A DNA stretch of 37,380 nt, taken from positions 1 to 37,380 of IMG/VR virus record IMGVR_UViG_3300045988_022742; one strand, given 5' to 3'. How positions within the stretch are numbered: the first letter of the stretch is position 1; every line of letters begins with the position of its first letter. Shown here piece by piece: positions 1 through 37,380 of this stretch. The stretch comes from a virus. The position numbers and the translations under genes are program-made. The notes under the pieces are model-generated. The model was not told where the DNA came from, did no database searches, and saw nothing but the letters and a program-made list of their open reading frames with translations.

Positions 1-31
1 TTTCTTTTCCTCCTATTAAACAAATTCAATA

Positions 32-64
32 TTATTCATTTAAACAGCTACAACATCGCTTCAT
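32..64 (-). CDS. Possible 10-aa Cys-rich leader peptide MKRCCSCLNE
   Basis: ATG at 64 lies 7 nt after GGAGGT and downstream of a consensus promoter. It is followed by a second SD (RC of 5-13) for a gene starting beyond the left edge. Confidence 0.2.
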   Translation of the reverse strand: MKRCCSCLNE

Positions 65-105
65 AATCAGTACCTCCGCTTACTATTCCTAGTAACTTTA
101 TAGGC

Positions 106-134
106 ATTATAGGAGTTTGGCTTCCCATTGTCAA
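106..134 (-). promoter_or_regulatory. Consensus sigma-A-type promoter TTGACA-17 nt-TATAAT
   Basis: RC of 129-134 is TTGACA and RC of 106-111 is TATAAT, with an exact 17-nt spacer. Confidence 0.6.
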
Positions 135-161
135 CAAAAAATGATAGAAATTCATCTATCA

Positions 162-575
162 CTAATCCAATAATTCTATCCCATACTCCATCAAACACTC
201 ATTGGCTTCATACACACACTTATGATTTTCAATACAATAGATCAATAGTGCATCTCTTTTTACCTTTGGATACAACATCCCATTATTCGATAACGATAAT
301 AAGTTATTTGTCATACGCAAATCCAATCCTAAAGCTAAACTTAACTGAATCACCTTATCTTTATTAGGAACCTTGGATCCATCAAATATTTGATACCCAT
401 AATTCCTTTGAATCGTTGTCTTCGATAAAACTTGTGCCTTAGTTACATGTTTAATTTCTAATATGTGATTTAAATACTGTGAAAAAGTTAAATTATCTAG
501 ACTTTCCATTAAAGTATTTAAACCATCACTCTTTGTTTCTTGAATTGTTTTTAATAATTGATTTGTCTCTGCCAT
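162..575 (-). CDS. XRE-like helix-turn-helix regulator (137 aa from MAETNQ; a GVG-free alternative is GTG at 593)
   Basis: ORF track. HTH-like segment KAQVLSKTTIQRNYGYQIFDGSKVPNKDKVIQLSLALGL. Neither candidate start has a clear SD. Confidence 0.6.
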   Translation of the reverse strand: MAETNQLLKTIQETKSDGLNTLMESLDNLTFSQYLNHILEIKHVTKAQVLSKTTIQRNYGYQIFDGSKVPNKDKVIQLSLALGLDLRMTNNLLSLSNNGMLYPKVKRDALLIYCIENHKCVYEANECLMEYGIELLD

Positions 576-699
576 AATACTTATAATATACACATTTTAA
601 AGAATAATGTTTCCATGTGTTGTTGTGTATTATCTCGTGTTGCTACATGCCTTTTTATGATGATATTTTTAATTTAAAATATGCCAAAAAATATGCCAA

Positions 700-728
700 T
701 AAAAAAGCGTACTTCATTTGTACGCTTA
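700..728 (-). terminator. Rho-independent terminator
   Basis: - strand reads AAGCGTAC-AAATGAA-GTACGCTT followed by TTTTTT. It overlaps the stop codon of 726-905. Confidence 0.7.
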
Positions 729-905
729 TTTCATTCTTGTTAACAATTCTTTTTTTACCATTTTCAATTCTGCTTCGTTTAGTTCTGTGGGATTTGTAAT
801 ACTTTTACGATTTAACCCACTGTGAATGATTACTATCTCTTTATTGCCCATTTTCTTAATATTTCTTTCAAAGTTTTTTAATTTTTCCATTTCTTGTTTT
901 GTCAT
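726..905 (-). CDS. Hypothetical 59-aa protein (MTKQEMEKLKNFERNIKKMG...)
   Basis: Hand-translated ORF below the track cutoff. AGGAGGA lies 8 nt before the ATG. It has its own promoter and terminator. Confidence 0.6.
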   Translation of the reverse strand: MTKQEMEKLKNFERNIKKMGNKEIVIIHSGLNRKSITNPTELNEAELKMVKKELLTRMK

Positions 906-933
906 TTCTTGTTTCCTCCTGTGTACCTTAAGT

Positions 934-967
934 ACATATATAGTATAGCATACATGTATATACGTGT
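934..967 (-). repeat. 34-bp repeat copy A (promoter/operator), 33/34 identical to 2284-2317
   Basis: acatatatagtatagcatacatgtatatacgtgt compared with acatatatagtatagcatacacgtatatacgtgt. Confidence 0.9.
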
Positions 968-970
968 AAA
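942..970 (-). promoter_or_regulatory. Promoter TTTACA-17-TATACT with a near-palindromic operator (952-967)
   Basis: RC of 965-970 is TTTACA and RC of 942-947 is TATACT, with a 17-nt spacer containing ACACGTATATACATGT. Confidence 0.65.
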
Positions 971-977
971 GAACTTT

Positions 978-1008
978 TAAAGAAAACAGACTATTTTTTT
1001 TTAGTCTG
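978..1008 (-). terminator. Rho-independent terminator
   Basis: - strand reads CAGACTA-A8-TAGTCTG followed by TTTTCTTT. It overlaps the end of 991-1173. Confidence 0.6.
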
Positions 1009-1173
1009 CATATCTTTTCTGATTAATTCTTTAATGTACCCCATTTTAGAATCAACCTCATCAAGTTTCTTTATGATGTCTGCGTCCGTGTTGTAGCTTA
1101 AACGAACGCAAATCATCTTTGTATTAATCTTATTCGATTTGTTGTTAGCTCTAATCTTTGCTTCTGAAGCCAC
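991..1173 (-). CDS. Small ribbon-helix-helix-like (CopG/Arc-type) protein
   Basis: GTG start 7 nt after AGGAGGA. The segment MICVRLSYNTDADIIKKLDEVDSKMGYIKELIRKD resembles an RHH beta-alpha-alpha motif. Confidence 0.5.
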   Translation of the reverse strand: MASEAKIRANNKSNKINTKMICVRLSYNTDADIIKKLDEVDSKMGYIKELIRKDMQTKKK

Positions 1174-1185
1174 TTACAATTCCTC

Positions 1186-1479
1186 CTAATACCATTCATC
1201 ATCTTCATCAAATTCATTTGCAAATTCAAATGTTTTCCCATTCTCTTCAAATACTGCAATTTCATATTGTCCGACATACAGTTTATCAAGCTTCCAATTT
1301 CGTACAAATCTAAGCTCGCAACTATTTCGATACGTGTCAACTAATTCAGAAATATTCAAGATTTCATATCCACAATCAATAGCTTTCTGTTCATCTTCCA
1401 TGTCCTCGATTATGTAAATCTTATGACATCCATCATATGCAAATTTATTTCCAACTACCTCAACATTATTAATTTTCAT
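1186..1479 (-). CDS. Hypothetical 97-aa protein with an acidic C-terminus (start MKINNVEV)
   Basis: AGGAGGA precedes the internal ATG at 1479. The longer track start has no SD. Confidence 0.65.
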   Translation of the reverse strand: MKINNVEVVGNKFAYDGCHKIYIIEDMEDEQKAIDCGYEILNISELVDTYRNSCELRFVRNWKLDKLYVGQYEIAVFEENGKTFEFANEFDEDDEWY

Positions 1480-1492
1480 TTCTTGCGTCCTC

Positions 1493-1696
1493 CTATTCGC
1501 TATACATAAATGCGAAACTATCACTAATCTTTTCTTTTCTTTCAATGTAACCAATTAAGAAATCCCATTGCCTGCAAGATATTACATCATCCTTGTAATA
1601 TCTTCCTACAATTTCTTTTAGTTCTTCTTCGCTAACTGTATCCATCTTTTCATTTACTTCTTTACATACGTTTTGCAATTGTTTTAAATTTGTCAT
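1493..1696 (-). CDS. Hypothetical 67-aa protein
   Basis: ORF track. SD is TAGGAGGAAC. Confidence 0.65.
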   Translation of the reverse strand: MTNLKQLQNVCKEVNEKMDTVSEEELKEIVGRYYKDDVISCRQWDFLIGYIERKEKISDSFAFMYSE

Positions 1697-1713
1697 CTTG
1701 TGTTCCTCCTAAA

Positions 1714-1959
1714 TTATTCAATTGTGATTTTCTTTCCAAAAATATCGTTGTATCTGTTACTACTAGAATACCACTTATCATTAAACATATCATAATATTT
1801 TACGATTAAAGGATTCTTTTTTCCTGTAACAATATGAACATAATCCATATTACTTGGCATAGAATGGACATATTCGTCCATTCTATTTTTAAGACTTGTC
1901 AATGAGTTGCTTTTGTCAACAACTTCTCCTTGCATTACTGCATAATATTTAAATGTCAT
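1714..1959 (-). CDS. Hypothetical 81-aa protein
   Basis: ORF track. SD is TAGGAGGGTAC. Confidence 0.65.
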   Translation of the reverse strand: MTFKYYAVMQGEVVDKSNSLTSLKNRMDEYVHSMPSNMDYVHIVTGKKNPLIVKYYDMFNDKWYSSSNRYNDIFGKKITIE

Positions 1960-1983
1960 TTCTTGTACCCTCCTATATATGTA

Positions 1984-2073
1984 TTACTTAATAAGCCAAA
2001 CAACTAATAATATAATTGCTAATACAATTACAATCACATCTAAAATCATTTTAACTTTTTGTAGTCTTTCCAT
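1984..2073 (-). CDS. 29-aa hydrophobic peptide MERLQKVKMILDVIVIVLAIILLVVWLIK (type I toxin-like or small membrane peptide)
   Basis: Hand-translated. AAAGGAGGAAC lies 8 nt before the ATG. Single predicted TM helix. Confidence 0.5.
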   Translation of the reverse strand: MERLQKVKMILDVIVIVLAIILLVVWLIK

Positions 2074-2113
2074 TTCTTGTTCCTCCTTTTATGTGGTACA
2101 ATGAAGTAAAGAG

Positions 2114-2133
2114 TTAGGGAATTAATTCCCTAA
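2114..2133. repeat. Perfect 20-bp palindrome TTAGGGAATTAATTCCCTAA
   Basis: Read directly. It overlaps the stop codon of 2122-2244. As RNA it would form an 8-bp hairpin followed by CUCUUUACUU. Confidence 0.85.
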
Positions 2134-2244
2134 GCTCTTTATAATCGTTATTGCAAATGCGAGTATTTCAATAACATTTTTAGCAATCTCTAAGTAGACA
2201 CTGACCTTTTCTGCTTTCTGATTGCTTTTTTTCTTTGTTTTCAT
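2122..2244 (-). CDS. 40-aa peptide MKTKKKSNQKAEKVSVYLEIAKNVIEILAFAITIIKSLGN
   Basis: Hand-translated. TAGGAGGT lies 5 nt before the ATG. It is the first gene after promoter 2292-2320. Confidence 0.5.
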   Translation of the reverse strand: MKTKKKSNQKAEKVSVYLEIAKNVIEILAFAITIIKSLGN

Positions 2245-2283
2245 GTTTAACCTCCTAAAACAAATATCCTTGTCTTTCTGACC

Positions 2284-2317
2284 ACATATATAGTATAGCA
2301 TACACGTATATACGTGT
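2284..2317 (-). repeat. 34-bp repeat copy B containing the perfect 16-bp palindrome ACACGTATATACGTGT (2302-2317)
   Basis: Read directly. It pairs with 934-967. Confidence 0.9.
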
Positions 2318-2320
2318 CAA
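2292..2320 (-). promoter_or_regulatory. Consensus promoter TTGACA-17-TATACT overlapped by a palindromic operator
   Basis: RC of 2315-2320 is TTGACA and RC of 2292-2297 is TATACT, with a 17-nt spacer. Confidence 0.7.
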
Positions 2321-2333
2321 TGTTTTTTTTAGG

Positions 2334-2404
2334 AAAATAAAAAAAGCCCTGTATAAACAGAGCTACCATAAATTAATATCAAAATGAATATTAACCTCAA
2401 AGCC
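2334..2404 (-). ncRNA. Candidate ~65-70-nt small RNA (extended -10 promoter to intrinsic terminator)
   Basis: TGCTATAAT (RC of 2411-2419) lies upstream. An internal hairpin TTAATAT/ATATTAA is present. The terminator GCTCTG-TTTATA-CAGGGC plus TTTTTTTATTTT lies at 2334-2363. No ORF with an SD. Confidence 0.35.
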
Positions 2405-2409
2405 ATATA

Positions 2410-2427
2410 AATTATAGCACATAAAAG
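2410..2427 (-). repeat. 18-bp direct repeat aattatagcacataaaag (copy 1), carrying TGCTATAAT on the - strand
   Basis: Identical to 3277-3294. The two copies bracket the endolysin gene. Confidence 0.9.
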
Positions 2428-2454
2428 CAAAGACCGTACAGAATTATACGGTCT
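2421..2454 (-). terminator. Rho-independent terminator after the endolysin
   Basis: - strand reads AGACCGTA-TAATTCTG-TACGGTCT followed by TTGCTTTTAT. Confidence 0.7.
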
Positions 2455-2490
2455 AATATACGAAAAATAGTTGAAGGTTTTATATTTAAT

Positions 2491-3252
2491 TTATGCTACT
2501 TCAATTAATGGGTCACAATTTACCCAAATTCCACCGATTTTTGCAAGGTTCTTTTGCACATTGACTTCATCAACACGAATTCTTGTAACATAGACAACGG
2601 CATTTGTTGTATGCAATACGTTATCATTATATCCATCAGAATAGCGAACTTTGTCAACCATACGAATTGGAAACCAACCACCTAATTGTGCAAGGTATGC
2701 GCATAAATCGCCATTGATTTGTTTCAATCCTTGATTGCCAATCTTCATTTGTACGGATGTTACGTAGCTTCCTGCGTGCAAGATTTGGTCAATTGCTTCT
2801 ACAGGTTGTGGAATGCTTGGTTTAACTGCTCCTGTGTTTGCGAAACATTTAGGTCTAAACGCAGTATCAAATGTTGCATAATAAGGTAATTTAATTAAAT
2901 TGAATGCTCCACCTTTTCCACCTTGGTTTTGACCTAAGAACCATCCTTGCTTTCCGTCAATATCAGAATCAAAGATTGCGATATGTGAGTATGGAGTCCA
3001 TCCTGCTACTTCTTTAAATACCGCAATGTCTCCCGGTTGCATGATTGAGACTTCATTACAATAGTTCAAGATACCATTTGTTTTTCGATTGTTCCAAATG
3101 TCCTTAACAAAGCTACTTGTTGTGCAATGGATAGCTTGATAGCCTAAATCAATCATGTACTTTGCGAATCCGTCCCAACATTGAGCACCATAGTATCCGT
3201 CAATGTCGAAAGCTTTGCCTAATACGGCTTTTTTGAAATTTTGATAATTTAT
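2491..3252 (-). CDS. Endolysin, N-terminal CHAP peptidase plus C-terminal SH3b-like wall-binding domain (253 aa from ATA at 3252)
   Basis: The catalytic motif GAQCWD and the later SHIAIF His motif fit a CHAP domain. The Cys lies upstream of the first ATG (3156). The frame is open from 3267 with no ATG/GTG/TTG. ATA lies 8 nt after AAGGAGGA. Confidence 0.8.
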   Translation of the reverse strand: MNYQNFKKAVLGKAFDIDGYYGAQCWDGFAKYMIDLGYQAIHCTTSSFVKDIWNNRKTNGILNYCNEVSIMQPGDIAVFKEVAGWTPYSHIAIFDSDIDGKQGWFLGQNQGGKGGAFNLIKLPYYATFDTAFRPKCFANTGAVKPSIPQPVEAIDQILHAGSYVTSVQMKIGNQGLKQINGDLCAYLAQLGGWFPIRMVDKVRYSDGYNDNVLHTTNAVVYVTRIRVDEVNVQKNLAKIGGIWVNCDPLIEVA

Positions 3253-3276
3253 TAAAAAAATCCTCCTTTATGTACC

Positions 3277-3294
3277 AATTATAGCACATAAAAG
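3277..3294 (-). repeat. 18-bp direct repeat copy 2 (candidate extended -10 promoter TGCTATAAT ahead of the endolysin)
   Basis: Identical to 2410-2427. Confidence 0.9.
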
Positions 3295-3304
3295 AGGTTT
3301 TTTA

Positions 3305-3742
3305 TCACTGATATACTGAGAACATTTCTCTTAATTTATCTCTTACCATTTCTCTTTCTTCTTGAAAGTCGCTAGACGTTTTCATTTCTTCTAAGATTCC
3401 ATACATAGCACTAAGAAAAGCTTCTAACTCACGAATAGATGTTCGTTTATCAATTTCATTGTTATCTTTTCGATATTCTTTTTTTGCTTCTATGTATTTT
3501 CTAAAATGAGAATTCATTAATGCGATATTATCATCAATTTCCGTTTCTTCAATATTTGTATCATTTGTTTTTAATGCGTTTATAGCAGTTCTTCCATCAC
3601 TCATAGCCAATATTGTATCAATGTCTTTGATATTGTCTAAAGCTTGACTCATAACTCTAAAGTCTAAATCATTGTATCCTTTTTCTAGTCCTCTCATTGC
3701 TTCTGTTAAGAGGTCTAGATTCCTTTTTCTAACCTCTTGCAT
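3305..3742 (-). CDS. Hypothetical helical/acidic 145-aa protein (cargo operon gene 5)
   Basis: ORF track. SD AGGTG lies 4 nt before the ATG. Confidence 0.7.
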   Translation of the reverse strand: MQEVRKRNLDLLTEAMRGLEKGYNDLDFRVMSQALDNIKDIDTILAMSDGRTAINALKTNDTNIEETEIDDNIALMNSHFRKYIEAKKEYRKDNNEIDKRTSIRELEAFLSAMYGILEEMKTSSDFQEEREMVRDKLREMFSVYQ

Positions 3743-3749
3743 GATACAC

Positions 3750-4169
3750 CTACGCTAATTTCTTAATGATGATATTTGCATTCTGAACAGATAAATCTAA
3801 GCCACTGTTATTTCCTAATGTAATTGTGTAAGAAGCTCCACAAGGTACTTGAATCAATGTAGCTCCACTAACATTTCCATATGCACTTGCAGTAGCTACA
3901 TTATATAAAGATTCTGTTCCTCCTACTGCTTCTCCATTCTGTTCTAATTCTAAAGAAGCTACTCCTACTGTTGCGCTTGTAATATCTGCCGTATATTCTA
4001 CCTCATAGATTCCTTGTTTTGTTAACGTAAATAATCCACTTCCTACATCATGAGCAAGCCAACCTTTACATGCACATTGGCAAGATTTTGTTCTTACTCT
4101 ATCCGTTGGAAATAATACATTTTGTCCGTTTGCTACTGTCTGTACTGCCGTTGCTATACTATTAATCAT
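3750..4169 (-). CDS. BclA C-terminal-domain-like (C1q/TNF-like beta-sandwich) protein without collagen repeats
   Basis: From memory, the layout parallels the B. anthracis BclA CTD, including the C-terminal ...ANIIIKKLA versus ...ASIIIEKVA. SD is TAGGAGGAAAAG. Confidence 0.55.
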   Translation of the reverse strand: MINSIATAVQTVANGQNVLFPTDRVRTKSCQCACKGWLAHDVGSGLFTLTKQGIYEVEYTADITSATVGVASLELEQNGEAVGGTESLYNVATASAYGNVSGATLIQVPCGASYTITLGNNSGLDLSVQNANIIIKKLA

Positions 4170-4254
4170 TTTCTTTTCCTCCTATATAAAATAAATGGGT
4201 AGCCTTTCGACTACCCTATAATCCAAAGGCTATTATTGCCTAATCTCTTTCGAG

Positions 4255-4866
4255 CTAGATTTGGTTACATCCACAACCTGTCATATTGTATGCATAATAA
4301 GGTGAGCAAGTAAGATATGCAGGCTTTGGCGTTGGTTGCAATGTATTAATGATATTTGCAGATTGTGCCTGTTGACTTAATTGGAAGTTTGCAGTTAATA
4401 AATCTCGGTCTCTATCTGCTAATTTATCACGCAATTCTTGCATTGTATTTGCATTGATTAACGCTCTTGTTGCTTCGCCTTCTGAGTGAATCGCAGTGGT
4501 AATATCACACGTATTCTTGAAACTCTGTGTATTTACACCATCAATCGCTCTTTGTGTTGCACAACAACATTCTTGATTCTGTTGTCCTAGATTCTGCAAA
4601 CCTAATTGTGTTGTGTATCGGCTTTCTAAAATGTCTCTTGAGTTTTGGAAACCTTGGCTAGATACATTCTGATTTGTGTTGAATAAATCACGCTTAATGA
4701 ATTCTTGATTCATTAATGCATCACTCTGTAGGTTGCCATTGTTACCCCAATTTCCACCAAACAGTAAGAATAAAAGGATAATCCAAATCCAATATCCTCC
4801 ACCAAATTCATTGTTGTTTCTGTCTGCTAAATCGTACATTGGTTGAATACCATTCATGCTTTCCAT
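4255..4866 (-). CDS. Membrane-anchored Cys-rich coiled-coil protein (203 aa)
   Basis: Gly-flanked TM segment GGGYWIWIILLFLLFGGNWG (YjcZ-like style), a CCC motif, and a C-terminal CSPYYAYNMTGCGC. SD is AAAGGAGGAAAT. Confidence 0.7.
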   Translation of the reverse strand: MESMNGIQPMYDLADRNNNEFGGGYWIWIILLFLLFGGNWGNNGNLQSDALMNQEFIKRDLFNTNQNVSSQGFQNSRDILESRYTTQLGLQNLGQQNQECCCATQRAIDGVNTQSFKNTCDITTAIHSEGEATRALINANTMQELRDKLADRDRDLLTANFQLSQQAQSANIINTLQPTPKPAYLTCSPYYAYNMTGCGCNQI

Positions 4867-4890
4867 TTATATTTCCTCCTTTCAACGCAA

Positions 4891-5100
4891 TTAGCGTTTT
4901 AGCCCATATTGATTTGCCACGTTTTCAAACTGTTGTTTTTGTTGTGGCGTTAACTGCCCCATCATATTGTTAAGCAATACTTGGGGATTCTGCCCACTCT
5001 GCATTAATTGTTGAACTTGATTAAATGCTTGTGGATTTCTTTGTTGTAACATACCCAACAACATCTGTTGAGGGTTCATCATATTCATTAAAGGATTCAC
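4891..5100 (-). CDS. Q/N/M-rich 69-aa protein
   Basis: GTG start 7 nt after AAGGAGC. Low-complexity NPQ repeats. Confidence 0.6.
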   Translation of the reverse strand: MNPLMNMMNPQQMLLGMLQQRNPQAFNQVQQLMQSGQNPQVLLNNMMGQLTPQQKQQFENVANQYGLKR

Positions 5101-5522
5101 GCTTTAAGCTCCTTTCTAGGCGTTTCTTTTTCTACCTTTGTATTTATATTATTTCCGTCTTTTAGACCTAATATCATAGCTTCTAGCTTGTCTAAGCGTT
5201 GTTCTATGTTATCTTTCTTCGGCTCTGTTTCTTCTTGGAATCTGTATTTCTTGAAACTGCCATCTAATGACTTCATATAGAATACTGAATCATTTCTATC
5301 TAGCATAATACTAGGCAAACCATTTACCATCATATTCCTTGCTTCTTGTTCATTATTGACCCATTTTCCATTAAAATCATTTAATCCCATGTTAGGCGTG
5401 ATTTGGTTATTGATGTTAATAGGTGGAATATTAGCTAATTGTTGAATGTTTTGTAACTGCGATTCAATCATCTGCTTTTGATTCATTAAATTGTTAATTC
5501 TGTCATTGATTGGATTATACAT
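5097..5522 (-). CDS. Hypothetical 141-aa protein with a Q/N-rich coiled-coil N-terminus (cargo operon gene 1)
   Basis: The ATG at 5522 lies 6 nt after GAGGTG. The track's GTG at 5531 is inside the SD. Confidence 0.65.
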   Translation of the reverse strand: MYNPINDRINNLMNQKQMIESQLQNIQQLANIPPININNQITPNMGLNDFNGKWVNNEQEARNMMVNGLPSIMLDRNDSVFYMKSLDGSFKKYRFQEETEPKKDNIEQRLDKLEAMILGLKDGNNINTKVEKETPRKELKA

Positions 5523-5546
5523 TTCGCTCACCTCTTTACACTCCTA

Positions 5547-5601
5547 ATTATATTCATGAGCAATCTCAATTTGTTTCCACATTAATGTCAAATAAATGTC
5601 A
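5547..5601 (-). promoter_or_regulatory. Candidate promoter region of the cargo operon: tandem TTGACAT boxes (10-bp period) and a TATAAT
   Basis: RC of 5586-5591 and of 5596-5601 is TTGACA. RC of 5547-5552 is TATAAT. The spacing is not canonical for sigma-A. Confidence 0.35.
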
Positions 5602-5627
5602 AAAAAAAGAGGTCTTTCAACCTCTTA
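5600..5627 (-). terminator. Rho-independent terminator after the sigma-r4-like gene
   Basis: - strand reads AAGAGGT-TGAAAG-ACCTCTT followed by TTTTTTTT. Confidence 0.75.
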
Positions 5628-5891
5628 ATTCTTGTCTAGATACATTTCTTTTTCACTGCTTTTTCTTGGTGGTAAAATTGCGCTATATTTCTCTACTTCA
5701 TCATACTTGTTCTTAATCCTTTTAATGATTCTATTTACGCTAGAAACACTCATATTTAATCTGTCGGCTTGTTCTCTAACTGTCCATCCGTATATTCTAG
5801 TTCTTAGAATCATTTCTTCATCTTTAGTTAATAAAGCTAGATTAATAAACTCTTCTAAAATAATCTTATTCCAAGGTACTTGATTCGTCAT
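5625..5891 (-). CDS. Small sigma-70 region-4/LuxR-type HTH protein (88 aa)
   Basis: EEMILRTRIYGWTVREQADRLNMSVSSVNRIIKRIKNKY resembles a region-4 HTH. The gene overlaps the holin 3' end by 26 nt. Confidence 0.55.
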   Translation of the reverse strand: MTNQVPWNKIILEEFINLALLTKDEEMILRTRIYGWTVREQADRLNMSVSSVNRIIKRIKNKYDEVEKYSAILPPRKSSEKEMYLDKN

Positions 5892-6366
5892 TGTCTTCGT
5901 TAACGATTTTATCCGCTACTTCCAAACCTTTAGTTAATACACTAGGCACGCTATATCCACATTGCACAAGGTTCTCAATAATGCTACGCACTTCATTAAT
6001 ACATAAAGAAGCCAATACAAACCAACCTAATAATGTGGTTACATGGAAATCAATCCCTAGCATTTTTCCAATCTCAACCAAGAATGCACTGAATGTGAAC
6101 GCAACTACAATCATAATCCAATAGCCTAGCTTTTTAAGGACTCCAATCCATCCTTTATTGCTATTGATTTTGTGATTAATCGCCGACTTCATGCACCCTG
6201 TAATATAATCCACGACGTTCATAAATAAGAAGAACGCAAATAAATACCAATGCTCACCTAATACGTATGTTAATACGGCAACGGCTACACCACCAATTGC
6301 ATTCATCTTGTGTAGAAAATACATACTTCTTGTTATTTGTTTAAATCCTCCATTTTTCTTTTCTAT
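5866..6366 (-). CDS. Holin, phage_holin_4 (LL-H/TcdE-like) family (166 aa from ATA at 6366)
   Basis: Motifs VDYITG and NEVRSIIENL...GYSVP with several TM segments. The track's GTG (6375) overlaps the SD itself. ATA lies 8 nt after AAGGAG. Confidence 0.75.
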   Translation of the reverse strand: MEKKNGGFKQITRSMYFLHKMNAIGGVAVAVLTYVLGEHWYLFAFFLFMNVVDYITGCMKSAINHKINSNKGWIGVLKKLGYWIMIVVAFTFSAFLVEIGKMLGIDFHVTTLLGWFVLASLCINEVRSIIENLVQCGYSVPSVLTKGLEVADKIVNEDNDESSTLE

Positions 6367-6378
6367 TAAATTCACTCC

Positions 6379-7392
6379 TTACATGATTTTTAAATTATCA
6401 ACCTCTAATTCTAAGGTTCTATATCCACTTTTAATGACTTCAAATATATTTCTAATTCTCGCAGTCATTACTAGTCCAATATCTGCTACTATAACATCAA
6501 CTTTATCACCTAAATCAAAATCAACTTTGTATTCGTATGAATCAGTATTCAATCCGAAATTCACATTTTCTTGAATTTGACAATCTGCTAGTTTTTCAAT
6601 TCCTTTCTGAATAAGTACCTTTTTATATTCATCAAGTGTCACATCATCCCCCATACGCTCAGAACGTGCGTCTACGAACAACTTTTTGATTCGTTCATTC
6701 TTATCTATTCTAGCGTCATATTCAACGTATATACGCTCTTCTGATTGTCCTTCGCCACAAATGATTGCATAGTTCTTGTATTTACTTGAGTCAATCATAA
6801 CGTCCGGTTCTTCAATGTTTCCAAACTCTGTAGAGAATGTGACAAAGTTGTTTCCATCTGCGTTGTTCTGAGTTAAGTCACGACCACGATATAACACGAA
6901 TGTGAACGTACTCGATACATAGTCATATTCTATACGGAACGACAATTCTAACGGATATAACAACTCATAAAGCTTCTCGTCAAGGTTTGCTCCTGTTTCT
7001 TGAAAATCTACTCTATCGGTAATGGATTCATCATATCTATATCCCATTTTCCATGAGCAATACTTGTCTAATAGCTTTTTTACTACATCAACAATTTTTC
7101 CACTGCTTGAGAACGTAGGATAAATACAATCATCTGCTAGAATCTTTTCAAAGAAAGAGCCTTTTAGCAACATTTGTTTCGTGTTGTTTGAAACGGAATA
7201 ATGCGGTATTTCTACGATTCCTAGCTCTTTATCATCAGTCGAATAAATATATTTGATATTACTTGAATACTGCCCTATATCAATATAAATCTCGAAATCT
7301 CCTGTTTCATAATATCGCCGATTCCACTGCACGTTATAAGGTGCTAGATGTGTAACAATATTGAAATCTTTATCTAATCCAAAATAAGACAT
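6379..7392 (-). CDS. Tail tip/minor structural protein (ReqiPepy6 Gp37-like, Tal-position gene)
   Basis: Position after Dit. The N-terminal pattern FGLDKDF...WNRRYYETGDFEIY is typical of this family, from memory. Confidence 0.6.
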   Translation of the reverse strand: MSYFGLDKDFNIVTHLAPYNVQWNRRYYETGDFEIYIDIGQYSSNIKYIYSTDDKELGIVEIPHYSVSNNTKQMLLKGSFFEKILADDCIYPTFSSSGKIVDVVKKLLDKYCSWKMGYRYDESITDRVDFQETGANLDEKLYELLYPLELSFRIEYDYVSSTFTFVLYRGRDLTQNNADGNNFVTFSTEFGNIEEPDVMIDSSKYKNYAIICGEGQSEERIYVEYDARIDKNERIKKLFVDARSERMGDDVTLDEYKKVLIQKGIEKLADCQIQENVNFGLNTDSYEYKVDFDLGDKVDVIVADIGLVMTARIRNIFEVIKSGYRTLELEVDNLKIM

Positions 7393-7393
7393 A

Positions 7394-8266
7394 CTATAAA
7401 CCTAAATACCTTTCATTGTAGTAAACTGTGCAAGCTAGATTTGTATCTCCATTGTCTGCCGTATATCCTATGATATTCTCACCTAACTGAATCGTCATAT
7501 CGTTGAATGATGATGTTCTGTCAACTTTACCGATACAATTCACACCGTTCTTTTTGATTGATATAGGTTCAGAAACTAAATCAATTTCTAATACATCGCC
7601 ATTGTGTAGCGTATCTAATACACGAATATATTTATCCTTGTTAAATAGTTTCGGATTCGTTACCTCTCCAAACGCTTCAATAACGGCTCTGCAATATGTT
7701 TCTGTATCACCTTGATTGTCAATATAGATTTCTCTAGCGAATGTAAATGTTCCAAAGTTTACACCTGTCTCCGGTATTTCAAAGTTGAACGCTAAACCTT
7801 CACCAATTTCTGCGATATTCCTTGCAAAATCATCAAATGAAAGCAATAAAGGTTGTGTGCATAGAATCGTAAAGTTAAGCTCTAAATCTTTGTAGATGTT
7901 AACTGTAGGCAAGCTATACGCATATAAATGACCTCTACAATATTTCTTTTCTCCCATGTACTCAACTATCACATCAAATAAATGAGAATATTGGAAGAAG
8001 CGCCGTAGCTTCTCCCTTTCTTCTCTTTTTTCTTCTAGCGAACCTTTGAAGGTAGCTTTCACGCTTCTTTCTTTCGTTGGAATACGTGAACCGATTAATC
8101 TAGCACCATTTCCAAATGCATTGTCTTGAGTTGTGTATGAAGGTGCTACATAATCAAATCCATCTAAACCACTACTTGAAGGAATCCTCCATCTTTTTTG
8201 GTTGTCAATTTCAAATTCTTTACCATCATCCCTACGGACGATAACTCTTACCTTATTGATATCTAT
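7394..8266 (-). CDS. Distal tail protein Dit (phage tail family), 290 aa from ATA at 8266
   Basis: A 68-codon in-frame extension upstream of the track's GTG (8062) has no canonical start. ATA lies 7 nt after GGAGGTG and overlaps the TMP stop codon (AATAG). Confidence 0.75.
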   Translation of the reverse strand: MDINKVRVIVRRDDGKEFEIDNQKRWRIPSSSGLDGFDYVAPSYTTQDNAFGNGARLIGSRIPTKERSVKATFKGSLEEKREEREKLRRFFQYSHLFDVIVEYMGEKKYCRGHLYAYSLPTVNIYKDLELNFTILCTQPLLLSFDDFARNIAEIGEGLAFNFEIPETGVNFGTFTFAREIYIDNQGDTETYCRAVIEAFGEVTNPKLFNKDKYIRVLDTLHNGDVLEIDLVSEPISIKKNGVNCIGKVDRTSSFNDMTIQLGENIIGYTADNGDTNLACTVYYNERYLGL

Positions 8267-10842
8267 TGGACTACACCTCCATATCCATATCTTGCTTGCA
8301 TACGTAACATTCTAGCGATTTCATCCGGACTTTGTGCTTTATTGTAGAAGTTGATAGTCTGTCCATTGTTATTTGTCGTTACGCTTGGCATGATTTGAGC
8401 CATATCTTTAGCTACGGCACGAATCCACGCTTTATTTCTTTCTAAAGGTACAACGGCTTCTGCTCCATTACCTTCTAGTAAACCAATTTGCCCACGCTTC
8501 AATACACCACCACGCTCTAGTCTTGGAATCCTTCCAATGTGTACACCGGGAATCTTATTGATGATACCGATTGCACCGTTAATACCACCGATAACACCAT
8601 TTACCATTCCTTTTACACTTCCAACTAATGAACTAACTGCTCCTTCAATTCCGCCAAATACACCACTTACAAATCCTTTTAAACCGCTCCATGCATTTTG
8701 TATGCCTTGTAGAACATTTGAAATTTTATTCCCTACATTATCCATTACACCTTGAACTTTAGACCAAATGCCATTAAATACATCAGAAACCGTAGATTTG
8801 ATATTATTGAAATATTTATTGATATTATCAACAACACCTTTCACTTTGTCTCCAACTCTATTCATTGTATCTTGAATCTTACTCCAAATATTGTTTATGA
8901 TGTCCGAAACCGTCTTAAATAAATTGCTTACGAATCCAATAATAGCAGTAACTACTTCGCTAACCTTGCTCCAAATATTTTGAGCAACCGTTAATATTAC
9001 AGACCAAATATTCGCTACAATTGTAGCTACAATTTGAACAATAGGCATGATAAATCCTAGTATTGTCGCAATCGCAGTCCCAACATACGTTACAACCATA
9101 TTTATAAATGAAATGATTCCACTTACTACACTTCCAACAACTTGAAGGATAGATGTTATTACAGGAATCATGCTAACTACCGTTTGAATAATCATCTTAA
9201 TAATTGCTAGAATCGGTGGACCTACTACACTAAGAATCTTTTGAGCTTGGTTAACAACATTTTGAATTGCACTGCCAATCTTGCCTATAATTTCTTTTGC
9301 GATAGGTTCAAGTGCAACTTTCATTTCGTCAATCGCTTTTCTAACTTCATCAAAAGCAGGAGCTAACACCTCTGAAACTTGACTTGTCAATTCTGTAATT
9401 CCACTTGTATCAATCTTGCTTAATACATTTGAAATTACATCACCAACTTTAGCAAATCCTTGTTGAATACCTTGTATAGCTACTGTAATCAATCCAATGA
9501 TACCTGCAAGAATAGGAGTAATAAGTTCGCCTATTGGAGTAAATGAATCAAGAAATGTACGCCCTAAGCCACTTAAAGCGTTCTTTAAGCCACCATTTGC
9601 AATTTCTTTAACTTTATCCATTGCTCCTTCTACATCTTTATATTTATTCCCTACTGTCGTTAAGGACTGAATGAATCCGGCGTTGAAATCTTCTCCCATT
9701 GTACCGAAAGCCGTTGCCGATTTATTCAACTTTTCTTGTTCATTTGTAGTCTTTGAAATATCTTCTACAATCGCATTTACAACATCTTTCTGAGTTGCTC
9801 TTCCTTCTTGCCAAGCTTTAAAAACATCTTGCGTCTTGGTATCAAAACTATCTAAAGCTCCTTCAATAGTTCCATCAACTAACCTTGTGGTAACTTCGTT
9901 GATTGCGTCATTTACTTTATCAAGGTTATAAGCTCCACCATCTAATCCATTCTGCATTAATTGGAAGTATTCTTCTGCCGAATATCCTGCTTGCTTGAAT
10001 TTACCGGAGTATTCTGAAATGTTGTCGCCTAACTCATCTGATTTGTTTAAACCATTCTGAGCACCTGTAGCCATAAGGTCAAAAGCTTCTTTAGAACTAA
10101 TTCCGAACTGCTTCATTAATTGTTGAGCACCTCTTAATGTTTCGTTCTCGTCCATTCCGAATGTGTCTCTTAATGTCAATAAATCCTCAGTAACATCCTT
10201 TAAATCAACATCACTTATGCCTTGCATTTGTTGCTTGACACGTGCCATCATATCGGCAACATCTGAAACATCTTCACCGAAATTGTTTGACCAAACATCA
10301 CGAGCAATGTTTTTAAATTTGCTCATTTCATTGCTTGAAGCACCTGTTTGAGCTTGAAATTTAGCCATAGCGTCATCTAATTCAGTAGCTTGATTTACAC
10401 CTGTCTTAATTGCTAATGCCATTCCACCGATAGCTCCTGCTACGGCAGTAACACCAACAACACCTCCTACGCCTAATCCTGTTAAGGTTTCAGTGATTGT
10501 AGTTGCTTCCGGACTAATATTCTGAATCTTTCCTAATAGTCCATCAAATCCACCTTGAATTGACTCTAAGGCACTGTTACCCACTTGCTTAAATACATCA
10601 AATTTAGAACCTGTTTCTTGCGTTTCTGTCTGTGTATTCTTTTGCTCTTCGTTTAAATCTTTAAGTTTATCTTTGATTTTTGGTGGTGCTTTTGAACCAT
10701 CAGAACCTAGCTTGTCGATTGCTTTTGAAGTTTCTTTGATAGCATTTGTAGTTCCACTTGTGACTTCATGAACGGATTTCATTCCATTCTCTAGACCACT
10801 TGTATCAATCTTTGTATCAAACTTTAATGTTCCGTCTGATAT
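8263..10842 (-). CDS. Tape measure protein (859 aa from ATA at 10842; 839 aa if the ATG at 10782 is used)
   Basis: Size, position, TM-rich centre and IWSK repeat motifs. ATA directly follows an in-frame TGA and lies 8 nt after GGAGGTGG. The ATG at 10782 lacks an SD. Confidence 0.8.
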   Translation of the reverse strand: MSDGTLKFDTKIDTSGLENGMKSVHEVTSGTTNAIKETSKAIDKLGSDGSKAPPKIKDKLKDLNEEQKNTQTETQETGSKFDVFKQVGNSALESIQGGFDGLLGKIQNISPEATTITETLTGLGVGGVVGVTAVAGAIGGMALAIKTGVNQATELDDAMAKFQAQTGASSNEMSKFKNIARDVWSNNFGEDVSDVADMMARVKQQMQGISDVDLKDVTEDLLTLRDTFGMDENETLRGAQQLMKQFGISSKEAFDLMATGAQNGLNKSDELGDNISEYSGKFKQAGYSAEEYFQLMQNGLDGGAYNLDKVNDAINEVTTRLVDGTIEGALDSFDTKTQDVFKAWQEGRATQKDVVNAIVEDISKTTNEQEKLNKSATAFGTMGEDFNAGFIQSLTTVGNKYKDVEGAMDKVKEIANGGLKNALSGLGRTFLDSFTPIGELITPILAGIIGLITVAIQGIQQGFAKVGDVISNVLSKIDTSGITELTSQVSEVLAPAFDEVRKAIDEMKVALEPIAKEIIGKIGSAIQNVVNQAQKILSVVGPPILAIIKMIIQTVVSMIPVITSILQVVGSVVSGIISFINMVVTYVGTAIATILGFIMPIVQIVATIVANIWSVILTVAQNIWSKVSEVVTAIIGFVSNLFKTVSDIINNIWSKIQDTMNRVGDKVKGVVDNINKYFNNIKSTVSDVFNGIWSKVQGVMDNVGNKISNVLQGIQNAWSGLKGFVSGVFGGIEGAVSSLVGSVKGMVNGVIGGINGAIGIINKIPGVHIGRIPRLERGGVLKRGQIGLLEGNGAEAVVPLERNKAWIRAVAKDMAQIMPSVTTNNNGQTINFYNKAQSPDEIARMLRMQARYGYGGVVQ

Positions 10843-10862
10843 TCAATTTGCCACCTCCTTTT

Positions 10863-11426
10863 CTAAACATCAAAATATGAATCAAATTCATCTTTCATTT
10901 CTTGCTCCTCTATTGTTAATTCGATTGGGAAAGACCATGCTTCTTTTGCTCTTTGATATGCTTTATCTTGTGTATCATTCTTTGAAGGTTTTTCATATCC
11001 TCTAACACTCTTTGCATATCCCCACAATGTAGAATCACCAACGATATTATTTGCTAAGGCTAGAAACTTGTGCCAATGCATATCACATTCGGTTAAATCA
11101 ATGCCGTAAAGTTGCATAAAAGCTGAATAAATATATTCCCCATCTTGCACATAATCCAATGTTTTAACGCCTGTAGAATCACTTCTAGGTGTACTAGAAG
11201 GGTTATATAAGAAGCGTTCTAGCTCTTTTAAAATATGCCCGTCTATGATAGGTGGTTCATCTACGAATAAATAAGAACAATCTACTTCATCAATAACATG
11301 ATTATTAAATCTTTCTAATTCTTCATAGAATCTTATCCACAAGCGAAAATCTGTATTTAATAAAATAGGCTCGCCATCTAGCGACTGAATGCTATTTGGC
11401 AAGCCTTTTATGCGTAAATCAATCAT
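10863..11426 (-). CDS. Tail assembly chaperone (Phage_Gp15-like)
   Basis: Position immediately upstream of the TMP. ATGA overlap with the preceding gene. Confidence 0.6.
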   Translation of the reverse strand: MIDLRIKGLPNSIQSLDGEPILLNTDFRLWIRFYEELERFNNHVIDEVDCSYLFVDEPPIIDGHILKELERFLYNPSSTPRSDSTGVKTLDYVQDGEYIYSAFMQLYGIDLTECDMHWHKFLALANNIVGDSTLWGYAKSVRGYEKPSKNDTQDKAYQRAKEAWSFPIELTIEEQEMKDEFDSYFDV

Positions 11427-11785
11427 TTCTTCGCCGAAATGCTAGAAACAGTTTTGCTTGCGTCAAGAAATTGCTTCATTCCATTTGTTCCGAATGTTGT
11501 TTTTAATTTCTTTTCTAACTGTTCAACCGTTTTCTTTGAATATTCATCATCAATCAAATTGACAATATACAATACTTCCATCAAATCAACTTGTTCAAAG
11601 TCTGCACTTCCTAACATGCTTTCAATTTGTTCATCTGTTAATACTGTTTTCAAATAGTCGAATTTAGCTCGATATGCTTCTTCATGCGTAGCGTGAAATG
11701 CGTTACAAGCGTCCTCTGCTTTTAATACTTCAATTGTTTTAGGTGGGATTTCATACTGTTTCCCTTCATACGTGATTCTATTCAT
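11423..11785 (-). CDS. Tail assembly chaperone (Gp14/gpG-position)
   Basis: Position between the major tail gene and the Gp15-like gene. SD is AGAGGTAAATC. Confidence 0.55.
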   Translation of the reverse strand: MNRITYEGKQYEIPPKTIEVLKAEDACNAFHATHEEAYRAKFDYLKTVLTDEQIESMLGSADFEQVDLMEVLYIVNLIDDEYSKKTVEQLEKKLKTTFGTNGMKQFLDASKTVSSISAKK

Positions 11786-11803
11786 GATTTACCTCTTCTT
11801 TCT

Positions 11804-12310
11804 TTATACTTCTGATGTACCTTCTGTGAAGGTTACTGTTCCATCTGCTACCTTTGCAACGCCGACACGAATGTCGCTTGCAAAGTTAATATTGAAGTTG
11901 ATTTTTGAATCGACACCGCTTAATGTATCGAAAATCAATTTAGCGTCAACTTCCCACGCTTTATAGCCTTTAGTTTTGTCTCCGTCAAACATAAATACAA
12001 GTAAAGCTTTTGTATTTACTTCTTCGTTGTTTGGTACGGATTTCATCATTTGTTCGTAAATGTATTCAAAATCATCTTCGCCTTTAATCATTGTTAAATC
12101 TTGCGAAATCTGAGGTGAATAACTCTTTAATGATTCTGTTGGGTTCTTATCTGCGATAAAGTCATACGTTTCAGTTTCACTGTTAAACGAAATATCTAAA
12201 GTTGTAGACTTTTTAATTCGCTTGTAACCTGTTCCCATTTCTAAGAACAATCCAATCATATACTTCTTGACTGTCTGTCCTGTATTTACTTCAGTTCCTT
12301 GAGTTGCTAT
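11804..12310 (-). CDS. Major tail protein (168 aa from ATA at 12310)
   Basis: Position and size. ATA lies 8 nt after AAGGAG and overlaps the upstream TAA (TAATA). The ATG at 12259 has only a weak AAGAAG. Confidence 0.65.
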   Translation of the reverse strand: MATQGTEVNTGQTVKKYMIGLFLEMGTGYKRIKKSTTLDISFNSETETYDFIADKNPTESLKSYSPQISQDLTMIKGEDDFEYIYEQMMKSVPNNEEVNTKALLVFMFDGDKTKGYKAWEVDAKLIFDTLSGVDSKINFNINFASDIRVGVAKVADGTVTFTEGTSEV

Positions 12311-12729
12311 TAATTAAGCTCCTTTCTGTATTTAATTTGAATAGTCAACGCATATACTGCTTGATTATCCTCATTTGTATATAGATATAAACCACTTGAA
12401 ACGGAAACATCCTCGCAATATCTGTTTCCGTCTAGTTGTGGCAATTCTCCGTTTAAATTCTTTTCATCAATCCAATTTTCTAATTCTTCTAGAAAAACAT
12501 TGTTATCTTGTCTTTCTGATTCAATTTGTGTATTCCTACGTGCTAGAAACGTGTAGTATTCTGTACGCATTTGAGAGCCATCAATGTATGTATCTACAAT
12601 TGCATTAGGTTCTTTATACAATGCATAAGAGATAGCTTGTTGTGCTAAAACATCCGTTTCAATACGTTCATCTATCTGTATATTTCCATATCCATATAGC
12701 CATTGAATCAACGCTTTTGATACTGTCAT
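12310..12729 (-). CDS. Tail completion/terminator-position protein
   Basis: ORF track. SD is TAGGAGGTAGTGA. Assigned by synteny. Confidence 0.55.
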   Translation of the reverse strand: MTVSKALIQWLYGYGNIQIDERIETDVLAQQAISYALYKEPNAIVDTYIDGSQMRTEYYTFLARRNTQIESERQDNNVFLEELENWIDEKNLNGELPQLDGNRYCEDVSVSSGLYLYTNEDNQAVYALTIQIKYRKELN

Positions 12730-13082
12730 TCACTACCTCCTATCATTTGTTGTGCTTTCTTTAAGATTGCTTCTGTTCCACCATTTCGCATAGCTTTTTT
12801 AAACCAATGGTCTGTTTTACCACCAACGAAATGAGCACCCTCTTTGTTGTAATACCAACGTCTAGCATAAGGTGCACTTGGTCCACCTTGCTTTACTAAT
12901 CCACTACCGATTTGTGTTAATCGTGTAGCCGAGTTAATCAATGCTCCTGTATCTCTAGGCGTATAGGGGGACATAAGCCTAATGACTTCAGAATCAATCA
13001 TCTGTTGAACTCGTCCACGTTCTTCAAGTCCTCTTGATTGTTTGATTTTGGGGATTGATTCAACATCAAGTTTGACTTTCAT
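12726..13082 (-). CDS. HK97 gp10-family head-tail protein (start ATG 13082, or ATA 13088)
   Basis: The motif SPYTPRDTGALINS is typical of the gp10 family. The long track N-terminus overlaps the previous gene. Confidence 0.6.
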   Translation of the reverse strand: MKVKLDVESIPKIKQSRGLEERGRVQQMIDSEVIRLMSPYTPRDTGALINSATRLTQIGSGLVKQGGPSAPYARRWYYNKEGAHFVGGKTDHWFKKAMRNGGTEAILKKAQQMIGGSE

Positions 13083-13084
13083 TC

Positions 13085-13504
13085 CTATTGACCAACAACC
13101 TCCCAATGCTTCAACATATCGACATTCGTACAATCTGTTACGCTTTGAACGGTTGTCCATTTGTATTTCTTTTTTGCTTCGTTGATTGATTTAATACTAG
13201 ATAAGTCTTCTTTTACTTCTCCAAAGAATACAAAATCTGTCTTATCTGTATTTAATGTGAAGTGCTTTTGTTTCTCATCATTTGAAAGCTTTGCATATAC
13301 GTAAGGTTCAACATATCCCTCACGATATAGAATGGTAATATTTGTGGATGTGGCTATGCTCAGAATATTACCATTTGCAGTTCTAACAGTTGATTGTCTC
13401 CACATACATTTATCAAGTATAGAAGCTTGAAATCTATCTTCTCTTGTTAATGTGTCATAGTAGTGATTTACAAGTGTAATTGAATCCTCAAAGAATCCTG
13501 TCAT
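13085..13504 (-). CDS. Head closure/head-tail adaptor-position protein
   Basis: The ATG at 13504 overlaps the upstream TGA (ATGA). Confidence 0.55.
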   Translation of the reverse strand: MTGFFEDSITLVNHYYDTLTREDRFQASILDKCMWRQSTVRTANGNILSIATSTNITILYREGYVEPYVYAKLSNDEKQKHFTLNTDKTDFVFFGEVKEDLSSIKSINEAKKKYKWTTVQSVTDCTNVDMLKHWEVVGQ

Positions 13505-13848
13505 AATGCAATCCATCTTTCTTTCATTAAATCTGTATCTCCTAACCAAAAGGCTATGATATCCTCAAGCATGTTCCTTTTATCCGAGTGTGTAGTGTTT
13601 ATAAAGCTTTTGGAATATCCACCATTTGAGATACTTGATACGCCATCAATCGAATCTTGAAAGATTACATTGTTTAAGACATCACAGATACAATCTTTTA
13701 AAGTGCTTTCGTTCTGTTCGTTAATAGAATCAACATTCACATACTTCAATACCATTGCTTCCGCTTTGTAAGAATACTGATTGAATTGACTTTCATCAAA
13801 TTTAGGAAAATGGGAATTGTAATATTCCCAATCTAAAATATTGTTCAT
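13501..13848 (-). CDS. Head-tail connector (gp6-like position)
   Basis: ORF track. SD is AAGGGGGTTG. Confidence 0.55.
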   Translation of the reverse strand: MNNILDWEYYNSHFPKFDESQFNQYSYKAEAMVLKYVNVDSINEQNESTLKDCICDVLNNVIFQDSIDGVSSISNGGYSKSFINTTHSDKRNMLEDIIAFWLGDTDLMKERWIAL

Positions 13849-13867
13849 TTTACAACCCCCTTTAACG

Positions 13868-14017
13868 CTACTTTTTCTTTTTTTGTTGAGGTTTAGCTTC
13901 CTCTTTTTCTTCTGTAGGTTCTTCTTTTACTTCTTCATCAACTGTAGGTTCTTCACCTTTTGGTTGTTCAACCTCTTTAGTGATAGAAGGATAACCCCAT
14001 CCGATTTCCACTGCCAT
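13868..14017 (-). CDS. Small acidic 49-aa protein with a Lys tail (MAVEIGWGYPSITKE...QQKKKK)
   Basis: Hand-translated. TAATG overlap with the capsid stop codon. Confidence 0.45.
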   Translation of the reverse strand: MAVEIGWGYPSITKEVEQPKGEEPTVDEEVKEEPTEEKEEAKPQQKKKK

Positions 14018-14886
14018 TACTTCGCACTAGCAGATAAGTAAATTCCTGCTACCTTATTTTCGTATACATCTACGATTCCATATTTACGATATTTCAATAC
14101 ATCTGAATCTGATTCGATGTTATTGCTTGCAGGAATCACATTTGAAACAGTGTGTTTATCCCATTTCATTACGGCAGGTTTGTGAACAATTAAGAAGTTG
14201 ATTGCGTGTCCATCCTCTGCCTTTTCGTATCCGCCCTCTAACTCTGTATCTTTTCCACTCAACAATTTAATTTTTGTATAGAATCGTGTTGAAGGTACAG
14301 GAACAATTTTTGCAAATCCTTGTAAAGCTTCACGTGATTTGTATGTATCTAATGCTTTAACGCTATTTAATAATGTTGGTGTTGAATATAAGATACGTTG
14401 TTCGCTAGGAACTTCATCCTCATCCATTTTAGTAACGGCTTTTAATAATGCACTCAAGAACTCTTCTGCCCCTGTATAATCTTCTGCAACTGTTGTGATT
14501 CCTGTTGTGCCGGAAATCTTAGCGAATGTGTAAGCGTCTGCTTCCGGTGCTACCTTTGTACGCATAAGTTCCGCTCCTGCCATACCGAACGCAATGTTCA
14601 TTGATTCTGCGTTATCTTGTGTATCAACTGAGATTTTAGTTCCTCGGTCATAGTCGAATGTAGCAGTTTTCCATTCTAACTTAACTGAGTTACCTGTATA
14701 ACCACTGTTTCTATCGTAGTTTCCTAAACCTTTAACAGAAATTTGTGGATAGATGATTTCTTTTGCATTTGCTCCTGCTCGTACCATTGTAGCGTCTGCA
14801 TTTAAATCACCTGTAACTGAAGCTAACTTATATACCTCATCCAAATTTGAGACATACGTTTTAGCTAATGCAATTTCATTTGGTAT
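14017..14886 (-). CDS. Major capsid protein (289 aa from ATA at 14886)
   Basis: Position after the GP20 scaffold. ATA lies 8 nt after AAGGAGGA. The track's TTG (14844) has no SD, and the frame opens only two codons above the ATA. Confidence 0.8.
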   Translation of the reverse strand: MPNEIALAKTYVSNLDEVYKLASVTGDLNADATMVRAGANAKEIIYPQISVKGLGNYDRNSGYTGNSVKLEWKTATFDYDRGTKISVDTQDNAESMNIAFGMAGAELMRTKVAPEADAYTFAKISGTTGITTVAEDYTGAEEFLSALLKAVTKMDEDEVPSEQRILYSTPTLLNSVKALDTYKSREALQGFAKIVPVPSTRFYTKIKLLSGKDTELEGGYEKAEDGHAINFLIVHKPAVMKWDKHTVSNVIPASNNIESDSDVLKYRKYGIVDVYENKVAGIYLSASAK

Positions 14887-14900
14887 TAATTAAATCCTCC

Positions 14901-15485
14901 TTATTTCTTTTCTGTAGTTAAGCCCATTGCCTGTCGTAGCAATAAATCTTCGGCGTTTGGGTTCTCCCCTTGACCACTGCTTCCAACGATATTTCCTGTT
15001 GCAGTAGGTCCTTTCTGTTCTTCTCCAAATAAGATTGGCTTATTCTCTTTCAAAGTTTTGAAAGCTTTGTCAATATCATTTGTTTGGTCTTTTGAATTTA
15101 GTAAATCATCATAGTTGAATTGTGATTTTGCTAAATCGAAATCTTTACATCCGTATTCTTTAGCTTTTGCACTTAATACAGAATCAAGATTCATTTTGCT
15201 AATCTGAGTTTCGTATGTAGTTTTTTGAGTATCAATATCATTCGTCAATGTATTGATTTTATTTCTCAATTCTTCTACATCAACTCCATCATAGCTTTTC
15301 TTGAAATTATCAAACTTTGTTTGAATTTCCTTTGCGTTGTTCTCTGCTAAAGATAGCTTTTCTTTTTGCTTGTCGAACTCTGCAATCGTCTTATAGTTGT
15401 CATTTACTAGCTTTGTAATTGAGTCCTCTTGCTCTTTGGTTAATTCAATGTTTGATTCTTTTAAAATTTCAATAATGTTTTTCAT
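14901..15485 (-). CDS. Scaffolding protein (Phage_GP20-like)
   Basis: Coiled-coil, acidic protein located before the capsid gene. SD is TAGGAGGGCAAA. Confidence 0.7.
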   Translation of the reverse strand: MKNIIEILKESNIELTKEQEDSITKLVNDNYKTIAEFDKQKEKLSLAENNAKEIQTKFDNFKKSYDGVDVEELRNKINTLTNDIDTQKTTYETQISKMNLDSVLSAKAKEYGCKDFDLAKSQFNYDDLLNSKDQTNDIDKAFKTLKENKPILFGEEQKGPTATGNIVGSSGQGENPNAEDLLLRQAMGLTTEKK

Positions 15486-15582
15486 TTTGCCCTCCTAAAG
15501 TCTTTTATAAACCGAATCTTCTCCGGTATGGTTTTGGCTAACTATATTTTAGCTTGAATAATAGCTCACAATGTGAGCGTTT

Positions 15583-16764
15583 TTAGCCGATTCTAAGCCT
15601 ATCGTTGTGAACTCTGTCTCCCATTTCAGAACTGAAAGCTTTATACGTTGCATTTGCGTGTTTTAGCTTGATTTTGGCTTCTGTACTGCTTAATCCTTGA
15701 TTGTCCAATAAGATTACTTCTCTTTTTAGTGCTCTGATGTTTCTTTCTAATTCTCTTTGATACTGCCTAGCTTCATATCCTTCATATTTTTTCCCTTGGA
15801 ATGTGAAAGGCTTTGTATCAATATTCTTTAACTGCTCTTTTGTGTAGGCATAAGGCATATCAATATCCCATACAGGTTGTGCAAAGTGTCTACATCCATA
15901 ATCTTTTTCTTCTCCATGCGTCAACTGAAACAAGCTAGGATATAGTTTCCCTTGCGTGTCGTAGCGTTTACCTTGCCATTTCTTATGACTTGGACGTGCG
16001 TTTGCGTGAGCGTCAAACTCGAATACAGTAACTCCCAAATCTTTAGCGCATTTATTGTTAATTTCTTGTGATGATTCTTTTTCTGCGTATTGCATTTGTT
16101 GCCTTACCCATACATCCACATTTCTTTTCACGCCTGTATCATATTCCACAATCTTTACGCCACTATTTGCTAATTTAGAAATAGCTTTCCTACAAGAATC
16201 ATCAATTGTGCATTTACCACCTACTACATTTTTAACTTCTTCTTGAACTACCTTTGTAAAGAACACCGGTAGTTTATCTTTACCGATTGCATACGTATTT
16301 GCACTTGATTTGATATATTTCTTCCAACGCTTTGAAGTCTCGTCTTGTGGACTAATATATAAATCTATCTTGAGCTTCTTTTTGATAGACTTTCCACTTC
16401 CAACTTCAATTAAATCAAGTGTTCCTTGCTTATTTTCTTCTAAGTCTTTTTTCGATTCCTTAATTACATCTTTTTTAAAGATTTTCGATTCTTTTTTAAC
16501 AAATTTACGCAAATCAACAAGTGATTTTGCCAATATCTCATTAAATTTCGCATTTTCTTCGGTGCTTTTCTCTAAAACTTCACGAATTTTATTAGACACA
16601 AATATCATCATTCCTAATTCAAATACACTAGCACGCTTTACACTTTTTCTTTCTCTTTCTTCAAGCTTTCTTCTTTTCTCAATTTGCTTTTGTAGGCGTT
16701 CTTGTTTCCTTTCTTCTTGCCTTTTTTTACGTTCTTGTTCCCTTTGTTCTTCTTCGCTTAACAT
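15583..16764 (-). CDS. Minor capsid/head morphogenesis protein (Minor_capsid_2 / SPP1 gp7-like)
   Basis: The motif AHANARPSHKKWQGKRYD is typical of the family, from memory. SD is TAGGAGGGCATATA. Confidence 0.65.
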   Translation of the reverse strand: MLSEEEQREQERKKRQEERKQERLQKQIEKRRKLEERERKSVKRASVFELGMMIFVSNKIREVLEKSTEENAKFNEILAKSLVDLRKFVKKESKIFKKDVIKESKKDLEENKQGTLDLIEVGSGKSIKKKLKIDLYISPQDETSKRWKKYIKSSANTYAIGKDKLPVFFTKVVQEEVKNVVGGKCTIDDSCRKAISKLANSGVKIVEYDTGVKRNVDVWVRQQMQYAEKESSQEINNKCAKDLGVTVFEFDAHANARPSHKKWQGKRYDTQGKLYPSLFQLTHGEEKDYGCRHFAQPVWDIDMPYAYTKEQLKNIDTKPFTFQGKKYEGYEARQYQRELERNIRALKREVILLDNQGLSSTEAKIKLKHANATYKAFSSEMGDRVHNDRLRIG

Positions 16765-16778
16765 TATATGCCCTCCTA

Positions 16779-16803
16779 CATAAAAAGGGCTTAAATGCCC
16801 TTT
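16779..16803 (-). terminator. Rho-independent terminator closing the fibre module
   Basis: - strand reads AAAGGGC-ATTTAA-GCCCTTT followed by TTAT. Confidence 0.6.
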
Positions 16804-16819
16804 AAAACGCTTTTAAAGC

Positions 16820-16939
16820 TTATTTAATTAATTCTTTTCTCTGAGCTTCTGTAATCCATCCAATAGAAGCGAACATTTCTAAATTACTCTTTGTAAATAA
16901 GCCTAATTCATAATACGATTTGATTAATTCATAACTCAT
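16820..16939 (-). CDS. XkdX-family small phage protein (39 aa)
   Basis: Hand-translated MSYELIKSYYELGLFTKSNLEMFASIGWITEAQRKELIK. It matches the XkdX pattern (..yy..g.yt......g.IT). Confidence 0.7.
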   Translation of the reverse strand: MSYELIKSYYELGLFTKSNLEMFASIGWITEAQRKELIK

Positions 16940-16940
16940 A

Positions 16941-17288
16941 CTATTTCACCCCATTCAATTGAGCTTTTAATTGTGCAATTTGTAACATTAATTGTGCATT
17001 AATCTTATCTTGCTCAGTCGGTACTGCTTTTGGTTCTTCAATTGTTGGCTTTTCTGCATCTGCAACTTCAATCACTTTACCTTCTACAAATTTATAGTTA
17101 TATCTTCCGTGGTCGTCAACTAATTCTTTTTCTAGATATTGGCTTTGAGCATGAGCGTATTTGTCTCCTTGCCCTTGGTCAATCTCTGTCATAGTTGACA
17201 TTTCTTCTTGTGATAAAAAGATTTCTGAATTAATAGATGTGATGTATCCATCTTGTAAGGATACATATACTTTATATTCGTTGTTCAT
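16941..17288 (-). CDS. XkdW-position fibre-associated protein
   Basis: ORF track. SD is TAGGAGGAAGT. It lies between the RBP and XkdX. Confidence 0.5.
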   Translation of the reverse strand: MNNEYKVYVSLQDGYITSINSEIFLSQEEMSTMTEIDQGQGDKYAHAQSQYLEKELVDDHGRYNYKFVEGKVIEVADAEKPTIEEPKAVPTEQDKINAQLMLQIAQLKAQLNGVK

Positions 17289-17296
17289 ACTTCCTC

Positions 17297-18175
17297 CTAA
17301 TAGATTTCTGAGTCAAGTTCTATTTCTACTACTCCACTAAGTGAAAAAACTCCTGTCTTATTGGTATCAGTTGTTATTTCTATATGCGTGTTTCCTATAT
17401 CTCTATATGCGTTAATACCTAATACTTTTTCATCTGCCGAATCTGATAATATAAGTTTATTTGCATCACCATCTGTTGATATTTTAGCAGTTGGATTAGT
17501 TCGCATACATAAATATGGAATATTGAACTTAACTTGTTGTCCTATTTGTCCAACGGTTTCTGCACCTACATTTGCTTGATAATAAAAATAACGACACTTC
17601 ATCAATTCTTCCATATAGTTCGGAGCTACAAAAGGAGTTGCGATTGAGCCTTGTTCTAGTTTTGCCCATTCGATAGTTACTGATGTGCTAGCTTCTATAA
17701 ACATATTAAATTCTGATAAGTTGCTTAGCGTAACAGAATATATTCCTGCCGAAGTGATAGTCACTCTGTTGGTAGGATTTGTGAGATATGCTTTTCCATT
17801 GATGTTTGATACTTTAACAGATAAAGTAAAAACACCTTCTAGTTCTTTTTCAAATTTTTGTGATACCCATGAACCACTATTACCGGTAGATTGAATCATT
17901 AACCCATTATCTGATACTGATACCTTAGCACTCGAGACTCGCCATCTATCTACTGTATATTCAAAGCCACCACTAGTATAGCTTTCTTTTCCTTTCTGAT
18001 TAATTTTAAAATCCGGATTAATCAATAAATTCGGATTACTGAATTTATCTGCCATGTACATTGTAACATCTTCCATACTTGCTTTTTTTAGTCCATTTCC
18101 ATCATGAACTGCAATAATATTTGTATCTTTTAAAGCACTTGCTTTTGTTAAATCTGTGAATTGTTTTCCTGCTAT
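17297..18175 (-). CDS. Receptor-binding/tail fibre protein (292 aa from ATA at 18175)
   Basis: Motifs NLLINPDFKINQKG, DRW and WAKLEQGSIATPF...CRYFY are typical of Firmicute phage fibres. ATA lies 6 nt after AAAGGAGGT. The track's GTG (18199) has no SD. Confidence 0.7.
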   Translation of the reverse strand: MAGKQFTDLTKASALKDTNIIAVHDGNGLKKASMEDVTMYMADKFSNPNLLINPDFKINQKGKESYTSGGFEYTVDRWRVSSAKVSVSDNGLMIQSTGNSGSWVSQKFEKELEGVFTLSVKVSNINGKAYLTNPTNRVTITSAGIYSVTLSNLSEFNMFIEASTSVTIEWAKLEQGSIATPFVAPNYMEELMKCRYFYYQANVGAETVGQIGQQVKFNIPYLCMRTNPTAKISTDGDANKLILSDSADEKVLGINAYRDIGNTHIEITTDTNKTGVFSLSGVVEIELDSEIY

Positions 18176-18188
18176 TAGATTACCTCCT

Positions 18189-18959
18189 TTATTTAACACA
18201 ATACTTCCAATCTGCTAAGATTGTGTTTTCGTTCTCATCTACTACTTGTGTACTAGCGTCTACTAGCAATGGAGTGTAGAAATGATTGTTTAACATCATG
18301 AATTCTAGTTCTGTAATTCTATTTGCAAGTTTACCTGCCGTATCTCCATCTAGAATATCTTTAATTGTTGCGAACCATTCATTCCAAGCATTTCGATTGT
18401 TTTGCATTGCTTCTTCGTTTAGTTCTTTTGTTTCTTTAATTAATTCTTGAACTTGAGTAAATAAGTCCATTGATGTAACGCCTTGAATTGCTCCACGTAC
18501 TACGCCACATCTATTTGAATCAAGCCTTGTATCTGTAATATCTGAACCTTTTACCTCACTTGCGTTGCCTGCTACTGTTACAGTAGCTAACACTAAATCA
18601 TAAACAGAATCACTACGTTGAATTCCGTTGCTAATCTCATCAACAACTAAAGTGATGTTTCTATATGCGTCATTATCATTCAATCTAAGAATAATATTGT
18701 AGTTCTTTGTGTTACTTGATTTCTCTACTGTGATAGTTTCATCATCTTGTTGCCAATAGAACGCTCCATTGATATTCGCTCGTCCTGCTTTCACAATTAG
18801 TGTTAAGCCTTGAGCCTTCTCAACTCTTAAATGGTCTGAGCTAGAATCATCTAAGAACACGCCATTTGTAAAGTAGCTTGAGAATAATCTCCTAAAAGCG
18901 TCATATAATACTAATCTATCGCCATTTCTTGAGACGAATGGAAAATATGTAGTTGCTAT
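18189..18959 (-). CDS. Tail fibre/structural protein, XkdV-like N-terminal type (256 aa from ATA at 18959)
   Basis: The 33-codon in-frame extension FPFVSRNGDRLVLYDAFRRLFSSYFTNGVF matches the conserved N-terminus of this family (F.S..GDR.Y.a.df..yf..fi.nGVF). It has no canonical start. ATA overlaps the portal TAG. Confidence 0.7.
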   Translation of the reverse strand: MATTYFPFVSRNGDRLVLYDAFRRLFSSYFTNGVFLDDSSSDHLRVEKAQGLTLIVKAGRANINGAFYWQQDDETITVEKSSNTKNYNIILRLNDNDAYRNITLVVDEISNGIQRSDSVYDLVLATVTVAGNASEVKGSDITDTRLDSNRCGVVRGAIQGVTSMDLFTQVQELIKETKELNEEAMQNNRNAWNEWFATIKDILDGDTAGKLANRITELEFMMLNNHFYTPLLVDASTQVVDENENTILADWKYCVK

Positions 18960-20359
18960 TCTTCGTCATCCCCCTCTCCATCATCTTGAATTTCTTCATT
19001 TAATAATTCCGTAGCTTCTTCTTCAGTAAAGCCGTATTGCTTCATAAAGTACATAATCTTTAATCTTGGAATATCAAATGTTAATGCGTCGTTTCTTAAC
19101 GCTTGTGCAGTGCTTTGCTTATCCTCAATATATGTATCGTCATAATCAATTGCAATGTCTAATGAATTGATATTAAGCTTTCTGCCTTGTGTTAATTCAT
19201 AGAAGTATGCTATTGCTTGAATAATATCTTGAATATATGCAGTAGATTCTTTACGTTGTGAGTTTACTTCCTTCATTGCGTCTTGATTCTCACCAATGTA
19301 TTCTGTAGCCGTCACGATTCTTCCACTTTCAAAGGTGTATTTCTTTGTACCGAATCCAAACATCATTGATAAGATACTTAATGCAGTTTCTAACGATTGA
19401 ACAACTTCTGCCGTCCTTACTGTCGGATTATATTCTTGCCATAAAGCTTTTTCTTCCGGTAGCTTATCCCTACCTAACTGAACAAAAATCTTTTTCATTT
19501 GTGGATTCATCTTAATCTTTCCATTCTCGTCTTTTTGCATTAATGCTTCATTCACAAGAACAATCTTATCTGATTTCAACAAATCACGATTCCACATTGT
19601 CATTGTTAAATCGATTGTTTTCAATGGAGCAATTGCGCTCCAAATCTTCGGCAAGCCGTAACCTTGCATTTGTAAGTTGTTTACCTTTGCGTTTCTCATA
19701 ATTGCAAACGGCTTTACAACATCTAATTGAACAATCTGAGCACGGTCTTTTATTTCTTCGCCTGTATCTTTGAAATAATGCGTTTCTGCAATATATCTTT
19801 CGTCTTGCCCTTTTAAGAACATGACCATCACATATACTTTTTTCAACTTCTCATAATTTACTCCAACGAAAGCTACCTCAACGATTTCATCATTAATAAC
19901 AGTCAATGGAAGGATATTCATTGAATCACAATAATTGATTCTAATCTCCCCTCCACTGAATGTACCATCTTCATAAATCTCGGCATTTGATACCGTTACA
20001 TAAGCTCCTACTGTGCCGTTTGCAGACATTTGCTCAACTTGCTTCCTATACATAACATCAAATCTATTCTTCGTTAGAATGTCTGAAATAATGTCATTTG
20101 TTGTACTGTCCTCAGTTGCGTTTATATCTAGAATTTCAATTAGGTTTGCGTCATCCTCGCACAAACGTTTTGCAAAGTCTGTTTTATCTAGCGTGTATTC
20201 CTCGTTATTCAAGGTGTATGCCGTATGAAATTCTGTTTCGGTATTTGTATACCACTTATTACACAATTCAATAATCTCAATTGCGTTTGTATCTACATAA
20301 TACCCTCTTTCGTTAAGGTAGTTTTGAAACCACGGTCTACGTGTGTTAGATGTTTCTAT
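18956..20359 (-). CDS. Portal protein (SPP1 Gp6-like), 467 aa from ATA at 20359
   Basis: Size and position. A 31-codon in-frame extension precedes the track's TTG (20266). ATA lies 6 nt after GGAGG of AAGGAGGT and two codons after the in-frame TAA. Confidence 0.8.
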   Translation of the reverse strand: METSNTRRPWFQNYLNERGYYVDTNAIEIIELCNKWYTNTETEFHTAYTLNNEEYTLDKTDFAKRLCEDDANLIEILDINATEDSTTNDIISDILTKNRFDVMYRKQVEQMSANGTVGAYVTVSNAEIYEDGTFSGGEIRINYCDSMNILPLTVINDEIVEVAFVGVNYEKLKKVYVMVMFLKGQDERYIAETHYFKDTGEEIKDRAQIVQLDVVKPFAIMRNAKVNNLQMQGYGLPKIWSAIAPLKTIDLTMTMWNRDLLKSDKIVLVNEALMQKDENGKIKMNPQMKKIFVQLGRDKLPEEKALWQEYNPTVRTAEVVQSLETALSILSMMFGFGTKKYTFESGRIVTATEYIGENQDAMKEVNSQRKESTAYIQDIIQAIAYFYELTQGRKLNINSLDIAIDYDDTYIEDKQSTAQALRNDALTFDIPRLKIMYFMKQYGFTEEEATELLNEEIQDDGEGDDEE

Positions 20360-20362
20360 TTC

Positions 20363-21700
20363 TTACCTCCTTAAATCTATATATCCACTATGGGTTATAA
20401 ATGTATAGCAGAACGAATCCCAATCATCATTGATATTGTTTACGTTCTCATCTTTTGGGATATCTTTCTTTTCATCCCATACTAATTCGCTCAATGCGTT
20501 TATTAAGTTCTTACAATGTTCTTCTATCTTTAACCTACCTGTAACAAGTAAGCTATCAACCGTTATAGGGCGGTCTGTAAGCTCATTCTTCTTTACCGGT
20601 GCAATTATACTTCCGTCTAGCCCTTCTGCATAAAAATAAGCTCTAAGCGTGTTTATCAACGTATTAGAAGCACTGTCCGGAAATATCCATTCTACATATC
20701 CATAACATTCAACACAACGCTTATAGAATCTTACAAACGCTTTACAGAACTTTGTTGCGTCTATTGAGTTTGACTTTACCATATCTCCCTCATCAAGCGC
20801 CCACATATAATCCCAATCATTTGTAAACCCTGTTAAGTGCCATGAATACTTTGAACCATTGTCTCCAAAGTCAACGCCTATGATTAAATGACTGAACCTT
20901 TTTCCTTCTTCCTTCATCTTTTCTTTTAGACTCTGATATTTGAATAGGTAAGGTTTGCAGTCATTTGCAAAATAAGGAAAGACTAGACCTTCGGCAACCA
21001 TTCTTTCCCCTAAAATATCTCGCTTGTACCATACTGAATTCTTGTCATATTTGTTTTGGATTTCTTCGATTCTTTCTTGGCTCATTGTAGCATTGTCAAA
21101 GATGTTGAAGTGCTCATATCTGTACCAATCTAATCCCATGAATTTATCTATGTAATTCTTATAAATGTCTGCATTTGGGTTTGATGGGTTTAAATCCCAT
21201 AATGTAAATGGATGTACGCTTGCAATCTGTCTTGCCATTGCTACCTTAATAAAACTTGTTCTAGAATCATCACAATCGTAATGCTCATTTATTTCGGTCG
21301 CTATCCATCCACCATATGAGTTACCTAATATACTCTTATATGAATCGGACTTTCCACCACCTGTAAATATCACTATCTTTTCACCTGTCTTTGTTTGGAC
21401 AAATAATGCTTCGTTTGATTTGTATTTACCCCAACGACAACGCCCACGAAAGATATGCTCTAAGCCGAAACCATTGTAATCACCTATATTTAGTTTCGCA
21501 TTCGGTAAGCTTGACCCACTAGCTAAATGTATTTTATCTTCACATGTTTCTAAATACATTGAAAAGATTATGCAGTGGTCAATCGTTTTACCACTTCGTA
21601 CCGCTCCTTCTGCTACACTTTGTTTGTAATTTAGGGCGGTCTTAATATAGTTCTTATGCTTATCTGAAAATTTCCCCCAAGGAATCGTTCTAGTCATCAT
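20363..21700 (-). CDS. terL: Terminase large subunit (PBSX family)
   Basis: Walker-A-like AVRSGKT, size, and position before the portal gene. Confidence 0.85.
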   Translation of the reverse strand: MMTRTIPWGKFSDKHKNYIKTALNYKQSVAEGAVRSGKTIDHCIIFSMYLETCEDKIHLASGSSLPNAKLNIGDYNGFGLEHIFRGRCRWGKYKSNEALFVQTKTGEKIVIFTGGGKSDSYKSILGNSYGGWIATEINEHYDCDDSRTSFIKVAMARQIASVHPFTLWDLNPSNPNADIYKNYIDKFMGLDWYRYEHFNIFDNATMSQERIEEIQNKYDKNSVWYKRDILGERMVAEGLVFPYFANDCKPYLFKYQSLKEKMKEEGKRFSHLIIGVDFGDNGSKYSWHLTGFTNDWDYMWALDEGDMVKSNSIDATKFCKAFVRFYKRCVECYGYVEWIFPDSASNTLINTLRAYFYAEGLDGSIIAPVKKNELTDRPITVDSLLVTGRLKIEEHCKNLINALSELVWDEKKDIPKDENVNNINDDWDSFCYTFITHSGYIDLRR

Positions 21701-22062
21701 TTTAATAAATCTGCCAAAGGTGTTAAGTCCTCAATCTCATGTGTCATTGTTTGTTCAACCTTTTCGGACTGCCCAAGCATTTGTTTACCTAACCAAATAA
21801 GCATGGTCGTATTCCCTTTTGACGCTTTGTCAAATTGCATACGTCTTAAACTTCTTTTTGAGTGACTTATACCTTTTTTATATGTCTGACAAAACTTTCC
21901 ATTTCTTAATAATGTTCTTACCGAACATCCTAGAAAATCTGCAATTTCTTCTTGAGTACATCCAATAGAAGCAAGCTTTTCAACTGCTTCATAATCAATC
22001 TTTACTCTTGGACGTCCTCCTGCGTGTTTCTCTGCTATTTTAATACCCCCTATAACAATCAT
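21697..22062 (-). CDS. terS: Terminase small subunit (HTH). The start is either the ATG at 22062 (no SD) or the ATA at 22038 (7 nt after GGGGG).
   Basis: GGRPRVKIDYEAVEKLASIGCTQEEIADFLGCSVRT is a typical TerS HTH. ATGA overlap with terL. Confidence 0.75.
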   Translation of the reverse strand: MIVIGGIKIAEKHAGGRPRVKIDYEAVEKLASIGCTQEEIADFLGCSVRTLLRNGKFCQTYKKGISHSKRSLRRMQFDKASKGNTTMLIWLGKQMLGQSEKVEQTMTHEIEDLTPLADLLK

Positions 22063-22181
22063 ATTAATTCAACTGCTTTTTAAGCCTTTGTAATCTTTTT
22101 CTTAAATCTCTTTTTCTATATTCTGATGTCGTGTTTTCTAATTCTTCTTCAACGCTTTTCATTTGGCGTAAATGTTCTTCT

Positions 22182-23489
22182 CTAGACGTGTCTTGCTTCT
22201 TCTGTTTCAAGTTCTGTAATCTCCTCTGTTCTTTTTAAGAATGTTACTGAATTATCATATTCGTAAATGATGTCATTATTTTCATCAAATCCTACAGGCT
22301 TTAGAACCTTTTCAAAAATCTTGTAAGGTGATTGTCCTGCTTTTGGTGAATTCCATAAATAATGGAGATAATCTTTCATTGTCATTCCTTTGAATTTTGC
22401 TCTATTCTCTGATGAGTTAGTGTTGAACCCAATAGCTTTATTAAATTGAAAATCTAAGAAATACATATCCTTTTCAATATCTTTCCAATGTACTCTTCCA
22501 TGTTTCTTTGCAATTTGTAAAGCTCCACTAAAATTTCCTCTTGAGTAATCCCAATTCTTGTCTAATGCGCAACAACAACAGTTATTTGAGCATTCTTTAA
22601 AATGTGCGTCTGATACATAGAATCGCATTCCTAATTCATCACATAGATTTTTCATCTTTTGAATGTATTTAGCCTTTACTTTTCTATTCAGTCTTAAATA
22701 TCCACTTCCATTTGAATGTTTTCTATAAAAATCTACAATATCAAATCCTGCACATTCACTAATCACATCATAATGCTCCTTAGCTTGTTTAATAGAGCGC
22801 ATTTCTAAGCAAAAGAACTCCGTAGTAACTGCCGTTGCTCCTGCCTTTTTGGCTTCTCTAATTAAATCTAGATAGGTTTTATCTGATACCCCTACAATAA
22901 ACGGACGCAATCTTAAAGTTGCACCACCTTTTGATAGTTCAGTATATTTTTTCATTGCTTCAAGTCTTTTTCTTGGACTTGGCACACCTACTTCGATTTT
23001 TCTTGCGTCATCTTCATCTAGTGTGATGATACTAAACTTAACATTCCAATTATCTGCACCTTTGAATAATTCTTGATATTTAGGGTCGTTAAATACCCAT
23101 GCCGATTTCGTACTAAAACAGATAGGATAGTTAATAGATTTCAAATACTTAAGCATTTCATAGGTTTTGCCATATTTCTTTTCGTATCCGTCGAATTGGT
23201 CTGATAAACCACCATATTGAATAGGGCGTCTGTCTTTAATGTATTTATAGAATTGTGATTTTGTATCTTCTCCACTGAAAATCTTTTTGCATTTCTCAAC
23301 ATTGATACATTTCACATCTTTATTAAGATATGCTTCTTTACTTGCACCAATACCTCTTTGATATTGGCTAAAACAATAAACACATCCAAATGAACAGTTG
23401 GAATATGTATCAAATGTCACCGGTAATGAGCAATCTGCAATTTCTCCTGTCCATCTTGGTGATTGATATGTCTCACTAATTTTATTCAC
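22182..23489 (-). CDS. Radical SAM protein (SplB/COG1533-like)
   Basis: CX3CX2C motif CSFGCVYC near the N-terminus and an extra CCCC cluster. GTG start 6 nt after GGAGGA. Confidence 0.7.
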   Translation of the reverse strand: MNKISETYQSPRWTGEIADCSLPVTFDTYSNCSFGCVYCFSQYQRGIGASKEAYLNKDVKCINVEKCKKIFSGEDTKSQFYKYIKDRRPIQYGGLSDQFDGYEKKYGKTYEMLKYLKSINYPICFSTKSAWVFNDPKYQELFKGADNWNVKFSIITLDEDDARKIEVGVPSPRKRLEAMKKYTELSKGGATLRLRPFIVGVSDKTYLDLIREAKKAGATAVTTEFFCLEMRSIKQAKEHYDVISECAGFDIVDFYRKHSNGSGYLRLNRKVKAKYIQKMKNLCDELGMRFYVSDAHFKECSNNCCCCALDKNWDYSRGNFSGALQIAKKHGRVHWKDIEKDMYFLDFQFNKAIGFNTNSSENRAKFKGMTMKDYLHYLWNSPKAGQSPYKIFEKVLKPVGFDENNDIIYEYDNSVTFLKRTEEITELETEEARHV

Positions 23490-23490
23490 C

Positions 23491-24252
23491 TTATATCCTC
23501 CATTTCCTTTTCAACAATACTGTTCTATCTTTTTTTGTTACCATATCCGGATATTTCTTTACTAGGCGTCTAAGCCATAGTTCTTGTTCTCCTCTTTGGT
23601 ATCTGTCATACATTCCGCCTTTTTCCTTTCCCATGTAAGATTTATTTGGCACAATGTTATTTATTCTAGCTATGATATATCCTTGTCTAATCATTCTTAG
23701 ATTCAATTCATAATCCTCTAGCATATCCCATTTCTCATCAAATTTGATTTCTTCACTTTTAATAACAAAACACAATCCACCTTGTACGAGTGTATTGAAT
23801 GAATATGTTTCACCTTTCCTAACATAGCTAGCTATGTTCATATTATTGGTTGTGGGTAGACATCCCATGAAGTGAATATTGTTCTTTTGCATAAATGAGA
23901 ATACATCATTAAATGTCTTATCCAACTCAGTGATTTTTTTCTGCGCTCCGCATTTCTTTCCTTGCTTTTCTTCCCATTTCCTAAAATCTCTGATGTCATC
24001 ATCTAGTAAGATGATTTTTGCCCCATTTTCAAAATAATTTAGAATGTTATTTCTATTCGAAGCTACGTTATTTCCACGCCTAGTAATGATTTGAGCTTGA
24101 CTCCCTAATGCTTCAACATAAGTTTTGAAATCATTTGAATCATTTAAGCTAATAACAATTCTTTCATCTTCAATCCCACATTCTTTTAATGCGTGATACG
24201 TTTTACATTTTGGTCTATGGTAACTAGCTATTGCATAATAAATATCATTCAT
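23491..24252 (-). CDS. GT-A-fold glycosyltransferase-like protein
   Basis: N-terminal IASYHRP and a beta-strand plus DXD motif IILLDDDI. Translationally coupled to its neighbours. Confidence 0.45.
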   Translation of the reverse strand: MNDIYYAIASYHRPKCKTYHALKECGIEDERIVISLNDSNDFKTYVEALGSQAQIITRRGNNVASNRNNILNYFENGAKIILLDDDIRDFRKWEEKQGKKCGAQKKITELDKTFNDVFSFMQKNNIHFMGCLPTTNNMNIASYVRKGETYSFNTLVQGGLCFVIKSEEIKFDEKWDMLEDYELNLRMIRQGYIIARINNIVPNKSYMGKEKGGMYDRYQRGEQELWLRRLVKKYPDMVTKKDRTVLLKRKWRI

Positions 24253-24826
24253 GCATTAATTCCTCGACGTCGTAGCACACTTTTAATTCAGTTACCTGCA
24301 ATAGTTTCTCTAAGAATAGTTGTTCTTCCTCTGTTTCATATGTAATGATTACACGTTGCTTTTTTAGTATATCTTCTGAATGTTCGCTAAATGCGTCCAT
24401 AAGCTCATTATCATATCCTTCTGCGTCCATGTCCTCCGTTAATGCACTAATTTCAAAATCGCCAAATCCGAAATCTCTCATATCGATTCCGTCAATTTCT
24501 TCTAGCTCTTCCATTTCTGTTTTTAATGCGTCTAAATCCCAAGACGCTTTTTCTGCCGTTTTATTATCTGCAATTCTAAACGCCTTTACTTGCTCATCTG
24601 TTAAATCATCTGCAACCACGCAAGGAACAGTTTCTAAGCCTAATTCTTGACTAGCTTTATATCGTGTATGACCTGCAACAATCACTCCATTTTTATCAAT
24701 AACAATAGGGACTTTGAAACCGAATTCCTCAATAGAATTTTTAACAAATTTCACTGCTCCATCATTGATTCTAGGGTTATTCTCATAAGGTTTTAGCTCA
24801 TTTAATCTTTTTTCAACAATTTTCAT
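24245..24826 (-). CDS. ParB-like N-terminal (ParB/Srx) domain protein
   Basis: LKPYENNPRIND...VIVAGHTRYKASQELGLETVPCVV is a typical ParBc motif. Acidic C-terminus. Confidence 0.7.
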   Translation of the reverse strand: MKIVEKRLNELKPYENNPRINDGAVKFVKNSIEEFGFKVPIVIDKNGVIVAGHTRYKASQELGLETVPCVVADDLTDEQVKAFRIADNKTAEKASWDLDALKTEMEELEEIDGIDMRDFGFGDFEISALTEDMDAEGYDNELMDAFSEHSEDILKKQRVIITYETEEEQLFLEKLLQVTELKVCYDVEELMHE

Positions 24827-24846
24827 TATTCTCCCTCCTTTTAAAC

Positions 24847-25092
24847 TTATAGAGCGTCATTTACATTTAGACAAGTATTTGTATTCTTGATGTATTCATC
24901 AACGTATAATTCCTTTTTATCACCGTTATACGTTACCTCATAATAGTTATCTGTGCTTTGAGCACTAATTAATGCTTTATTGTTTTGAAGCACTTTAACC
25001 ATCCATACAACGAACATTTCACTGATTGCAATATTTGGGTTTACTTGAAATACTGCTTTCATTGCTAATTCTTGAAATTCTTTTGAACCCAT
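24847..25092 (-). CDS. Hypothetical 81-aa protein
   Basis: ORF track. SD is TAAGGAGGAGAAT. Confidence 0.65.
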   Translation of the reverse strand: MGSKEFQELAMKAVFQVNPNIAISEMFVVWMVKVLQNNKALISAQSTDNYYEVTYNGDKKELYVDEYIKNTNTCLNVNDAL

Positions 25093-25110
25093 ATTCTCCT
25101 CCTTATTATT

Positions 25111-25135
25111 AAAAGAACCGAGACAAACGCTCGGT
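25111..25135 (-). terminator. Rho-independent terminator ending the tRNA-like transcription unit
   Basis: - strand reads ACCGAG-CGTTTGT-CTCGGT followed by TCTTTT. Confidence 0.6.
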
Positions 25136-25215
25136 AATATAAAAGCCTAATTGTATGCCATTGTTGGTATTTAACATCTAATTTGGGAAGGACTTACTGA
25201 TAGGCTTTGTAAACA

Positions 25216-25291
25216 TGGTTGCAGGAGAAGGAATTGCACCGTTCGACCTCTAGCTAATAAGACTAGTGAGCTACTACTGCTCTATCCTGCT
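25216..25291 (-). tRNA. tRNA-like gene, anticodon UAU (decodes AUA), with initiator-tRNA-like acceptor and D-arm features. The T-stem is non-canonical.
   Basis: Hand-folded cloverleaf: AGCAGGA-UA-GAGC-AGUAGUA-GCUC-A-CUAGU-CUUAUUA-GCUAG-AGGUC-GAA(C)GG-UGCAAUU-CCUUC-UCCUGCA-A-CCA. The CCA end is encoded. Deviations: A1xA72 mismatch, no GG in the D-loop, U37, one bulged C in the T-stem. Confidence 0.55.
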
Positions 25292-25297
25292 AAAACA

Positions 25298-25306
25298 ATT
25301 ATTACA
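25298..25306 (-). promoter_or_regulatory. Candidate extended -10 (TGTAATAAT) 6 nt upstream of the tRNA 5' end
   Basis: RC of 25298-25306 reads TGTAATAAT. It lies between the ArpU terminator and the tRNA. Confidence 0.35.
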
Positions 25307-25308
25307 TG

Positions 25309-25331
25309 AAAAAATGCTCACATTGTGAGCA
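25309..25331 (-). terminator. Rho-independent terminator overlapping the ArpU-like gene stop codon
   Basis: - strand reads TGCTCAC-AAT-GTGAGCA followed by TTTTTT. Confidence 0.6.
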
Positions 25332-25644
25332 CTTTCTTTAAGTTCTTATTTATTTTTCTTGGAATCTCTTCTCTTGCATAACCTACAATATTAGATGTCT
25401 TTTCTGCGCTGAATCCCTTTATATATCTATACTCAATCATTGTTCGAGTTGTATCATCAAGTTGGCTTAATTTATCTTTTACATAGTTCATTCTTCTTGC
25501 ATAATCCGCATGAGCTAAGAATAGCTCGGCTTTTAAAGGATAAATTGCTTCATCCCTTTGTAGCTCTGCTATCTTTTGCTCATAATATGTGTATGATTGG
25601 CATTCACACAAGAAGTGTCTCTTAATATCTTCATACGTGCTCAT
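25318..25644 (-). CDS. ArpU/RinA-like late transcriptional regulator (sigma region-4-like HTH)
   Basis: The C-terminal MIEYRYIKGFSAEKTSNIVGYAREEIPRKINKNLKKV is HTH-like. It sits at the early/late boundary. Confidence 0.55.
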   Translation of the reverse strand: MSTYEDIKRHFLCECQSYTYYEQKIAELQRDEAIYPLKAELFLAHADYARRMNYVKDKLSQLDDTTRTMIEYRYIKGFSAEKTSNIVGYAREEIPRKINKNLKKVLTM

Positions 25645-25844
25645 GAACTGTATACCTTATACAATCTATCCTTTAATTCGCCAACTTCACTTCTTAATTT
25701 CTTGATTTCTTTAGCTTGAGTATGAATTGTTGCGTTTCTTTCTTTTAAAGTCTGCTCCAATTCAATATTCTTCCTTCCTAGTCTATTGTTTTTAGAAATT
25801 AACTCTTTAATCCTTTCTTCATAATTCATTTCTATTAAAACCAC
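25641..25844 (-). CDS. Coiled-coil 67-aa protein
   Basis: ORF track. ATGA coupling to the next gene. Confidence 0.6.
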   Translation of the reverse strand: MVLIEMNYEERIKELISKNNRLGRKNIELEQTLKERNATIHTQAKEIKKLRSEVGELKDRLYKVYSS

Positions 25845-25847
25845 CTC

Positions 25848-26330
25848 CTAGAATGGTAAATCATCTGAAGCAATATCTAAATCACTTCCATAATTATATT
25901 CTTGTTGTGCAATTTGTTGTGTTAAGCTTGGTTGCGTATATGTATTTTGAACACCATAAGTGTTGTTATTTACTTGATTTGGTTGTTGATATGTATTTAC
26001 ATTAGAATTGTAATTCTGCCCATTAGAAGCGCTTTTAGGTGGTAATTGTACGTTACTAGCTACCACCTCAGTGATATAAATTCTTTGCCCTTGTTGGTTC
26101 TCATAATTTCTAACACTGATTCTTCCTTCTACTGTAACTAAATCACCTTTCTTGCAATACATATTTACAATATCGGCTAATTTATTCCATGCCACACAAT
26201 TAATAAAATCTGTAGTGTCATTGTATCCATTTACTGCTACCGTAAACTTTGCTACGCTATTTCCATTTTGTGTTTTTGATAATTCAACATCTTTTGTTAG
26301 ATGTCCTGCTATTACTGCTACATTAATCAT
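25848..26330 (-). CDS. ssb: Single-stranded DNA-binding protein
   Basis: OB-fold N-terminus, Q/N-rich linker and acidic tail ending DDLPF. Confidence 0.9.
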   Translation of the reverse strand: MINVAVIAGHLTKDVELSKTQNGNSVAKFTVAVNGYNDTTDFINCVAWNKLADIVNMYCKKGDLVTVEGRISVRNYENQQGQRIYITEVVASNVQLPPKSASNGQNYNSNVNTYQQPNQVNNNTYGVQNTYTQPSLTQQIAQQEYNYGSDLDIASDDLPF

Positions 26331-26344
26331 TTTCTACCTCTTTT

Positions 26345-26767
26345 CTATCTTTTAATTACCTCGCAATTGTCTAAGATTTCACGAATTGGAATATTTGTAT
26401 CAACGTCTTTAAAATATCCCTTTTCACGCATTTTAAACAAATGTGTTTGATTTGCAATGTTATTATACGTTTTATAATCTTTATGCACGCTTAACAAATC
26501 ATACTCAAATTGAGTTAGCTTATATTTTGGCTTTTCATATGGTTTGTTTAACCATTCTTTAATCTTTTCACTGCATCCATATCCTGTACTAAATCCACAC
26601 TCTCTACAACTAACATCACTGCATTGACAAGGCTTTCCGTCGGCTAGTGCAAAACAGAAGCCGGAATTTTCTATGATTTCATCTTTAAAATGTTCATAAT
26701 TCGTTTCCTGTTTTATTTCTTGCTTTTCTTCTTCAAACATCTCTTTAGCAGTTTTCATCTTCGCCAT
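26345..26767 (-). CDS. Hypothetical Cys-containing protein (likely start at 26758)
   Basis: ORF track. The second ATG has better SD spacing. Confidence 0.6.
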   Translation of the reverse strand: MAKMKTAKEMFEEEKQEIKQETNYEHFKDEIIENSGFCFALADGKPCQCSDVSCRECGFSTGYGCSEKIKEWLNKPYEKPKYKLTQFEYDLLSVHKDYKTYNNIANQTHLFKMREKGYFKDVDTNIPIREILDNCEVIKR

Positions 26768-27065
26768 CTCCTTTCAACTTCTGCCCACAGAATGGACAAC
26801 GTGGATACAATTTCCCATCAGTTCTTGTAGCAATAACAATTGCGCCTTGTCCACAATTTGGACACACTAGATGGTAATCTCCAAAAATATCATCTTGTAT
26901 TTCTACCGGCATTTTAGGTGTTTCTTTATCAACTAATTCTTTTAACCAATCCATAGATTTAGACATTTCTTCCATAGTTGGCTTATATCCATCTTCTCTT
27001 TCTTCTCCACACATTAAGTGAAGCAATGTATCTATTACTTCAATAGCTTTTTGATATTTATTCAT
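26745..27065 (-). CDS. Zinc-ribbon protein (CPNC...CPFC)
   Basis: ORF track. Two CxxC pairs. Confidence 0.6.
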   Translation of the reverse strand: MNKYQKAIEVIDTLLHLMCGEEREDGYKPTMEEMSKSMDWLKELVDKETPKMPVEIQDDIFGDYHLVCPNCGQGAIVIATRTDGKLYPRCPFCGQKLKGDGEDENC

Positions 27066-27324
27066 ATGCCTTTATCTCCTCTTTTAATTCATTGATAGCC
27101 TGTTTAACTTGTTTCAAATCTAAATCTACATTACTAACTAAATCTGCCATACAATTATTAGAATAGCTTTGTAAAGCCGATTCTAGCGTTGTATGGTAAG
27201 AGATAGGCTTTTGTACGTCTATCTCATTTCCTTCTTTATCCTTACCCTTTACGAACGTTACAAGGGCGAATGAACCACCGCTAGAAGTGATTGCATAATT
27301 ATTTTGTAATCTAATCATTTTCAT
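27058..27324 (-). CDS. Hypothetical protein
   Basis: ORF track. SD is AAGGAGAATGAAA. Confidence 0.6.
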   Translation of the reverse strand: MKMIRLQNNYAITSSGGSFALVTFVKGKDKEGNEIDVQKPISYHTTLESALQSYSNNCMADLVSNVDLDLKQVKQAINELKEEIKAYE

Positions 27325-27331
27325 TCTCCTT

Positions 27332-27631
27332 TTAACTCATTAATTTATTTTTGTAACGATTATCCAATTCTTCCATAACATGCTTTCCACCATATAGTTT
27401 CGATGCGTAAACAATGTAGTCTAATTCATCTAGCATACTGTTCATCAAGTCTTTATTGGTACAGACAAATTTAATATTCTTTTGCAAAGATAAATAAGTT
27501 TGCTCAATTTGTTTATCAATTTCAGAAGCACTACTTTTATCCAATCTGATAAAAGTATTTATTTTTATGACATCTTCTCTTTGCTTTTTTCTTTCCTTTT
27601 CTAAGTTTTTTTTCAATTCTTCATTATTCAT
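27332..27631 (-). CDS. Hypothetical protein
   Basis: ORF track. SD is GAAGGAGAAAG. Confidence 0.6.
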   Translation of the reverse strand: MNNEELKKNLEKERKKQREDVIKINTFIRLDKSSASEIDKQIEQTYLSLQKNIKFVCTNKDLMNSMLDELDYIVYASKLYGGKHVMEELDNRYKNKLMS

Positions 27632-27915
27632 TTTCTTTCTCCTTCATAAACACTGTCCATCGTGTTTGCCTCTCTAATACAATTTAAATTGAGTAAAAAT
27701 TCTTTCTTCAAAACGATTTGGTTTGCCTTTCTTTCTACAATTTTGTGCAAACTACATATTCTGCTATTATCAACTTCTGATAAGCAGTCAGATTCTTTTA
27801 AAACATTCTCCAACTCATCTTTATACTTTTTTAGACATTCTGTGTCATCATCAATTTCTATAGTGTACATTTCAATTAAAGAATCAAGTCCTTCTTCAAT
27901 CCTTGTTTTAATCAT
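27628..27915 (-). CDS. Hypothetical protein
   Basis: ORF track. SD is AAAGGAGCAAG. Confidence 0.6.
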   Translation of the reverse strand: MIKTRIEEGLDSLIEMYTIEIDDDTECLKKYKDELENVLKESDCLSEVDNSRICSLHKIVERKANQIVLKKEFLLNLNCIREANTMDSVYEGERK

Positions 27916-28145
27916 TGTTCTTGCTCCTTTAGCTTTTTAACAAATTCATCGGTTTCTTTTTTGATTTGTACCGCTTTTTTTAGTTTCCTCAAATTTGCGT
28001 TTTGCTTTTTTCTCAGTTTCTTCATAATTAATTCTTGTTCTTTTTTTGAATCATCCTCAAGCATTTGTCTGAATTGTTCTTTAACCTTTTTTTTATACTC
28101 TTCTTCTGTGAGTCTGTTTTTTTCTAATAATTCTTTTTCTTCCAT
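27912..28145 (-). CDS. Lys/Glu-rich coiled-coil protein
   Basis: ORF track. SD is GAGGAGGATG. Confidence 0.6.
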   Translation of the reverse strand: MEEKELLEKNRLTEEEYKKKVKEQFRQMLEDDSKKEQELIMKKLRKKQNANLRKLKKAVQIKKETDEFVKKLKEQEQ

Positions 28146-28316
28146 TTAAAAATCATCCTCCTCATTTGAATCATCATTAATAATTGCGTTCCACAGATAT
28201 TCAATACGTTCTCTGTATTCTTCCTTTGTGATTTCTGATAAAGGTTTATTGAATCCTGTAGGTAATAACTTAAATCCGAATTCTTTTTCAAATTCATCTA
28301 AATCTTTTTCTGTCAT
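28146..28316 (-). CDS. Hypothetical acidic 56-aa protein (MTEKDLDEFEKEFGF...)
   Basis: Hand-translated and below the track cutoff. ATGA overlap upstream; the stop codon abuts the next ATG. Confidence 0.55.
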   Translation of the reverse strand: MTEKDLDEFEKEFGFKLLPTGFNKPLSEITKEEYRERIEYLWNAIINDDSNEEDDF

Positions 28317-28564
28317 ACTTCAACATCCTCATCTTGTGGCATTTGGAATGTTTCACCGTATGAACATTCGTACCATTCTTGAATATCGTTTAAAACTGCT
28401 AAAGCTTTATATTTAGTAGTATATGTACCTAGACTAACGCTTATACCGCTTTTACCGCTTAATGTAATCACTCCATATTTAACGCCGTGTTCTTCAACTG
28501 CGAAAAAGTCGCAATCCATTAAAATTTTTCCATCTTGGCTTCTAATCCACATATTAATACCCAC
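28313..28564 (-). CDS. Hypothetical protein
   Basis: ORF track. The start is uncertain (GTG at 28564 or ATG at 28552). Confidence 0.55.
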   Translation of the reverse strand: MGINMWIRSQDGKILMDCDFFAVEEHGVKYGVITLSGKSGISVSLGTYTTKYKALAVLNDIQEWYECSYGETFQMPQDEDVEV

Positions 28565-29135
28565 TTTCTAGTCTTTGATAATTCACTTTGTTTTTATCGC
28601 AATATGCTTTATATACATCTTCAATACTGAATCCTAAAAATAAACTAATGAAGATAAGTTTTATAATTCTAAAATTTTTGCACTTTATCAAGCTAACTAA
28701 TTTATCGGCAAATCCTGTTCGCATTACTTCACTACAACAAACTTTTATTTGGTCGTTAATTCTAGACATTTGTTTTTCATAAATGTAGTCTTTTTTCACA
28801 AAATGGTTGCTATGGCTTAATACAAAATGCCAAATATCAACTAATTCTTCTAGAACTTTTTCTTTATCAACCGGTGCTTGTGTATTCTTCCACCAACACC
28901 ACTCACCTTTTAATTCATGTGTTAATTCACCAATTTCATCGAGTATTGCTATATTCAAGAAATCTTCATTAATTTCTGAGATGTTATGTTCTTTTAAAAT
29001 TTGCTCATCTAACTTTTCTTGCATTTGTAGCATTATTTTTATCAATTCAACATCATGCTTATTTATGCGGTACATTTCTTTTCGCTCTTTAATACTCATT
29101 TCTTTTAATCTTTCTTTGTAATCTTTACTTGTCAT
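28554..29135 (-). CDS. All-alpha NTP pyrophosphatase, dimeric dUTPase-like
   Basis: LDEIGELTHELKGEWCWWK...EELVDIWHFVLS resembles the dUTPase_2/MazG-like motif. Confidence 0.5.
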   Translation of the reverse strand: MTSKDYKERLKEMSIKERKEMYRINKHDVELIKIMLQMQEKLDEQILKEHNISEINEDFLNIAILDEIGELTHELKGEWCWWKNTQAPVDKEKVLEELVDIWHFVLSHSNHFVKKDYIYEKQMSRINDQIKVCCSEVMRTGFADKLVSLIKCKNFRIIKLIFISLFLGFSIEDVYKAYCDKNKVNYQRLESGY

Positions 29136-29583
29136 GTCTTTCGACCTCTCTTTCTAAATACCATAATGCCTTTTTCAAATCTTCTAATTCCGCTTCTTTG
29201 TATGGAGCACGTGATACATATTTAATTACATTTCCTAAATTAAAATTAAGGTTATGTGATTCAATGTAATCAATTGGCTCAATACCATGAGCACTGTAAT
29301 GTTGTGGATGATTGACCATGTCGATTTCATCATGTTCTTTTGGCTCAAAATGACTTGTTGATTTACTGCAACTCACGCATGGTTCATCAATTGCAGAATC
29401 ATGTTCGTATTTACATCTTATACATTTATTTAGTCCTTTTTCTTCTTTAGGCTCAAAGTAGTTTATTTTTCCTAATACAACTAATTTTCTTTCTTTAAAT
29501 CTCCATCTGCATACATTACAAGGATGTTCTTCTTTTGATAAATATTCGTATTTACATTCATCACATTTATGTTCTTTATTCAT
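29125..29583 (-). CDS. DUF3310-domain protein (T7 gp1.7 nucleotide-kinase family) with two N-terminal Cys4 zinc ribbons
   Basis: VNHPQHY...IEPIDYI...GNVIKYVSRAPYK...DLKKALWYLE matches the DUF3310 pattern. Confidence 0.6.
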   Translation of the reverse strand: MNKEHKCDECKYEYLSKEEHPCNVCRWRFKERKLVVLGKINYFEPKEEKGLNKCIRCKYEHDSAIDEPCVSCSKSTSHFEPKEHDEIDMVNHPQHYSAHGIEPIDYIESHNLNFNLGNVIKYVSRAPYKEAELEDLKKALWYLEREVERHDK

Positions 29584-29585
29584 TT

Positions 29586-30203
29586 TTATACCTCTGCATA
29601 TCTAACTCCTAAACTATTCTTTACAATTCCACGCAACATAATTGATATTGCAGTAGGTGTATATCCTGTGTTCCTTGCACATTGTGCAATTGATTCATAT
29701 TCAACTCCATTCAATACCACTTTCTTTTGACATACCTTGCCACCGTCAACACCATTGTTCACAAGATATAAGTTTTTAACGTGTTTCTTTCCTTTTAAGC
29801 GAACTTTGTAACTTCTGCTCAAATCACCGATAAATGCTTTATATGCTAATCTGTATAGTTGATACATCTTCCCATTTATACAAACTCTGTAAGCTCCTTT
29901 ATCAAATGAAGGATGAATCTTGCTTTTAACTCCATCTTTGCTAACCGAAATTACATTTAAACGATTTGAAATGTACCATCTTCTGCCTGTCTTGGATGTT
30001 TCAATTAATTCGTACATTTCTGTATCGCTCGCTTTCTTTTCGTCTGCTTCATCTTCAATCAATACACATCCTTTATAAAGTCGTTGATACATAACGTGTG
30101 CTTCAAATTGTGCTTTCGTTAACCCTAACTCATCCATTACCTTTTTGTCACTTACAAACCCTTTAAATTCATTTGTATACGGTTCTAACATCATGTAATC
30201 CAT
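29586..30203 (-). CDS. Homing-endonuclease-like DNA-binding protein (NUMOD4/HNH_3-like core, NUMOD1-like C-terminal HTH); catalytic His apparently absent
   Basis: WYISNRLNVISVSKDG...YRVCINGKMYQLYRLAYKAFIG and LNGVEYESIAQCARNTGYTPTAISIML. Confidence 0.4.
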   Translation of the reverse strand: MDYMMLEPYTNEFKGFVSDKKVMDELGLTKAQFEAHVMYQRLYKGCVLIEDEADEKKASDTEMYELIETSKTGRRWYISNRLNVISVSKDGVKSKIHPSFDKGAYRVCINGKMYQLYRLAYKAFIGDLSRSYKVRLKGKKHVKNLYLVNNGVDGGKVCQKKVVLNGVEYESIAQCARNTGYTPTAISIMLRGIVKNSLGVRYAEV

Positions 30204-30461
30204 TTATTTAACCTCATCAAAATCTGAATAATATTCAACGCTTACGACTTCACCATGCTTCGTTTGCAGTTCTATTATTCTTTTTTCTAGCTCTTTGTTT
30301 TGATATTCAAGTGTCCTAATCTTGCGTCTGTATTCTTCATATTTGAATATACATTTACAAGCTTTATCCTGTTCTTCTTGAATCCTTTTTCCTACTAATA
30401 TGCTATATAGAAGAAGTGTTGCAAAACTTCCACATATAAACCCACAAATCCAATTAATCAT
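30204..30461 (-). CDS. Small membrane protein with a coiled-coil tail
   Basis: ORF track. N-terminal TM segment. Confidence 0.6.
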   Translation of the reverse strand: MINWICGFICGSFATLLLYSILVGKRIQEEQDKACKCIFKYEEYRRKIRTLEYQNKELEKRIIELQTKHGEVVSVEYYSDFDEVK

Positions 30462-30797
30462 TTAATCCCCTTCTAGCTCTAATTTATCGATTGAAAGTTT
30501 CAATTTTTCTGCGTATAGCGTAATGTATATCATTCTGTCTAAATCAGTTTCACTTAAATCATAAATATATGATTGTAATTCGCTTGATAGACAGTTTAGT
30601 AAAGTCTCTTTATTTATGAAATCATCTGATATTCTTTCAATTCGCTCAGTAAGTTCTGATGTCATTTGTAATACATCTCTTATTCCTTCAAACATCATTT
30701 TTTCTTCTTGAGGTTCTTTATACAAAATAGATTTAATACGTTCATTTACTTTATTGTTGATTATGATTAAAGCTTTTATTTTGTTATCCATATTCAT
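30462..30797 (-). CDS. Hypothetical protein
   Basis: ORF track. Confidence 0.6.
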   Translation of the reverse strand: MNMDNKIKALIIINNKVNERIKSILYKEPQEEKMMFEGIRDVLQMTSELTERIERISDDFINKETLLNCLSSELQSYIYDLSETDLDRMIYITLYAEKLKLSIDKLELEGD

Positions 30798-30804
30798 TCC
30801 CTTT

Positions 30805-31560
30805 CTACGCTCTTAATATTTCTTTCCTTACTCGTTCCATTTCTTTCTGTACATCTGCATACGATTGATTGCTTTCTTGTGCATAGAATTTAGAATCAAG
30901 TTTTACAGGATTGTTCTTATTTCTTTTCATCCATTCATCATGTACCCACTTTTGTAGTACTAATGAATGGTTCTTGTATTTCTTTCCGGATGTTTCAATA
31001 TATTCATCTAATATCTTTATATGCTCATCTAATGAATCACCATATAAATCTAATAGGTGTGTGTGTTCTTTATCTGTTAAAAGAACGTGTTTGAATTCTC
31101 CGTATTTGTGTTTACTTTGTTTATTAGTATTTTTGTTATTAGTATTTGGTTTATTAGTATATTTATAAGTACCTACATTTTGTAAACCTACATCTTGTAA
31201 CCCTACATTATGTAGACCTACATTTTGTATGTCTTGCTCAAGAGGTACGTTTTGTGGGTCTTGAGGTGTTTCACTGAAAATGTATTGATATTCAATTTTA
31301 CTTCTTCCGTCTTTATTTGGATAAAGCTTTTCTATTCTTAAATACCCATTTTCTTTTAATTCAGATAATGCTCCATTTACTGCTCTTTCACCATCTTTTA
31401 CAATTCCAACTAATCCATTTACTGTATAATGCCAATCATCCGGTAAACTAAGAACAACACTTAATAAGCCTATTGCTTTAAGTGATAAGCGTTTATCTTT
31501 TAAATGTGTATTGCTCATCACTGTATAGTTTCTATTCTTAATAACTCTAATTACTGCTAT
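30805..31560 (-). CDS. Replication initiator/replisome organiser with an N-terminal winged-helix domain (251 aa from ATA at 31560)
   Basis: YTVMSNTHLKDKRLSLKAIGLLSVVLSLPDDWHY...LSELKENGYL is the typical Rep N-terminal domain. ATA lies 8 nt after GGAGG. The TTG and GTG alternatives sit on or inside the SD. Confidence 0.7.
   Translation of the reverse strand: MAVIRVIKNRNYTVMSNTHLKDKRLSLKAIGLLSVVLSLPDDWHYTVNGLVGIVKDGERAVNGALSELKENGYLRIEKLYPNKDGRSKIEYQYIFSETPQDPQNVPLEQDIQNVGLHNVGLQDVGLQNVGTYKYTNKPNTNNKNTNKQSKHKYGEFKHVLLTDKEHTHLLDLYGDSLDEHIKILDEYIETSGKKYKNHSLVLQKWVHDEWMKRNKNNPVKLDSKFYAQESNQSYADVQKEMERVRKEILRA
31121..31231. repeat. Probable origin of replication inside the rep gene: 3 x 15-bp AT-rich repeats (ttattagtat core) then 4 x 15-bp iterons CCTACATYTTGTARN
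   Basis: Read directly. AT-rich repeat copies start at 31121, 31136 and 31151. Iterons occupy 31172-31231. Confidence 0.7.
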
Positions 31561-31909
31561 TTTGCTCACCTCCAAGCACTACTACTTGCTTTAGGATTTC
31601 ATCAATAATTTTGCCGATATATTCTAGATAGCAATTTATCTCAATATCGTTATAAGGCGCTTCAAGTTTGTACAATGCTTTATATATTGCTTTAACTCCT
31701 ACTCTATATAGTCCATCTTTTGTATAGCTATTACATCCATTTAGCATATACGTAAATTCTTCGGTAATATCATGAACTGTACACGCTTCATTAAATACAT
31801 CCTTTGAATTTGTATCTCCTATGCTTCTTTCTGCAATTTGATAAAACAAATTAAATTCATCAAAGTAAACTTGCTTTGCTACGTTTACTGCCATTTCTTG
31901 CTCTCTCAT
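31547..31909 (-). CDS. Hypothetical protein
   Basis: ORF track. SD is GAGGTAGAAATC. Confidence 0.6.
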   Translation of the reverse strand: MREQEMAVNVAKQVYFDEFNLFYQIAERSIGDTNSKDVFNEACTVHDITEEFTYMLNGCNSYTKDGLYRVGVKAIYKALYKLEAPYNDIEINCYLEYIGKIIDEILKQVVVLGGEQNSSN

Positions 31910-32298
31910 ATGATTTCTACCTCTATCCTTGGATTCTCCTTATCTGTAAATACTGAATGATTCACTTGATTAATGTATTTTCTTGAATCATCCTCAAGTA
32001 TTCCTGTTCTAACTAATGAATCTTGAATGAATTTAGTTGCAAATGTTACGTTATCAACATCACGCCTTGAATTCGGTTCATACCAATTAATATTTAATTT
32101 GATAGGATAGTTTTTAACTTCGTAAACTTCGCCAAAGTTTACTGCCTGTAAGATATAAGCCATTACAAGACGCTCGTTCTTTTTCTTCATTTCTGCTCCT
32201 TTGTAACGATTTGCTCTGCAAGCATTAATATATTCATTCAATCCATCAAGCTTCCCTTTTATTACAAACTTTATTTTTCTCACCCTTGATTCCTTCAT
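31906..32298 (-). CDS. rusA: RusA-family Holliday junction resolvase (start uncertain: ATG 32298, GTG 32283 or ATA 32274)
   Basis: SRRDVDNVTFATKFIQDSLVRTGILEDDSRKYI matches the RusA RRDxDN...DD motif. Confidence 0.7.
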   Translation of the reverse strand: MKESRVRKIKFVIKGKLDGLNEYINACRANRYKGAEMKKKNERLVMAYILQAVNFGEVYEVKNYPIKLNINWYEPNSRRDVDNVTFATKFIQDSLVRTGILEDDSRKYINQVNHSVFTDKENPRIEVEII

Positions 32299-32809
32299 CT
32301 AAGTAATATTGAGTACTGATTCCTAATTGTTCTGCATAATCTAATATGCAATCAATTAAGACTCCCATTTGCTTTGTATCCATTTGTGAGCTACCTAGAA
32401 ACAATCTACAATTCACAAATTCATTTCCATTGTCTCTTATCTCAGTACCTAATATTTGCACCGCTCTAACTCCATGTGCTTGAGCCAACGAATCAACACC
32501 ATCTTTCAAAACTGAAACATATGTATATAAAGCTTTTGCCATTCTCAAGAATTCGCAGTACATATCCCATGTATCGTTATAACTTGCGTTTTCGTTATCG
32601 CTTATTTCCTTGATTAATGCCCACATAAGCCGATTCTGATTGTTCGTACGTAAATGTTTAACAGAATCTATAATCACGCTATATGCCCCTTTTTCGAGCG
32701 TCTGAGCATATGATTCGTATATTGGCTCAGTTAATTCAAATGTTATTTCTAGGTTTCCATCTTCATTTCTTGATTTTCGGATGAAGTTACCTATTAATTT
32801 TGTTTTCAA
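32246..32809 (-). CDS. Replication/recombination-module protein of unknown function
   Basis: ORF track. TTG start overlapping the upstream TGA. Confidence 0.55.
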   Translation of the reverse strand: MKTKLIGNFIRKSRNEDGNLEITFELTEPIYESYAQTLEKGAYSVIIDSVKHLRTNNQNRLMWALIKEISDNENASYNDTWDMYCEFLRMAKALYTYVSVLKDGVDSLAQAHGVRAVQILGTEIRDNGNEFVNCRLFLGSSQMDTKQMGVLIDCILDYAEQLGISTQYYLDEGIKGEKNKVCNKREA

Positions 32810-33036
32810 AATGGAATGCGCTCCATTTCCTCAAATTTTTGAAGTCTGAAAAGTTCTTTCTGTTCTTCCGTAATCCCTAGCTCTTTCATTTTATTAACAT
32901 CCGTCCATGAATCTTGATATGGATTGAAATTCTCATCCATGATGTAATTTTCTAATTCTTCAATTCTTTTAGCTTGAGAATAATAGACTTCTCTAGGATA
33001 TGATTCTTCACCCTTAATAACATTGTATGAATACAT
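32806..33036 (-). CDS. Hypothetical protein
   Basis: ORF track. SD is TAGGAGGTAAAT. Confidence 0.6.
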   Translation of the reverse strand: MYSYNVIKGEESYPREVYYSQAKRIEELENYIMDENFNPYQDSWTDVNKMKELGITEEQKELFRLQKFEEMERIPF

Positions 33037-33045
33037 ATTTACCTC

Positions 33046-33303
33046 CTATAGATAATTCTTATGAAATATCTTCATAAACTCATTTCTTGTGTGTACTTCT
33101 TCAAATGCCCGTTGGCATTCCTTTTTAAGCTTCATGTCTAATTTGTGATTGAAATGTACTCCTTCACTGCTCATGTTGTGATGTCTAGCGCATAATCTTA
33201 CATAACACCCATGCTCAATTGATTTTTTTCGGTTTGCAGTACCAAAATATATTTCATGTGTATGTAAATTCAATGTTGAACCACATACATAGCATTTAGA
33301 CAT
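33046..33303 (-). CDS. Small Cys/His zinc-binding (HNH-like) protein
   Basis: CYVCG...HTHEI...LCARHHN...GVH pattern. Weak SD. Confidence 0.5.
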   Translation of the reverse strand: MSKCYVCGSTLNLHTHEIYFGTANRKKSIEHGCYVRLCARHHNMSSEGVHFNHKLDMKLKKECQRAFEEVHTRNEFMKIFHKNYL

Positions 33304-33341
33304 ATCACTTTGTAAGATTGACTTATCTCTTTTCTTTATTC

Positions 33342-33977
33342 CTATGCCCTCGCAATCTTTTCTTTATATCCTTTAATTAATGTGCCATAAGCTTTAATTG
33401 TGGATTGCAACTGAGGTTCGTTTAGCTTCTGTAAATCTTGTGATTCACAATTTGAATGTTTAAGAATCCAACTTGCATATTGTTCTCTAAAGTCAATTCC
33501 TAATTCATTCATTTCAGTTTGAAGTGAAATAAATTTCTTAACAGTTTCTTCTTTTGGTTCAAGTTCTTTTTTCTTATCTTCCTCCGGTAAATCTTCACCG
33601 GCATAAATGTATAAACCTAAACCATGACGAGCAATTGCTTTTGTTAAACTTCTTTGAATTGCTTTATTAACATCAAATGATGTTAGCTTATCAAGCGCGA
33701 TTGATTTGTTCTTGTAATCCATTACAGGCAATTCTTCAATGTGTTCTAATCCATCAATAATTACACTTGTTTTAACCCAAGCAGTACGACCATCTGTAAA
33801 GTAATTAATAGGTCCGTATTCTGATTCACGTTCGTAAATCTTATATTGAGCATTTGGATATTTCTTTTTAACTTCTCCCCATGCCCATGCCCATGACAAA
33901 TAACTCAGATTATTCTTTTTTTCTACTTTGTCATTCACATTGATTTCATTCAGTGTTTGAAATACTGATTTCTCCAT
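33342..33977 (-). CDS. Sak/DUF1071 (RAD52-like) single-strand annealing protein
   Basis: LSYLSWAWAWGEVKKKYPNAQYKIYE and GLGLYIYAGEDLP are hallmark Sak motifs. Confidence 0.75.
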   Translation of the reverse strand: MEKSVFQTLNEINVNDKVEKKNNLSYLSWAWAWGEVKKKYPNAQYKIYERESEYGPINYFTDGRTAWVKTSVIIDGLEHIEELPVMDYKNKSIALDKLTSFDVNKAIQRSLTKAIARHGLGLYIYAGEDLPEEDKKKELEPKEETVKKFISLQTEMNELGIDFREQYASWILKHSNCESQDLQKLNEPQLQSTIKAYGTLIKGYKEKIARA

Positions 33978-34075
33978 CTTCCATTTCTCCTTTTAATTTG
34001 TTATAATTTAAGTGTTCTTATTTTAAGAACGTCATTTCTTGTGTGTGCGTGCTTTGTCGAGTGCGCACCTCTTTT

Positions 34076-34306
34076 TTATAGAAATAACATTGCATACGAT
34101 TTACCTAAACAAGCTATTGAAACTAACAGAATCACGATTGTTGCGAATAACATAATGTTAATTCCTGTTGTGATTCTTTTTTGATACCTTTGTTCTCTAA
34201 TAAGTTCTTTTTCTTCTTTGCTTAAATGTATTCGTTTTGGATTAAATGGATAAATGCTCAACTCCATTTCATCCTCCTGTATTGCATTCATTCTTATATC
34301 TTGCAT
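34076..34306 (-). CDS. Small protein with a C-terminal TM segment
   Basis: ORF track. SD is AAAGGAGTTAG. Confidence 0.6.
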   Translation of the reverse strand: MQDIRMNAIQEDEMELSIYPFNPKRIHLSKEEKELIREQRYQKRITTGINIMLFATIVILLVSIACLGKSYAMLFL

Positions 34307-34308
34307 AA

Positions 34309-34569
34309 CTAACTCCTTTTAAATGATTTTCTAGCTTCGGGACAACACTTCAAGAAATATTCTGTTGGAATTACATTCTGATTAACATTTCTATATACAA
34401 ATGTATCTTCCCAAGCAGTACCTGTTTCTTTTTTATAGAACTCTTTAACTGCTTTCATAATCTTGCTTGATTGGTGTCTTTGGTAGTCTTTTGAATGTTC
34501 GTTCATATCAAAAACATTTACCAAATCGTCTTTATTTAAATATGATTTGTAATTAATAATCACTTTCAT
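34309..34569 (-). CDS. Hypothetical protein
   Basis: ORF track. Confidence 0.6.
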   Translation of the reverse strand: MKVIINYKSYLNKDDLVNVFDMNEHSKDYQRHQSSKIMKAVKEFYKKETGTAWEDTFVYRNVNQNVIPTEYFLKCCPEARKSFKRS

Positions 34570-34732
34570 ACACCTCCATTCTAGATTCGCAAGTGTTGAT
34601 TTGATTTACTTCTTGCAAATCCCTAACATTCAATTGATTCGCAATTTCTTTTGCTTCTGCACTGTTATGTGCTTCAACCTCGAACGTAACATTTGCAGTT
34701 ACGTCGAAGGTTACGAAATATGTTCTAGTCAT
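34553..34732 (-). CDS. Hypothetical 59-aa protein (start MTRTYFV)
   Basis: The ATG at 34732 lies 6 nt after GAGGTG. The track's ATG at 34756 has no SD. Confidence 0.6.
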   Translation of the reverse strand: MTRTYFVTFDVTANVTFEVEAHNSAEAKEIANQLNVRDLQEVNQINTCESRMEVYESDY

Positions 34733-34853
34733 GTTTCTCACCTCTTTTCGATTCATCTAAGATACAAGCGATATATCCTTGATGAAATTCTGAAAGCTCA
34801 TAGCCTTTCTTTTGTAGTTCGCCTAAGGCTTCAAAAATTCTCTTGTCTAGTAT
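34725..34853 (-). CDS. Hypothetical 42-aa protein apparently initiated at ATA
   Basis: It fills an otherwise empty 172-nt gap. ATA lies 5 nt after GGAGGTG. The stop codon overlaps the next gene's start (ATGACTAG). No canonical start exists in this frame. Confidence 0.4.
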   Translation of the reverse strand: MLDKRIFEALGELQKKGYELSEFHQGYIACILDESKRGEKHD

Positions 34854-34905
34854 TGTTTCACCTCCATGACCTGTCTCATCAGTGCTAGTAGGTCATCTCT
34901 AGCAG

Positions 34906-34923
34906 ATAAGCCTTTCGGCTTAT
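34906..34923 (-). other. Stable hairpin ATAAGCC-GAAA-GGCTTAT after the ArdC-N-like gene
   Basis: Read directly. There is no U-tract on the - strand, so its terminator function is uncertain. Confidence 0.4.
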
Positions 34924-34928
34924 TTCGA

Positions 34929-35213
34929 CTAATTCATTAATTGTGGTTTGCCTTTGGTTTCAATTCTTTCAACTTGGTCTAGCTTAAATAAGAAAGCTTT
35001 TGCTAAGAAGAAATTGTTTTCTTCAGCTTCTTTTCCATCAACTGATTCAACTTTCTTTGATTTGCGTTTCCAAAGTTTTGTGCAAACTGTAGCATGCTCA
35101 CCTTTTTTAACTTTGAATCCCATTTCTTTCCATTTAGCGAATGTGTGCAATGGTTCAAATTCTCCCATGCCTAATAACTTCTTTTCATTTTGTATGATTT
35201 GTTCGTTTGTCAT
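34929..35213 (-). CDS. ArdC N-terminal-like ssDNA-binding protein (DUF1738-type)
   Basis: LHTFAKWKEMGFKVKKGEHATVCTKLW resembles the ArdC-N motif (tf.qW..lG..VkKGEk). Confidence 0.5.
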   Translation of the reverse strand: MTNEQIIQNEKKLLGMGEFEPLHTFAKWKEMGFKVKKGEHATVCTKLWKRKSKKVESVDGKEAEENNFFLAKAFLFKLDQVERIETKGKPQLMN

Positions 35214-35230
35214 TTCTTGTGTCCTCCTTA

Positions 35231-35482
35231 TTAATCTTCTTTTAAGTTATTTCTTAATAGACTTAATGTATTTTTTGATTCTTTAACAATCGTGTCTAAT
35301 CTGTTCAAACAATAGTTGTAATGACCGATTTTATTGAATTGATTGTTGTTAATTGCTTCAATTAATTCTTGCTTCAATTCTTCAATTTCATTTTCTGCTT
35401 GTTTGATTTTTGTTTCGTGCACCCAAATGAAATTATCAATTCCTTTTTCTGTTGGTTTTGTATTGTAATCAATTTTGTTCAT
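35231..35482 (-). CDS. Hypothetical protein
   Basis: ORF track. SD is AAGGAGGAAC. Confidence 0.6.
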   Translation of the reverse strand: MNKIDYNTKPTEKGIDNFIWVHETKIKQAENEIEELKQELIEAINNNQFNKIGHYNYCLNRLDTIVKESKNTLSLLRNNLKED

Positions 35483-35625
35483 TTTTTGTTCCTCCTTATT
35501 GATTAGCTTTTAATCTTTCTATTTCTTTTCTAAGCATTTGATTTTGCTTTTGAAGTATGATTTTTCTTGTAAATTCATTACTAAATTTATTGAACATTTT
35601 GTCTTTATATTCTTGTTGTCTTTTT

Positions 35626-35877
35626 CTAATTTCTTCTTGTGATTTCATTTTCTTCATCCTCCCATTTTAAGATTCCTTCTAATTCATATTTGTATGTTTT
35701 ATGAATCAACAATTCCTTTTCAAGTTGTTCAATTCTTTCGCAACTTTGCTTTACGCAATTTAAATGTTCTCTTTGCGCTTCATTAACTAACCATTCTTTT
35801 TCTTGTTCTAGCGAGCGCTCTTTACTTTCGATTTGCCAATTTATTCTTGCTAGCAACTTTTCAATTTCTTTTCTCAT
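35626..35877 (-). CDS. Coiled-coil protein
   Basis: ORF track. SD is GGAGGTAAC. Confidence 0.6.
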   Translation of the reverse strand: MRKEIEKLLARINWQIESKERSLEQEKEWLVNEAQREHLNCVKQSCERIEQLEKELLIHKTYKYELEGILKWEDEENEITRRN

Positions 35878-36104
35878 TATTTGTTACCTCCGATTCTTTT
35901 GATTTCTCTAAGTTCTTCAATTGTTCCGTTTGTTGTATCAAGCCATTTAAAATAAGTAGCTCTTTCTTCAACAACTCCTCTATATGGATGATAGCCATTT
36001 GCATATAGCTCATTAATAAATGCTTTCTTTGTAGGGTATTCCATTTCAATGAATACCTTTCTACCTGTATGTTTTTCAACTGCTAATGTTACGTATGTTT
36101 TCAT
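35877..36104 (-). CDS. First early-operon protein (75 aa, MKTYVTLAVEK...); no recognisable HTH
   Basis: The ATG at 36104 follows GGAGGAAC. It sits in the Cro position but does not resemble Cro. Confidence 0.6.
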   Translation of the reverse strand: MKTYVTLAVEKHTGRKVFIEMEYPTKKAFINELYANGYHPYRGVVEERATYFKWLDTTNGTIEELREIKRIGGNK

Positions 36105-36120
36105 TTCTTGTTCCTCCATT

Positions 36121-36148
36121 TTTTGTGTTGTTTTGTGTTGTTTTGTAA
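36121..36148. repeat. Tandem 10-bp repeat ttttgtgttg x2.7 (CA-rich 5' leader on the - strand)
   Basis: Read directly. Confidence 0.85.
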
Positions 36149-36149
36149 C

Positions 36150-36220
36150 TTACGTGTATAGTATACAACACATTGTGTACATTTACAAGTATAAATTGTA
36201 ATTGTTGTGTACATTTATAT
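36150..36220. promoter_or_regulatory. Lysis-lysogeny switch region with divergent promoters and operators
   Basis: On the - strand, TTGTAA-17-TATACT. A 13-bp palindrome TGTATAGTATACA lies at 36155-36167. The direct repeat TTGTGTACATTTA occurs at 36173-36185 and 36205-36217 (32-bp spacing). On the + strand, TGATAAAAT is an extended -10 before the repressor gene. Confidence 0.6.
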
Positions 36221-36257
36221 TTTTAATGATAAAATGAAATAAAGGAGGTTATTTTTT

Positions 36258-36635
36258 TTGACTACAGGAGAAAGAGTAAAAGAGTTAAGGAATGCATTAA
36301 ATTTAACTCAAACAGAGTTTGGTTCAAGAATTGGTGTTTCTAGAAATTCTGTTGCAAGTTATGAAAGTGGCGTTAGAAATATGAATGATTACATTCTTAA
36401 AAACATCTGTAGAACATTTAATGCCGATTATTTTTGGCTTACTGAAGGCATTGGAGATATGTTTTTAGATGTACCGGATAACACTATTGATGAATTAATT
36501 GATGAATACCAAATCAACCCAAACCAAAAGCCACTTATAAAGGCTTATCTAAAATCAAGCGAAGAAACAAAGGAAAGGTTATTAGATTTCATTTATGGAA
36601 TTATTAAGGAATTAGACAATGCGGAACAAAACTAA
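36258..36635 (+). CDS. CI-like XRE-family HTH repressor
   Basis: TTG start 7 nt after AAGGAGGT. The N-terminal ERVKELRNALNLTQTEFGSRIGVSRNSVASYESG is a classic XRE HTH. The gene is divergent from the early operon. Confidence 0.85.
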   Translation: MTTGERVKELRNALNLTQTEFGSRIGVSRNSVASYESGVRNMNDYILKNICRTFNADYFWLTEGIGDMFLDVPDNTIDELIDEYQINPNQKPLIKAYLKSSEETKERLLDFIYGIIKELDNAEQN

Positions 36636-37263
36636 AACACCACCTATTCAAAAAGGTGGAAGTAAGAAGAAAAAGATATTATTATGGTGTGCAATTATTA
36701 TTGTCGTTTTTTATGCAATTATTGCTATTGCTCCTAGTGAACCACAAAAAAAGCTTACATACACTGAAGAAATAGCAGAAAATTGGGCAGTACCGGAAAA
36801 AGAGGTAAAATCTATTGTATCCGTTGCGAAAGAACTAGGAATTAAAAAGTCAAAACTTCATATCACTCATTTAGATGAGGATTCTTGCACAATTAAATAT
36901 ATAGACACTGATATTACCTTTAATATCAAAAATGATACTGTAAGCACTGTTAAAAAGGATGAAACAGTATTCTATGAAAATGGTTCAGTTACTAGAATGC
37001 CTAGGACTGTTATAATGACACTAGCAGAAAAAGAAGCTTTATATGATTGGGTGAACATGGCAATAGCAGTTCATTCAGATTTCAATATATCTGAATTAGA
37101 TAAAATATCAAATTTTGATTGGATTAAACAAGATAATTCATATGCAGTAAAAGGATACGCATATGTAGATGATAAGAAACTTGGCTTTGTCATTACTTGT
37201 GATTGGACAGGAAACACTGATGAAGCACCAACATTTAAAGAAATTCAATGGTTTCCAAACTAA
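36619..37263 (+). CDS. Membrane-anchored protein co-transcribed with the repressor (candidate superinfection-exclusion function)
   Basis: N-terminal Lys-rich segment plus TM helix LLWCAIIIVVFYAIIAIA. No HEXXH motif. Confidence 0.65.
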   Translation: MRNKTKTPPIQKGGSKKKKILLWCAIIIVVFYAIIAIAPSEPQKKLTYTEEIAENWAVPEKEVKSIVSVAKELGIKKSKLHITHLDEDSCTIKYIDTDITFNIKNDTVSTVKKDETVFYENGSVTRMPRTVIMTLAEKEALYDWVNMAIAVHSDFNISELDKISNFDWIKQDNSYAVKGYAYVDDKKLGFVITCDWTGNTDEAPTFKEIQWFPN

Positions 37264-37290
37264 AAAAGAGCGAAATTAATCGCTCTTTTC
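37264..37290 (+). terminator. Rho-independent terminator
   Basis: AGAGCGA-AATTAA-TCGCTCT followed by TTTC. Confidence 0.7.
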
Positions 37291-37380
37291 ATCTGTGGAA
37301 TTTATCCAAATTCGTTGCGTATAATGTAAGCGTCAAATAGGACCCATATTAAAAGAACGATCTCTTTGTGAAATAATAGA

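What the first reader, a model, noticed from the sequence alone, without database searches (positions are those of the whole stretch)
2491..34853. At least 12 genes, mostly essential structural and lysis genes, appear to start at ATA behind strong Shine-Dalgarno sites
Seen in sequence: for each gene below, the frame upstream of the first ATG/GTG/TTG stays open and has no canonical start, and an in-frame ATA sits at textbook distance from a GGAGG-type SD. Start codon coordinates are on the - strand.
- terS 22038: GGGGG + 7 nt.
- Portal 20359: AAGGAGGT, 6 nt after the GGAGG core.
- Fibre 18959: AATAG overlap with the portal stop codon.
- RBP 18175: AAAGGAGGT + 6 nt.
- Capsid 14886: AAGGAGGA + 8 nt.
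- Major tail 12310: AAGGAG + 8 nt, TAATA overlap.
- Tape measure 10842: GGAGGTGG + 8 nt.
- Dit 8266: GGAGGTG + 7 nt, AATAG overlap.
- Holin 6366: AAGGAG + 8 nt.
- Endolysin 3252: AAGGAGGA + 8 nt.
- Rep 31560: GGAGG + 8 nt.
- 42-aa ORF 34853: GGAGGTG + 5 nt.
- Weaker candidates: 13088 (gp10-like) and 32274 (RusA).
The extensions encode conserved N-terminal sequence. The endolysin CHAP catalytic Cys (GAQCWD) lies upstream of the first ATG. The fibre N-terminus FVSRNGDRLVLYDAFRRLFSSYFTNGVF matches the family's conserved N-terminal motif. Dit gains 68 residues and portal gains 31. The overlaps TAATA and AATAG mimic the classical TAATG and ATGA coupling junctions. Five of the starts read ATA GCA. 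Established knowledge: AUA is an extremely rare and weak bacterial start codon that IF3 discriminates against. Inference: initiation at AUA is used systematically here, probably through the UAU tRNA at 25216-25291, and may make translation of key genes depend on a phage factor.
Basis: partly seen in the sequence, partly recalled or inferred. Interest (0 to 1): 0.9.

Follow-up and report, generated by a model that had tools for sequence, protein, structure and literature searches.

The report
Phage initiator-like tRNA reads ATA starts
A common human-gut phage starts about a quarter of its genes (capsid, tail, portal, lysis) with ATA instead of ATG. It also carries its own tRNA that looks like a bacterial initiator tRNA but has the matching UAU anticodon, which would be a natural private start-codon system not described before.

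Summary
Fifteen genes on the minus strand have ATA, not ATG/GTG/TTG, at the correct distance from a strong Shine-Dalgarno site. Homologues and family profiles align from that codon. The ATA is kept in dozens of independent assemblies that are 85-95% identical, and in two further phage lineages with only about 50% protein identity. A few relatives have ATG at exactly the same position.

ARAGORN misses the tRNA at 25216-25291, but Rfam finds it (48 bits). It has the hallmarks of a bacterial initiator tRNA:
- no 1:72 pair
- G2:C71 and C3:G70
- A11:U24 and G12:C23
- G30:C40
- A73-CCA

Its anticodon is UAU and position 37 is U. All 15 ATA starts are preceded by A, so a four-base pairing AAUA:UAUU is possible. 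ATA starts and this tRNA occur together in three lineages. They are absent from about 70 TerL relatives and from two phages that share the endolysin.

Best reading: a phage-encoded, anticodon-switched initiator tRNA starts translation at AUA. This is all computational. Charging, formylation and biological purpose remain inferred. No description was found in the searchable literature.

The parts
25216..25291 (-). 76-nt tRNA with encoded CCA. Anticodon loop is CUUAUUA (anticodon UAU, U37, A38). Features: A1xA72 mismatch, G2:C71, C3:G70, A11:U24, G12:C23, anticodon stem A29:U41 / G30:C40 / U31.G39, A73. The T stem has one bulged base and the T loop is UGCAAUU.
   Evidence: Rfam RF00005 gives 48 bits against a gathering score of 29. 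ARAGORN finds nothing. The tRNA is 96-100% conserved in 28 contigs. Cloverleaf is supported by compensatory changes, and 1:72 is never paired.
25309..25331 (-). GC hairpin plus T run (terminator-like) between the sigma-like regulator gene (25318-25644) and the tRNA
25117..25135 (-). Terminator-like hairpin plus T run downstream of the tRNA
34725..34853 (-). 42-aa ORF. Start is ATA 34853 and the SD is GGAGGTGA. The ORF has no canonical start codon at all.
   Evidence: AATA in 11/12 relatives
33046..33339 (-). This is the least certain site.
   Evidence: ATA in 7/7 relatives, but the -1 base varies between A and T
31906..32274 (-). RusA-like resolvase, start ATA 32274
   Evidence: Pfam RusA; AATA in 22/22 relatives; the lineage-2 orthologue starts at ATA
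30805..31560 (-). Replication initiator / DnaD-like protein, start ATA 31560, SD GGAGGTGA
   Evidence: PHROG profiles align from residue 2-5; AATA in 7/7 relatives
21697..22038 (-). Small terminase, probable start ATA 22038. An in-frame ATG at 22062 has no SD.
   Evidence: AATA in 22/22 relatives; terS also starts with ATA in lineages 2 and 3
18956..20359 (-). Portal protein, start ATA 20359, SD AAGGAGGT
   Evidence: AATA in 28/28 relatives; ATA in lineages 2 and 3
18189..18959 (-). Start ATA 18959 overlaps the portal stop codon (ATAG).
   Evidence: profile match from residue 3; AATA in 27/27 relatives
17297..18175 (-). Fibre-like protein (phrog_4492), start ATA 18175
   Evidence: the only two relatives alignable here have ATG at the same codon
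14017..14886 (-). Major capsid protein, start ATA 14886. The gene has no internal ATA codon.
   Evidence: homologues align from residue 1; phrog_422 residues 3-288 match profile 3-294; AATA in 43/43 relatives; the lineage-2 orthologue has ATA; codon usage
12726..13088 (-). Minor head / connector protein (phrog_556). Start ATA 13088 overlaps the upstream stop codon (ATAG).
   Evidence: AATA in 39/39 relatives, while the ATG two codons downstream is not conserved; ATA in lineages 2 and 3
11804..12310 (-). Putative major tail protein, start ATA 12310
   Evidence: 33 relatives have ATA (30 AATA rows plus three rows with a gap-placement artefact) and 1 has AATG; ATA in lineages 2 and 3
8263..10842 (-). 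Tape measure protein, start ATA 10842
   Evidence: Pfam PhageMin_Tail; AATA in 29/29 relatives; the lineage-3 orthologue aligns from residue 1 at ATA
7394..8266 (-). Distal tail protein Dit. Start ATA 8266 overlaps the TMP stop codon.
   Evidence: AATA in 31/31 relatives with variable flanks
5866..6366 (-). Holin (Phage_holin_4_1), start ATA 6366
   Evidence: 26 relatives have AATA and 3 have AATG at the same position
2491..3252 (-). CHAP endolysin, start ATA 3252
   Evidence: I1 aligns with M1 of homologues, and the catalytic QCWD lies before the first ATG; 21 relatives have AATA and one has TTG immediately upstream
25641..25835 (-). Ambiguous case: ATA 25835 sits 6 nt after AGGAGGTG, and ATG 25829 follows two codons later

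Best explanation
The phage uses two start codons. Most genes start at AUG (a few at GUG or UUG), read by the host initiator tRNA. About 15 genes start at AUA, which is read by a phage-encoded second initiator tRNA. The AUA genes are terS, portal, two head proteins, a fibre-like protein, major capsid, major tail, tape measure, Dit, holin, endolysin, Rep, RusA and two small ORFs.

The tRNA keeps the elements that make a bacterial tRNA an initiator. These are the unpaired 1:72 with G2:C71 and C3:G70 (formylase determinants and an EF-Tu antideterminant), A11:U24 and G12:C23, the essential G30:C40, and A73-CCA. Its anticodon is UAU, so codon and anticodon are fully complementary and IF3 should accept the pair.

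U37 can additionally pair with the A that precedes every AUA start, giving a four-base AAUA:UAUU interaction. Strong SD sites position the 30S subunit.

The amino acid carried is not known. Ile is most likely because recognition is driven by the anticodon. Met is possible.

The ATA-versus-ATG assignment is gene-specific and conserved across lineages. The split therefore probably has a regulatory meaning: output of these genes is tied to the level of the phage tRNA, whose gene sits between the late regulator gene and the late operon.

What is shown and what is inferred:
- Shown by sequence comparison: ATA marks the real N-termini; the tRNA exists, is conserved and is initiator-like; the two features co-occur.
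- Inferred: the tRNA initiates at AUA; the quadruplet pairing; the charged amino acid; the regulatory purpose.
For: 1. ATA behaves as a start codon.
- Enrichment behind SD sites equals that of ATG and is about 10 times that of ATT.
- Homologues and profiles begin at the ATA.
- AATA is found in 371 of 385 site-by-locus observations in relatives that are 85-95% identical. ATG occurs at the same position in 6. This includes ENA and Logan assemblies from other studies.

2. The tRNA is initiator-like.
- Rfam scores it at 48 bits.
- There are compensatory changes at 6 pairs across three lineages, while 1:72 is A.A or G.A and never paired. A11:U24, G12:C23, G2:C71, C3:G70 and A29:U41/G30:C40/U31.G39 are invariant.
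- A11-T24 and G12-C23 are described as complete discriminators of fMet tRNAs against Met and Ile(CAT) tRNAs (PMC1635315).
- G30:C40 alone suffices for initiator function in E. coli, and natural au/GC/gu initiators exist (PMC5389676).

3. The two features co-occur.
- Lineage 2 (L066, L083, L120, L150) and lineage 3 (L157, L161, L167, L180) carry a homologous tRNA(UAU) next to terS. They have ATA at orthologous starts.
- About 70 other TerL relatives lack both features.
- Two phages with a 68-69% identical endolysin have 0/23 and 0/17 ATA starts and no tRNA.

4. The -1 base is A at 15/15 ATA starts, against 28/49 canonical starts (p=0.0012). U37 is invariant. Pairing between position 37 and mRNA position -1 was shown experimentally for E. 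coli tRNAfMet, including the A37U mutant with A or G at -1 (PMC10018350).

5. The tRNA does not look like a codon-supply elongator.
- Internal ATA is the rarest Ile codon (18%).
- It is absent from capsid, MTP, scaffold, endolysin and the 18959 head protein.
- Internal ATA still means Ile.
Against: - There are no experimental data. Aminoacylation, formylation and P-site use are untested.
- Only one of the three canonical G:C pairs is present, and the third pair is U.G rather than G.U.
- The lineage-1 T arm is odd (a bulge, and G55 instead of U55), which is why ARAGORN misses it.
- Firmicutes can initiate at AUA with the host tRNAfMet at 10-30% of AUG efficiency when the SD is extended (bioRxiv 10.1101/2025.06.19.660503). 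The SDs here are indeed stronger, so the tRNA may not be strictly required.
- Four ATA genes are early genes and many essential late genes use ATG, so the functional logic is unclear.
- The three lineages share ancestry, so the co-occurrence amounts to few independent events.
- The host is unknown.
Confidence: 0.72

Rival explanations
1. The ATA codons are real starts but are read near-cognately by the host tRNAfMet with help from strong SD sites, as for infC, ccpN and citZ in Firmicutes. The phage tRNA(UAU) is then an ordinary elongator, or a replacement for host tRNAIle2 (codon supply, or escape from an anticodon nuclease).
For: AUA starts with extended SDs work at 10-30% of AUG efficiency in S. 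aureus. SDs at the ATA sites are significantly stronger. Phage tRNAs as defence-resistant replacements are documented (PMC10264068, listed). The anticodon UAU is the normal way to read AUA as Ile in a few bacteria.
Against: - 23% of genes use ATA, including the most abundant virion proteins. That is the opposite of attenuation of rare regulators.
- The tRNA lacks a 1:72 pair in all three lineages. It has A11:U24 and G12:C23, and it lacks the purine 37 expected of an elongator.
- Highly expressed late genes avoid internal ATA entirely.
- Phages likely to share the host range that lack the tRNA have no ATA starts.
- The invariant A at -1 matches U37.
Confidence: 0.2
2. Sequencing, assembly or base-modification artefact: the true sequence has ATG at these sites.
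For: A possible DNA-modification module (ParB_N, TAGT glycosyltransferase, radical-SAM-like protein) is encoded.
Against: - The same ATA is present in more than 40 contigs from IMG/VR, ENA and Logan, made with different assemblers and in different studies. It is also present in lineages at about 50% protein identity.
- AATG is not depleted genome-wide, with 425 occurrences.
- A complementary anticodon change in a tRNA cannot be an artefact.
Confidence: 0.01
3. The genes really start at the first downstream ATG/GTG/TTG, as gene callers predict, and the upstream open frame is non-coding.
For: Prodigal-type calls in public data use these starts (portal 436 aa, capsid 275 aa).
Against: - The downstream codons lack SD sites.
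- Truncation would remove the CHAP catalytic Cys, 68 residues of Dit and conserved N-termini matched by family profiles.
- The downstream ATG at the 13088 gene is not conserved, whereas the ATA is.
Confidence: 0.02
4. AUA is reassigned to Met throughout (mitochondrion-like code), and the tRNA is a general Met tRNA for AUA.
For: Mitochondria use AUA as Met and as a start codon (established knowledge).
Against: The 19 internal ATA codons of TerL align with Ile in 51% of homologue residues, like ATT at 60%, and Met is not among the six commonest aligned residues.
Confidence: 0.02

Closest known systems
Engineered anticodon-mutant initiator tRNAs. Examples are E. coli tRNAfMet with CUA, GAU, GAC or AAC anticodons that initiate at UAG, AUC, GUC or GUU (classical RajBhandary and Schulman work, cited from my own knowledge), and the i-tRNA(AAC) preprints listed.
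   Same: An initiator-tRNA body with a changed anticodon, paired with a matching non-AUG start codon behind an SD. Initiation is expected to use the amino acid dictated by the new anticodon.
   Different: Those systems are laboratory constructs. This one is natural, phage-encoded and conserved in three lineages. It is coupled to a defined gene set, has U37 with A at -1, and has a reduced 3GC motif.
Stop-codon recoding in gut phages with phage-encoded suppressor tRNAs (Borges et al. 2022, Nature Microbiology; cited from my own knowledge, not retrieved here).
   Same: A phage carries its own tRNA that changes how a codon in its own, mostly late or lysis, genes is read. Standard gene callers mis-annotate the genes.
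   Different: In those phages a stop codon is read as an amino acid during elongation. Here a sense codon is used as a start codon through an initiator-type tRNA, and internal AUA keeps its meaning.
Natural AUA/AUU starts read by the host tRNAfMet (infC, ccpN and citZ in S. aureus and B. subtilis).
   Same: AUA behind an extended SD, conserved in evolution.
   Different: Those cases involve a handful of low-output regulatory genes per genome and no dedicated tRNA. Here it is 23% of genes, including the major structural proteins, together with a cognate tRNA.
Quadruplet pairing of initiator tRNA position 37 with mRNA position -1 (PMC10018350).
   Same: The base 3' of the anticodon is complementary to the base 5' of the start codon.
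   Different: In E. coli this is A37:U(-1) and a modest effect. Here it is U37:A(-1) and invariant at all ATA starts. It has not been tested.
Elongator tRNAIle(UAU) of Mycoplasma mobile and a few other bacteria.
   Same: Anticodon UAU, which reads AUA.
   Different: Those are elongators that replace tRNAIle2/TilS. The phage tRNA has initiator discriminators and lacks elongator ones.

Membership tests
Bacterial initiator tRNA (tRNAfMet type) | No Watson-Crick pair at 1:72 (C1xA72 in most bacteria) | tested here: met
   A1xA72 in lineage 1 and G1xA72 in lineages 2 and 3. The pair is unpaired in 6 of 6 distinct sequences, while neighbouring pairs covary. Nucleotide 1 is not C.
Bacterial initiator tRNA (tRNAfMet type) | G2:C71 and C3:G70 (formylase determinants), A72, A73 | tested here: met
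   Invariant in all copies. Criteria are taken from PMC1635315 and PMC5389676.
Bacterial initiator tRNA (tRNAfMet type) | A11:U24 and G12:C23 in the D stem (complete discriminators against Met and Ile(CAT) tRNAs) | tested here: met
   GAGC/GCUC or GAGC/GCUU in all three lineages. Criterion.
Bacterial initiator tRNA (tRNAfMet type) | Three G:C pairs at 29-31:39-41 (consensus R29 G30 G31 .. Y39 C40 Y41; G30:C40 essential) | tested here: inconclusive
   The stem is A29:U41 / G30:C40 / U31.G39, invariant in three lineages. The essential middle pair is present. The first pair is like that of alpha-proteobacterial and mycoplasmal initiators. The third pair is reversed (U.G, not G.U or G:C).
Bacterial initiator tRNA (tRNAfMet type) | Anticodon CAU | tested here: not met
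   The anticodon is UAU in all copies. This is the point of the finding: it works like an initiator but is not a tRNAfMet.
Bacterial initiator tRNA (tRNAfMet type) | Formylation by Fmt, IF2-dependent P-site binding, rejection by EF-Tu | not testable with these tools
   Needs biochemistry.
Elongator tRNAIle reading AUA (UAU, or lysidine-CAU) | Watson-Crick 1:72 pair, Y11:R24, purine (t6A) at position 37 | tested here: not met
   1:72 is unpaired, 11:24 is A:U, and position 37 is U.
Elongator tRNAIle reading AUA (UAU, or lysidine-CAU) | Codon-supply logic: the phage uses AUA heavily in its highly expressed genes | tested here: not met
   Internal ATA makes up 18% of Ile codons. It is absent from capsid, MTP, scaffold, endolysin and the 18959 head protein. 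TerL is an exception, with 19 of 35.
Near-cognate AUA initiation by host tRNAfMet (infC/ccpN type) | Extended SD at the non-canonical start | tested here: met
   Mean duplex energy is -13.2 against -10.3 kcal/mol.
Near-cognate AUA initiation by host tRNAfMet (infC/ccpN type) | Rare (a few genes per genome), attenuating, on low-output regulators | tested here: not met
   15 of 64 genes use ATA, including major capsid, major tail and portal. Likely same-host phages without the tRNA have none.
Phage code switch through its own tRNA (stop-codon recoding type) | A phage-encoded tRNA whose anticodon matches the unusually used codon in phage genes | tested here: met
   tRNA(UAU) co-occurs with ATA starts in three lineages.
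Phage code switch through its own tRNA (stop-codon recoding type) | The recoded codon is a stop codon read during elongation | tested here: not met
   The codon is a sense codon used for initiation, and internal ATA is still Ile.

The most novel reading that the evidence does not exclude
A natural orthogonal translation-initiation system. A phage-encoded second initiator tRNA with anticodon UAU and U37 recognises a four-base start signal, AAUA, behind strong SD sites. It probably starts proteins with formyl-Ile. This gives the phage a private channel that sets the timing or amount of capsid, tail and lysis proteins independently of the host tRNAfMet.
Probability: 0.55. Interest if true: 0.95.

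Novelty: categorically new. Interest (0 to 1): 0.9.

Why it matters
- To my knowledge, initiation with an initiator tRNA whose anticodon is not CAU is known only from engineered systems. A natural, conserved example would show that start-codon identity can be reassigned in evolution by a mobile element.
- It would add start-codon recoding to the known stop-codon recoding of gut phages.
- It would provide a ready-made orthogonal initiator/start-codon pair for synthetic biology.
- It has a practical side. Standard gene callers truncate or miss about a quarter of the genes of a very abundant human-gut phage group (portal, capsid, Dit, endolysin), so public annotations of these proteins are wrong.
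- It makes several questions directly testable: how IF3, Fmt and the 3GC motif constrain initiator identity, and whether the 37:-1 quadruplet pairing is used in nature.

Tried and rejected
- Systematic-error hypothesis: k-mer analysis shows AATG is not depleted, and the ATA is conserved across many assemblies. Rejected.
- AUA reassigned to Met: rejected by the TerL alignment.
- Host identification failed. The tRNA pattern and the endolysin gave no hit in genome contigs. Megablast against the phage collection found nothing. The long contigs look like concatemers rather than prophages. The only named endolysin relatives are from Faecalibaculum rodentium at 50% identity.
- One viral-contig scan was wasted on a pattern with one N too many.
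- A relaxed tRNA pattern mostly hit a protein-coding false-positive family. It also found two other tRNA(UAU) genes (L159, L171) with no convincing ATA starts nearby. These are left unresolved.
- No translation-related protein (formyltransferase, aaRS, IF-like) was found among the phage genes.
- Literature searches for a natural phage initiator tRNA with an altered anticodon found nothing.
- I could not run tRNAscan-SE or TFAM profiles to classify the tRNA quantitatively.

Full report
WHAT THE WINDOW IS. The window is a 37.4-kb siphovirus-type genome at about 33% G+C. Nearly all genes lie on the minus strand. Reading from high to low coordinates, the order is:
- early and replication genes: Sak-like annealing protein, NinB, RusA, DnaD-like Rep, SSB
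- a small sigma-like regulator gene (25318-25644)
- a tRNA
- DUF6275, ParB_N, a TET-associated glycosyltransferase and a radical-SAM-like protein
- terS, TerL, portal, head genes, tail genes, holin and CHAP endolysin

Its TerL has more than 4,000 homologues in public data. All 120 best hits listed are 98-100% identical and come from human-gut assemblies. This is therefore a very abundant gut phage group. The host could not be identified.

THE OBSERVATION.
- A mechanical scan shows that for these ORFs the only SD-supported start is ATA, while about 49 other genes use ATG, GTG or TTG with ordinary SDs.
- ATA is as enriched behind strong SD sites as ATG. 17 ATA against 29 ATG open at least 40 codons 5-10 nt after an SD. 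That is 9.9% and 10.2% of all such open triplets, against 0.8% for ATT.
- Small corrections are needed. Five genes do have an in-frame canonical codon upstream, but without a usable SD. The 'fibre' at 18959 matches a head-protein family. One more likely ATA start exists at 33339, and 25835 is ambiguous.

ATA MARKS THE TRUE N-TERMINI.
- Capsid homologues align from query residue 1.
- PHROG and Pfam profiles for capsid, head protein, endolysin, MTP and Rep begin within the first 2-10 residues of the ATA-extended proteins. The portal profile match begins at residue 22.
- In the endolysin alignment, I1 of the window sits in the column of M1 of four homologues. The CHAP catalytic QCWD (residues 24-27) lies before the first ATG at residue 33.

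NOT AN ARTEFACT, AND UNDER SELECTION.
- In relatives that are 85-95% identical, 371 of 385 site-by-locus observations read AATA, while the spacer and second codon vary. These relatives come from IMG/VR, ENA and Logan (some loci come from the same contig).
- Six observations have ATG at exactly that position: holin 3, MTP 1 and the 18175 gene 2. One endolysin has TTG directly upstream.
- In lineage 2 (L120; TerL 72%, capsid 52% and portal 59% identical), the orthologues of capsid, the 13088 gene, MTP, TMP, Dit, portal, terS and RusA also start with ATA. The orthologues of scaffold, 13848 and 12729 keep ATG. The tail chaperone and the sigma-like regulator are ATG in the window but ATA in L120.
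- Lineage 3 (L161) has ATA at terS, portal, the 13088 homologue, MTP and TMP.
- The assignment is thus gene-specific and old.

THE tRNA.
- ARAGORN finds nothing. Rfam's tRNA model scores 48 bits (gathering score 29) at 25219-25291. With the encoded CCA, the gene spans 25216-25291.
- The sequence reads AGCAGGA UA GAGC AGUAGUA GCUC A CUAGU CUUAUUA GCUAG AGGUC GAA(C)GG UGCAAUU CCUUC UCCUGCA ACCA.
- It is 96-100% identical in 28 contigs whose flanks are about 90% identical.
- Homologous tRNAs in lineages 2 and 3 are detected by ARAGORN as tRNA(tat).
- Across the three lineages the cloverleaf is supported by compensatory changes at 6 pairs, with 94% of cells paired and 0 of 500 shuffles reaching that value.
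- Invariant across the lineages are: the unpaired 1:72 (A.A or G.A), G2:C71, C3:G70, A11:U24, G12:C23, A29:U41/G30:C40/U31.G39, the loop CUUAUUA and A73-CCA.
- According to a survey of 234 genomes, A11-T24 and G12-C23 are complete discriminators of initiator tRNAs against elongator Met and Ile(CAT) tRNAs. That survey also describes G2, C3, G70, C71 and A72 as almost 100% conserved in initiators (PMC1635315).
- G30:C40 alone can sustain E. coli, and natural au/GC/gu initiators exist (PMC5389676).
- The E. coli initiator I used for comparison was verified at 100% identity in 5,426 genomes.
- In short, the tRNA has an initiator body with the anticodon changed from CAU to UAU.

CO-OCCURRENCE.
- Among 80 diverse TerL-centred loci, only the window's lineage and lineage 2 have this tRNA, and only they have many SD+ATA starts.
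- With one automatic caller, loci with the tRNA give 52 ATA of 164 genes. Low-GC loci without it give 12 of 171, and 3 of those 12 come from a truncated lineage-1 contig.
- Two temperate phages whose endolysins are 68-69% identical to the window's probably share its host range. They have 0/23 and 0/17 ATA starts and no tRNA.

A FOUR-BASE START SIGNAL?
- All 15 ATA starts are preceded by A, against 28 of 49 canonical starts (Fisher p=0.0012; A precedes 39% of all ATA triplets).
- Lineage 2 has A at 10 and G at 1 of 11 ATA starts. The five homology-supported lineage-3 starts all have A.
- The tRNA has U at position 37, where tRNAs almost always have a purine.
- In E. coli, position 37 of tRNAfMet pairs with mRNA position -1. 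An A37U mutant favours complementary and G.U-wobble -1 bases (PMC10018350).
- AAUA:UAUU pairing would compensate for an all-A/U codon-anticodon helix. This step is inference.

AGAINST AN ELONGATOR ROLE.
- Internal ATA is the least used Ile codon, at 141 of 771 (18%).
- It is absent from capsid, MTP, scaffold, endolysin and the 18959 head protein. This would be odd if the phage supplied an efficient AUA elongator.
- Internal ATA aligns with Ile in TerL homologues, so there is no reassignment.
- No other translation factor is recognisable in the genome.

MECHANISM AND CONFIDENCE.
- I take it as nearly certain (about 0.95) that ATA is the start codon of these genes.
- It is likely (about 0.72) that the phage tRNA is what reads it in the P site.
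- IF3 checks codon-anticodon complementarity rather than the codon itself, and anticodon-mutant tRNAfMet initiates at matching codons with the amino acid specified by the new anticodon. Both statements are established knowledge cited from memory (Meinnel 1999; Varshney and RajBhandary 1990; Schulman laboratory 1990-91).
- The amino acid is unknown. Ile is most plausible, since A35, U36, A38 and A73 fit IleRS, although other E. coli Ile identity pairs are absent. Met is possible through G2:C71, C3:G70 and A73, but C34 is the main MetRS determinant.
- The purpose is the weakest part. The tRNA gene lies between terminator-like hairpins, directly after the sigma-like regulator gene and ahead of the late operon, in the window. 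In lineages 2 and 3 it lies directly upstream of terS.
- This position suggests that output of structural and lysis genes is tied to tRNA level. However, Rep, RusA and two small early ORFs also use ATA, and many late genes use ATG.
- The main rival is near-cognate reading by host tRNAfMet with extended SDs, which gives 10-30% of AUG efficiency in S. aureus. The stronger SDs here keep that rival alive at about 0.2.

NOVELTY. Full-text searches found engineered orthogonal initiator tRNAs and natural near-cognate AUA starts. They found no natural initiator-type tRNA with a non-CAU anticodon, in phages or elsewhere. The nearest natural analogue is stop-codon recoding by phage suppressor tRNAs, which acts in elongation. 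I therefore rate this as categorically new, with the caveat that all evidence is comparative.

Noticed in passing
window 1-37380: Extreme avoidance of short palindromic or restriction-type words. CCAG/CTGG occur 0 times (about 30-36 expected), GGCC 0 (16), GATC 3 (112), CAGC/GCTG 2 each (77/38) and CGCG 1 (22).
   Followed up: no
window 22182-24826 (-): A ParB_N protein, a TET-associated glycosyltransferase (PF20691) and a 435-aa radical-SAM-like protein sit between the tRNA and terS. This may be a DNA hypermodification module. It is absent at that place in lineage 2, where the tRNA directly precedes terS.
   Followed up: partly
window 20363-21700 (-): TerL uses ATA for 19 of its 35 Ile codons. 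Capsid, MTP, scaffold, endolysin and the 18959 head protein use none. This is either a translational throttle on TerL or a sign of different ancestry.
   Followed up: no
L171 (IMGVR_UViG_3300035158_001055, tRNA 2346-2420) and L159 (IMGVR_UViG_3300045988_058182, tRNA 915-990): Two unrelated phage contigs (66% and 29% G+C) carry other tRNA(UAU) genes with the initiator-type GAGC/GCUC D stem. L171 has G1xA72 and G37. L159 has U1-A72 and A37. No convincing ATA starts were seen in the DNA available.
   Followed up: partly
L151 (ENA ERZ28570394 scaffold_130, 77,546 nt) and other contigs of 71-77 kb: These contig lengths are about twice the genome length (around 38.7 kb). They are probably concatemer assemblies of a circular or terminally redundant genome, not prophages with host flanks.
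   Followed up: no
window 16941-18959 (-), compared with L060-L065 and L151-L154: The genes between portal and minor capsid are mosaic among close relatives. Some have 229+99+109+202+81+294 aa proteins and others have 244+686+45+283 aa. This includes the fibre-like gene that starts with ATA in the window and ATG in two relatives.
   Followed up: no
public gene calls for relatives (L060-L065; P0272, P0286): Gene callers truncate the ATA genes (portal 436 aa, capsid 275 aa, endolysin 183 aa). In other cases they run upstream through the SD, as in the endolysin that begins MAYKGGFFL-INYQ. Database entries for these proteins are therefore systematically wrong at the N-terminus.
   Followed up: partly
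window 34929-35213 (-): A 94-aa early protein has a hit to the N-terminal domain of the anti-restriction factor ArdC (PF08401, E=5.5e-6).
   Followed up: no

Follow-up and report, generated by a model that had tools for sequence, protein, structure and literature searches.

The stretch of DNA analysed here (IMG/VR record IMGVR_UViG_3300045988_022742, positions 1 to 37,380; hereafter the window, 37,380 nucleotides in length) carries on its minus strand, in this order, a holin gene, a helix-turn-helix (HTH) gene, an intrinsic terminator, a pair of TTGACAT boxes, five tightly packed ORFs (A-E), a promoter-bearing hairpin and a CHAP endolysin gene (Table 1). Apart from the hairpin, this layout had been described in a first-pass annotation, including the extended -10 of the endolysin, and was found to be real. 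The identity of the holin and the overlap of its 3' end with the HTH gene (26 nt) were likewise upheld. The holin ORF extends from GTG 6375 rather than from 6366; a Shine-Dalgarno sequence AAGGAG is found at 6375-6380, and position 6366, downstream of it, is an ATA in the same frame. At the other boundary, no ATG, GTG or TTG start is present at the N-terminus of the endolysin, and a comparison of the start region in about 20 relatives indicates that translation probably begins at the non-canonical ATA 3252. The Shine-Dalgarno sequence of the endolysin lies in the 3' arm of the hairpin that closes the cassette. A scan for terminator-like sites returned 8 in the scanned stretch versus 1.9 expected; the one between ORFs C and D could possibly serve as a partial terminator or attenuator.

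Table 1. Features of the cassette and of the lysis genes at its boundaries
Feature	Positions	Strand	Evidence
Holin, upstream cassette boundary	5866-6375	-	Phage_holin_4_1 2.2e-32; TIGR01593 8.3e-21
HTH gene, 88 aa, sigma-region-4-like, first of the conserved set	5625-5891	-	HTH_23; Sigma70_r4_2; PRK06930
Intrinsic terminator 3' of the HTH gene, 8-bp stem and T8 run	5599-5626 (stem 5607-5626)	-	-13.5 kcal/mol, z -2.9
TTGACAT boxes, tandem pair 11 nt apart, putative HTH-protein sites	5585-5602	-	Repeat family D3
TATAAT -10, putative cassette promoter	5547-5552	-	Sequence reading
ORF A	5097-5531	-	188 representative homologues
ORF B, 69 aa, Met/Gln/Asn-rich, repeated NPQ helix caps	4891-5100	-	Composition; alignment A7
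ORF C, 203 aa, cassette core	4255-4866	-	Alignments A1, A4; phrog_16490
Hairpin between C and D, 8-bp stem (5 GC pairs), T-rich tail	4197-4216	-	Terminator scan
ORF D, 139 aa, free-standing BclA-C/C1q head (TNF-like jelly-roll)	3750-4169	-	PF18573
ORF E, 145 aa, acidic, helical, pI 4.8	3305-3742	-	Alignment A3
Hairpin closing the cassette, 16-bp stem and T-run	3262-3297	-	-24.6 kcal/mol, z -7.8; kept in relatives
Extended -10 TGTGCTATAAT, predicted endolysin promoter, within the 3262-3297 hairpin	3278-3288	-	
CHAP endolysin, downstream cassette boundary	2491-3252	-	CHAP 1.3e-5; PHROG endolysin 1e-14

The HTH protein matched the Pfam family HTH_23 over its cut-off (3.3e-6) and Sigma70_r4_2 slightly below it (2.3e-5; 24.4 bits against a cut-off of 25.7), with further matches to Sigma70_r4 (3e-3), to PHROG sigma-factor families (2e-5) and, over C-terminal model positions only, to PRK06930, 'positive control sigma-like factor' (5.7e-6). 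In the NCBIfam sigma models only C-terminal positions were aligned (110-160 of 165 and 103-159 of 170), far under the cut-offs, and the homologues of the protein are 66-112 aa long. Region 2, responsible for core binding and -10 recognition, is absent from the 88-aa protein on comparison with Pfam and NCBIfam models. Having region 4 without region 2, the protein cannot be a sigma factor, and the sigma-factor analogy previously drawn with PaLoc and UviA was abandoned. The tcdR/tcdE and uviA/uviB-bcn loci do resemble the cassette in that cargo genes lie next to a TIGR01593-type holin and a gene for a small regulator related to sigma factors. They differ from it in that the cassette regulator is no sigma factor, its holin serves phage lysis together with an endolysin, and it encodes no toxin or bacteriocin domain.

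Nearly all lineages have a hairpin and T-run equivalent to the terminator at 5599-5626 directly after the HTH gene, and the arrangement of a region-4-type HTH gene at the head of a unit with its own terminator and promoter region, as first proposed from the window, is kept across distant phage lineages. The tandem TTGACAT pair is unique within the window (1 match versus 0.04 expected). The boxes lie 33 nt upstream of the sole good -10, the TATAAT, and are therefore not a -35 element; they look like activator sites. No -35 was found at 16-18 nt from the TATAAT, and a consensus promoter scan returned no full promoter at this site. The TATAAT is kept in all close relatives, and the version in a Holdemanella sister lineage is CATATAAT; in the same place this lineage carries three GAGTATT boxes. 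The direct-repeat boxes are thus lineage-specific in sequence (TTGACAT or GAGTATT), in both cases with an 11-nt spacing and then a -10.

The start of ORF A is likely to be ATG 5522, giving a protein of 141 aa that matches the called homologues, and every one of the 188 representative homologues is short and stand-alone. The AF2 model of ORF A (pLDDT 82.7; core >95) consists of a Q/N-rich helix, a small beta-alpha-beta-beta-beta domain and a C-terminal helix; the predicted fold has no match in the PDB and finds structural relatives only among uncharacterised gut-virome proteins. ORF B, the start of which overlaps the ORF A stop (GTGA), contains 39% Q+N and 13% Met, and a natural A-B fusion was found (P0193). 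ORF E ends in a conserved C-terminal DSDFxEE motif and has no Pfam or PDB relative; some of its homologues are Q/N/Y/Cys-rich. No signal peptide or lipobox was found in the sequences of A, B, D or E, and for A, B, C and E homology gives no link to function.

ORF C comprises a Gly-flanked hydrophobic helix, long helices and seven cysteines, with an invariant CCC triad, KNTCDI, ANFQLSQQAQ and PxPAYxTCSPY motifs and a GCGC tail. The hydrophobic helix is acidic on both flanks, leaving the membrane topology ambiguous, and the AF2 model is of low confidence (pLDDT 48). Homologues of ORF C form at least 5,259 clusters in gut metagenomes, none of them named, and the family has no Pfam entry and no literature. 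They extend to Negativicutes phages, to crAss-like Bacteroides phages and to putative archaeal viruses assigned to Methanomassiliicoccales. In the crAss-like phages that carry ORF C its partners are different ones, none of A, B, D and E being detected, and the homologues there bear the annotator labels 'viral fiber' or 'spike'.

ORF D matched BclA_C (PF18573) over residues 3-139 with 40.6 bits (cut-off 38; E 2.8e-10), and PF18573 is precomputed on most of its close homologues, all 112 of which are stand-alone proteins of 130-146 aa (about 138). A single-sequence comparison with solved structures gave no match and a family profile was needed; this matched F-BclA-CTD (9H38) at 5.7e-7 and BclA (2Z5W, 2R6Q, 3TWI, 1WCK) at 0.026-0.14. 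The earlier assignment of ORF D as BclA-C/C1q-like is accordingly retained. An exosporium leader and collagen stalk are absent from ORF D, no collagen GXY repeats occur in the sequence of this or any other cassette protein, and neither Ena DUF3992 nor F-ENA DUF4183 is among the Pfam matches of A-E at E<=1.

Membership of D in the BclA-C family is one argument for reading the cassette as a spore-surface or exosporium modifier made by the lysogen, or as a PaLoc/UviAB-like toxin or bacteriocin locus with holin export. A, C and some E homologues are rich in Q, N, Y and Cys in a manner that recalls spore-coat proteins; one weak YppG-like match and the name of TIGR01593 ('toxin secretion/phage lysis holin') point the same way. 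These explanations are largely refuted and we regard them as highly improbable: besides the missing stalk and leader of D and the region-4-only regulator, which is not of the TcdR/UviA type, Pfam, PHROG and NCBIfam-type profile scans found no toxin or bacteriocin domain, and C homologues occur in Negativicutes phages and in crAss-like phages of Bacteroides. The host of the window was identified as Holdemanella, a Gram-positive genus, from flanking host genes, and H. biformis is recorded as forming no endospores (PMC6428956, Table 2).

When other phages were searched for the gene set, syntenic HTH-A-B-C-D-E was recovered in more than 100 loci. Across the 137 loci surveyed, the HTH gene was present in 116, A in 131, B in 124, C in 135, D in 122 and E in 103, always in the same order, showing that the six genes travel together. 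The cassette belongs to a very large uncharacterised family with thousands of gut-phage carriers. Its hosts include monoderm, diderm and wall-less cells. The slot that it occupies differs between phages. Its place in at least 5 of 28 lineages is the head module, between the minor head (capsid) protein gene and the scaffold/major capsid genes, and elsewhere it is found at the tail end or in the lysis region, after the integrase or among early genes. The lysis-side positions are just upstream of holin-lysin (L005), just downstream of lysin (L004, Ceridwen) or after holin (L118), and in the crAss-like phage cr116_1 the C gene lies after holin-lysin. In L107, type I restriction-modification genes come after the cassette, and C3_41T2LP, a Bacteroides phage, has a PolyVal metallopeptidase gene beside C.

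Three sister genomes from the window's own lineage (L173, L166 and L155) carry differing microhomology deletion junctions, and further fusion remnants were found in P0430, P0173 and P0063-65. In the deletion variants, as in distant relatives of the holin, holin adjoins endolysin. The initial view of the cassette as a cargo unit is upheld; it is neither lysis machinery nor an essential part of the tail. The three independent deletions show the cassette to be dispensable, its loss leaving the phage genome undestroyed. It is nevertheless under purifying selection: within the lineage, the identity of C and D (0.97-0.98) exceeds that of Tal (0.94), holin (0.91) and endolysin (0.81). An essential tail fibre or receptor-binding protein was considered and rejected on the grounds of the three deletions, the stronger conservation of C and D relative to Tal and endolysin, and a slot that is not bound to the tail.

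An optional appendage of the virion, the main rival explanation, would have C and D form a non-essential fibre or decoration on head or tail, with a helical stalk and a C1q-like knob binding a ligand in the gut, for instance mucin glycans, and A, B and E acting as assembly chaperones. We consider this a real possibility, if a rather unlikely one. The cassette is always co-directional within late structural operons, and where it occupies the head-module slot, as in L131-type phages, there is no terminator between it and the scaffold/major capsid genes, a feature that agrees with particle assembly no less readily than with the favoured explanation below. A stalk with a jelly-roll knob is the classic plan of a viral fibre, and the annotators' labels in crAss-like phages point to a fibre or spike; the small acidic, helical and coiled-coil members of the cassette recall fibre chaperones (cf. 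T4 gp57A, lambda Tfa), and secretion signals would be lacking in particle proteins assembled in the cytoplasm. However, phages whose heads and tails are unrelated carry the same cassette, although a protein docking onto the particle should co-vary with it, and some of its positions are early or integrase-proximal. Dispensability, an HTH gene and terminator of its own, which are unusual among structural genes, and the resemblance of the Gly-flanked helix of C to a membrane anchor also speak against an appendage.

A further explanation is a membrane-acting accessory of the end of infection, in which C and its partners would modulate the cytoplasmic membrane and thereby tune holin triggering or lysis timing, or block DNA entry by superinfecting phages. 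No envelope layer other than the membrane is shared by every host of the family, the cassette adjoins lysis genes in several independent lineages (the window, L005, L004, Ceridwen, L118 and cr116_1), and lysis regulators and exclusion genes are similarly dispensable. C, which is often encoded beside holin and endolysin, resembles the i-spanin Rz in outline, as it combines a hydrophobic helix at its N-terminus with two long helical segments and has conserved cysteines. It differs in that no sequence similarity was detected, C has a CCC triad and a Pro/Cys-rich tail and also occurs far from lysis genes, and no o-spanin lipoprotein accompanies it (A, B, D and E having no lipobox) in a host that is Gram-positive, so that it is not a spanin. 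The partner holins come from unrelated families (holin_4_1, r1t, holin_1), making a specific antiholin unlikely. With head-module and early-region slots that do not fit, a C1q-like head without an obvious role at the membrane and no match in PADLOC, we judge this explanation to be unlikely.

A module for intracellular defence, anti-defence or host takeover, for example one sequestering a host factor at the membrane, is in our estimation quite improbable. Defence and anti-defence islands are likewise accessory, mobile and dispensable, have their own regulator and vary among related phages, and the restriction-modification and metallopeptidase neighbours in L107 and C3_41T2LP would agree with this. 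Against it, PADLOC returned no match for A-E or two accessory genes, and only weak HTH-type matches for the regulator; A-E contain no enzymatic or nucleic-acid-binding domain, their expression appears to be late rather than early, and a structural, Cys-rich coiled-coil composition is atypical of such modules.

We therefore tentatively favour, as plausible but short of probable, an autonomous and dispensable accessory operon of a Holdemanella prophage lineage encoding a late, self-regulated complex that assembles inside the cell and becomes accessible on lysis. The region-4-like HTH protein would be made alongside the late genes, in the window through coupling to the holin gene, and would bind direct-repeat boxes one helical turn apart upstream of a -10-only promoter, turning on A-E as a delayed-late unit insulated from read-through. 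This coupling to a late gene weakens the suggestion of lysogenic conversion, whereas the lysis-coupled release suggested with it may still apply. C may form a membrane-anchored, Cys-rich helical stalk and D a trimeric C1q/BclA-C-type head at the ligand-binding end, with A as a coiled-coil oligomerisation adaptor, B as a holdase, helical and rich in Met and Gln, acting on the hydrophobic segment of C, and E as an acidic helical partner. Since targeting signals are missing from all the proteins but C, assembly would take place in the cytoplasm of a cell near bursting, and exposure would come only with the opening of the cell by holin and endolysin, much as exosporium and endospore-appendage proteins become exposed when the mother cell lyses.

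In a further reading, which we consider doubtful, the cassette could encode the phage's own counterpart of the exosporium nap or of endospore appendages. A Cys-cross-linkable stalk and C1q head, put together in the cytoplasm under the late regulator of the cassette and set free by phage lysis, would coat membrane remnants or virions and bind a gut ligand (e.g. mucin glycans) or cause aggregation. Such a structure would explain why the cassette recurs in gut phages infecting Bacillota, Bacteroidota and archaea, irrespective of the host envelope. With the BclA/F-BclA exosporium and appendage-tip proteins (1WCK, 9H38), D shares the C-terminal C1q/TNF-like head, and common to both systems are a lack of secretion signals, Cys-rich segments beside the head-domain protein and, as predicted for the cassette, production in a cell destined to lyse. 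In contrast to these proteins, D is a head only, without GXY stalk, exosporium leader or ENA-type Cys-rich N-terminal connector; the putative stalk C is separate, alpha-helical and provided with a hydrophobic anchor; and the genes are phage-borne and phage-regulated in a non-sporulating host.

The crossing of host phyla with the regulator, terminator and promoter layout kept, together with purifying selection on a dispensable unit, is the signature of an accessory function in the gut habitat, not of a function tied to a single host. Once solved, the function would annotate thousands of 'hypothetical' phage genes and could reveal a new interaction of phages, or of cells lysed by phages, with the gut environment. 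The cassette lends itself to experiment: its host genus can be cultivated and offers natural deletion variants, the candidate operator is simple, and the head domain is small and suitable for ligand screening.

Two further systems were compared with the cassette. Like the morons of HK97/lambda-like phages (promoter-gene-terminator units), it lies between functionally linked late genes, has predicted promoter and terminator elements at its borders, is missing from some close relatives and occupies different sites in different phages. It differs from them in comprising six genes with their own transcription factor, conserved as a unit across phage groups that span phyla, and the coupling of its regulator to late genes suggests expression in the lytic cycle rather than, as for morons, from the prophage. 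Relative to the extended lytic cassette of PBSX (xepA-xhlA-xhlB-xlyA), the present one brings a regulator of its own, moves between genome positions and shows no XepA or XhlA homology in Pfam scans; what the two have in common is the presence of extra non-enzymatic genes (beta-sandwich; membrane/coiled-coil) inside a Gram-positive lysis region.

Nearly all genes of this phage genome lie on the minus strand, and a near-identity DNA search with the window matched no GenBank phage. The five-gene layout proposed by the first-pass annotation was confirmed in the gene order, except that an additional hairpin parts C from D, and an Rfam search gave no match within the cassette region. After the tape measure gene, the tail module of the window contains only Dit and a 337-aa tail protein (Tal). 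A tRNA at 25219-25291 (minus strand) was matched in Rfam (48 bits, E 2e-7), and ARAGORN reported zero tRNA genes window-wide.

Genes and predicted regulatory features in and around the cassette
Feature	Position	Strand
Tape measure	8263-10782	-	
Dit	7394-8062	-	
Sipho_Gp37-type tail protein	6379-7392	-	
Holin	5866-6375	-	
HTH, 88 aa	5625-5891	-	
Terminator with T8 run, predicted	5607-5626	-	
Two TTGACAT boxes	5585-5602	-	
TATAAT -10, predicted	5547-5552	-	
ORF A	5097-5531	-	
ORF B	4891-5100	-	
ORF C	4255-4866	-	
Hairpin between C and D	4197-4216	-	
ORF D	3750-4169	-	
ORF E	3305-3742	-	
Extended -10 TGTGCTATAAT	3278-3288	-	
Hairpin after E, endolysin promoter and Shine-Dalgarno inside	3262-3297	-	
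CHAP endolysin	2491-3252	-	

Regulatory elements are predictions from sequence throughout. The terminator, the TTGACAT boxes and the extended -10 of the first-pass annotation were all present; terminator-like sites on the cassette stretch scanned numbered 8 against 1.9 expected, and the TTGACAT pair was unique in the window (1 match observed against 0.04 expected). The region of the boxes had been described as promoter-like; however, the only good -10 follows them at a distance of 33 nt, a spacing that ruled them out as a -35 element for that promoter. A dedicated regulator, also proposed earlier, was supported by the recurrence of HTH gene, terminator and spacer at the cassette head, the HTH gene being followed in nearly all lineages by a hairpin and T-run and, 35-140 nt onward, by A. 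The spacer carries two TTGACAT boxes in the lineage of the window and three GAGTATT boxes in a sister lineage located in Holdemanella and Solobacterium genomes, in both cases with 11-nt spacing and followed by a TATAAT-type -10. As the box sequence changes along with the regulator and the spacing equals one helical turn, we infer that the HTH protein binds the boxes and controls a promoter shielded from upstream read-through. In the window the holin gene ends inside the HTH gene, whose product should therefore be made late, and A to E would then form a delayed-late unit. A Q-like antiterminator role is unlikely, since the terminator comes before the promoter-like region. The HTH protein matched HTH_23 and sigma-70 region 4, with sigma-factor models aligning at its C-terminal part only; judged by these alignments it is a free region-4-like domain, outside the sigma factors, and the analogy drawn with PaLoc and UviA was abandoned because its defining feature is missing from a regulator without region 2.

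The extended -10 of the endolysin gene was found as described, but inside a very stable hairpin (-24.6 kcal/mol, z -7.8) kept in relatives, of which it occupies the 5' arm and loop and the endolysin Shine-Dalgarno sequence the 3' arm. This hairpin is predicted to act as a terminator; the endolysin ribosome site would be masked in read-through transcripts and exposed in those starting within the hairpin. A sequence of 18 nt, AATTATAGCACATAAAAG when read on the plus strand and corresponding to the TGTGCTATAAT promoter, is repeated exactly on the two sides of the endolysin gene (2410-2427 and 3277-3294), and the copy at 2410-2427, beyond the endolysin terminator (2431-2454), may drive small downstream genes. 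Both the holin and endolysin genes seem to have a non-canonical start codon. Strong Shine-Dalgarno sequences on the minus strand (AGGAGG at 3262-3267 for endolysin, AAGGAG at 6375-6380 for holin) are separated by 8-9 nt from an in-frame ATA (3252 and 6366, respectively), with no ATG, GTG or TTG there, and the CHAP catalytic N-terminus lies 5' of the first endolysin ATG (3156). The arrangement is kept in about 20 relatives, the T-run ahead of the ATA varying from 5 to 8 nt and TTG standing directly upstream in one relative. The endolysin gene after E (loci L009-L032 and L145-L173) is highly modular, with ORFs of 221 to 551 aa; its mean identity in the window lineage is 0.81, and the flanking cassette is nearly invariant.

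D is the sole cassette protein assignable to a known family, and as a domain only. It scored above the cut-off for the BclA_C family (40.6 bits against 38), and the profile of its relatives matched BclA itself and the crystal structure 9H38 (E 5.7e-7). The latter shows the C-terminal domain, trimeric and TNF-like, of F-BclA, which forms the tip fibrillum on Bacillus thuringiensis endospore appendages (PMC12357932). The domain is common to D and BclA; however, the complete BclA architecture is absent from D, which consists of the head domain alone, its close homologues all being stand-alone proteins of ~138 aa. Literature searches for BclA_C in phages gave nothing relevant. The spore-surface role suggested earlier was not supported, as endospore formation is listed as negative for Holdemanella biformis, a species of the host genus (PMC6428956), and the family reaches phages of non-sporulating phyla.

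For A, B, C and E, searches of Pfam, NCBIfam and PHROG returned unknown-function PHROGs only, profile searches of the PDB with A, C and E gave coiled-coil noise only, and E, which is acidic and helical, had no relative in Pfam or the PDB. Structure prediction, suggested by the first-pass annotation, was informative for A and not for C. The AF2 model of A was confident (pLDDT 82.7, core above 95) and comprises a small beta-alpha-beta-beta-beta domain preceded by an N-terminal helix and followed by a C-terminal one; Foldseek found no PDB structure alike with E below 0.1, and matches in the viral structure library BFVD were uncharacterised gut-virome proteins only. All 188 representatives of the A relatives are short and stand-alone, and a natural A-B fusion protein was found. 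Gln and Asn together make up 39% of B and Met 13%, and NPQ helix caps recur along it. C, for which the AF2 model was unreliable (pLDDT 48), contains a hydrophobic helix with Gly on both sides, long helices, an invariant CCC triad, the motifs KNTCDI, ANFQLSQQAQ and PxPAYxTCSPY, and GCGC at its tail. It alone among the cassette proteins has a hydrophobic targeting segment, of ambiguous topology, the positive-inside rule giving no clear orientation. That the cassette is a membrane-acting device for lysis timing or exclusion is considered quite improbable. A PADLOC search of the cassette returned nothing, and a defence-related role is rated lower still.

The search for the gene set in other phages, proposed earlier, identified a constant HTH-A-B-C-D-E order across the 137 loci fetched, a sample biased towards relatives of the window, in which HTH was detected in 116 loci, A in 131, B in 124, C in 135, D in 122 and E in 103. 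Additional genes occur in places: one of ~70 aa downstream of C in some lineages, and in many a ferritin-like gene of ~197 aa between D and E (L131 11350-11943; L003 4604-5197; L004 72-776), whose protein profile matched archaeal and bacterial ferritins in the PDB across helices A-B (E 5e-4). This gene and the invariant Cys clusters of C jointly hint at metal handling. In some lineages D is replaced by a Cys-rich protein of ~120 aa or E by a DUF7841 protein, and hhalign detected no relation in either pairing, the former being assessed with the proteins downstream of C in distant lineages. C homologues formed 5,259 clusters, none with a Pfam domain and none named. C was also found with different partners in crAss-like phages, an isolated Bacteroides uniformis phage and Methanomassiliicoccales-assigned viruses, and HMMs of A, B, D and E gave no matches in the crAss and archaeal-virus loci. 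These homologues (L138, crAss-like cr116_1, 2407-3303; L139, Bacteroides phage C3_41T2LP, 4989-5906 and 7357-7758; L140) include crAss-like and Bacteroides proteins that retain the hydrophobic helix, CCC triad and Cys-rich tail and are annotated as 'spike protein/glycoprotein' or 'outer capsid protein/viral fiber'; in C3_41T2LP, a DUF7841 partner and a PolyVal metallopeptidase gene adjoin the C homologue. The integration site of a close relative of the window phage adjoins Holdemanella genes; host assignments from metagenome bins may contain errors. Literature searches for the named carrier phages and for virion proteomes gave nothing relevant, and the C. perfringens phages with proteomes were absent among the C matches.

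The cassette was absent from three of ~30 close relatives, which had been found through the holin, and the junction differed in each: the HTH N-terminus is joined to the E C-terminus at GAAGAAATG in L166, the HTH start is joined into D at CAAGTACCTTG (a repeat seen in the window as family D11) in L155, and only scraps of A and E remain between holin and endolysin in L173. These junctions indicate that cassette decay is by recurrent deletion between repeats of 9-11 nt. Further fusion remnants (HTH::D, A::D, A::C) were found in protein searches, and in-frame chimeras, HTH::E among them, came from several metagenomes (P0430, P0173, P0063-P0065, P0184). More distant holin relatives carry a 333-aa protein immediately downstream of the holin. 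The losses support the earlier cargo reading and show the cassette to be essential neither to lysis nor to the particle; of the counter-proposal that its proteins are virion tail-tip or fibre components, only the essential form is excluded. Mean within-lineage identity was 97-98% for C and D, 94% for Tal, 91% for holin and 81% for endolysin, a pattern indicating that the cassette is under purifying selection despite its dispensability. The same values argue against D as a host-range-tracking receptor-binding protein, and D was rejected as a fast-evolving receptor binder.

The mechanistic readings rest on the anatomy of the cassette, homology yielding no function. The reading tentatively preferred is a late, self-regulated accessory complex, in which C would be a membrane-anchored, Cys-rich stalk, D a trimeric C1q-type head, A a coiled-coil adaptor, B a holdase, rich in Met and Gln, that serves the hydrophobic helix of C, and E an acidic partner. 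Since the cassette proteins have no secretion signals, the complex would be built in the cytoplasm and exposed only once the cell is opened. Exosporium and appendage proteins are likewise exposed through mother-cell lysis. The cassette does not belong with the spanins, the PBSX lytic cassette, Ena/F-ENA or defence systems, and behaves as a moron in the generic sense. Literature searches found no counterpart to a six-gene, self-regulated, phylum-crossing cassette on an unnamed protein family, and it is rated a new kind of system.

Cassette position varies among phages. The window and about 30 close relatives share the holin / cassette / endolysin order, and the cassette stands between tail fibres and holin-endolysin in the sister lineage, after endolysin in L004 and Butyrivibrio phage Ceridwen, after holin in L118, and elsewhere among early genes or downstream of an integrase. 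At least five lineages have it between the minor capsid protein and scaffold-major capsid genes. These head-module locations favour the main rival, an optional virion appendage of C and D with A, B and E as its chaperones, as does the absence in L131 of a predicted terminator between the cassette and the scaffold and major capsid genes (stretch 12365-12777). A strong terminator is predicted there after the HTH gene (9120-9146). Against an appendage, which is considered unlikely, speak the cassette's own regulator, the membrane-anchor-like helix of C and the occurrence in phages with unrelated particles. In L131-type phages, the HTH-controlled promoter may drive the major head genes too. The slot taken by the cassette in these phages is held in the window by a 300-aa protein (17297-18199, minus strand) with a tail-fibre-type C-terminus (phrog_4492, 5.6e-24), which lies in the head module, flanked by two minor head protein genes.

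Follow-up and report, generated by a model that had tools for sequence, protein, structure and literature searches.

To our knowledge, 5-hydroxymethylpyrimidines reach DNA by two routes: O2-dependent oxidation by TET/JBP/5mYOX enzymes, or pre-replicative synthesis by nucleotide hydroxymethylases coupled to replacement of the canonical dNTP pool. Post-replicative pathways built on the phage 5mYOX (TET/JBP-like) enzymes have been described (O'Toole et al., PNAS 2026, PMC13229309; Burke et al., PNAS 2021, PMC8256090; bioRxiv 10.1101/2023.12.21.572611). Genes neighbouring 5mYOX encode glycosyltransferases (GTs), ParB, terminase, amino-acid transferases, O-methyltransferases, kinases, APH, HAD and GNAT, and in a subclass of the phage thymine dioxygenases a ParB-like protein that has no DNA-binding domain is an experimentally required activator (PMC13229309). 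GTs of the TAGT (TET-associated glycosyltransferase) family glycosylate 5hmC in DNA and resemble the trypanosome JGT, which acts on 5hmU; the motif set of phage DNA glycosyltransferases is R...DDD...EDY/F (bioRxiv 10.1101/2023.12.21.572611).

In kinetoplastid base J synthesis (JBP1/2 and JGT), T is converted to 5hmU, which then undergoes GT-A glycosylation. The only characterised DNA-modifying radical-SAM (rSAM) enzyme that we know of is gp53 of Pseudomonas phage M6. The chemistry of another rSAM enzyme, spore photoproduct lyase (SPL; SplB, TIGR04070), passes through a thymine allylic radical. M6 gp53 is an SPL-like isomerase of N-alpha-glycinylthymidine in DNA (Lee et al., NAR 2021/2022, PMC8989533); its proposed mechanism runs via a thymine C5-methylene radical, and its step follows those of a dUMP hydroxymethylase, a kinase (5-HMUDK) and an amino-acid:DNA transferase (AADT), beside a PLP decarboxylase.

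The DNA analysed here, ‘the window’ in what follows, is 37,380 nt of virus DNA (IMGVR_UViG_3300045988_022742, positions 1-37,380) from a gut phage. Three closely spaced minus-strand genes lie in it directly upstream of terS and terL. The features of this region are as follows.

20363-21700, minus strand: terL, terminase large subunit (phrog_10250)
21697-22062, minus strand: terS, terminase small subunit (phrog_309, E 1.4e-11)
22182-23489, minus strand: radical-SAM enzyme, 435 aa, GTG start (ORF listing)
22569-22580, minus strand: CCCC in the radical-SAM enzyme (translation)
23373-23396, minus strand: CSFGCVYC, the CX3CX2C motif for the rSAM [4Fe-4S] cluster (translation)
23491-24252, minus strand: GT-A glycosyltransferase, TAGT, 253 aa (ORF listing and Pfam)
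23995-24003, minus strand: DDD, metal/nucleotide-sugar binding motif of the GT (translation; invariant in 16 homologues)
24245-24826, minus strand: ParB-like protein, 193 aa, ParB_N (ORF listing and Pfam)
24847-25092, minus strand: DUF6275 gene (PF19791, E 4.8e-25), between the tRNA and ParB
25219-25291, minus strand: tRNA, anticodon UAU (Rfam tRNA model, 48 bits)

A first-pass annotation, made from the sequence alone, had read the three genes as translationally coupled, and the ORF coordinates agree, with an 8-nt overlap at 24245-24252 and a 1-nt gap at 23490. The tRNA that it noticed nearby is real according to the Rfam model, though ARAGORN does not call it in the window. Its placement of the trio between this tRNA and terS is right as to both flanks, but the DUF6275 gene also intervenes, directly upstream of the ParB gene with a gap of 20 nt; this gene is probably co-transcribed with the ParB gene and holds the equal position in one relative (locus L136).

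The middle gene of the trio matches PF20691 (TAGT) over residues 7-213 of 253 at 47.1 bits, against a gathering cut-off of 27.5, and falls in phrog_842. Across 16 homologues R13, D84-D85-D86 and (E/D)179-D180-Y181 do not vary, and these R...DDD...EDY motifs are those of trypanosome DNA glycosyltransferases and of phage enzymes for which this activity has been shown by experiment. The GT-A hallmarks picked out earlier, SYHRP and IILLDDDI, are both present in the translation, and an AF2 model (pLDDT 88) finds GT-A structures by Foldseek at probability 1.0, among them WrtF, RmlT, GnT-I and, at rank 25, the teichoic-acid glycosyltransferase TarP. A search of PDB sequences with the GT gave nothing useful, and DNA search and tblastn found no match to it in 50,697 phage records. 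A search of 5.8 billion proteins with the GT gave only 18 matches, every one in a ParB-GT-rSAM context. Family membership and motifs together predict that the GT glycosylates the hydroxymethyl group of an oxidised pyrimidine in DNA. The key difference from described TAGT systems lies in the supplier of that group: no TET/JBP or ThyA-type gene stands beside this GT, PF12851, PF00303 and PF02511 all being absent from the ORFs of the window that were scanned.

The ParB-like protein matches PF02195 over residues 9-88 (E 5.7e-9) and phrog_620 (E 1e-57), in keeping with the ParB/Srx-type N-terminal domain first assigned to it. Across 103 homologues it is built from a nucleotide-binding-type N-domain, which carries the motifs NPR and GxxR, followed by an acidic linker and a short C-terminus of 33 aa that is conserved; the Pfam scan found in it neither an HTH DNA-binding domain nor, as already supposed, a fused methylase. 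At the DNA level this N-domain is the only part of the trio with a match among the 50,697 phage records, at about 72% identity to ParB-methylase genes of Streptococcus phages. Compared by domain architecture, the protein has the form reported for the partners of ParB-dependent thymine dioxygenases, and by this analogy we propose that it may assist the rSAM enzyme as a partner or activator, loading it onto duplex DNA or keeping it there.

In the rSAM enzyme, an rSAM core with a partial TIM barrel is followed by a family-specific C-terminal domain (W379 invariant, Y409 conserved). Cysteines C32, C36 and C39 of the CX3CX2C motif are 100% conserved in 39 diverse homologues; outside that motif the conserved cysteines are C20 (95%), C227 (79%), and C306 and C307 (90%). 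Thus the CSFGCVYC and CCCC motifs noted at first are both in the translation, but of the CCCC run only C306/C307 are conserved in the family. Inteins in the homologues have insertion hot spots at CX3CX2C (breakpoints at about residues 36-42) and at CC306/307, which argues that both sites are critical. C20, C227, C306 and C307 are candidates, from their conservation, for an auxiliary Fe-S cluster or for catalytic or radical-relay cysteines.

The wider affiliation of this enzyme is remote. PF04055 scores 19.9 bits on the window protein, under the cut-off of 29.5, and relatives score above it. Among NCBIfam models it matches PA0069 (E 1.6e-19) and Rv2578c (E 1e-12), both COG1533-like, with scores so far under the family cut-offs (70 versus 360 bits) that the relation must be distant. 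The AF2 model (pLDDT 88.9) finds rSAM structures by Foldseek at probability 1.0. The Foldseek check that the first-pass annotation had recommended thus returned GT-A folds for the GT but, for the rSAM enzyme, generic rSAM matches only (PDB and BFVD). SPL gives no match to the window protein at E <= 0.1 (TIGR04070), does not appear among the 50 best Foldseek matches, and is not found at E <= 10 when a family profile of 39 rSAM sequences is run against all PDB sequences; PDB sequence searches with the protein or with this profile gave nothing useful. The original assignment to an ‘SplB/COG1533 type’ therefore holds at clade level, SPL itself being matched neither in sequence nor in fold, and Foldseek gave no ground for a narrower label. 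With M6 gp53, hhalign of the family gives 97.3% probability and E 2e-11 over 240 columns at 18% identity; tblastn of the 50,697 phage records gave three weak matches and did not recover gp53. Since SPL was not recovered, the assignment of the rSAM enzyme to DNA rests on this remote gp53/COG1533 link and on context.

The enzyme is the founder of a large uncharacterised family, whose more than 2,200 members nearly all derive from metagenomes of the gut or rumen. Of the 53 genome-collection matches, all except a few belong to MAGs of anaerobes from gut, rumen or termite gut, MAG host labels on phage contigs being unreliable. No isolated phage with the complete module was found among the 50,697 phage records (DNA search and tblastn).

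The loci of relatives were gathered with a nine-sequence rSAM alignment, giving a census of 58 dereplicated loci; such a gene-neighbourhood survey had been suggested at the outset, and it strengthens the grouping. In 51 of the 58, the interval from 6 kb upstream of the rSAM gene to 4 kb downstream of it contains a ParB homologue. The terminase follows closely (terS no more than 4 kb downstream in 40/58, terL in 48/58), and in most loci the rSAM gene is the last before it. Partners include a TAGT (21/58), a P-loop kinase (28/58) and an amino-acid:DNA transferase (PF18724, 24/58), cassettes whose substrate is 5-hydroxymethylpyrimidine DNA, at least one of the three being present in 51/58. From locus to locus it is the rSAM gene that stays and the cassettes between it and ParB that change, and some loci have it with ParB alone. 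The ParB-GT-rSAM order is kept even where GT identity is 35%. O-methyltransferases accompany or join the rSAM enzyme in three cases (L006, L048 and P0127, the last a fusion with an FkbM O-methyltransferase). All recurrent partners (GT, kinase, O-methyltransferases) act on a hydroxyl. Phage-encoded SAM synthetase occurs in 14/58 loci, which fits stoichiometric SAM consumption by the rSAM enzyme.

Nine proteins fuse rSAM to TAGT, in both orders (P0121, P0124, P0130, P0131, P0136, P0139, P0140, P0154 and P0306), and one of them, P0136, also carries a Ploopntkinase3 (DNA-base kinase) domain. We found no description in the literature of the association of rSAM with TAGT and ParB; Iyer et al. 2013, reportedly the origin of the TAGT name, may mention it. 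One homologue carries the JGI annotation ‘DNA repair photolyase’. A smaller rSAM paralogue of 277 aa (~280 aa), with a weak TIGR04070 match, was considered as a general initiating enzyme and rejected, as no more than about 10 of 78 loci have it and the window lacks it.

The initial proposal of a DNA (hyper)modification module is backed by TAGT membership, by the rSAM-TAGT fusions, by the co-occurrence with ParB and modification cassettes, and by the ParB precedent (PMC13229309). We regard it as highly probable that the trio is such a module, with the rSAM enzyme, the ParB-like protein and the GT working together.

Other sources of a hydroxymethyl base were sought in the window and in relatives. 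In the window (Pfam scan of ORFs >= 60 aa, overlapping ORFs pruned, E <= 0.001), TET_JBP, ThyA/ThyX, DNA methylases and kinases are absent from all ORFs scanned, so the lack of a hydroxymethylase, TET/JBP or methyltransferase remarked on earlier holds, as does its corollary that the chemistry must be unusual. Among relatives, ThyA probes had no match in 136 loci, C5-methylases occur in about 5 of 78 loci, and ThyX occurs in two relatives. TET_JBP was found neither in seven related contigs with precomputed Pfam annotation nor in ten intra-module proteins without assigned function, a result that for the relatives covers +/-8-10 kb, partly via a top-25 family list; an Fe(II)/2OG 5-methylpyrimidine dioxygenase, as defined by PF12851, is likewise absent from the window and those seven contigs. 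A pre-replicative route was rejected on the lack of a ThyA/ThyX-like gene in the window and of a ThyA-type gene in related loci. A dUTPase gene in the window is consistent with ordinary DNA that contains T. The lack of a TET, hydroxymethylase or methylase in the window points to the rSAM enzyme as the missing first step.

In the pathway that we propose, the ParB-like protein would help the rSAM enzyme engage duplex phage DNA, as in ParB-dependent thymine dioxygenases. The rSAM enzyme would cleave SAM reductively, and the 5'-deoxyadenosyl radical would take a hydrogen from the C5-methyl of a flipped-out thymine (or, where one of the few relatives has a C5-methylase, of 5mC). One-electron oxidation of the allylic radical, possibly via the C20/C227/C306/C307 site, followed by capture of water, would yield 5-hydroxymethyluracil in DNA, onto whose hydroxyl the TAGT would move a sugar to give a base-J-like glycosyl-5hmU. 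Because the module abuts terS/terL, the modification may be added just before or during packaging, and virion DNA would presumably be shielded from host nucleases. We know of no case on DNA in which an rSAM enzyme hydroxylates a methyl group with oxygen taken from water. That the rSAM enzyme is a T (or 5mC) methyl hydroxylase is at best an even call, and for the whole explanation, a post-replicative pyrimidine hypermodification in which an rSAM enzyme replaces the O2-dependent dioxygenase, we judge the chances to be balanced. Slightly more tentative is the reading of the family as an O2-independent, ParB-assisted counterpart of TET/JBP, and of the window phage as a carrier of base-J-like glycosyl-5hmU.

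The nearest counterpart to this scheme is ParB-dependent 5mYOX, which likewise has a ParB-like partner without a DNA-binding domain, a GT-A glycosyltransferase of TAGT/JGT-like type and an adjoining terminase. Relatives of the rSAM enzyme share further neighbours with 5mYOX (P-loop kinase, amino-acid:DNA transferase, GNAT, O-methyltransferase, HAD/APH). A C5-methylase is rare in both (about 6%), which suggests thymine as the usual substrate. Unlike in 5mYOX systems, no Fe(II)/2-oxoglutarate dioxygenase is found in the window or in the relatives examined, the rSAM enzyme being the invariant component, and the family is almost entirely confined to anaerobic gut and rumen metagenomes, a setting in which O2-dependent dioxygenases would be useless. 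Base J synthesis resembles the predicted order of T to 5hmU and then GT-A glycosylation, with R...DDD...EDY motifs, but here an rSAM oxidase would stand in place of the dioxygenase, in a viral/bacterial system.

With gp53, the window enzyme has remote but significant homology, shared remote NCBIfam families and a proposed thymine C5-methylene radical, whereas its C-terminal domain is different. The hydroxymethylase, kinase, AADT and decarboxylase among which gp53 works have no equivalent in the window, and the present family instead has glycosyltransferases and ParB as its partners and apparently takes the first step. The sole characterised relative, gp53, is a tailoring isomerase rather than an initiator, which counts against a hydroxylase role. 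The CX3CX2C rSAM core is common to SPL and to PA0069/Rv2578c, the latter two also through the remote HMM matches; unlike SPL, the family was not found in a repair context.

The alternative that survives best makes the rSAM enzyme a tailoring enzyme like gp53, one that rearranges, epimerises, dehydrates or cross-links an attached group, on an acceptor base supplied by the host or by a phage protein that has escaped recognition. The closest characterised relative does just this, isomerising N-alpha-glycinyl-T to C-alpha-glycinyl-T after the transferase step (PMC8989533), and it matches the same remote NCBIfam families; moreover, the rSAM gene is the module's last, and gene order often mirrors pathway order. 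We nevertheless hold it to be unlikely: the family accompanies unrelated cassettes (sugar transfer, phosphorylation with amino-acid transfer, O-methylation) or ParB alone, so that a tailoring enzyme would need a substrate common to all of them, which is the base itself, and no candidate for an initiating enzyme exists in the 37-kb window or recurs in related loci.

A further alternative, which we consider quite unlikely, keeps the rSAM enzyme as initiator but by other chemistry, either MqnE/HpnH-type adenosylation or an RlmN/Cfr-like SAM-derived methylene, the partners then acting on ribose hydroxyls or on a new hydroxymethyl of C or U instead of an oxidised thymine. RlmN/Cfr have two catalytic cysteines, and the extra conserved C20, C227, C306 and C307 recall them; the SAM synthetase genes fit heavy SAM use, and partners that need just ‘a hydroxyl’ do not alone specify 5hmU. 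Foldseek, however, favours RlmN/Cfr no more than other rSAM enzymes, TAGT/JGT-type enzymes act on 5hmC and 5hmU, and thymine already has a methyl from which hydrogen abstraction is the simplest route. Furthermore, the pairing of kinase and AADT is known only from 5hmdU-based pathways, where it activates the allylic hydroxymethyl and substitutes it (PMC8989533).

That the three genes are unrelated (a GT for the host surface, such as TarP-like glycosylation of wall teichoic acid for superinfection exclusion, an rSAM enzyme of SPL-like repair or unrelated metabolism, and a ParB for partition or nuclease functions) could appeal to the TarP match, the photolyase label and the many roles of ParB_N domains, but is very improbable given nine independent fusions of GT and rSAM, found in either order, a gene order that outlasts divergence of the GT, bona fide DNA-base-modifying cassettes in the GT's slot at other loci, and no match to SPL by sequence or Foldseek.

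If the preferred reading, a thymine-hydroxylating rSAM enzyme assisted by ParB, is true, an rSAM enzyme that does this on DNA already synthesised would represent a chemistry new to DNA modification, and the role of ParB-like proteins as activators would reach a second, unrelated class of DNA base-modifying enzymes. It would offer a possible O2-independent tool for 5mC/T oxidation in epigenomic chemistry, and would draw attention to a class of gut phages with DNA that may be refractory to restriction enzymes, CRISPR nucleases, library preparation and sequencing. For the family itself, more than 2,000 unannotated proteins would gain a function, and in thousands of phages of the gut and rumen the enzyme would open the way to base hypermodifications of glycosyl, aminoacyl and methoxy type. 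It would also explain how phages that infect strict anaerobes (most of the gut virome) come to have hypermodified DNA.

ORF calls on the window place the three genes of the module on the minus strand upstream of terS and terL, with the positions, the 8-nt overlap of the ParB-like and glycosyltransferase (GT) genes and the 1-nt spacing of the GT and radical-SAM (rSAM) genes that the first-pass annotation gave when it proposed a DNA hypermodification module. Its sequence motifs are present, and re-translation confirmed CSFGCVYC, CCCC and DDD at their coordinates.

Features of the module and its surroundings
25318-25644, upstream of the trio, sigma/ArpU-like late regulator
25219-25291, minus strand, tRNA, anticodon UAU (Rfam RF00005, 48 bits, E 6e-9)
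24847-25092, minus strand, DUF6275 gene, upstream of the ParB gene
24245-24826, minus strand, ParB-like protein, 193 aa
23491-24252, minus strand, GT-A-like protein, 253 aa
22182-23489, minus strand, radical-SAM protein, 435 aa, GTG start
21697-22062, minus strand, terS, downstream of the rSAM gene
20363-21700, minus strand, terL, after terS

The tRNA claimed upstream of the trio is thus upheld by the Rfam model. ARAGORN did not report it at this position; the probable reason is an A-A mismatch in the topmost pair of the acceptor stem. Its anticodon loop, CUUAUUA, would read the Ile codon AUA, and a terminator-like hairpin follows at 25135-25117 (minus strand). A gap of 119 nt (22063-22181) separates the stop codon of the rSAM gene from the start of terS. 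A highly charged 48-aa ORF with a TTG start (22064-22210, minus strand) overlaps the 3′ end of the rSAM gene by 29 nt; no gene is called in the equivalent gap of a close relative, locus L136. The stretch may hold a small gene or serve as a spacer with a regulatory or packaging-related role. Elsewhere, structural and lysis genes lie in the left arm, and the early region encodes HTH proteins, the recombination proteins Sak, SSB, RusA and NinB, and a dUTPase of the dimeric type. No integrase was found by Pfam at E ≤ 0.001 in positions 1-37380. Genes 97-99% identical to the rSAM gene lie on IMG/VR contigs of 37.5-40.3 kb, and the window resembles an almost complete siphophage genome.

The GT matches the Pfam family TAGT (‘TET-associated glycosyltransferase’) at 47.1 bits (cut-off 27.5), and AlphaFold models it (pLDDT 88) with a GT-A fold, as the first-pass annotation had expected. 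R13, DDD84-86 and (E/D)DY179-181 are invariant among its homologues; the same R...DDD...EDY signature has been described in DNA glycosyltransferases of the GT-A type from phages and in the base-J glucosyltransferase of trypanosomes.

Relatives of the rSAM protein number 2227 at E ≤ 1e-3, or 2271 by family profile at E ≤ 1e-10, in a collection of 5.8 billion proteins, with 1490 among 50%-identity representatives; one is named ‘DNA repair photolyase’, one ‘hypothetical protein’ and the rest are unnamed. CX3CX2C is invariant in the family, and further cysteines are conserved at C20 (95%), C306 (90%), C307 (90%) and C227 (79%), so that the CCCC cluster, present on translation, is just half conserved (C306, C307). 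The structure model (pLDDT 88.9, pTM 0.89) matches generic radical-SAM folds only in Foldseek (MgmA, lipoyl synthase, PFL-AE and viperin, E ~4e-4), and no PDB sequence matched a 39-sequence family profile. The earlier SplB/COG1533 label stands in part: there are remote matches to the COG1533-like families PA0069 (70 bits, cut-off 360) and Rv2578c (48 bits, cut-off 430), but spore photoproduct lyase (SPL, SplB) is absent from the best 50 fold matches. The core of the 435-aa enzyme also matches ~280-aa proteins of the hmU-containing Bacillus phages CP-51 and Goe2 (Foldseek). Approximately 10 of 78 loci carry a second, ~280-aa paralogue of the same COG1533-like clade, directly upstream of ParB or near terS/terL (L001 6710-7543; also L007, L075, L080, L084, L086, L095, L096, L100 and L104), which weakly matches SPL TIGR04070 (E 2.7e-6); the window has none.

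For the neighbourhood survey, 133 related loci were fetched, their ORFs called and clustered, and the set dereplicated at 90% rSAM identity; cluster identities were borne out by Pfam. Family HMM counts were made on the 58 dereplicated loci that extend 3 kb or more upstream.

Gene families at the 58 related loci
ParB, 51/58
terL directly downstream, 48/58
P-loop kinase, 28/58
Amino-acid:DNA transferase (AADT, PF18724), 24/58
TAGT, 21/58
SAM synthetase, 14/58
GNAT, 13/58
At least one of TAGT, kinase or AADT, 51/58

Four architectures recur: ParB-TAGT-rSAM, as in the window; ParB-kinase-AADT-(GNAT)-rSAM; ParB-(HAD/APH-like)-(cytidylyltransferase)-TAGT-rSAM; and ParB-TAGT-like-(SPASM rSAM)-rSAM. 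The order ParB-GT-rSAM-terS-terL is maintained at GT identities as low as 35%. Rarer variants are ParB-C5 methylase-rSAM, ParB-class I methyltransferase-rSAM and rSAM-FkbM. At locus L050 (4780-8096) the order is ParB, C5 cytosine methylase, small ORF, rSAM and N6/N4 methylase, which mirrors the known pairing of C5-MT with TET, here with rSAM, and hints at 5mC as the substrate there. Upstream of TAGT, some loci (L120 5732-7223; also L075, L084, L097, L110 and L133) carry a HAD-phosphatase/APH-like kinase fusion (355 aa) and a cytidylyltransferase (144 aa), which suggests that these relatives build a CDP-activated donor; the group that TAGT transfers there may therefore not be a simple hexose. 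The SAM synthetase cluster (c9) adjoins the module, as at L022 2259-3281 (MetK, TIGR01034, E 3e-44), and is not found in the window.

In the ParB-like protein, PF02195 covers residues 9-88. An alignment of 103 homologues shows a conserved N-domain (NPR, GxxR), an acidic linker (residues 96-160 contain 22 D/E versus 5 K/R) and a short C-terminal segment that is also conserved, with no HTH. DNA encoding the N-domain (24538-24826) is ~72% identical to Streptococcus pyogenes/dysgalactiae prophage genes annotated ‘DNA modification methylase’, and in other records as ParB-like or ParB N-terminal proteins; nowhere else in the region does the DNA resemble that of isolated phages. The match suggests that the ParB domain may be exchanged as a module among different DNA-modifying partners. 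Streptococcus prophage 315.4 has the same layout of ArpU, ParB, variable genes and terminase. From this identity and layout, the position between ArpU and terminase serves Firmicutes siphophages generally as a ‘DNA modification slot’.

Every recurrent partner requires a hydroxyl on the base, and in characterised systems the kinase and AADT pair is known for 5-hydroxymethyl-dU only (PMC8989533). Among window ORFs of at least 60 aa, after pruning of overlapping ORFs, no TET_JBP, ThyA, ThyX, DNA methylase or kinase was found, in line with the absence of a hydroxymethylase, TET/JBP or methyltransferase partner noted at first pass. ThyA probes found no match on related loci, and C5-methylases occur in ~5 of 78. 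TET_JBP was found neither on seven related contigs with precomputed Pfam domains nor among unassigned genes inside related modules, in checks covering ±8-10 kb, one scan taking the best 25 of 73 families.

A subclass of the phage TET/JBP-like thymine dioxygenases (5mYOX) depends on a ParB-like activator on duplex DNA, with nucleotide-binding and C-terminal domains and without a DNA-binding domain (O'Toole et al., PNAS 2026, PMC13229309). Their gene neighbours include GTs (31%), ParBs (27%) and terminases (19%), then amino-acid transferases, O-methyltransferases, kinases, APH, HAD and GNAT, with C5-methylases at 6% only (PMC13229309). For the pair 5mYOX176/ParB176, the dioxygenase is predicted to lie between the N- and C-domains of its ParB partner. 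The rSAM neighbourhood is this list minus the dioxygenase, and the simplest account, by analogy, is that the rSAM enzyme occupies the slot of the dioxygenase.

The enzyme would engage duplex DNA with the help of ParB, and the 5′-deoxyadenosyl radical would remove an allylic hydrogen from the methyl of thymine, giving the radical already invoked for SPL and for gp53, the radical-SAM enzyme of Pseudomonas phage M6. Oxidation, in which an auxiliary cluster or the conserved cysteines may take part, and addition of water would then yield 5-hydroxymethyluracil (5hmU), to be glycosylated by TAGT. As the candidate substrate, thymine is favoured over 5mC, since no methylase is encoded in the window; for some relatives the ParB-C5 methylase-rSAM variant points to 5mC. 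We give this role, an O2-independent methylpyrimidine hydroxylase, close to an even chance.

The sole informative relative, gp53 (hhalign 97.3% probability, E 2e-11, 240 columns, 18% identity), also matches PA0069 and Rv2578c. It isomerises N-alpha-glycinylthymidine in DNA, by a proposed mechanism via a thymine C5-methylene radical, and is billed as the first radical-SAM enzyme installing a DNA modification (PMC8989533). A gp53-like tailoring role for the window enzyme appears unlikely; the partners' hydroxyl would then still need a source. Initiation by other chemistry, either adenosylation or RlmN-like methylene transfer, would keep the enzyme at the head of the pathway and also appears unlikely.

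Twenty long rSAM representatives were scanned for fusions. With a ninth (P0306) from precomputed domains, nine proteins have TAGT fused N- or C-terminally to rSAM, one also with Ploopntkinase3, and one protein carries an FkbM O-methyltransferase. These fusions contradict a reading of the trio as three unrelated functions, which is very improbable. Inteins interrupt P0126, P0128, P0139, P0142, P0151, P0159, P0208, P0222, P0223, P0235 and P0264, seven rSAM homologues by Pfam intein/LAGLIDADG matches and the others by split alignments. Two hot spots lie at CX3CX2C (residues ~36-42) and the CC306/307 motif (residues ~300-310), and one homologue is interrupted a third time, near residue 185. Inteins typically insert at catalytically critical sites, and the placement at these two motifs is typical of that pattern. 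With TAGT membership, the GT-rSAM fusions and the ParB/TAGT/kinase/AADT neighbourhoods, the hypermodification proposal is supported and sharpened: the trio very probably forms one DNA-modifying pathway.

In a species-representative genome collection, all but a handful of 53 matches are MAGs of gut, rumen, caecum or termite gut. The MAGs are labelled as strict anaerobes; phage contigs are often mis-binned, so habitat alone is reliable. This ecology fits an oxygen-free substitute for the dioxygenase, and stoichiometric use of SAM by the proposed hydroxylase would agree with the presence of SAM synthetase genes at a quarter of the loci. Papers on 5mYOX, phage DNA GTs and 5-hydroxycytosine do not mention a radical-SAM enzyme in the dioxygenase role, nor did a full-text literature search, whose reach did not include Iyer et al. 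2013, return a description of one. Systems that hypermodify pyrimidines after replication by means of ParB and a DNA GT are a type already known; an initiating enzyme of the radical-SAM class would be new for them.

What the first reader, a model, noticed from the sequence alone, without database searches (positions are those of the whole stretch)
25216..25291. Phage-encoded tRNA-like gene with anticodon UAU and initiator-tRNA hallmarks
Seen in sequence: the - strand of the 225-bp non-coding gap between the ArpU-like regulator and the packaging genes folds into a 76-nt cloverleaf with an encoded CCA end. The fold is AGCAGGA / UA / GAGC-AGUAGUA-GCUC / A / CUAGU-CUUAUUA-GCUAG / AGGUC / GAA(C)GG-UGCAAUU-CCUUC / UCCUGCA-A-CCA. 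The anticodon is UAU, complementary to AUA. Established knowledge: bacterial initiator tRNAs are distinguished by a 1:72 mismatch, G2:C71 and C3:G70, discriminator A73, a purine11:pyrimidine24 pair (A11:U24), and three G:C pairs in the anticodon stem. This gene has A1xA72, G2:C71, C3:G70, A73 and A11:U24. From memory, its D-arm (GAGCAG..GUAGCUC), variable loop (AGGUC) and 3' end (GCAACCA) are almost identical to E. coli and B. subtilis tRNA-fMet. The anticodon loop reads CUUAUUA where tRNA-fMet reads CUCAUAA. It lacks the three anticodon-stem G:C pairs, has U37, lacks the D-loop GG, and has one bulged C in the T-stem. Inference: an initiator-derived tRNA retargeted to AUA, which matches the many SD-ATA gene starts in this phage (next finding). 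I know of no natural precedent. The simpler alternatives are an elongator tRNA-Ile(UAU) supplementing AUA decoding in an AT-rich phage, or a decayed tRNA pseudogene.
Basis: partly seen in the sequence, partly recalled or inferred. Interest (0 to 1): 0.92.

Follow-up and report, generated by a model that had tools for sequence, protein, structure and literature searches.

The report
Phage initiator tRNA reading ATA starts
A common human-gut prophage (host labelled Holdemanella) carries its own initiator-type tRNA whose anticodon matches ATA instead of ATG, and about a dozen of its genes, including portal, capsid and tail genes, start with ATA; I found no published natural case of a virus having a private start codon with its own tRNA.

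Summary
Bases 25216-25291 (- strand) encode a 76-nt cloverleaf exactly as described (Rfam tRNA 48 bits, E 2e-7), with anticodon UAU and an encoded CCA.

- The tRNA is present in 86 of 86 related loci that cover the site.
- It occurs in three lineages whose 1:72 position is AxA, CxA or GxA, always mismatched.
- G2:C71, C3:G70, A11:U24, G30:C40, A73 and the loop CUUAUUA (U37) are invariant. Stems change by compensatory substitutions.
- It is 67-77% identical to E. coli tRNA-fMet, against 56-62% for elongator Met and Ile tRNAs.
- The phage has 10 firm ATA starts with a strong Shine-Dalgarno site, plus 2 possible ones.
- Orthologues interchange ATA and ATG at the same aligned codon.
- Protein homology reaches upstream of the first canonical start.
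- Relatives without the tRNA have no ATA starts.
- The base before an ATA start is A in 25 of 25 gene clusters, complementary to U37. This suggests a four-base AAUA:UAUU pairing.

Not shown: expression, the amino acid carried (isoleucine is my guess) and formylation. No published natural precedent was found. I rate it a new variant of a known kind, of high interest.

The parts
25216..25291 (-). tRNA gene, 76 nt with encoded CCA. It has an initiator-type body and anticodon UAU. This is the derived allele: D-loop AGUAGUA, T-loop UGCAAUU, 1-nt T-stem bulge.
   Evidence: Rfam RF00005 48 bits, E 2e-7. Sequence. Conserved in 86/86 related loci. Covariation.
25256..25259 (-). Anticodon U34-A35-U36 (25259-25257) plus U37 (25256). 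Together they read UAUU, complementary to mRNA AAUA (the -1 base plus the ATA start).
   Evidence: The loop CUUAUUA is invariant in all low-GC alleles. The -1 base is A in 88/88 ATA-start contexts.
25298..25306 (-). Putative extended -10 promoter element TGTAATAAT, 6 nt upstream of tRNA base A1. This is inferred; transcription may start at or next to A1.
   Evidence: Conserved as TGnRATAAT, while the 6-nt spacer after it varies. The simple two-hexamer scan did not report it.
25309..25331 (-). Terminator-like hairpin GTGCTCACAATGTGAGCA plus a T-run, directly after the regulator gene and upstream of the tRNA.
   Evidence: hairpin 25315-25331. Sequence. Conserved.
25111..25135 (-). Terminator-like hairpin ACCGAGCGTTTGTCTCGGT plus TCTTTT, about 80 nt after the tRNA 3' end and just before the SD of the next gene.
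   Evidence: Conserved.
25318..25644 (-). Sigma-70 region-4-like / ArpU-like (DUF722) putative late regulator. The tRNA always sits immediately downstream of it.
   Evidence: Linkage 86/86.
20357..20359 (-). ATA start of the portal gene (18956-20359, 467 aa).
   Evidence: SD AAGGAGGT followed by 5 nt. One codon after the in-frame stop; the first canonical start is 32 codons downstream. Homologues align from residue 12-16. Conserved in all relatives.
18957..18959 (-). ATA start of the head protein gene (18189-18959). It overlaps the portal stop as ATAG.
   Evidence: The first canonical start is 35 codons downstream. The PHROG head-protein profile aligns from residue 3. Conserved.
18173..18175 (-). 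ATA start of a virion structural gene (17297-18175).
   Evidence: About 27 orthologues have ATG at exactly this codon with the same SD and the same following codons. The window, L016 and L021 have ATA.
14884..14886 (-). ATA start of the putative major capsid gene (14017-14886; the gene after the scaffold gene).
   Evidence: SD AAGGAGG. Distant orthologues L044 and L049 have ATG at the aligned codon. Lineages B and C also have ATA at this gene.
12308..12310 (-). ATA start of the putative major tail gene (11804-12310).
   Evidence: SD AAGGAG. L036 has ATG at the same codon; the rest have ATA.
10840..10842 (-). ATA start of the tape-measure gene (8263-10842).
   Evidence: SD AAGGAGGTG; the in-frame stop lies directly before the ATA; the first ATG is 20 codons downstream. 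The N-terminus aligns with the L045 start within one codon.
8264..8266 (-). ATA start of the distal tail (Dit) gene (7394-8266).
   Evidence: SD GGAGGTG; the first canonical start is 83 codons into the open frame. Pfam SPP1_Dit.
6364..6366 (-). ATA start of a 166-aa gene of unknown function (5866-6366).
   Evidence: SD AAGGAGTGA with 8-nt spacing.
3250..3252 (-). ATA start of the CHAP-domain endolysin-like gene (2491-3252).
   Evidence: SD AAGGAGG; the first canonical start is 37 codons downstream. The CHAP domain begins at residue 18.
31558..31560 (-). ATA start of an early-region HTH_36 / replication-organiser-like gene (30805-31560).
   Evidence: SD GGAGGTGA. ATA is conserved in relatives; L041, which lacks the tRNA, has ATG here.
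25833..25835 (-). Probable ATA start of the 64-aa gene just upstream of the regulator. An ATG two codons later is the alternative.
   Evidence: SD TAGGAGGTGG followed by 6 nt. The only upstream GTG lies inside the SD. The same arrangement is seen in L118, L121 and L125.
34851..34853 (-). Possible ATA start of a small early ORF (34725-34853). Its open frame holds no ATG, GTG or TTG at all.

Best explanation
This is a functional phage-encoded initiator-type tRNA with anticodon UAU.

Shown from sequence and comparison:
- It keeps the acceptor and D-stem features that mark bacterial initiator tRNAs: a 1:72 mismatch, G2:C71, C3:G70, A11:U24, A73, and the critical G30:C40 pair.
- Its anticodon loop is CUUAUUA.
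- The phage uses ATA, always preceded by A and by a strong Shine-Dalgarno site, as the start codon of about a dozen genes. These include portal, head, putative major capsid, putative major tail, tape measure, Dit and endolysin genes and a replication gene.

Inferred mechanism:
- The tRNA binds the ribosomal P site on these mRNAs by a four-base pairing, U34-A35-U36-U37 with A(-1)-A-U-A. It thereby starts translation at sites that the host tRNA-fMet (CAU) should read poorly.
- It is most likely charged with isoleucine, because anticodon CAU is the main MetRS determinant and Firmicute IleRS accepts a U34-A-U anticodon.
- It is probably formylated, because the determinants for methionyl-tRNA formyltransferase (Fmt) are intact.
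- It appears to have its own extended -10 promoter, between two terminator-like hairpins, directly after the late-regulator gene.

Consequence (inferred): expression of the virion and lysis genes depends on a phage-supplied translation component. In two sister lineages the late regulator itself also starts with ATA.
For: It is a tRNA.
- Rfam scores 48 bits for the window and 43-62 bits for all other alleles.
- It is present in 86/86 loci that cover the site.
- 99.6% of stem cells are paired, against 37-54% when slid. Ten pairs show changes on both sides.
- Within the closest group the anticodon stem changes C-G/U-A/A-U to U-A/C-G/G-C.

It has initiator identity.
- The three lineages have A1xA72 (window group), C1xA72 (L081, L119, L136) and G1xA72 (L137, L139-L143). 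G2:C71, C3:G70, A11:U24, G30:C40, A73 and CCA are invariant.
- Identity to E. coli tRNA-fMet is 67-77%, against 56-62% for elongator Met, Ile, Ala and Gln tRNAs.
- The four best full-length phage blastn hits are all annotated tRNA-Met; three further partial Vibrio-phage hits fall under 'hypothetical protein'.
- PMC5389676 states that the 1:72 mismatch with 2:71 and 3:70 is the main Fmt determinant. It also states that G30:C40 alone suffices among the three G:C pairs, and that natural au/GC/gu initiators exist.

ATA is a start codon.
- ATA and ATG interchange at the same aligned codon in genes 18175, 12310, 31560 and 14886.
- Homology extends upstream of the first canonical start.
- Among ORFs with a strong SD but no canonical start, ATA is by far the commonest codon at the SD spacing (135, next codon 58).

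The tRNA and ATA starts co-occur.
- tRNA-bearing loci have 2-7 SD-ATA starts each.
- L040-L060 and L138 (some at 33-36% GC) have neither.
- The independent lineages L119/L136 and L137 have both.
- 9/9 genes in the host flank start with ATG.

Quadruplet pairing.
- The -1 base is A in 88/88 contexts (25/25 gene clusters), against 50/89 clusters for ATG starts and 33% for internal ATA codons. Fisher p = 7e-6.

Charging.
- PMC3919564 reports that B. subtilis IleRS charges a tRNA with U34-A-U well.
Against: - There are no expression, processing, aminoacylation, formylation or N-terminal protein data.
- The anticodon stem has only one (window) or two (variant) of the three canonical G:C pairs. 31:39 is U:G (pyrimidine:purine), unlike any variant described in PMC5389676.
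- The window allele has an abnormal elbow: no G18, G55 instead of U55, and a T-stem bulge. This could impair folding, RNase P recognition or ribosome contacts. ARAGORN rejects this allele.
- U37 is very unusual for any tRNA.
- ATA starts are not confined to late genes (31560 is early). A simple late-gene lock is therefore not established.
- One ATA start, in L137, has G rather than A at -1.
- The host's own initiator tRNA could not be retrieved, so neither descent from it nor host leniency towards AUA starts could be tested.
- The search that found ATA starts required a strong SD. The set is therefore biased towards such sites.
Confidence: 0.8

Rival explanations
1. It is an ordinary elongator tRNA-Ile(UAU) that supplements decoding of internal AUA codons in an AT-rich phage. 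On this reading the ATA starts are read, inefficiently, by host tRNA-fMet, or are helped by some other phage factor.
For: ARAGORN labels the canonical alleles tRNA-Ile(tat). AUA is a normal internal codon here, at 15 per 1000 codons and 20% of Ile codons. Phage tRNAs for codon supplementation are common. A high-GC viral contig (L063) carries an initiator-like tRNA(UAU) with a paired U1:A72 and A37 and has no ATA starts, so elongator-type relatives may exist.
Against: The 1:72 pair is mismatched in all three low-GC lineages even though base 1 changes (A, C, G). This points to selection for the mismatch, which in bacteria disfavours EF-Tu and favours Fmt. U37 replaces the A37 (t6A) that ANN-reading elongators need. 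The D-stem has initiator-type A11:U24. The body is closer to tRNA-fMet than to Ile or Met elongators. The strict co-occurrence with ATA starts and the universal A at -1 complementary to U37 would be left unexplained. Capsid and tail genes, which need high expression, would be left with a very weak start.
Confidence: 0.08
2. It is a decaying tRNA pseudogene or an att-site remnant with no present function. The ATA starts are tolerated weak starts.
For: The window allele lacks the D-loop GG, has G55 and a T-stem bulge, and fails ARAGORN. Its folding energy is not better than shuffled sequence.
Against: It is present in 86/86 loci with an invariant anticodon loop and acceptor end. Stem changes are compensatory, and the bulge is kept even when it shifts position (L022 allele). 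It is conserved across phages whose portal and terminase are only 58-68% identical. It lies in the opposite part of the prophage from the integrase.
Confidence: 0.03
3. It is a decoy or replacement tRNA aimed at a host defence or toxin that cleaves initiator tRNA (VapC-type or other anticodon nucleases). On this reading the altered anticodon loop is for escaping cleavage, and the ATA starts are a secondary adaptation or unrelated.
For: Phage tRNAs with anticodon-loop changes that evade tRNA-targeting defences are documented (PMC10264068, found). The loop differs from tRNA-fMet at positions 34 and 37.
Against: A tRNA with anticodon UAU cannot replace tRNA-fMet at AUG by Watson-Crick pairing. 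The matching ATA starts with A at -1 show that the phage coding sequences co-evolved with this anticodon loop. No nuclease or toxin partner was seen next to it.
Confidence: 0.05

Closest known systems
Bacterial initiator tRNA (tRNA-fMet, anticodon CAU)
   Same: Shares the 1:72 mismatch, G2:C71, C3:G70, A11:U24, A73, the G30:C40 pair, the variable loop AGGUC and the 3' end GCAACCA. Canonical alleles also share the T-loop UUCAAAU. Identity to the E. coli sequence is 67-77%.
   Different: The anticodon is UAU, not CAU, and position 37 is U, not A. Only one or two of the three G:C pairs are present, and 31:39 is U:G. Base 1 is A, C or G. It is phage-encoded. It is presumably not charged with Met. 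The window allele also has a non-canonical elbow.
Engineered orthogonal initiator tRNAs with altered anticodons (for example the amber and AAC initiators; bioRxiv 10.1101/2021.05.25.445580 and 10.64898/2025.12.21.695813; also older anticodon mutants of E. coli tRNA-fMet, recalled from memory)
   Same: The logic is the same. An initiator body carries a new anticodon and initiates at the complementary non-AUG codon behind an SD. The amino acid is set by whichever synthetase reads the new anticodon.
   Different: Those are laboratory constructs. This is a natural, conserved system with matching start codons in a dozen genes, plus a second co-adapted position (U37 with A at -1).
Stop-codon recoding in gut phages by phage suppressor tRNAs (PMC10879173, PMC11210395)
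   Same: A phage-encoded tRNA changes how a particular codon in phage genes is read. The recoded codons are found in virion and lysis genes. Standard gene callers mis-annotate such genomes.
   Different: Here the codon affected is the start codon, not a stop codon. The tRNA acts in initiation in the P site, not in elongation.
Quadruplet pairing of initiator tRNA position 37 with mRNA position -1 (PMC10018350)
   Same: Position 37 is complementary to the base before the start codon. The laboratory A37U initiator favours a complementary -1 base.
   Different: In E. coli this is a modest modulatory effect with A37:U(-1). Here U37:A(-1) looks obligatory: 25/25 gene clusters, with one G in a sister lineage.
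Elongator tRNA-Ile(UAU) of Mycoplasma mobile and of B. subtilis tilS suppressor strains (PMC3919564)
   Same: The anticodon UAU reads AUA. Charging is probably by IleRS.
   Different: Those tRNAs have a paired 1:72 and a purine at 37, and they work in elongation.
Phage-encoded initiator-like tRNA-Met(CAU), for example Mycobacterium phage Phabba
   Same: It is phage-borne and has an initiator-type acceptor stem (A1xC72, G2:C71, C3:G70). It is 76% identical to the window tRNA.
   Different: It keeps the CAU anticodon and A37, so it reads normal AUG starts.

Membership tests
tRNA (Rfam RF00005) | Cloverleaf sequence and structure scoring above the curated gathering score | tested here: met
   48.0 bits against a gathering score of 29, over the full model 1-71. 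Other alleles score 43-62 bits.
tRNA (Rfam RF00005) | Canonical elbow (G18/G19 with U55/C56) and an uninterrupted 5-bp T-stem | tested here: not met
   The window allele has D-loop AGUAGUA, T-loop UGCAAUU and a 1-nt bulge, and ARAGORN finds nothing. The feature is met in alleles at the same locus in L107, L118, L121, L125 and L126, and in lineages B and C.
Bacterial initiator tRNA (tRNA-fMet) | Mismatch at 1:72 | tested here: met
   AxA in the window group, CxA in L081/L119/L136, and GxA in L137/L139-L143.
Bacterial initiator tRNA (tRNA-fMet) | G2:C71 and C3:G70 (formyltransferase determinants, PMC5389676) | tested here: met
   Invariant in the 14-row alignment and in L137.
Bacterial initiator tRNA (tRNA-fMet) | A11:U24 in the D-stem (that this is an initiator signature is from my own knowledge) | tested here: met
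   Invariant.
Bacterial initiator tRNA (tRNA-fMet) | Three consecutive G:C pairs at 29:41, 30:40 and 31:39 | tested here: not met
   The window has A:U / G:C / U:G; the variant has G:C / G:C / U:G. The pair found essential in PMC5389676, G30:C40, is invariant.
Bacterial initiator tRNA (tRNA-fMet) | Anticodon CAU with A37 | tested here: not met
   UAU with U37 in all low-GC alleles.
Bacterial initiator tRNA (tRNA-fMet) | Charged with Met, formylated, and delivered to the P site by IF2 | not testable with these tools
   This needs biochemistry or proteomics.
Elongator tRNA-Ile(UAU) | Anticodon UAU | tested here: met
Elongator tRNA-Ile(UAU) | Watson-Crick 1:72 pair (EF-Tu compatible) and a purine (t6A) at 37 | tested here: not met
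   1:72 is mismatched in three lineages, and 37 is U.
Elongator tRNA-Ile(UAU) | E. coli IleRS body determinants C4:G69, U12:A23 and C29:G41 (recalled from memory; they may differ in Firmicutes) | tested here: not met
   The window has A4:U69, G12:C23 and A29:U41. A73 and A38 are present.
Phage tRNA-based recoding systems | The phage tRNA's anticodon matches a codon used non-canonically in phage genes, and the two co-occur | tested here: met
   ATA starts occur only where the tRNA is present. ATA and ATG interchange in orthologues.

The most novel reading that the evidence does not exclude
This family of temperate gut phages uses a private, effectively four-base start signal (A-AUA). The signal is decoded by a phage-made initiator tRNA that carries (formyl-)isoleucine. 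Synthesis of the virion, lysis, replication-organiser and (in sister lineages) late-regulator proteins would then be gated by this tRNA and partly insulated from the host's AUG/tRNA-fMet initiation system. That would make it a natural orthogonal translation-initiation system.
Probability: 0.45. Interest if true: 0.95.

Novelty: new variant of a known kind. Interest (0 to 1): 0.9.

Why it matters
If confirmed, this would be the first natural initiator tRNA I know of with a non-CAU anticodon dedicated to a non-canonical start codon. Phage recoding would then reach the start codon and not only stop codons.

- It gives a testable natural case of four-base initiator:mRNA pairing (U37 with A at -1).
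- It offers ready-made parts for orthogonal translation initiation in Firmicutes.
- It suggests a new layer of control over lytic genes in a prophage family that is very common in human-gut metagenomes. The neighbouring regulator protein is indexed in 982 blocks of the collection, and the portal cluster has 1406 members.
- It has a practical consequence now. Public gene calls for these phages are systematically truncated at the N-terminus (portal 436 aa instead of 467 aa, with false intergenic gaps of about 95 nt), because gene callers do not allow ATA starts.

Tried and rejected
- My first collection pattern had one N too many in the anticodon stem and returned a false zero. The corrected pattern was used.
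- Megablast of the region against GenBank phages found nothing. Sensitive blastn of the tRNA against E. coli genomes also found nothing.
- The single genome-contig scan returned only three unrelated hits from metagenome-assembled genomes (MAGs): Thermoleophilia, Terracidiphilus and Collinsella. It returned no host genome, so the host tRNA-fMet could not be compared.
- The metagenome scan, restricted to canonical T-arms, added alleles but only one unrelated hit, L124.
- Thermodynamic stability against shuffles is uninformative, z = -0.8.
- The two-hexamer promoter scan did not find a promoter for the tRNA. The extended -10 element is my own reading of the alignment.
- A crude automatic start caller over-calls ATA. 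It picks 'ATA ATG' tandems at 35880, 24829 and 16767, and internal sites at 29601, 13088, 21376 and 23673. I rejected these because an adjacent or better-spaced ATG exists or the site lies inside a gene.
- I considered systematic G-to-A sequencing error caused by the phage's DNA-modification genes. I rejected it because ATA starts persist in relatives that lack that island and in integrated prophages.
- I considered A-to-I mRNA editing. I rejected it on general knowledge: the sites lack the tRNA-Arg-like TACG hairpin that TadA needs.
- The high-GC tRNA(UAU) of L063/L080 is not part of this system: it has U1:A72 and A37, and the contig has no ATA starts.
- The radical-SAM, TAGT and ParB-like genes next to the tRNA look DNA-related and are absent from some tRNA-bearing relatives. 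They are not required partners.
- Six literature searches for a natural precedent found none.
Full report
**1. The observation**

It fills part of a 225-nt gap between a sigma-70-region-4-like / ArpU-like gene (25318-25644) and a DUF6275 gene (start 25092).

Rfam's tRNA model matches it end to end at 48 bits (gathering score 29, E = 2e-7). It is the only Rfam hit in the window. ARAGORN finds no tRNA in the window. The energy z-score is unremarkable. On its own, therefore, the window allele is a slightly odd tRNA: D-loop AGUAGUA without GG, T-loop UGCAAUU with G at position 55, and one bulged base in the T-stem.

**2. The setting**

The window is a 33% G+C siphovirus-like temperate phage with almost all genes on the - strand. 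Several of its proteins are identical or nearly identical to RefSeq proteins labelled Holdemanella sp..

Related contigs show an integrase and a host flank carrying aro genes at 33% G+C.

The phage family is very common in human-gut assemblies. The regulator protein is listed in 982 index blocks, and the portal cluster has 1406 members.

**3. The tRNA is conserved and evolves like a tRNA**

Loci fetched through the large terminase, through DNA patterns and through exact-protein look-ups gave about 90 copies. Every locus that holds the regulator gene and at least 150 nt downstream has the tRNA: 86 of 86.

Within the closest group there are nine alleles.
- One allele changes the anticodon stem from C-G/U-A/A-U to U-A/C-G/G-C, which is three compensatory double substitutions. 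The result is UCGGU/GCCGA, almost the E. coli tRNA-fMet stem UCGGG/CCCGA.
- Another allele moves the T-stem bulge by one position but keeps five pairs.

On a 14-row alignment, 99.6% of stem cells pair, against 37-54% when partners are slid. Ten pairs change on both sides.

Some phages carry a fully canonical allele at the same locus, with the same flanks. It has D-loop AGUGGUG, T-arm GGAGG-UUCAAAU-CCUUC and no bulge. Examples are L107, L118, L121 and L125. ARAGORN calls it tRNA-Ile(tat). The window allele is therefore a derived form, and it is the commonest one.

**4. The initiator hallmarks are what is conserved**

Two further lineages with different flanks and more distant structural genes (portal 58-62% identical) carry the same kind of tRNA.
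- Lineage B is L081/L119/L136: CGCAAGG...CCUUGCA.
- Lineage C is L137/L139-L143: GGCAGAG...CUCUGCA.

Base 1 is A, C or G in the three lineages, and A72 is constant, so 1:72 is always a mismatch. The following never vary: G2:C71, C3:G70, A11:U24, G30:C40, A73, CCA and the loop CUUAUUA.

PMC5389676 describes the 1:72 mismatch with 2:71 and 3:70 as the main formyltransferase determinant. It finds G30:C40 to be the essential member of the three G:C pairs, and it notes natural au/GC/gu initiators. The phage tRNAs are au/GC/ug or GC/GC/ug.

Overall identity to E. coli tRNA-fMet is 67-77%. That E. coli sequence was verified at 100% identity in 5426 genomes. Identity to E. coli elongator Met, Ile(GAU), Ile(CAU), Ala and Gln is 53-62%.

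The best full-length blastn hits among GenBank phages are all annotated tRNA-Met. One of them, from phage Phabba, has an A1xC72 initiator-type stem.

**5. ATA is used as a start codon**

Ten genes have a strong Shine-Dalgarno site at normal spacing, followed by ATA within 0-15 codons of the upstream in-frame stop. In these genes the first ATG/GTG/TTG lies up to 83 codons into the open frame. The genes are:
- portal (20359)
- head protein (18959)
- a virion structural protein (18175)
- putative major capsid (14886)
- putative major tail (12310)
- tape measure (10842)
- Dit (8266)
- a gene of unknown function (6366)
- CHAP endolysin (3252)
- an early replication-organiser-like gene (31560)

Two more are possible: 25835 and 34853.

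There are three independent lines of support.
- (a) Protein homology runs upstream of the first canonical start. The PHROG head-protein profile aligns from residue 3 and the portal profile from residue 22. tblastn portal hits align from residues 12-16, and there is a conserved RGY..D.NA..II block.
- (b) Orthologues swap ATA and ATG at the same aligned codon behind the same SD. Gene 18175 is ATA in the window, L016 and L021 and ATG in about 27 loci. Gene 12310 is ATG in L036. Gene 31560 is ATG in L041. The capsid gene is ATG in L044 and L049.
- (c) Among ORFs with a strong SD but no canonical start nearby, ATA is by far the commonest codon at the SD spacing: 135, with the next codon at 58.

Public gene calls miss these starts. 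The portal is called as 436 aa from an internal TTG, which leaves false gaps of about 95 nt.

**6. The tRNA and the ATA starts go together**

- Loci of the window group have 2-7 SD-ATA starts each.
- The apparent exceptions ("ATA starts, no tRNA") are loci cut off upstream of the tRNA site, plus L036, whose allele escaped my regular expression but was found by nhmmer.
- Lineage B has ATA at portal, capsid, major tail and the regulator gene next to the tRNA. Lineage C has ATA at portal, capsid and two others.
- Relatives without the tRNA have no ATA starts. These are L040-L060, including L040/L041 at 34-36% G+C, and L138 at 33% G+C with a portal 52% identical. They have ATG at the homologous sites.
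- Nine of nine genes in a host flank start with ATG. That is a small sample.

**7. A fourth paired base**

The tRNA has U at position 37, which is very unusual. The base before the ATA start is A in 88 of 88 distinct contexts, which is 25 of 25 gene clusters. For ATG starts in the same phages it is A in 50 of 89 clusters, and for internal in-frame ATA codons it is A in 33%. Fisher p = 7e-6.

A few of these A's come from a TGA or TAA stop that directly abuts the ATA. Most do not. One lineage-C start has G at -1, which could wobble with U37.

PMC10018350 showed in E. coli that initiator position 37 pairs with mRNA position -1, and that A37U or A37G initiators favour complementary or wobble -1 bases. 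The natural system therefore looks like a UAUU:AAUA quadruplet. I infer that this helps to stabilise an all-A:U codon-anticodon helix.

**8. Local layout**

The arrangement is conserved, in this order:
- the regulator gene;
- a terminator-like hairpin (25309-25331);
- TGnRATAAT (25298-25306);
- a variable 6-nt spacer;
- tRNA base A1;
- the tRNA;
- about 80 nt of spacer;
- a second terminator-like hairpin (25111-25135);
- the SD and ATG of the next gene.

I infer that the tRNA is its own transcription unit with an extended -10 promoter, and that transcription may begin at or next to A1. This is unproven. Lineages B and C have -10-like elements further upstream, so they would need 5' processing.

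**9. Mechanism and its limits**

Shown by sequence and comparison:
- a conserved tRNA with an initiator-type acceptor stem and D-stem and anticodon loop CUUAUUA;
- real ATA starts preceded by A;
- co-occurrence of the two.

Inferred:
- The tRNA initiates at A-AUA in the P site.
- It probably carries isoleucine. MetRS depends on C34 (general knowledge), and B. subtilis IleRS charges a U34-A-U tRNA well (PMC3919564).
- It is probably formylated.
- ATA-start genes therefore depend on the phage tRNA.

The biological purpose is open. It could be a lock on lytic genes, insulation from the host initiation system, or tuning of N-termini. ATA starts also occur in one early gene, and in lineages B and C in the regulator itself. 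This argues that the tRNA acts early in the cascade rather than only late.

The meaning of the derived elbow in the window allele (A instead of G18, G55, and the T-stem bulge) is unexplained.

**10. Comparison with what is known, and novelty**

The tRNA works like a bacterial initiator tRNA. It is not a tRNA-fMet by definition, because the anticodon and position 37 differ and the three-G:C rule is not met. It is not a normal tRNA-Ile(UAU) elongator either.

The nearest analogues are:
- laboratory initiator tRNAs with changed anticodons (bioRxiv 10.1101/2021.05.25.445580);
- stop-codon recoding by phage suppressor tRNAs (PMC10879173, PMC11210395);
- from general knowledge, mitochondrial AUA starts read by a modified tRNA-Met.

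Six full-text searches found no natural initiator tRNA with a UAU anticodon and no phage start-codon recoding. The library lacks most subscription-journal papers, so this does not prove absence.

I rate it a new variant of a known kind: an initiator tRNA, and a phage recoding tRNA. As a system it has no natural precedent that I could find.

**11. Verdict**

- Confidence that this is a functional tRNA is about 0.95.
- Confidence that it serves as the initiator for the ATA starts is about 0.8.
- The amino-acid identity and the regulatory purpose are open.
- Interest: 0.9.

Noticed in passing
window 22182-24826 (- strand): Three genes lie between the tRNA and the small terminase: a ParB-N-like protein, a TET-associated glycosyltransferase (TAGT) and a radical-SAM protein of the PA0069/Rv2578c type. 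They look like a DNA-hypermodification island. Relatives replace it with a QueT-containing cassette or lack it.
   Followed up: partly
window 18956-20359 and other ATA-start genes; public clusters P0001 and others: Public gene calls truncate every ATA-start gene. The portal is called as 436 aa from an internal TTG instead of 467 aa (cluster of 1406 members). This leaves false intergenic gaps of about 95 nt.
   Followed up: yes
window 18956-18959: The head-protein ATA start overlaps the portal TAG stop as ATAG. This is the ATA counterpart of the familiar ATGA start/stop overlap, and it suggests translational coupling.
   Followed up: no
window 34725-34892 (- strand): An open frame of 55 codons has no ATG, GTG or TTG anywhere. 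It does have the SD GGAGGTGA followed by ATA at 34853, so it may be an unannotated small early gene.
   Followed up: partly
L063 4204-4280 and L080 3022-3098 (IMG/VR contigs, 64% G+C): A tRNA(UAU) 81% identical to E. coli tRNA-fMet but with a paired U1:A72 and A37, in a high-GC viral contig. The contig has no ATA starts. It may be an initiator-derived elongator for rare AUA codons.
   Followed up: partly
L101 93-171 (Collinsella MAG) and L100 4515-4591 (Terracidiphilus MAG): Chromosomal tRNA-fMet-like genes carrying a UAU anticodon. The Collinsella copy has a 5' acceptor strand that does not pair with its 3' strand, so it may be an integration scar.
   Followed up: no
L127 301-375 (Mycobacterium phage Phabba, annotated tRNA-Met): This annotated tRNA-Met has A1xC72, G2:C71 and C3:G70. 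It is therefore an initiator-type tRNA with the normal CAU anticodon, 76% identical to the window tRNA.
   Followed up: no
window 25216-25291 compared with L107 7928-8002 and L118 909-983: The commonest allele, the one in the window, has lost G18, has G instead of U at 55 and has gained a T-stem bulge. Sister phages keep a canonical elbow at the same locus. The changes occur together in the same alleles and are unexplained.
   Followed up: partly
ATA-start contexts across the loci: The base after the ATA start (+4) is G in 63 of 88 contexts, against 97 of 366 for ATG starts. The second codon is mostly GCA or GAA. The cause is unknown.
   Followed up: no
L136 5756 and L119 2377; L137 1378: In lineages B and C the regulator gene immediately upstream of the tRNA itself appears to start with SD-ATA. 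Its own translation would then depend on the tRNA.
   Followed up: partly
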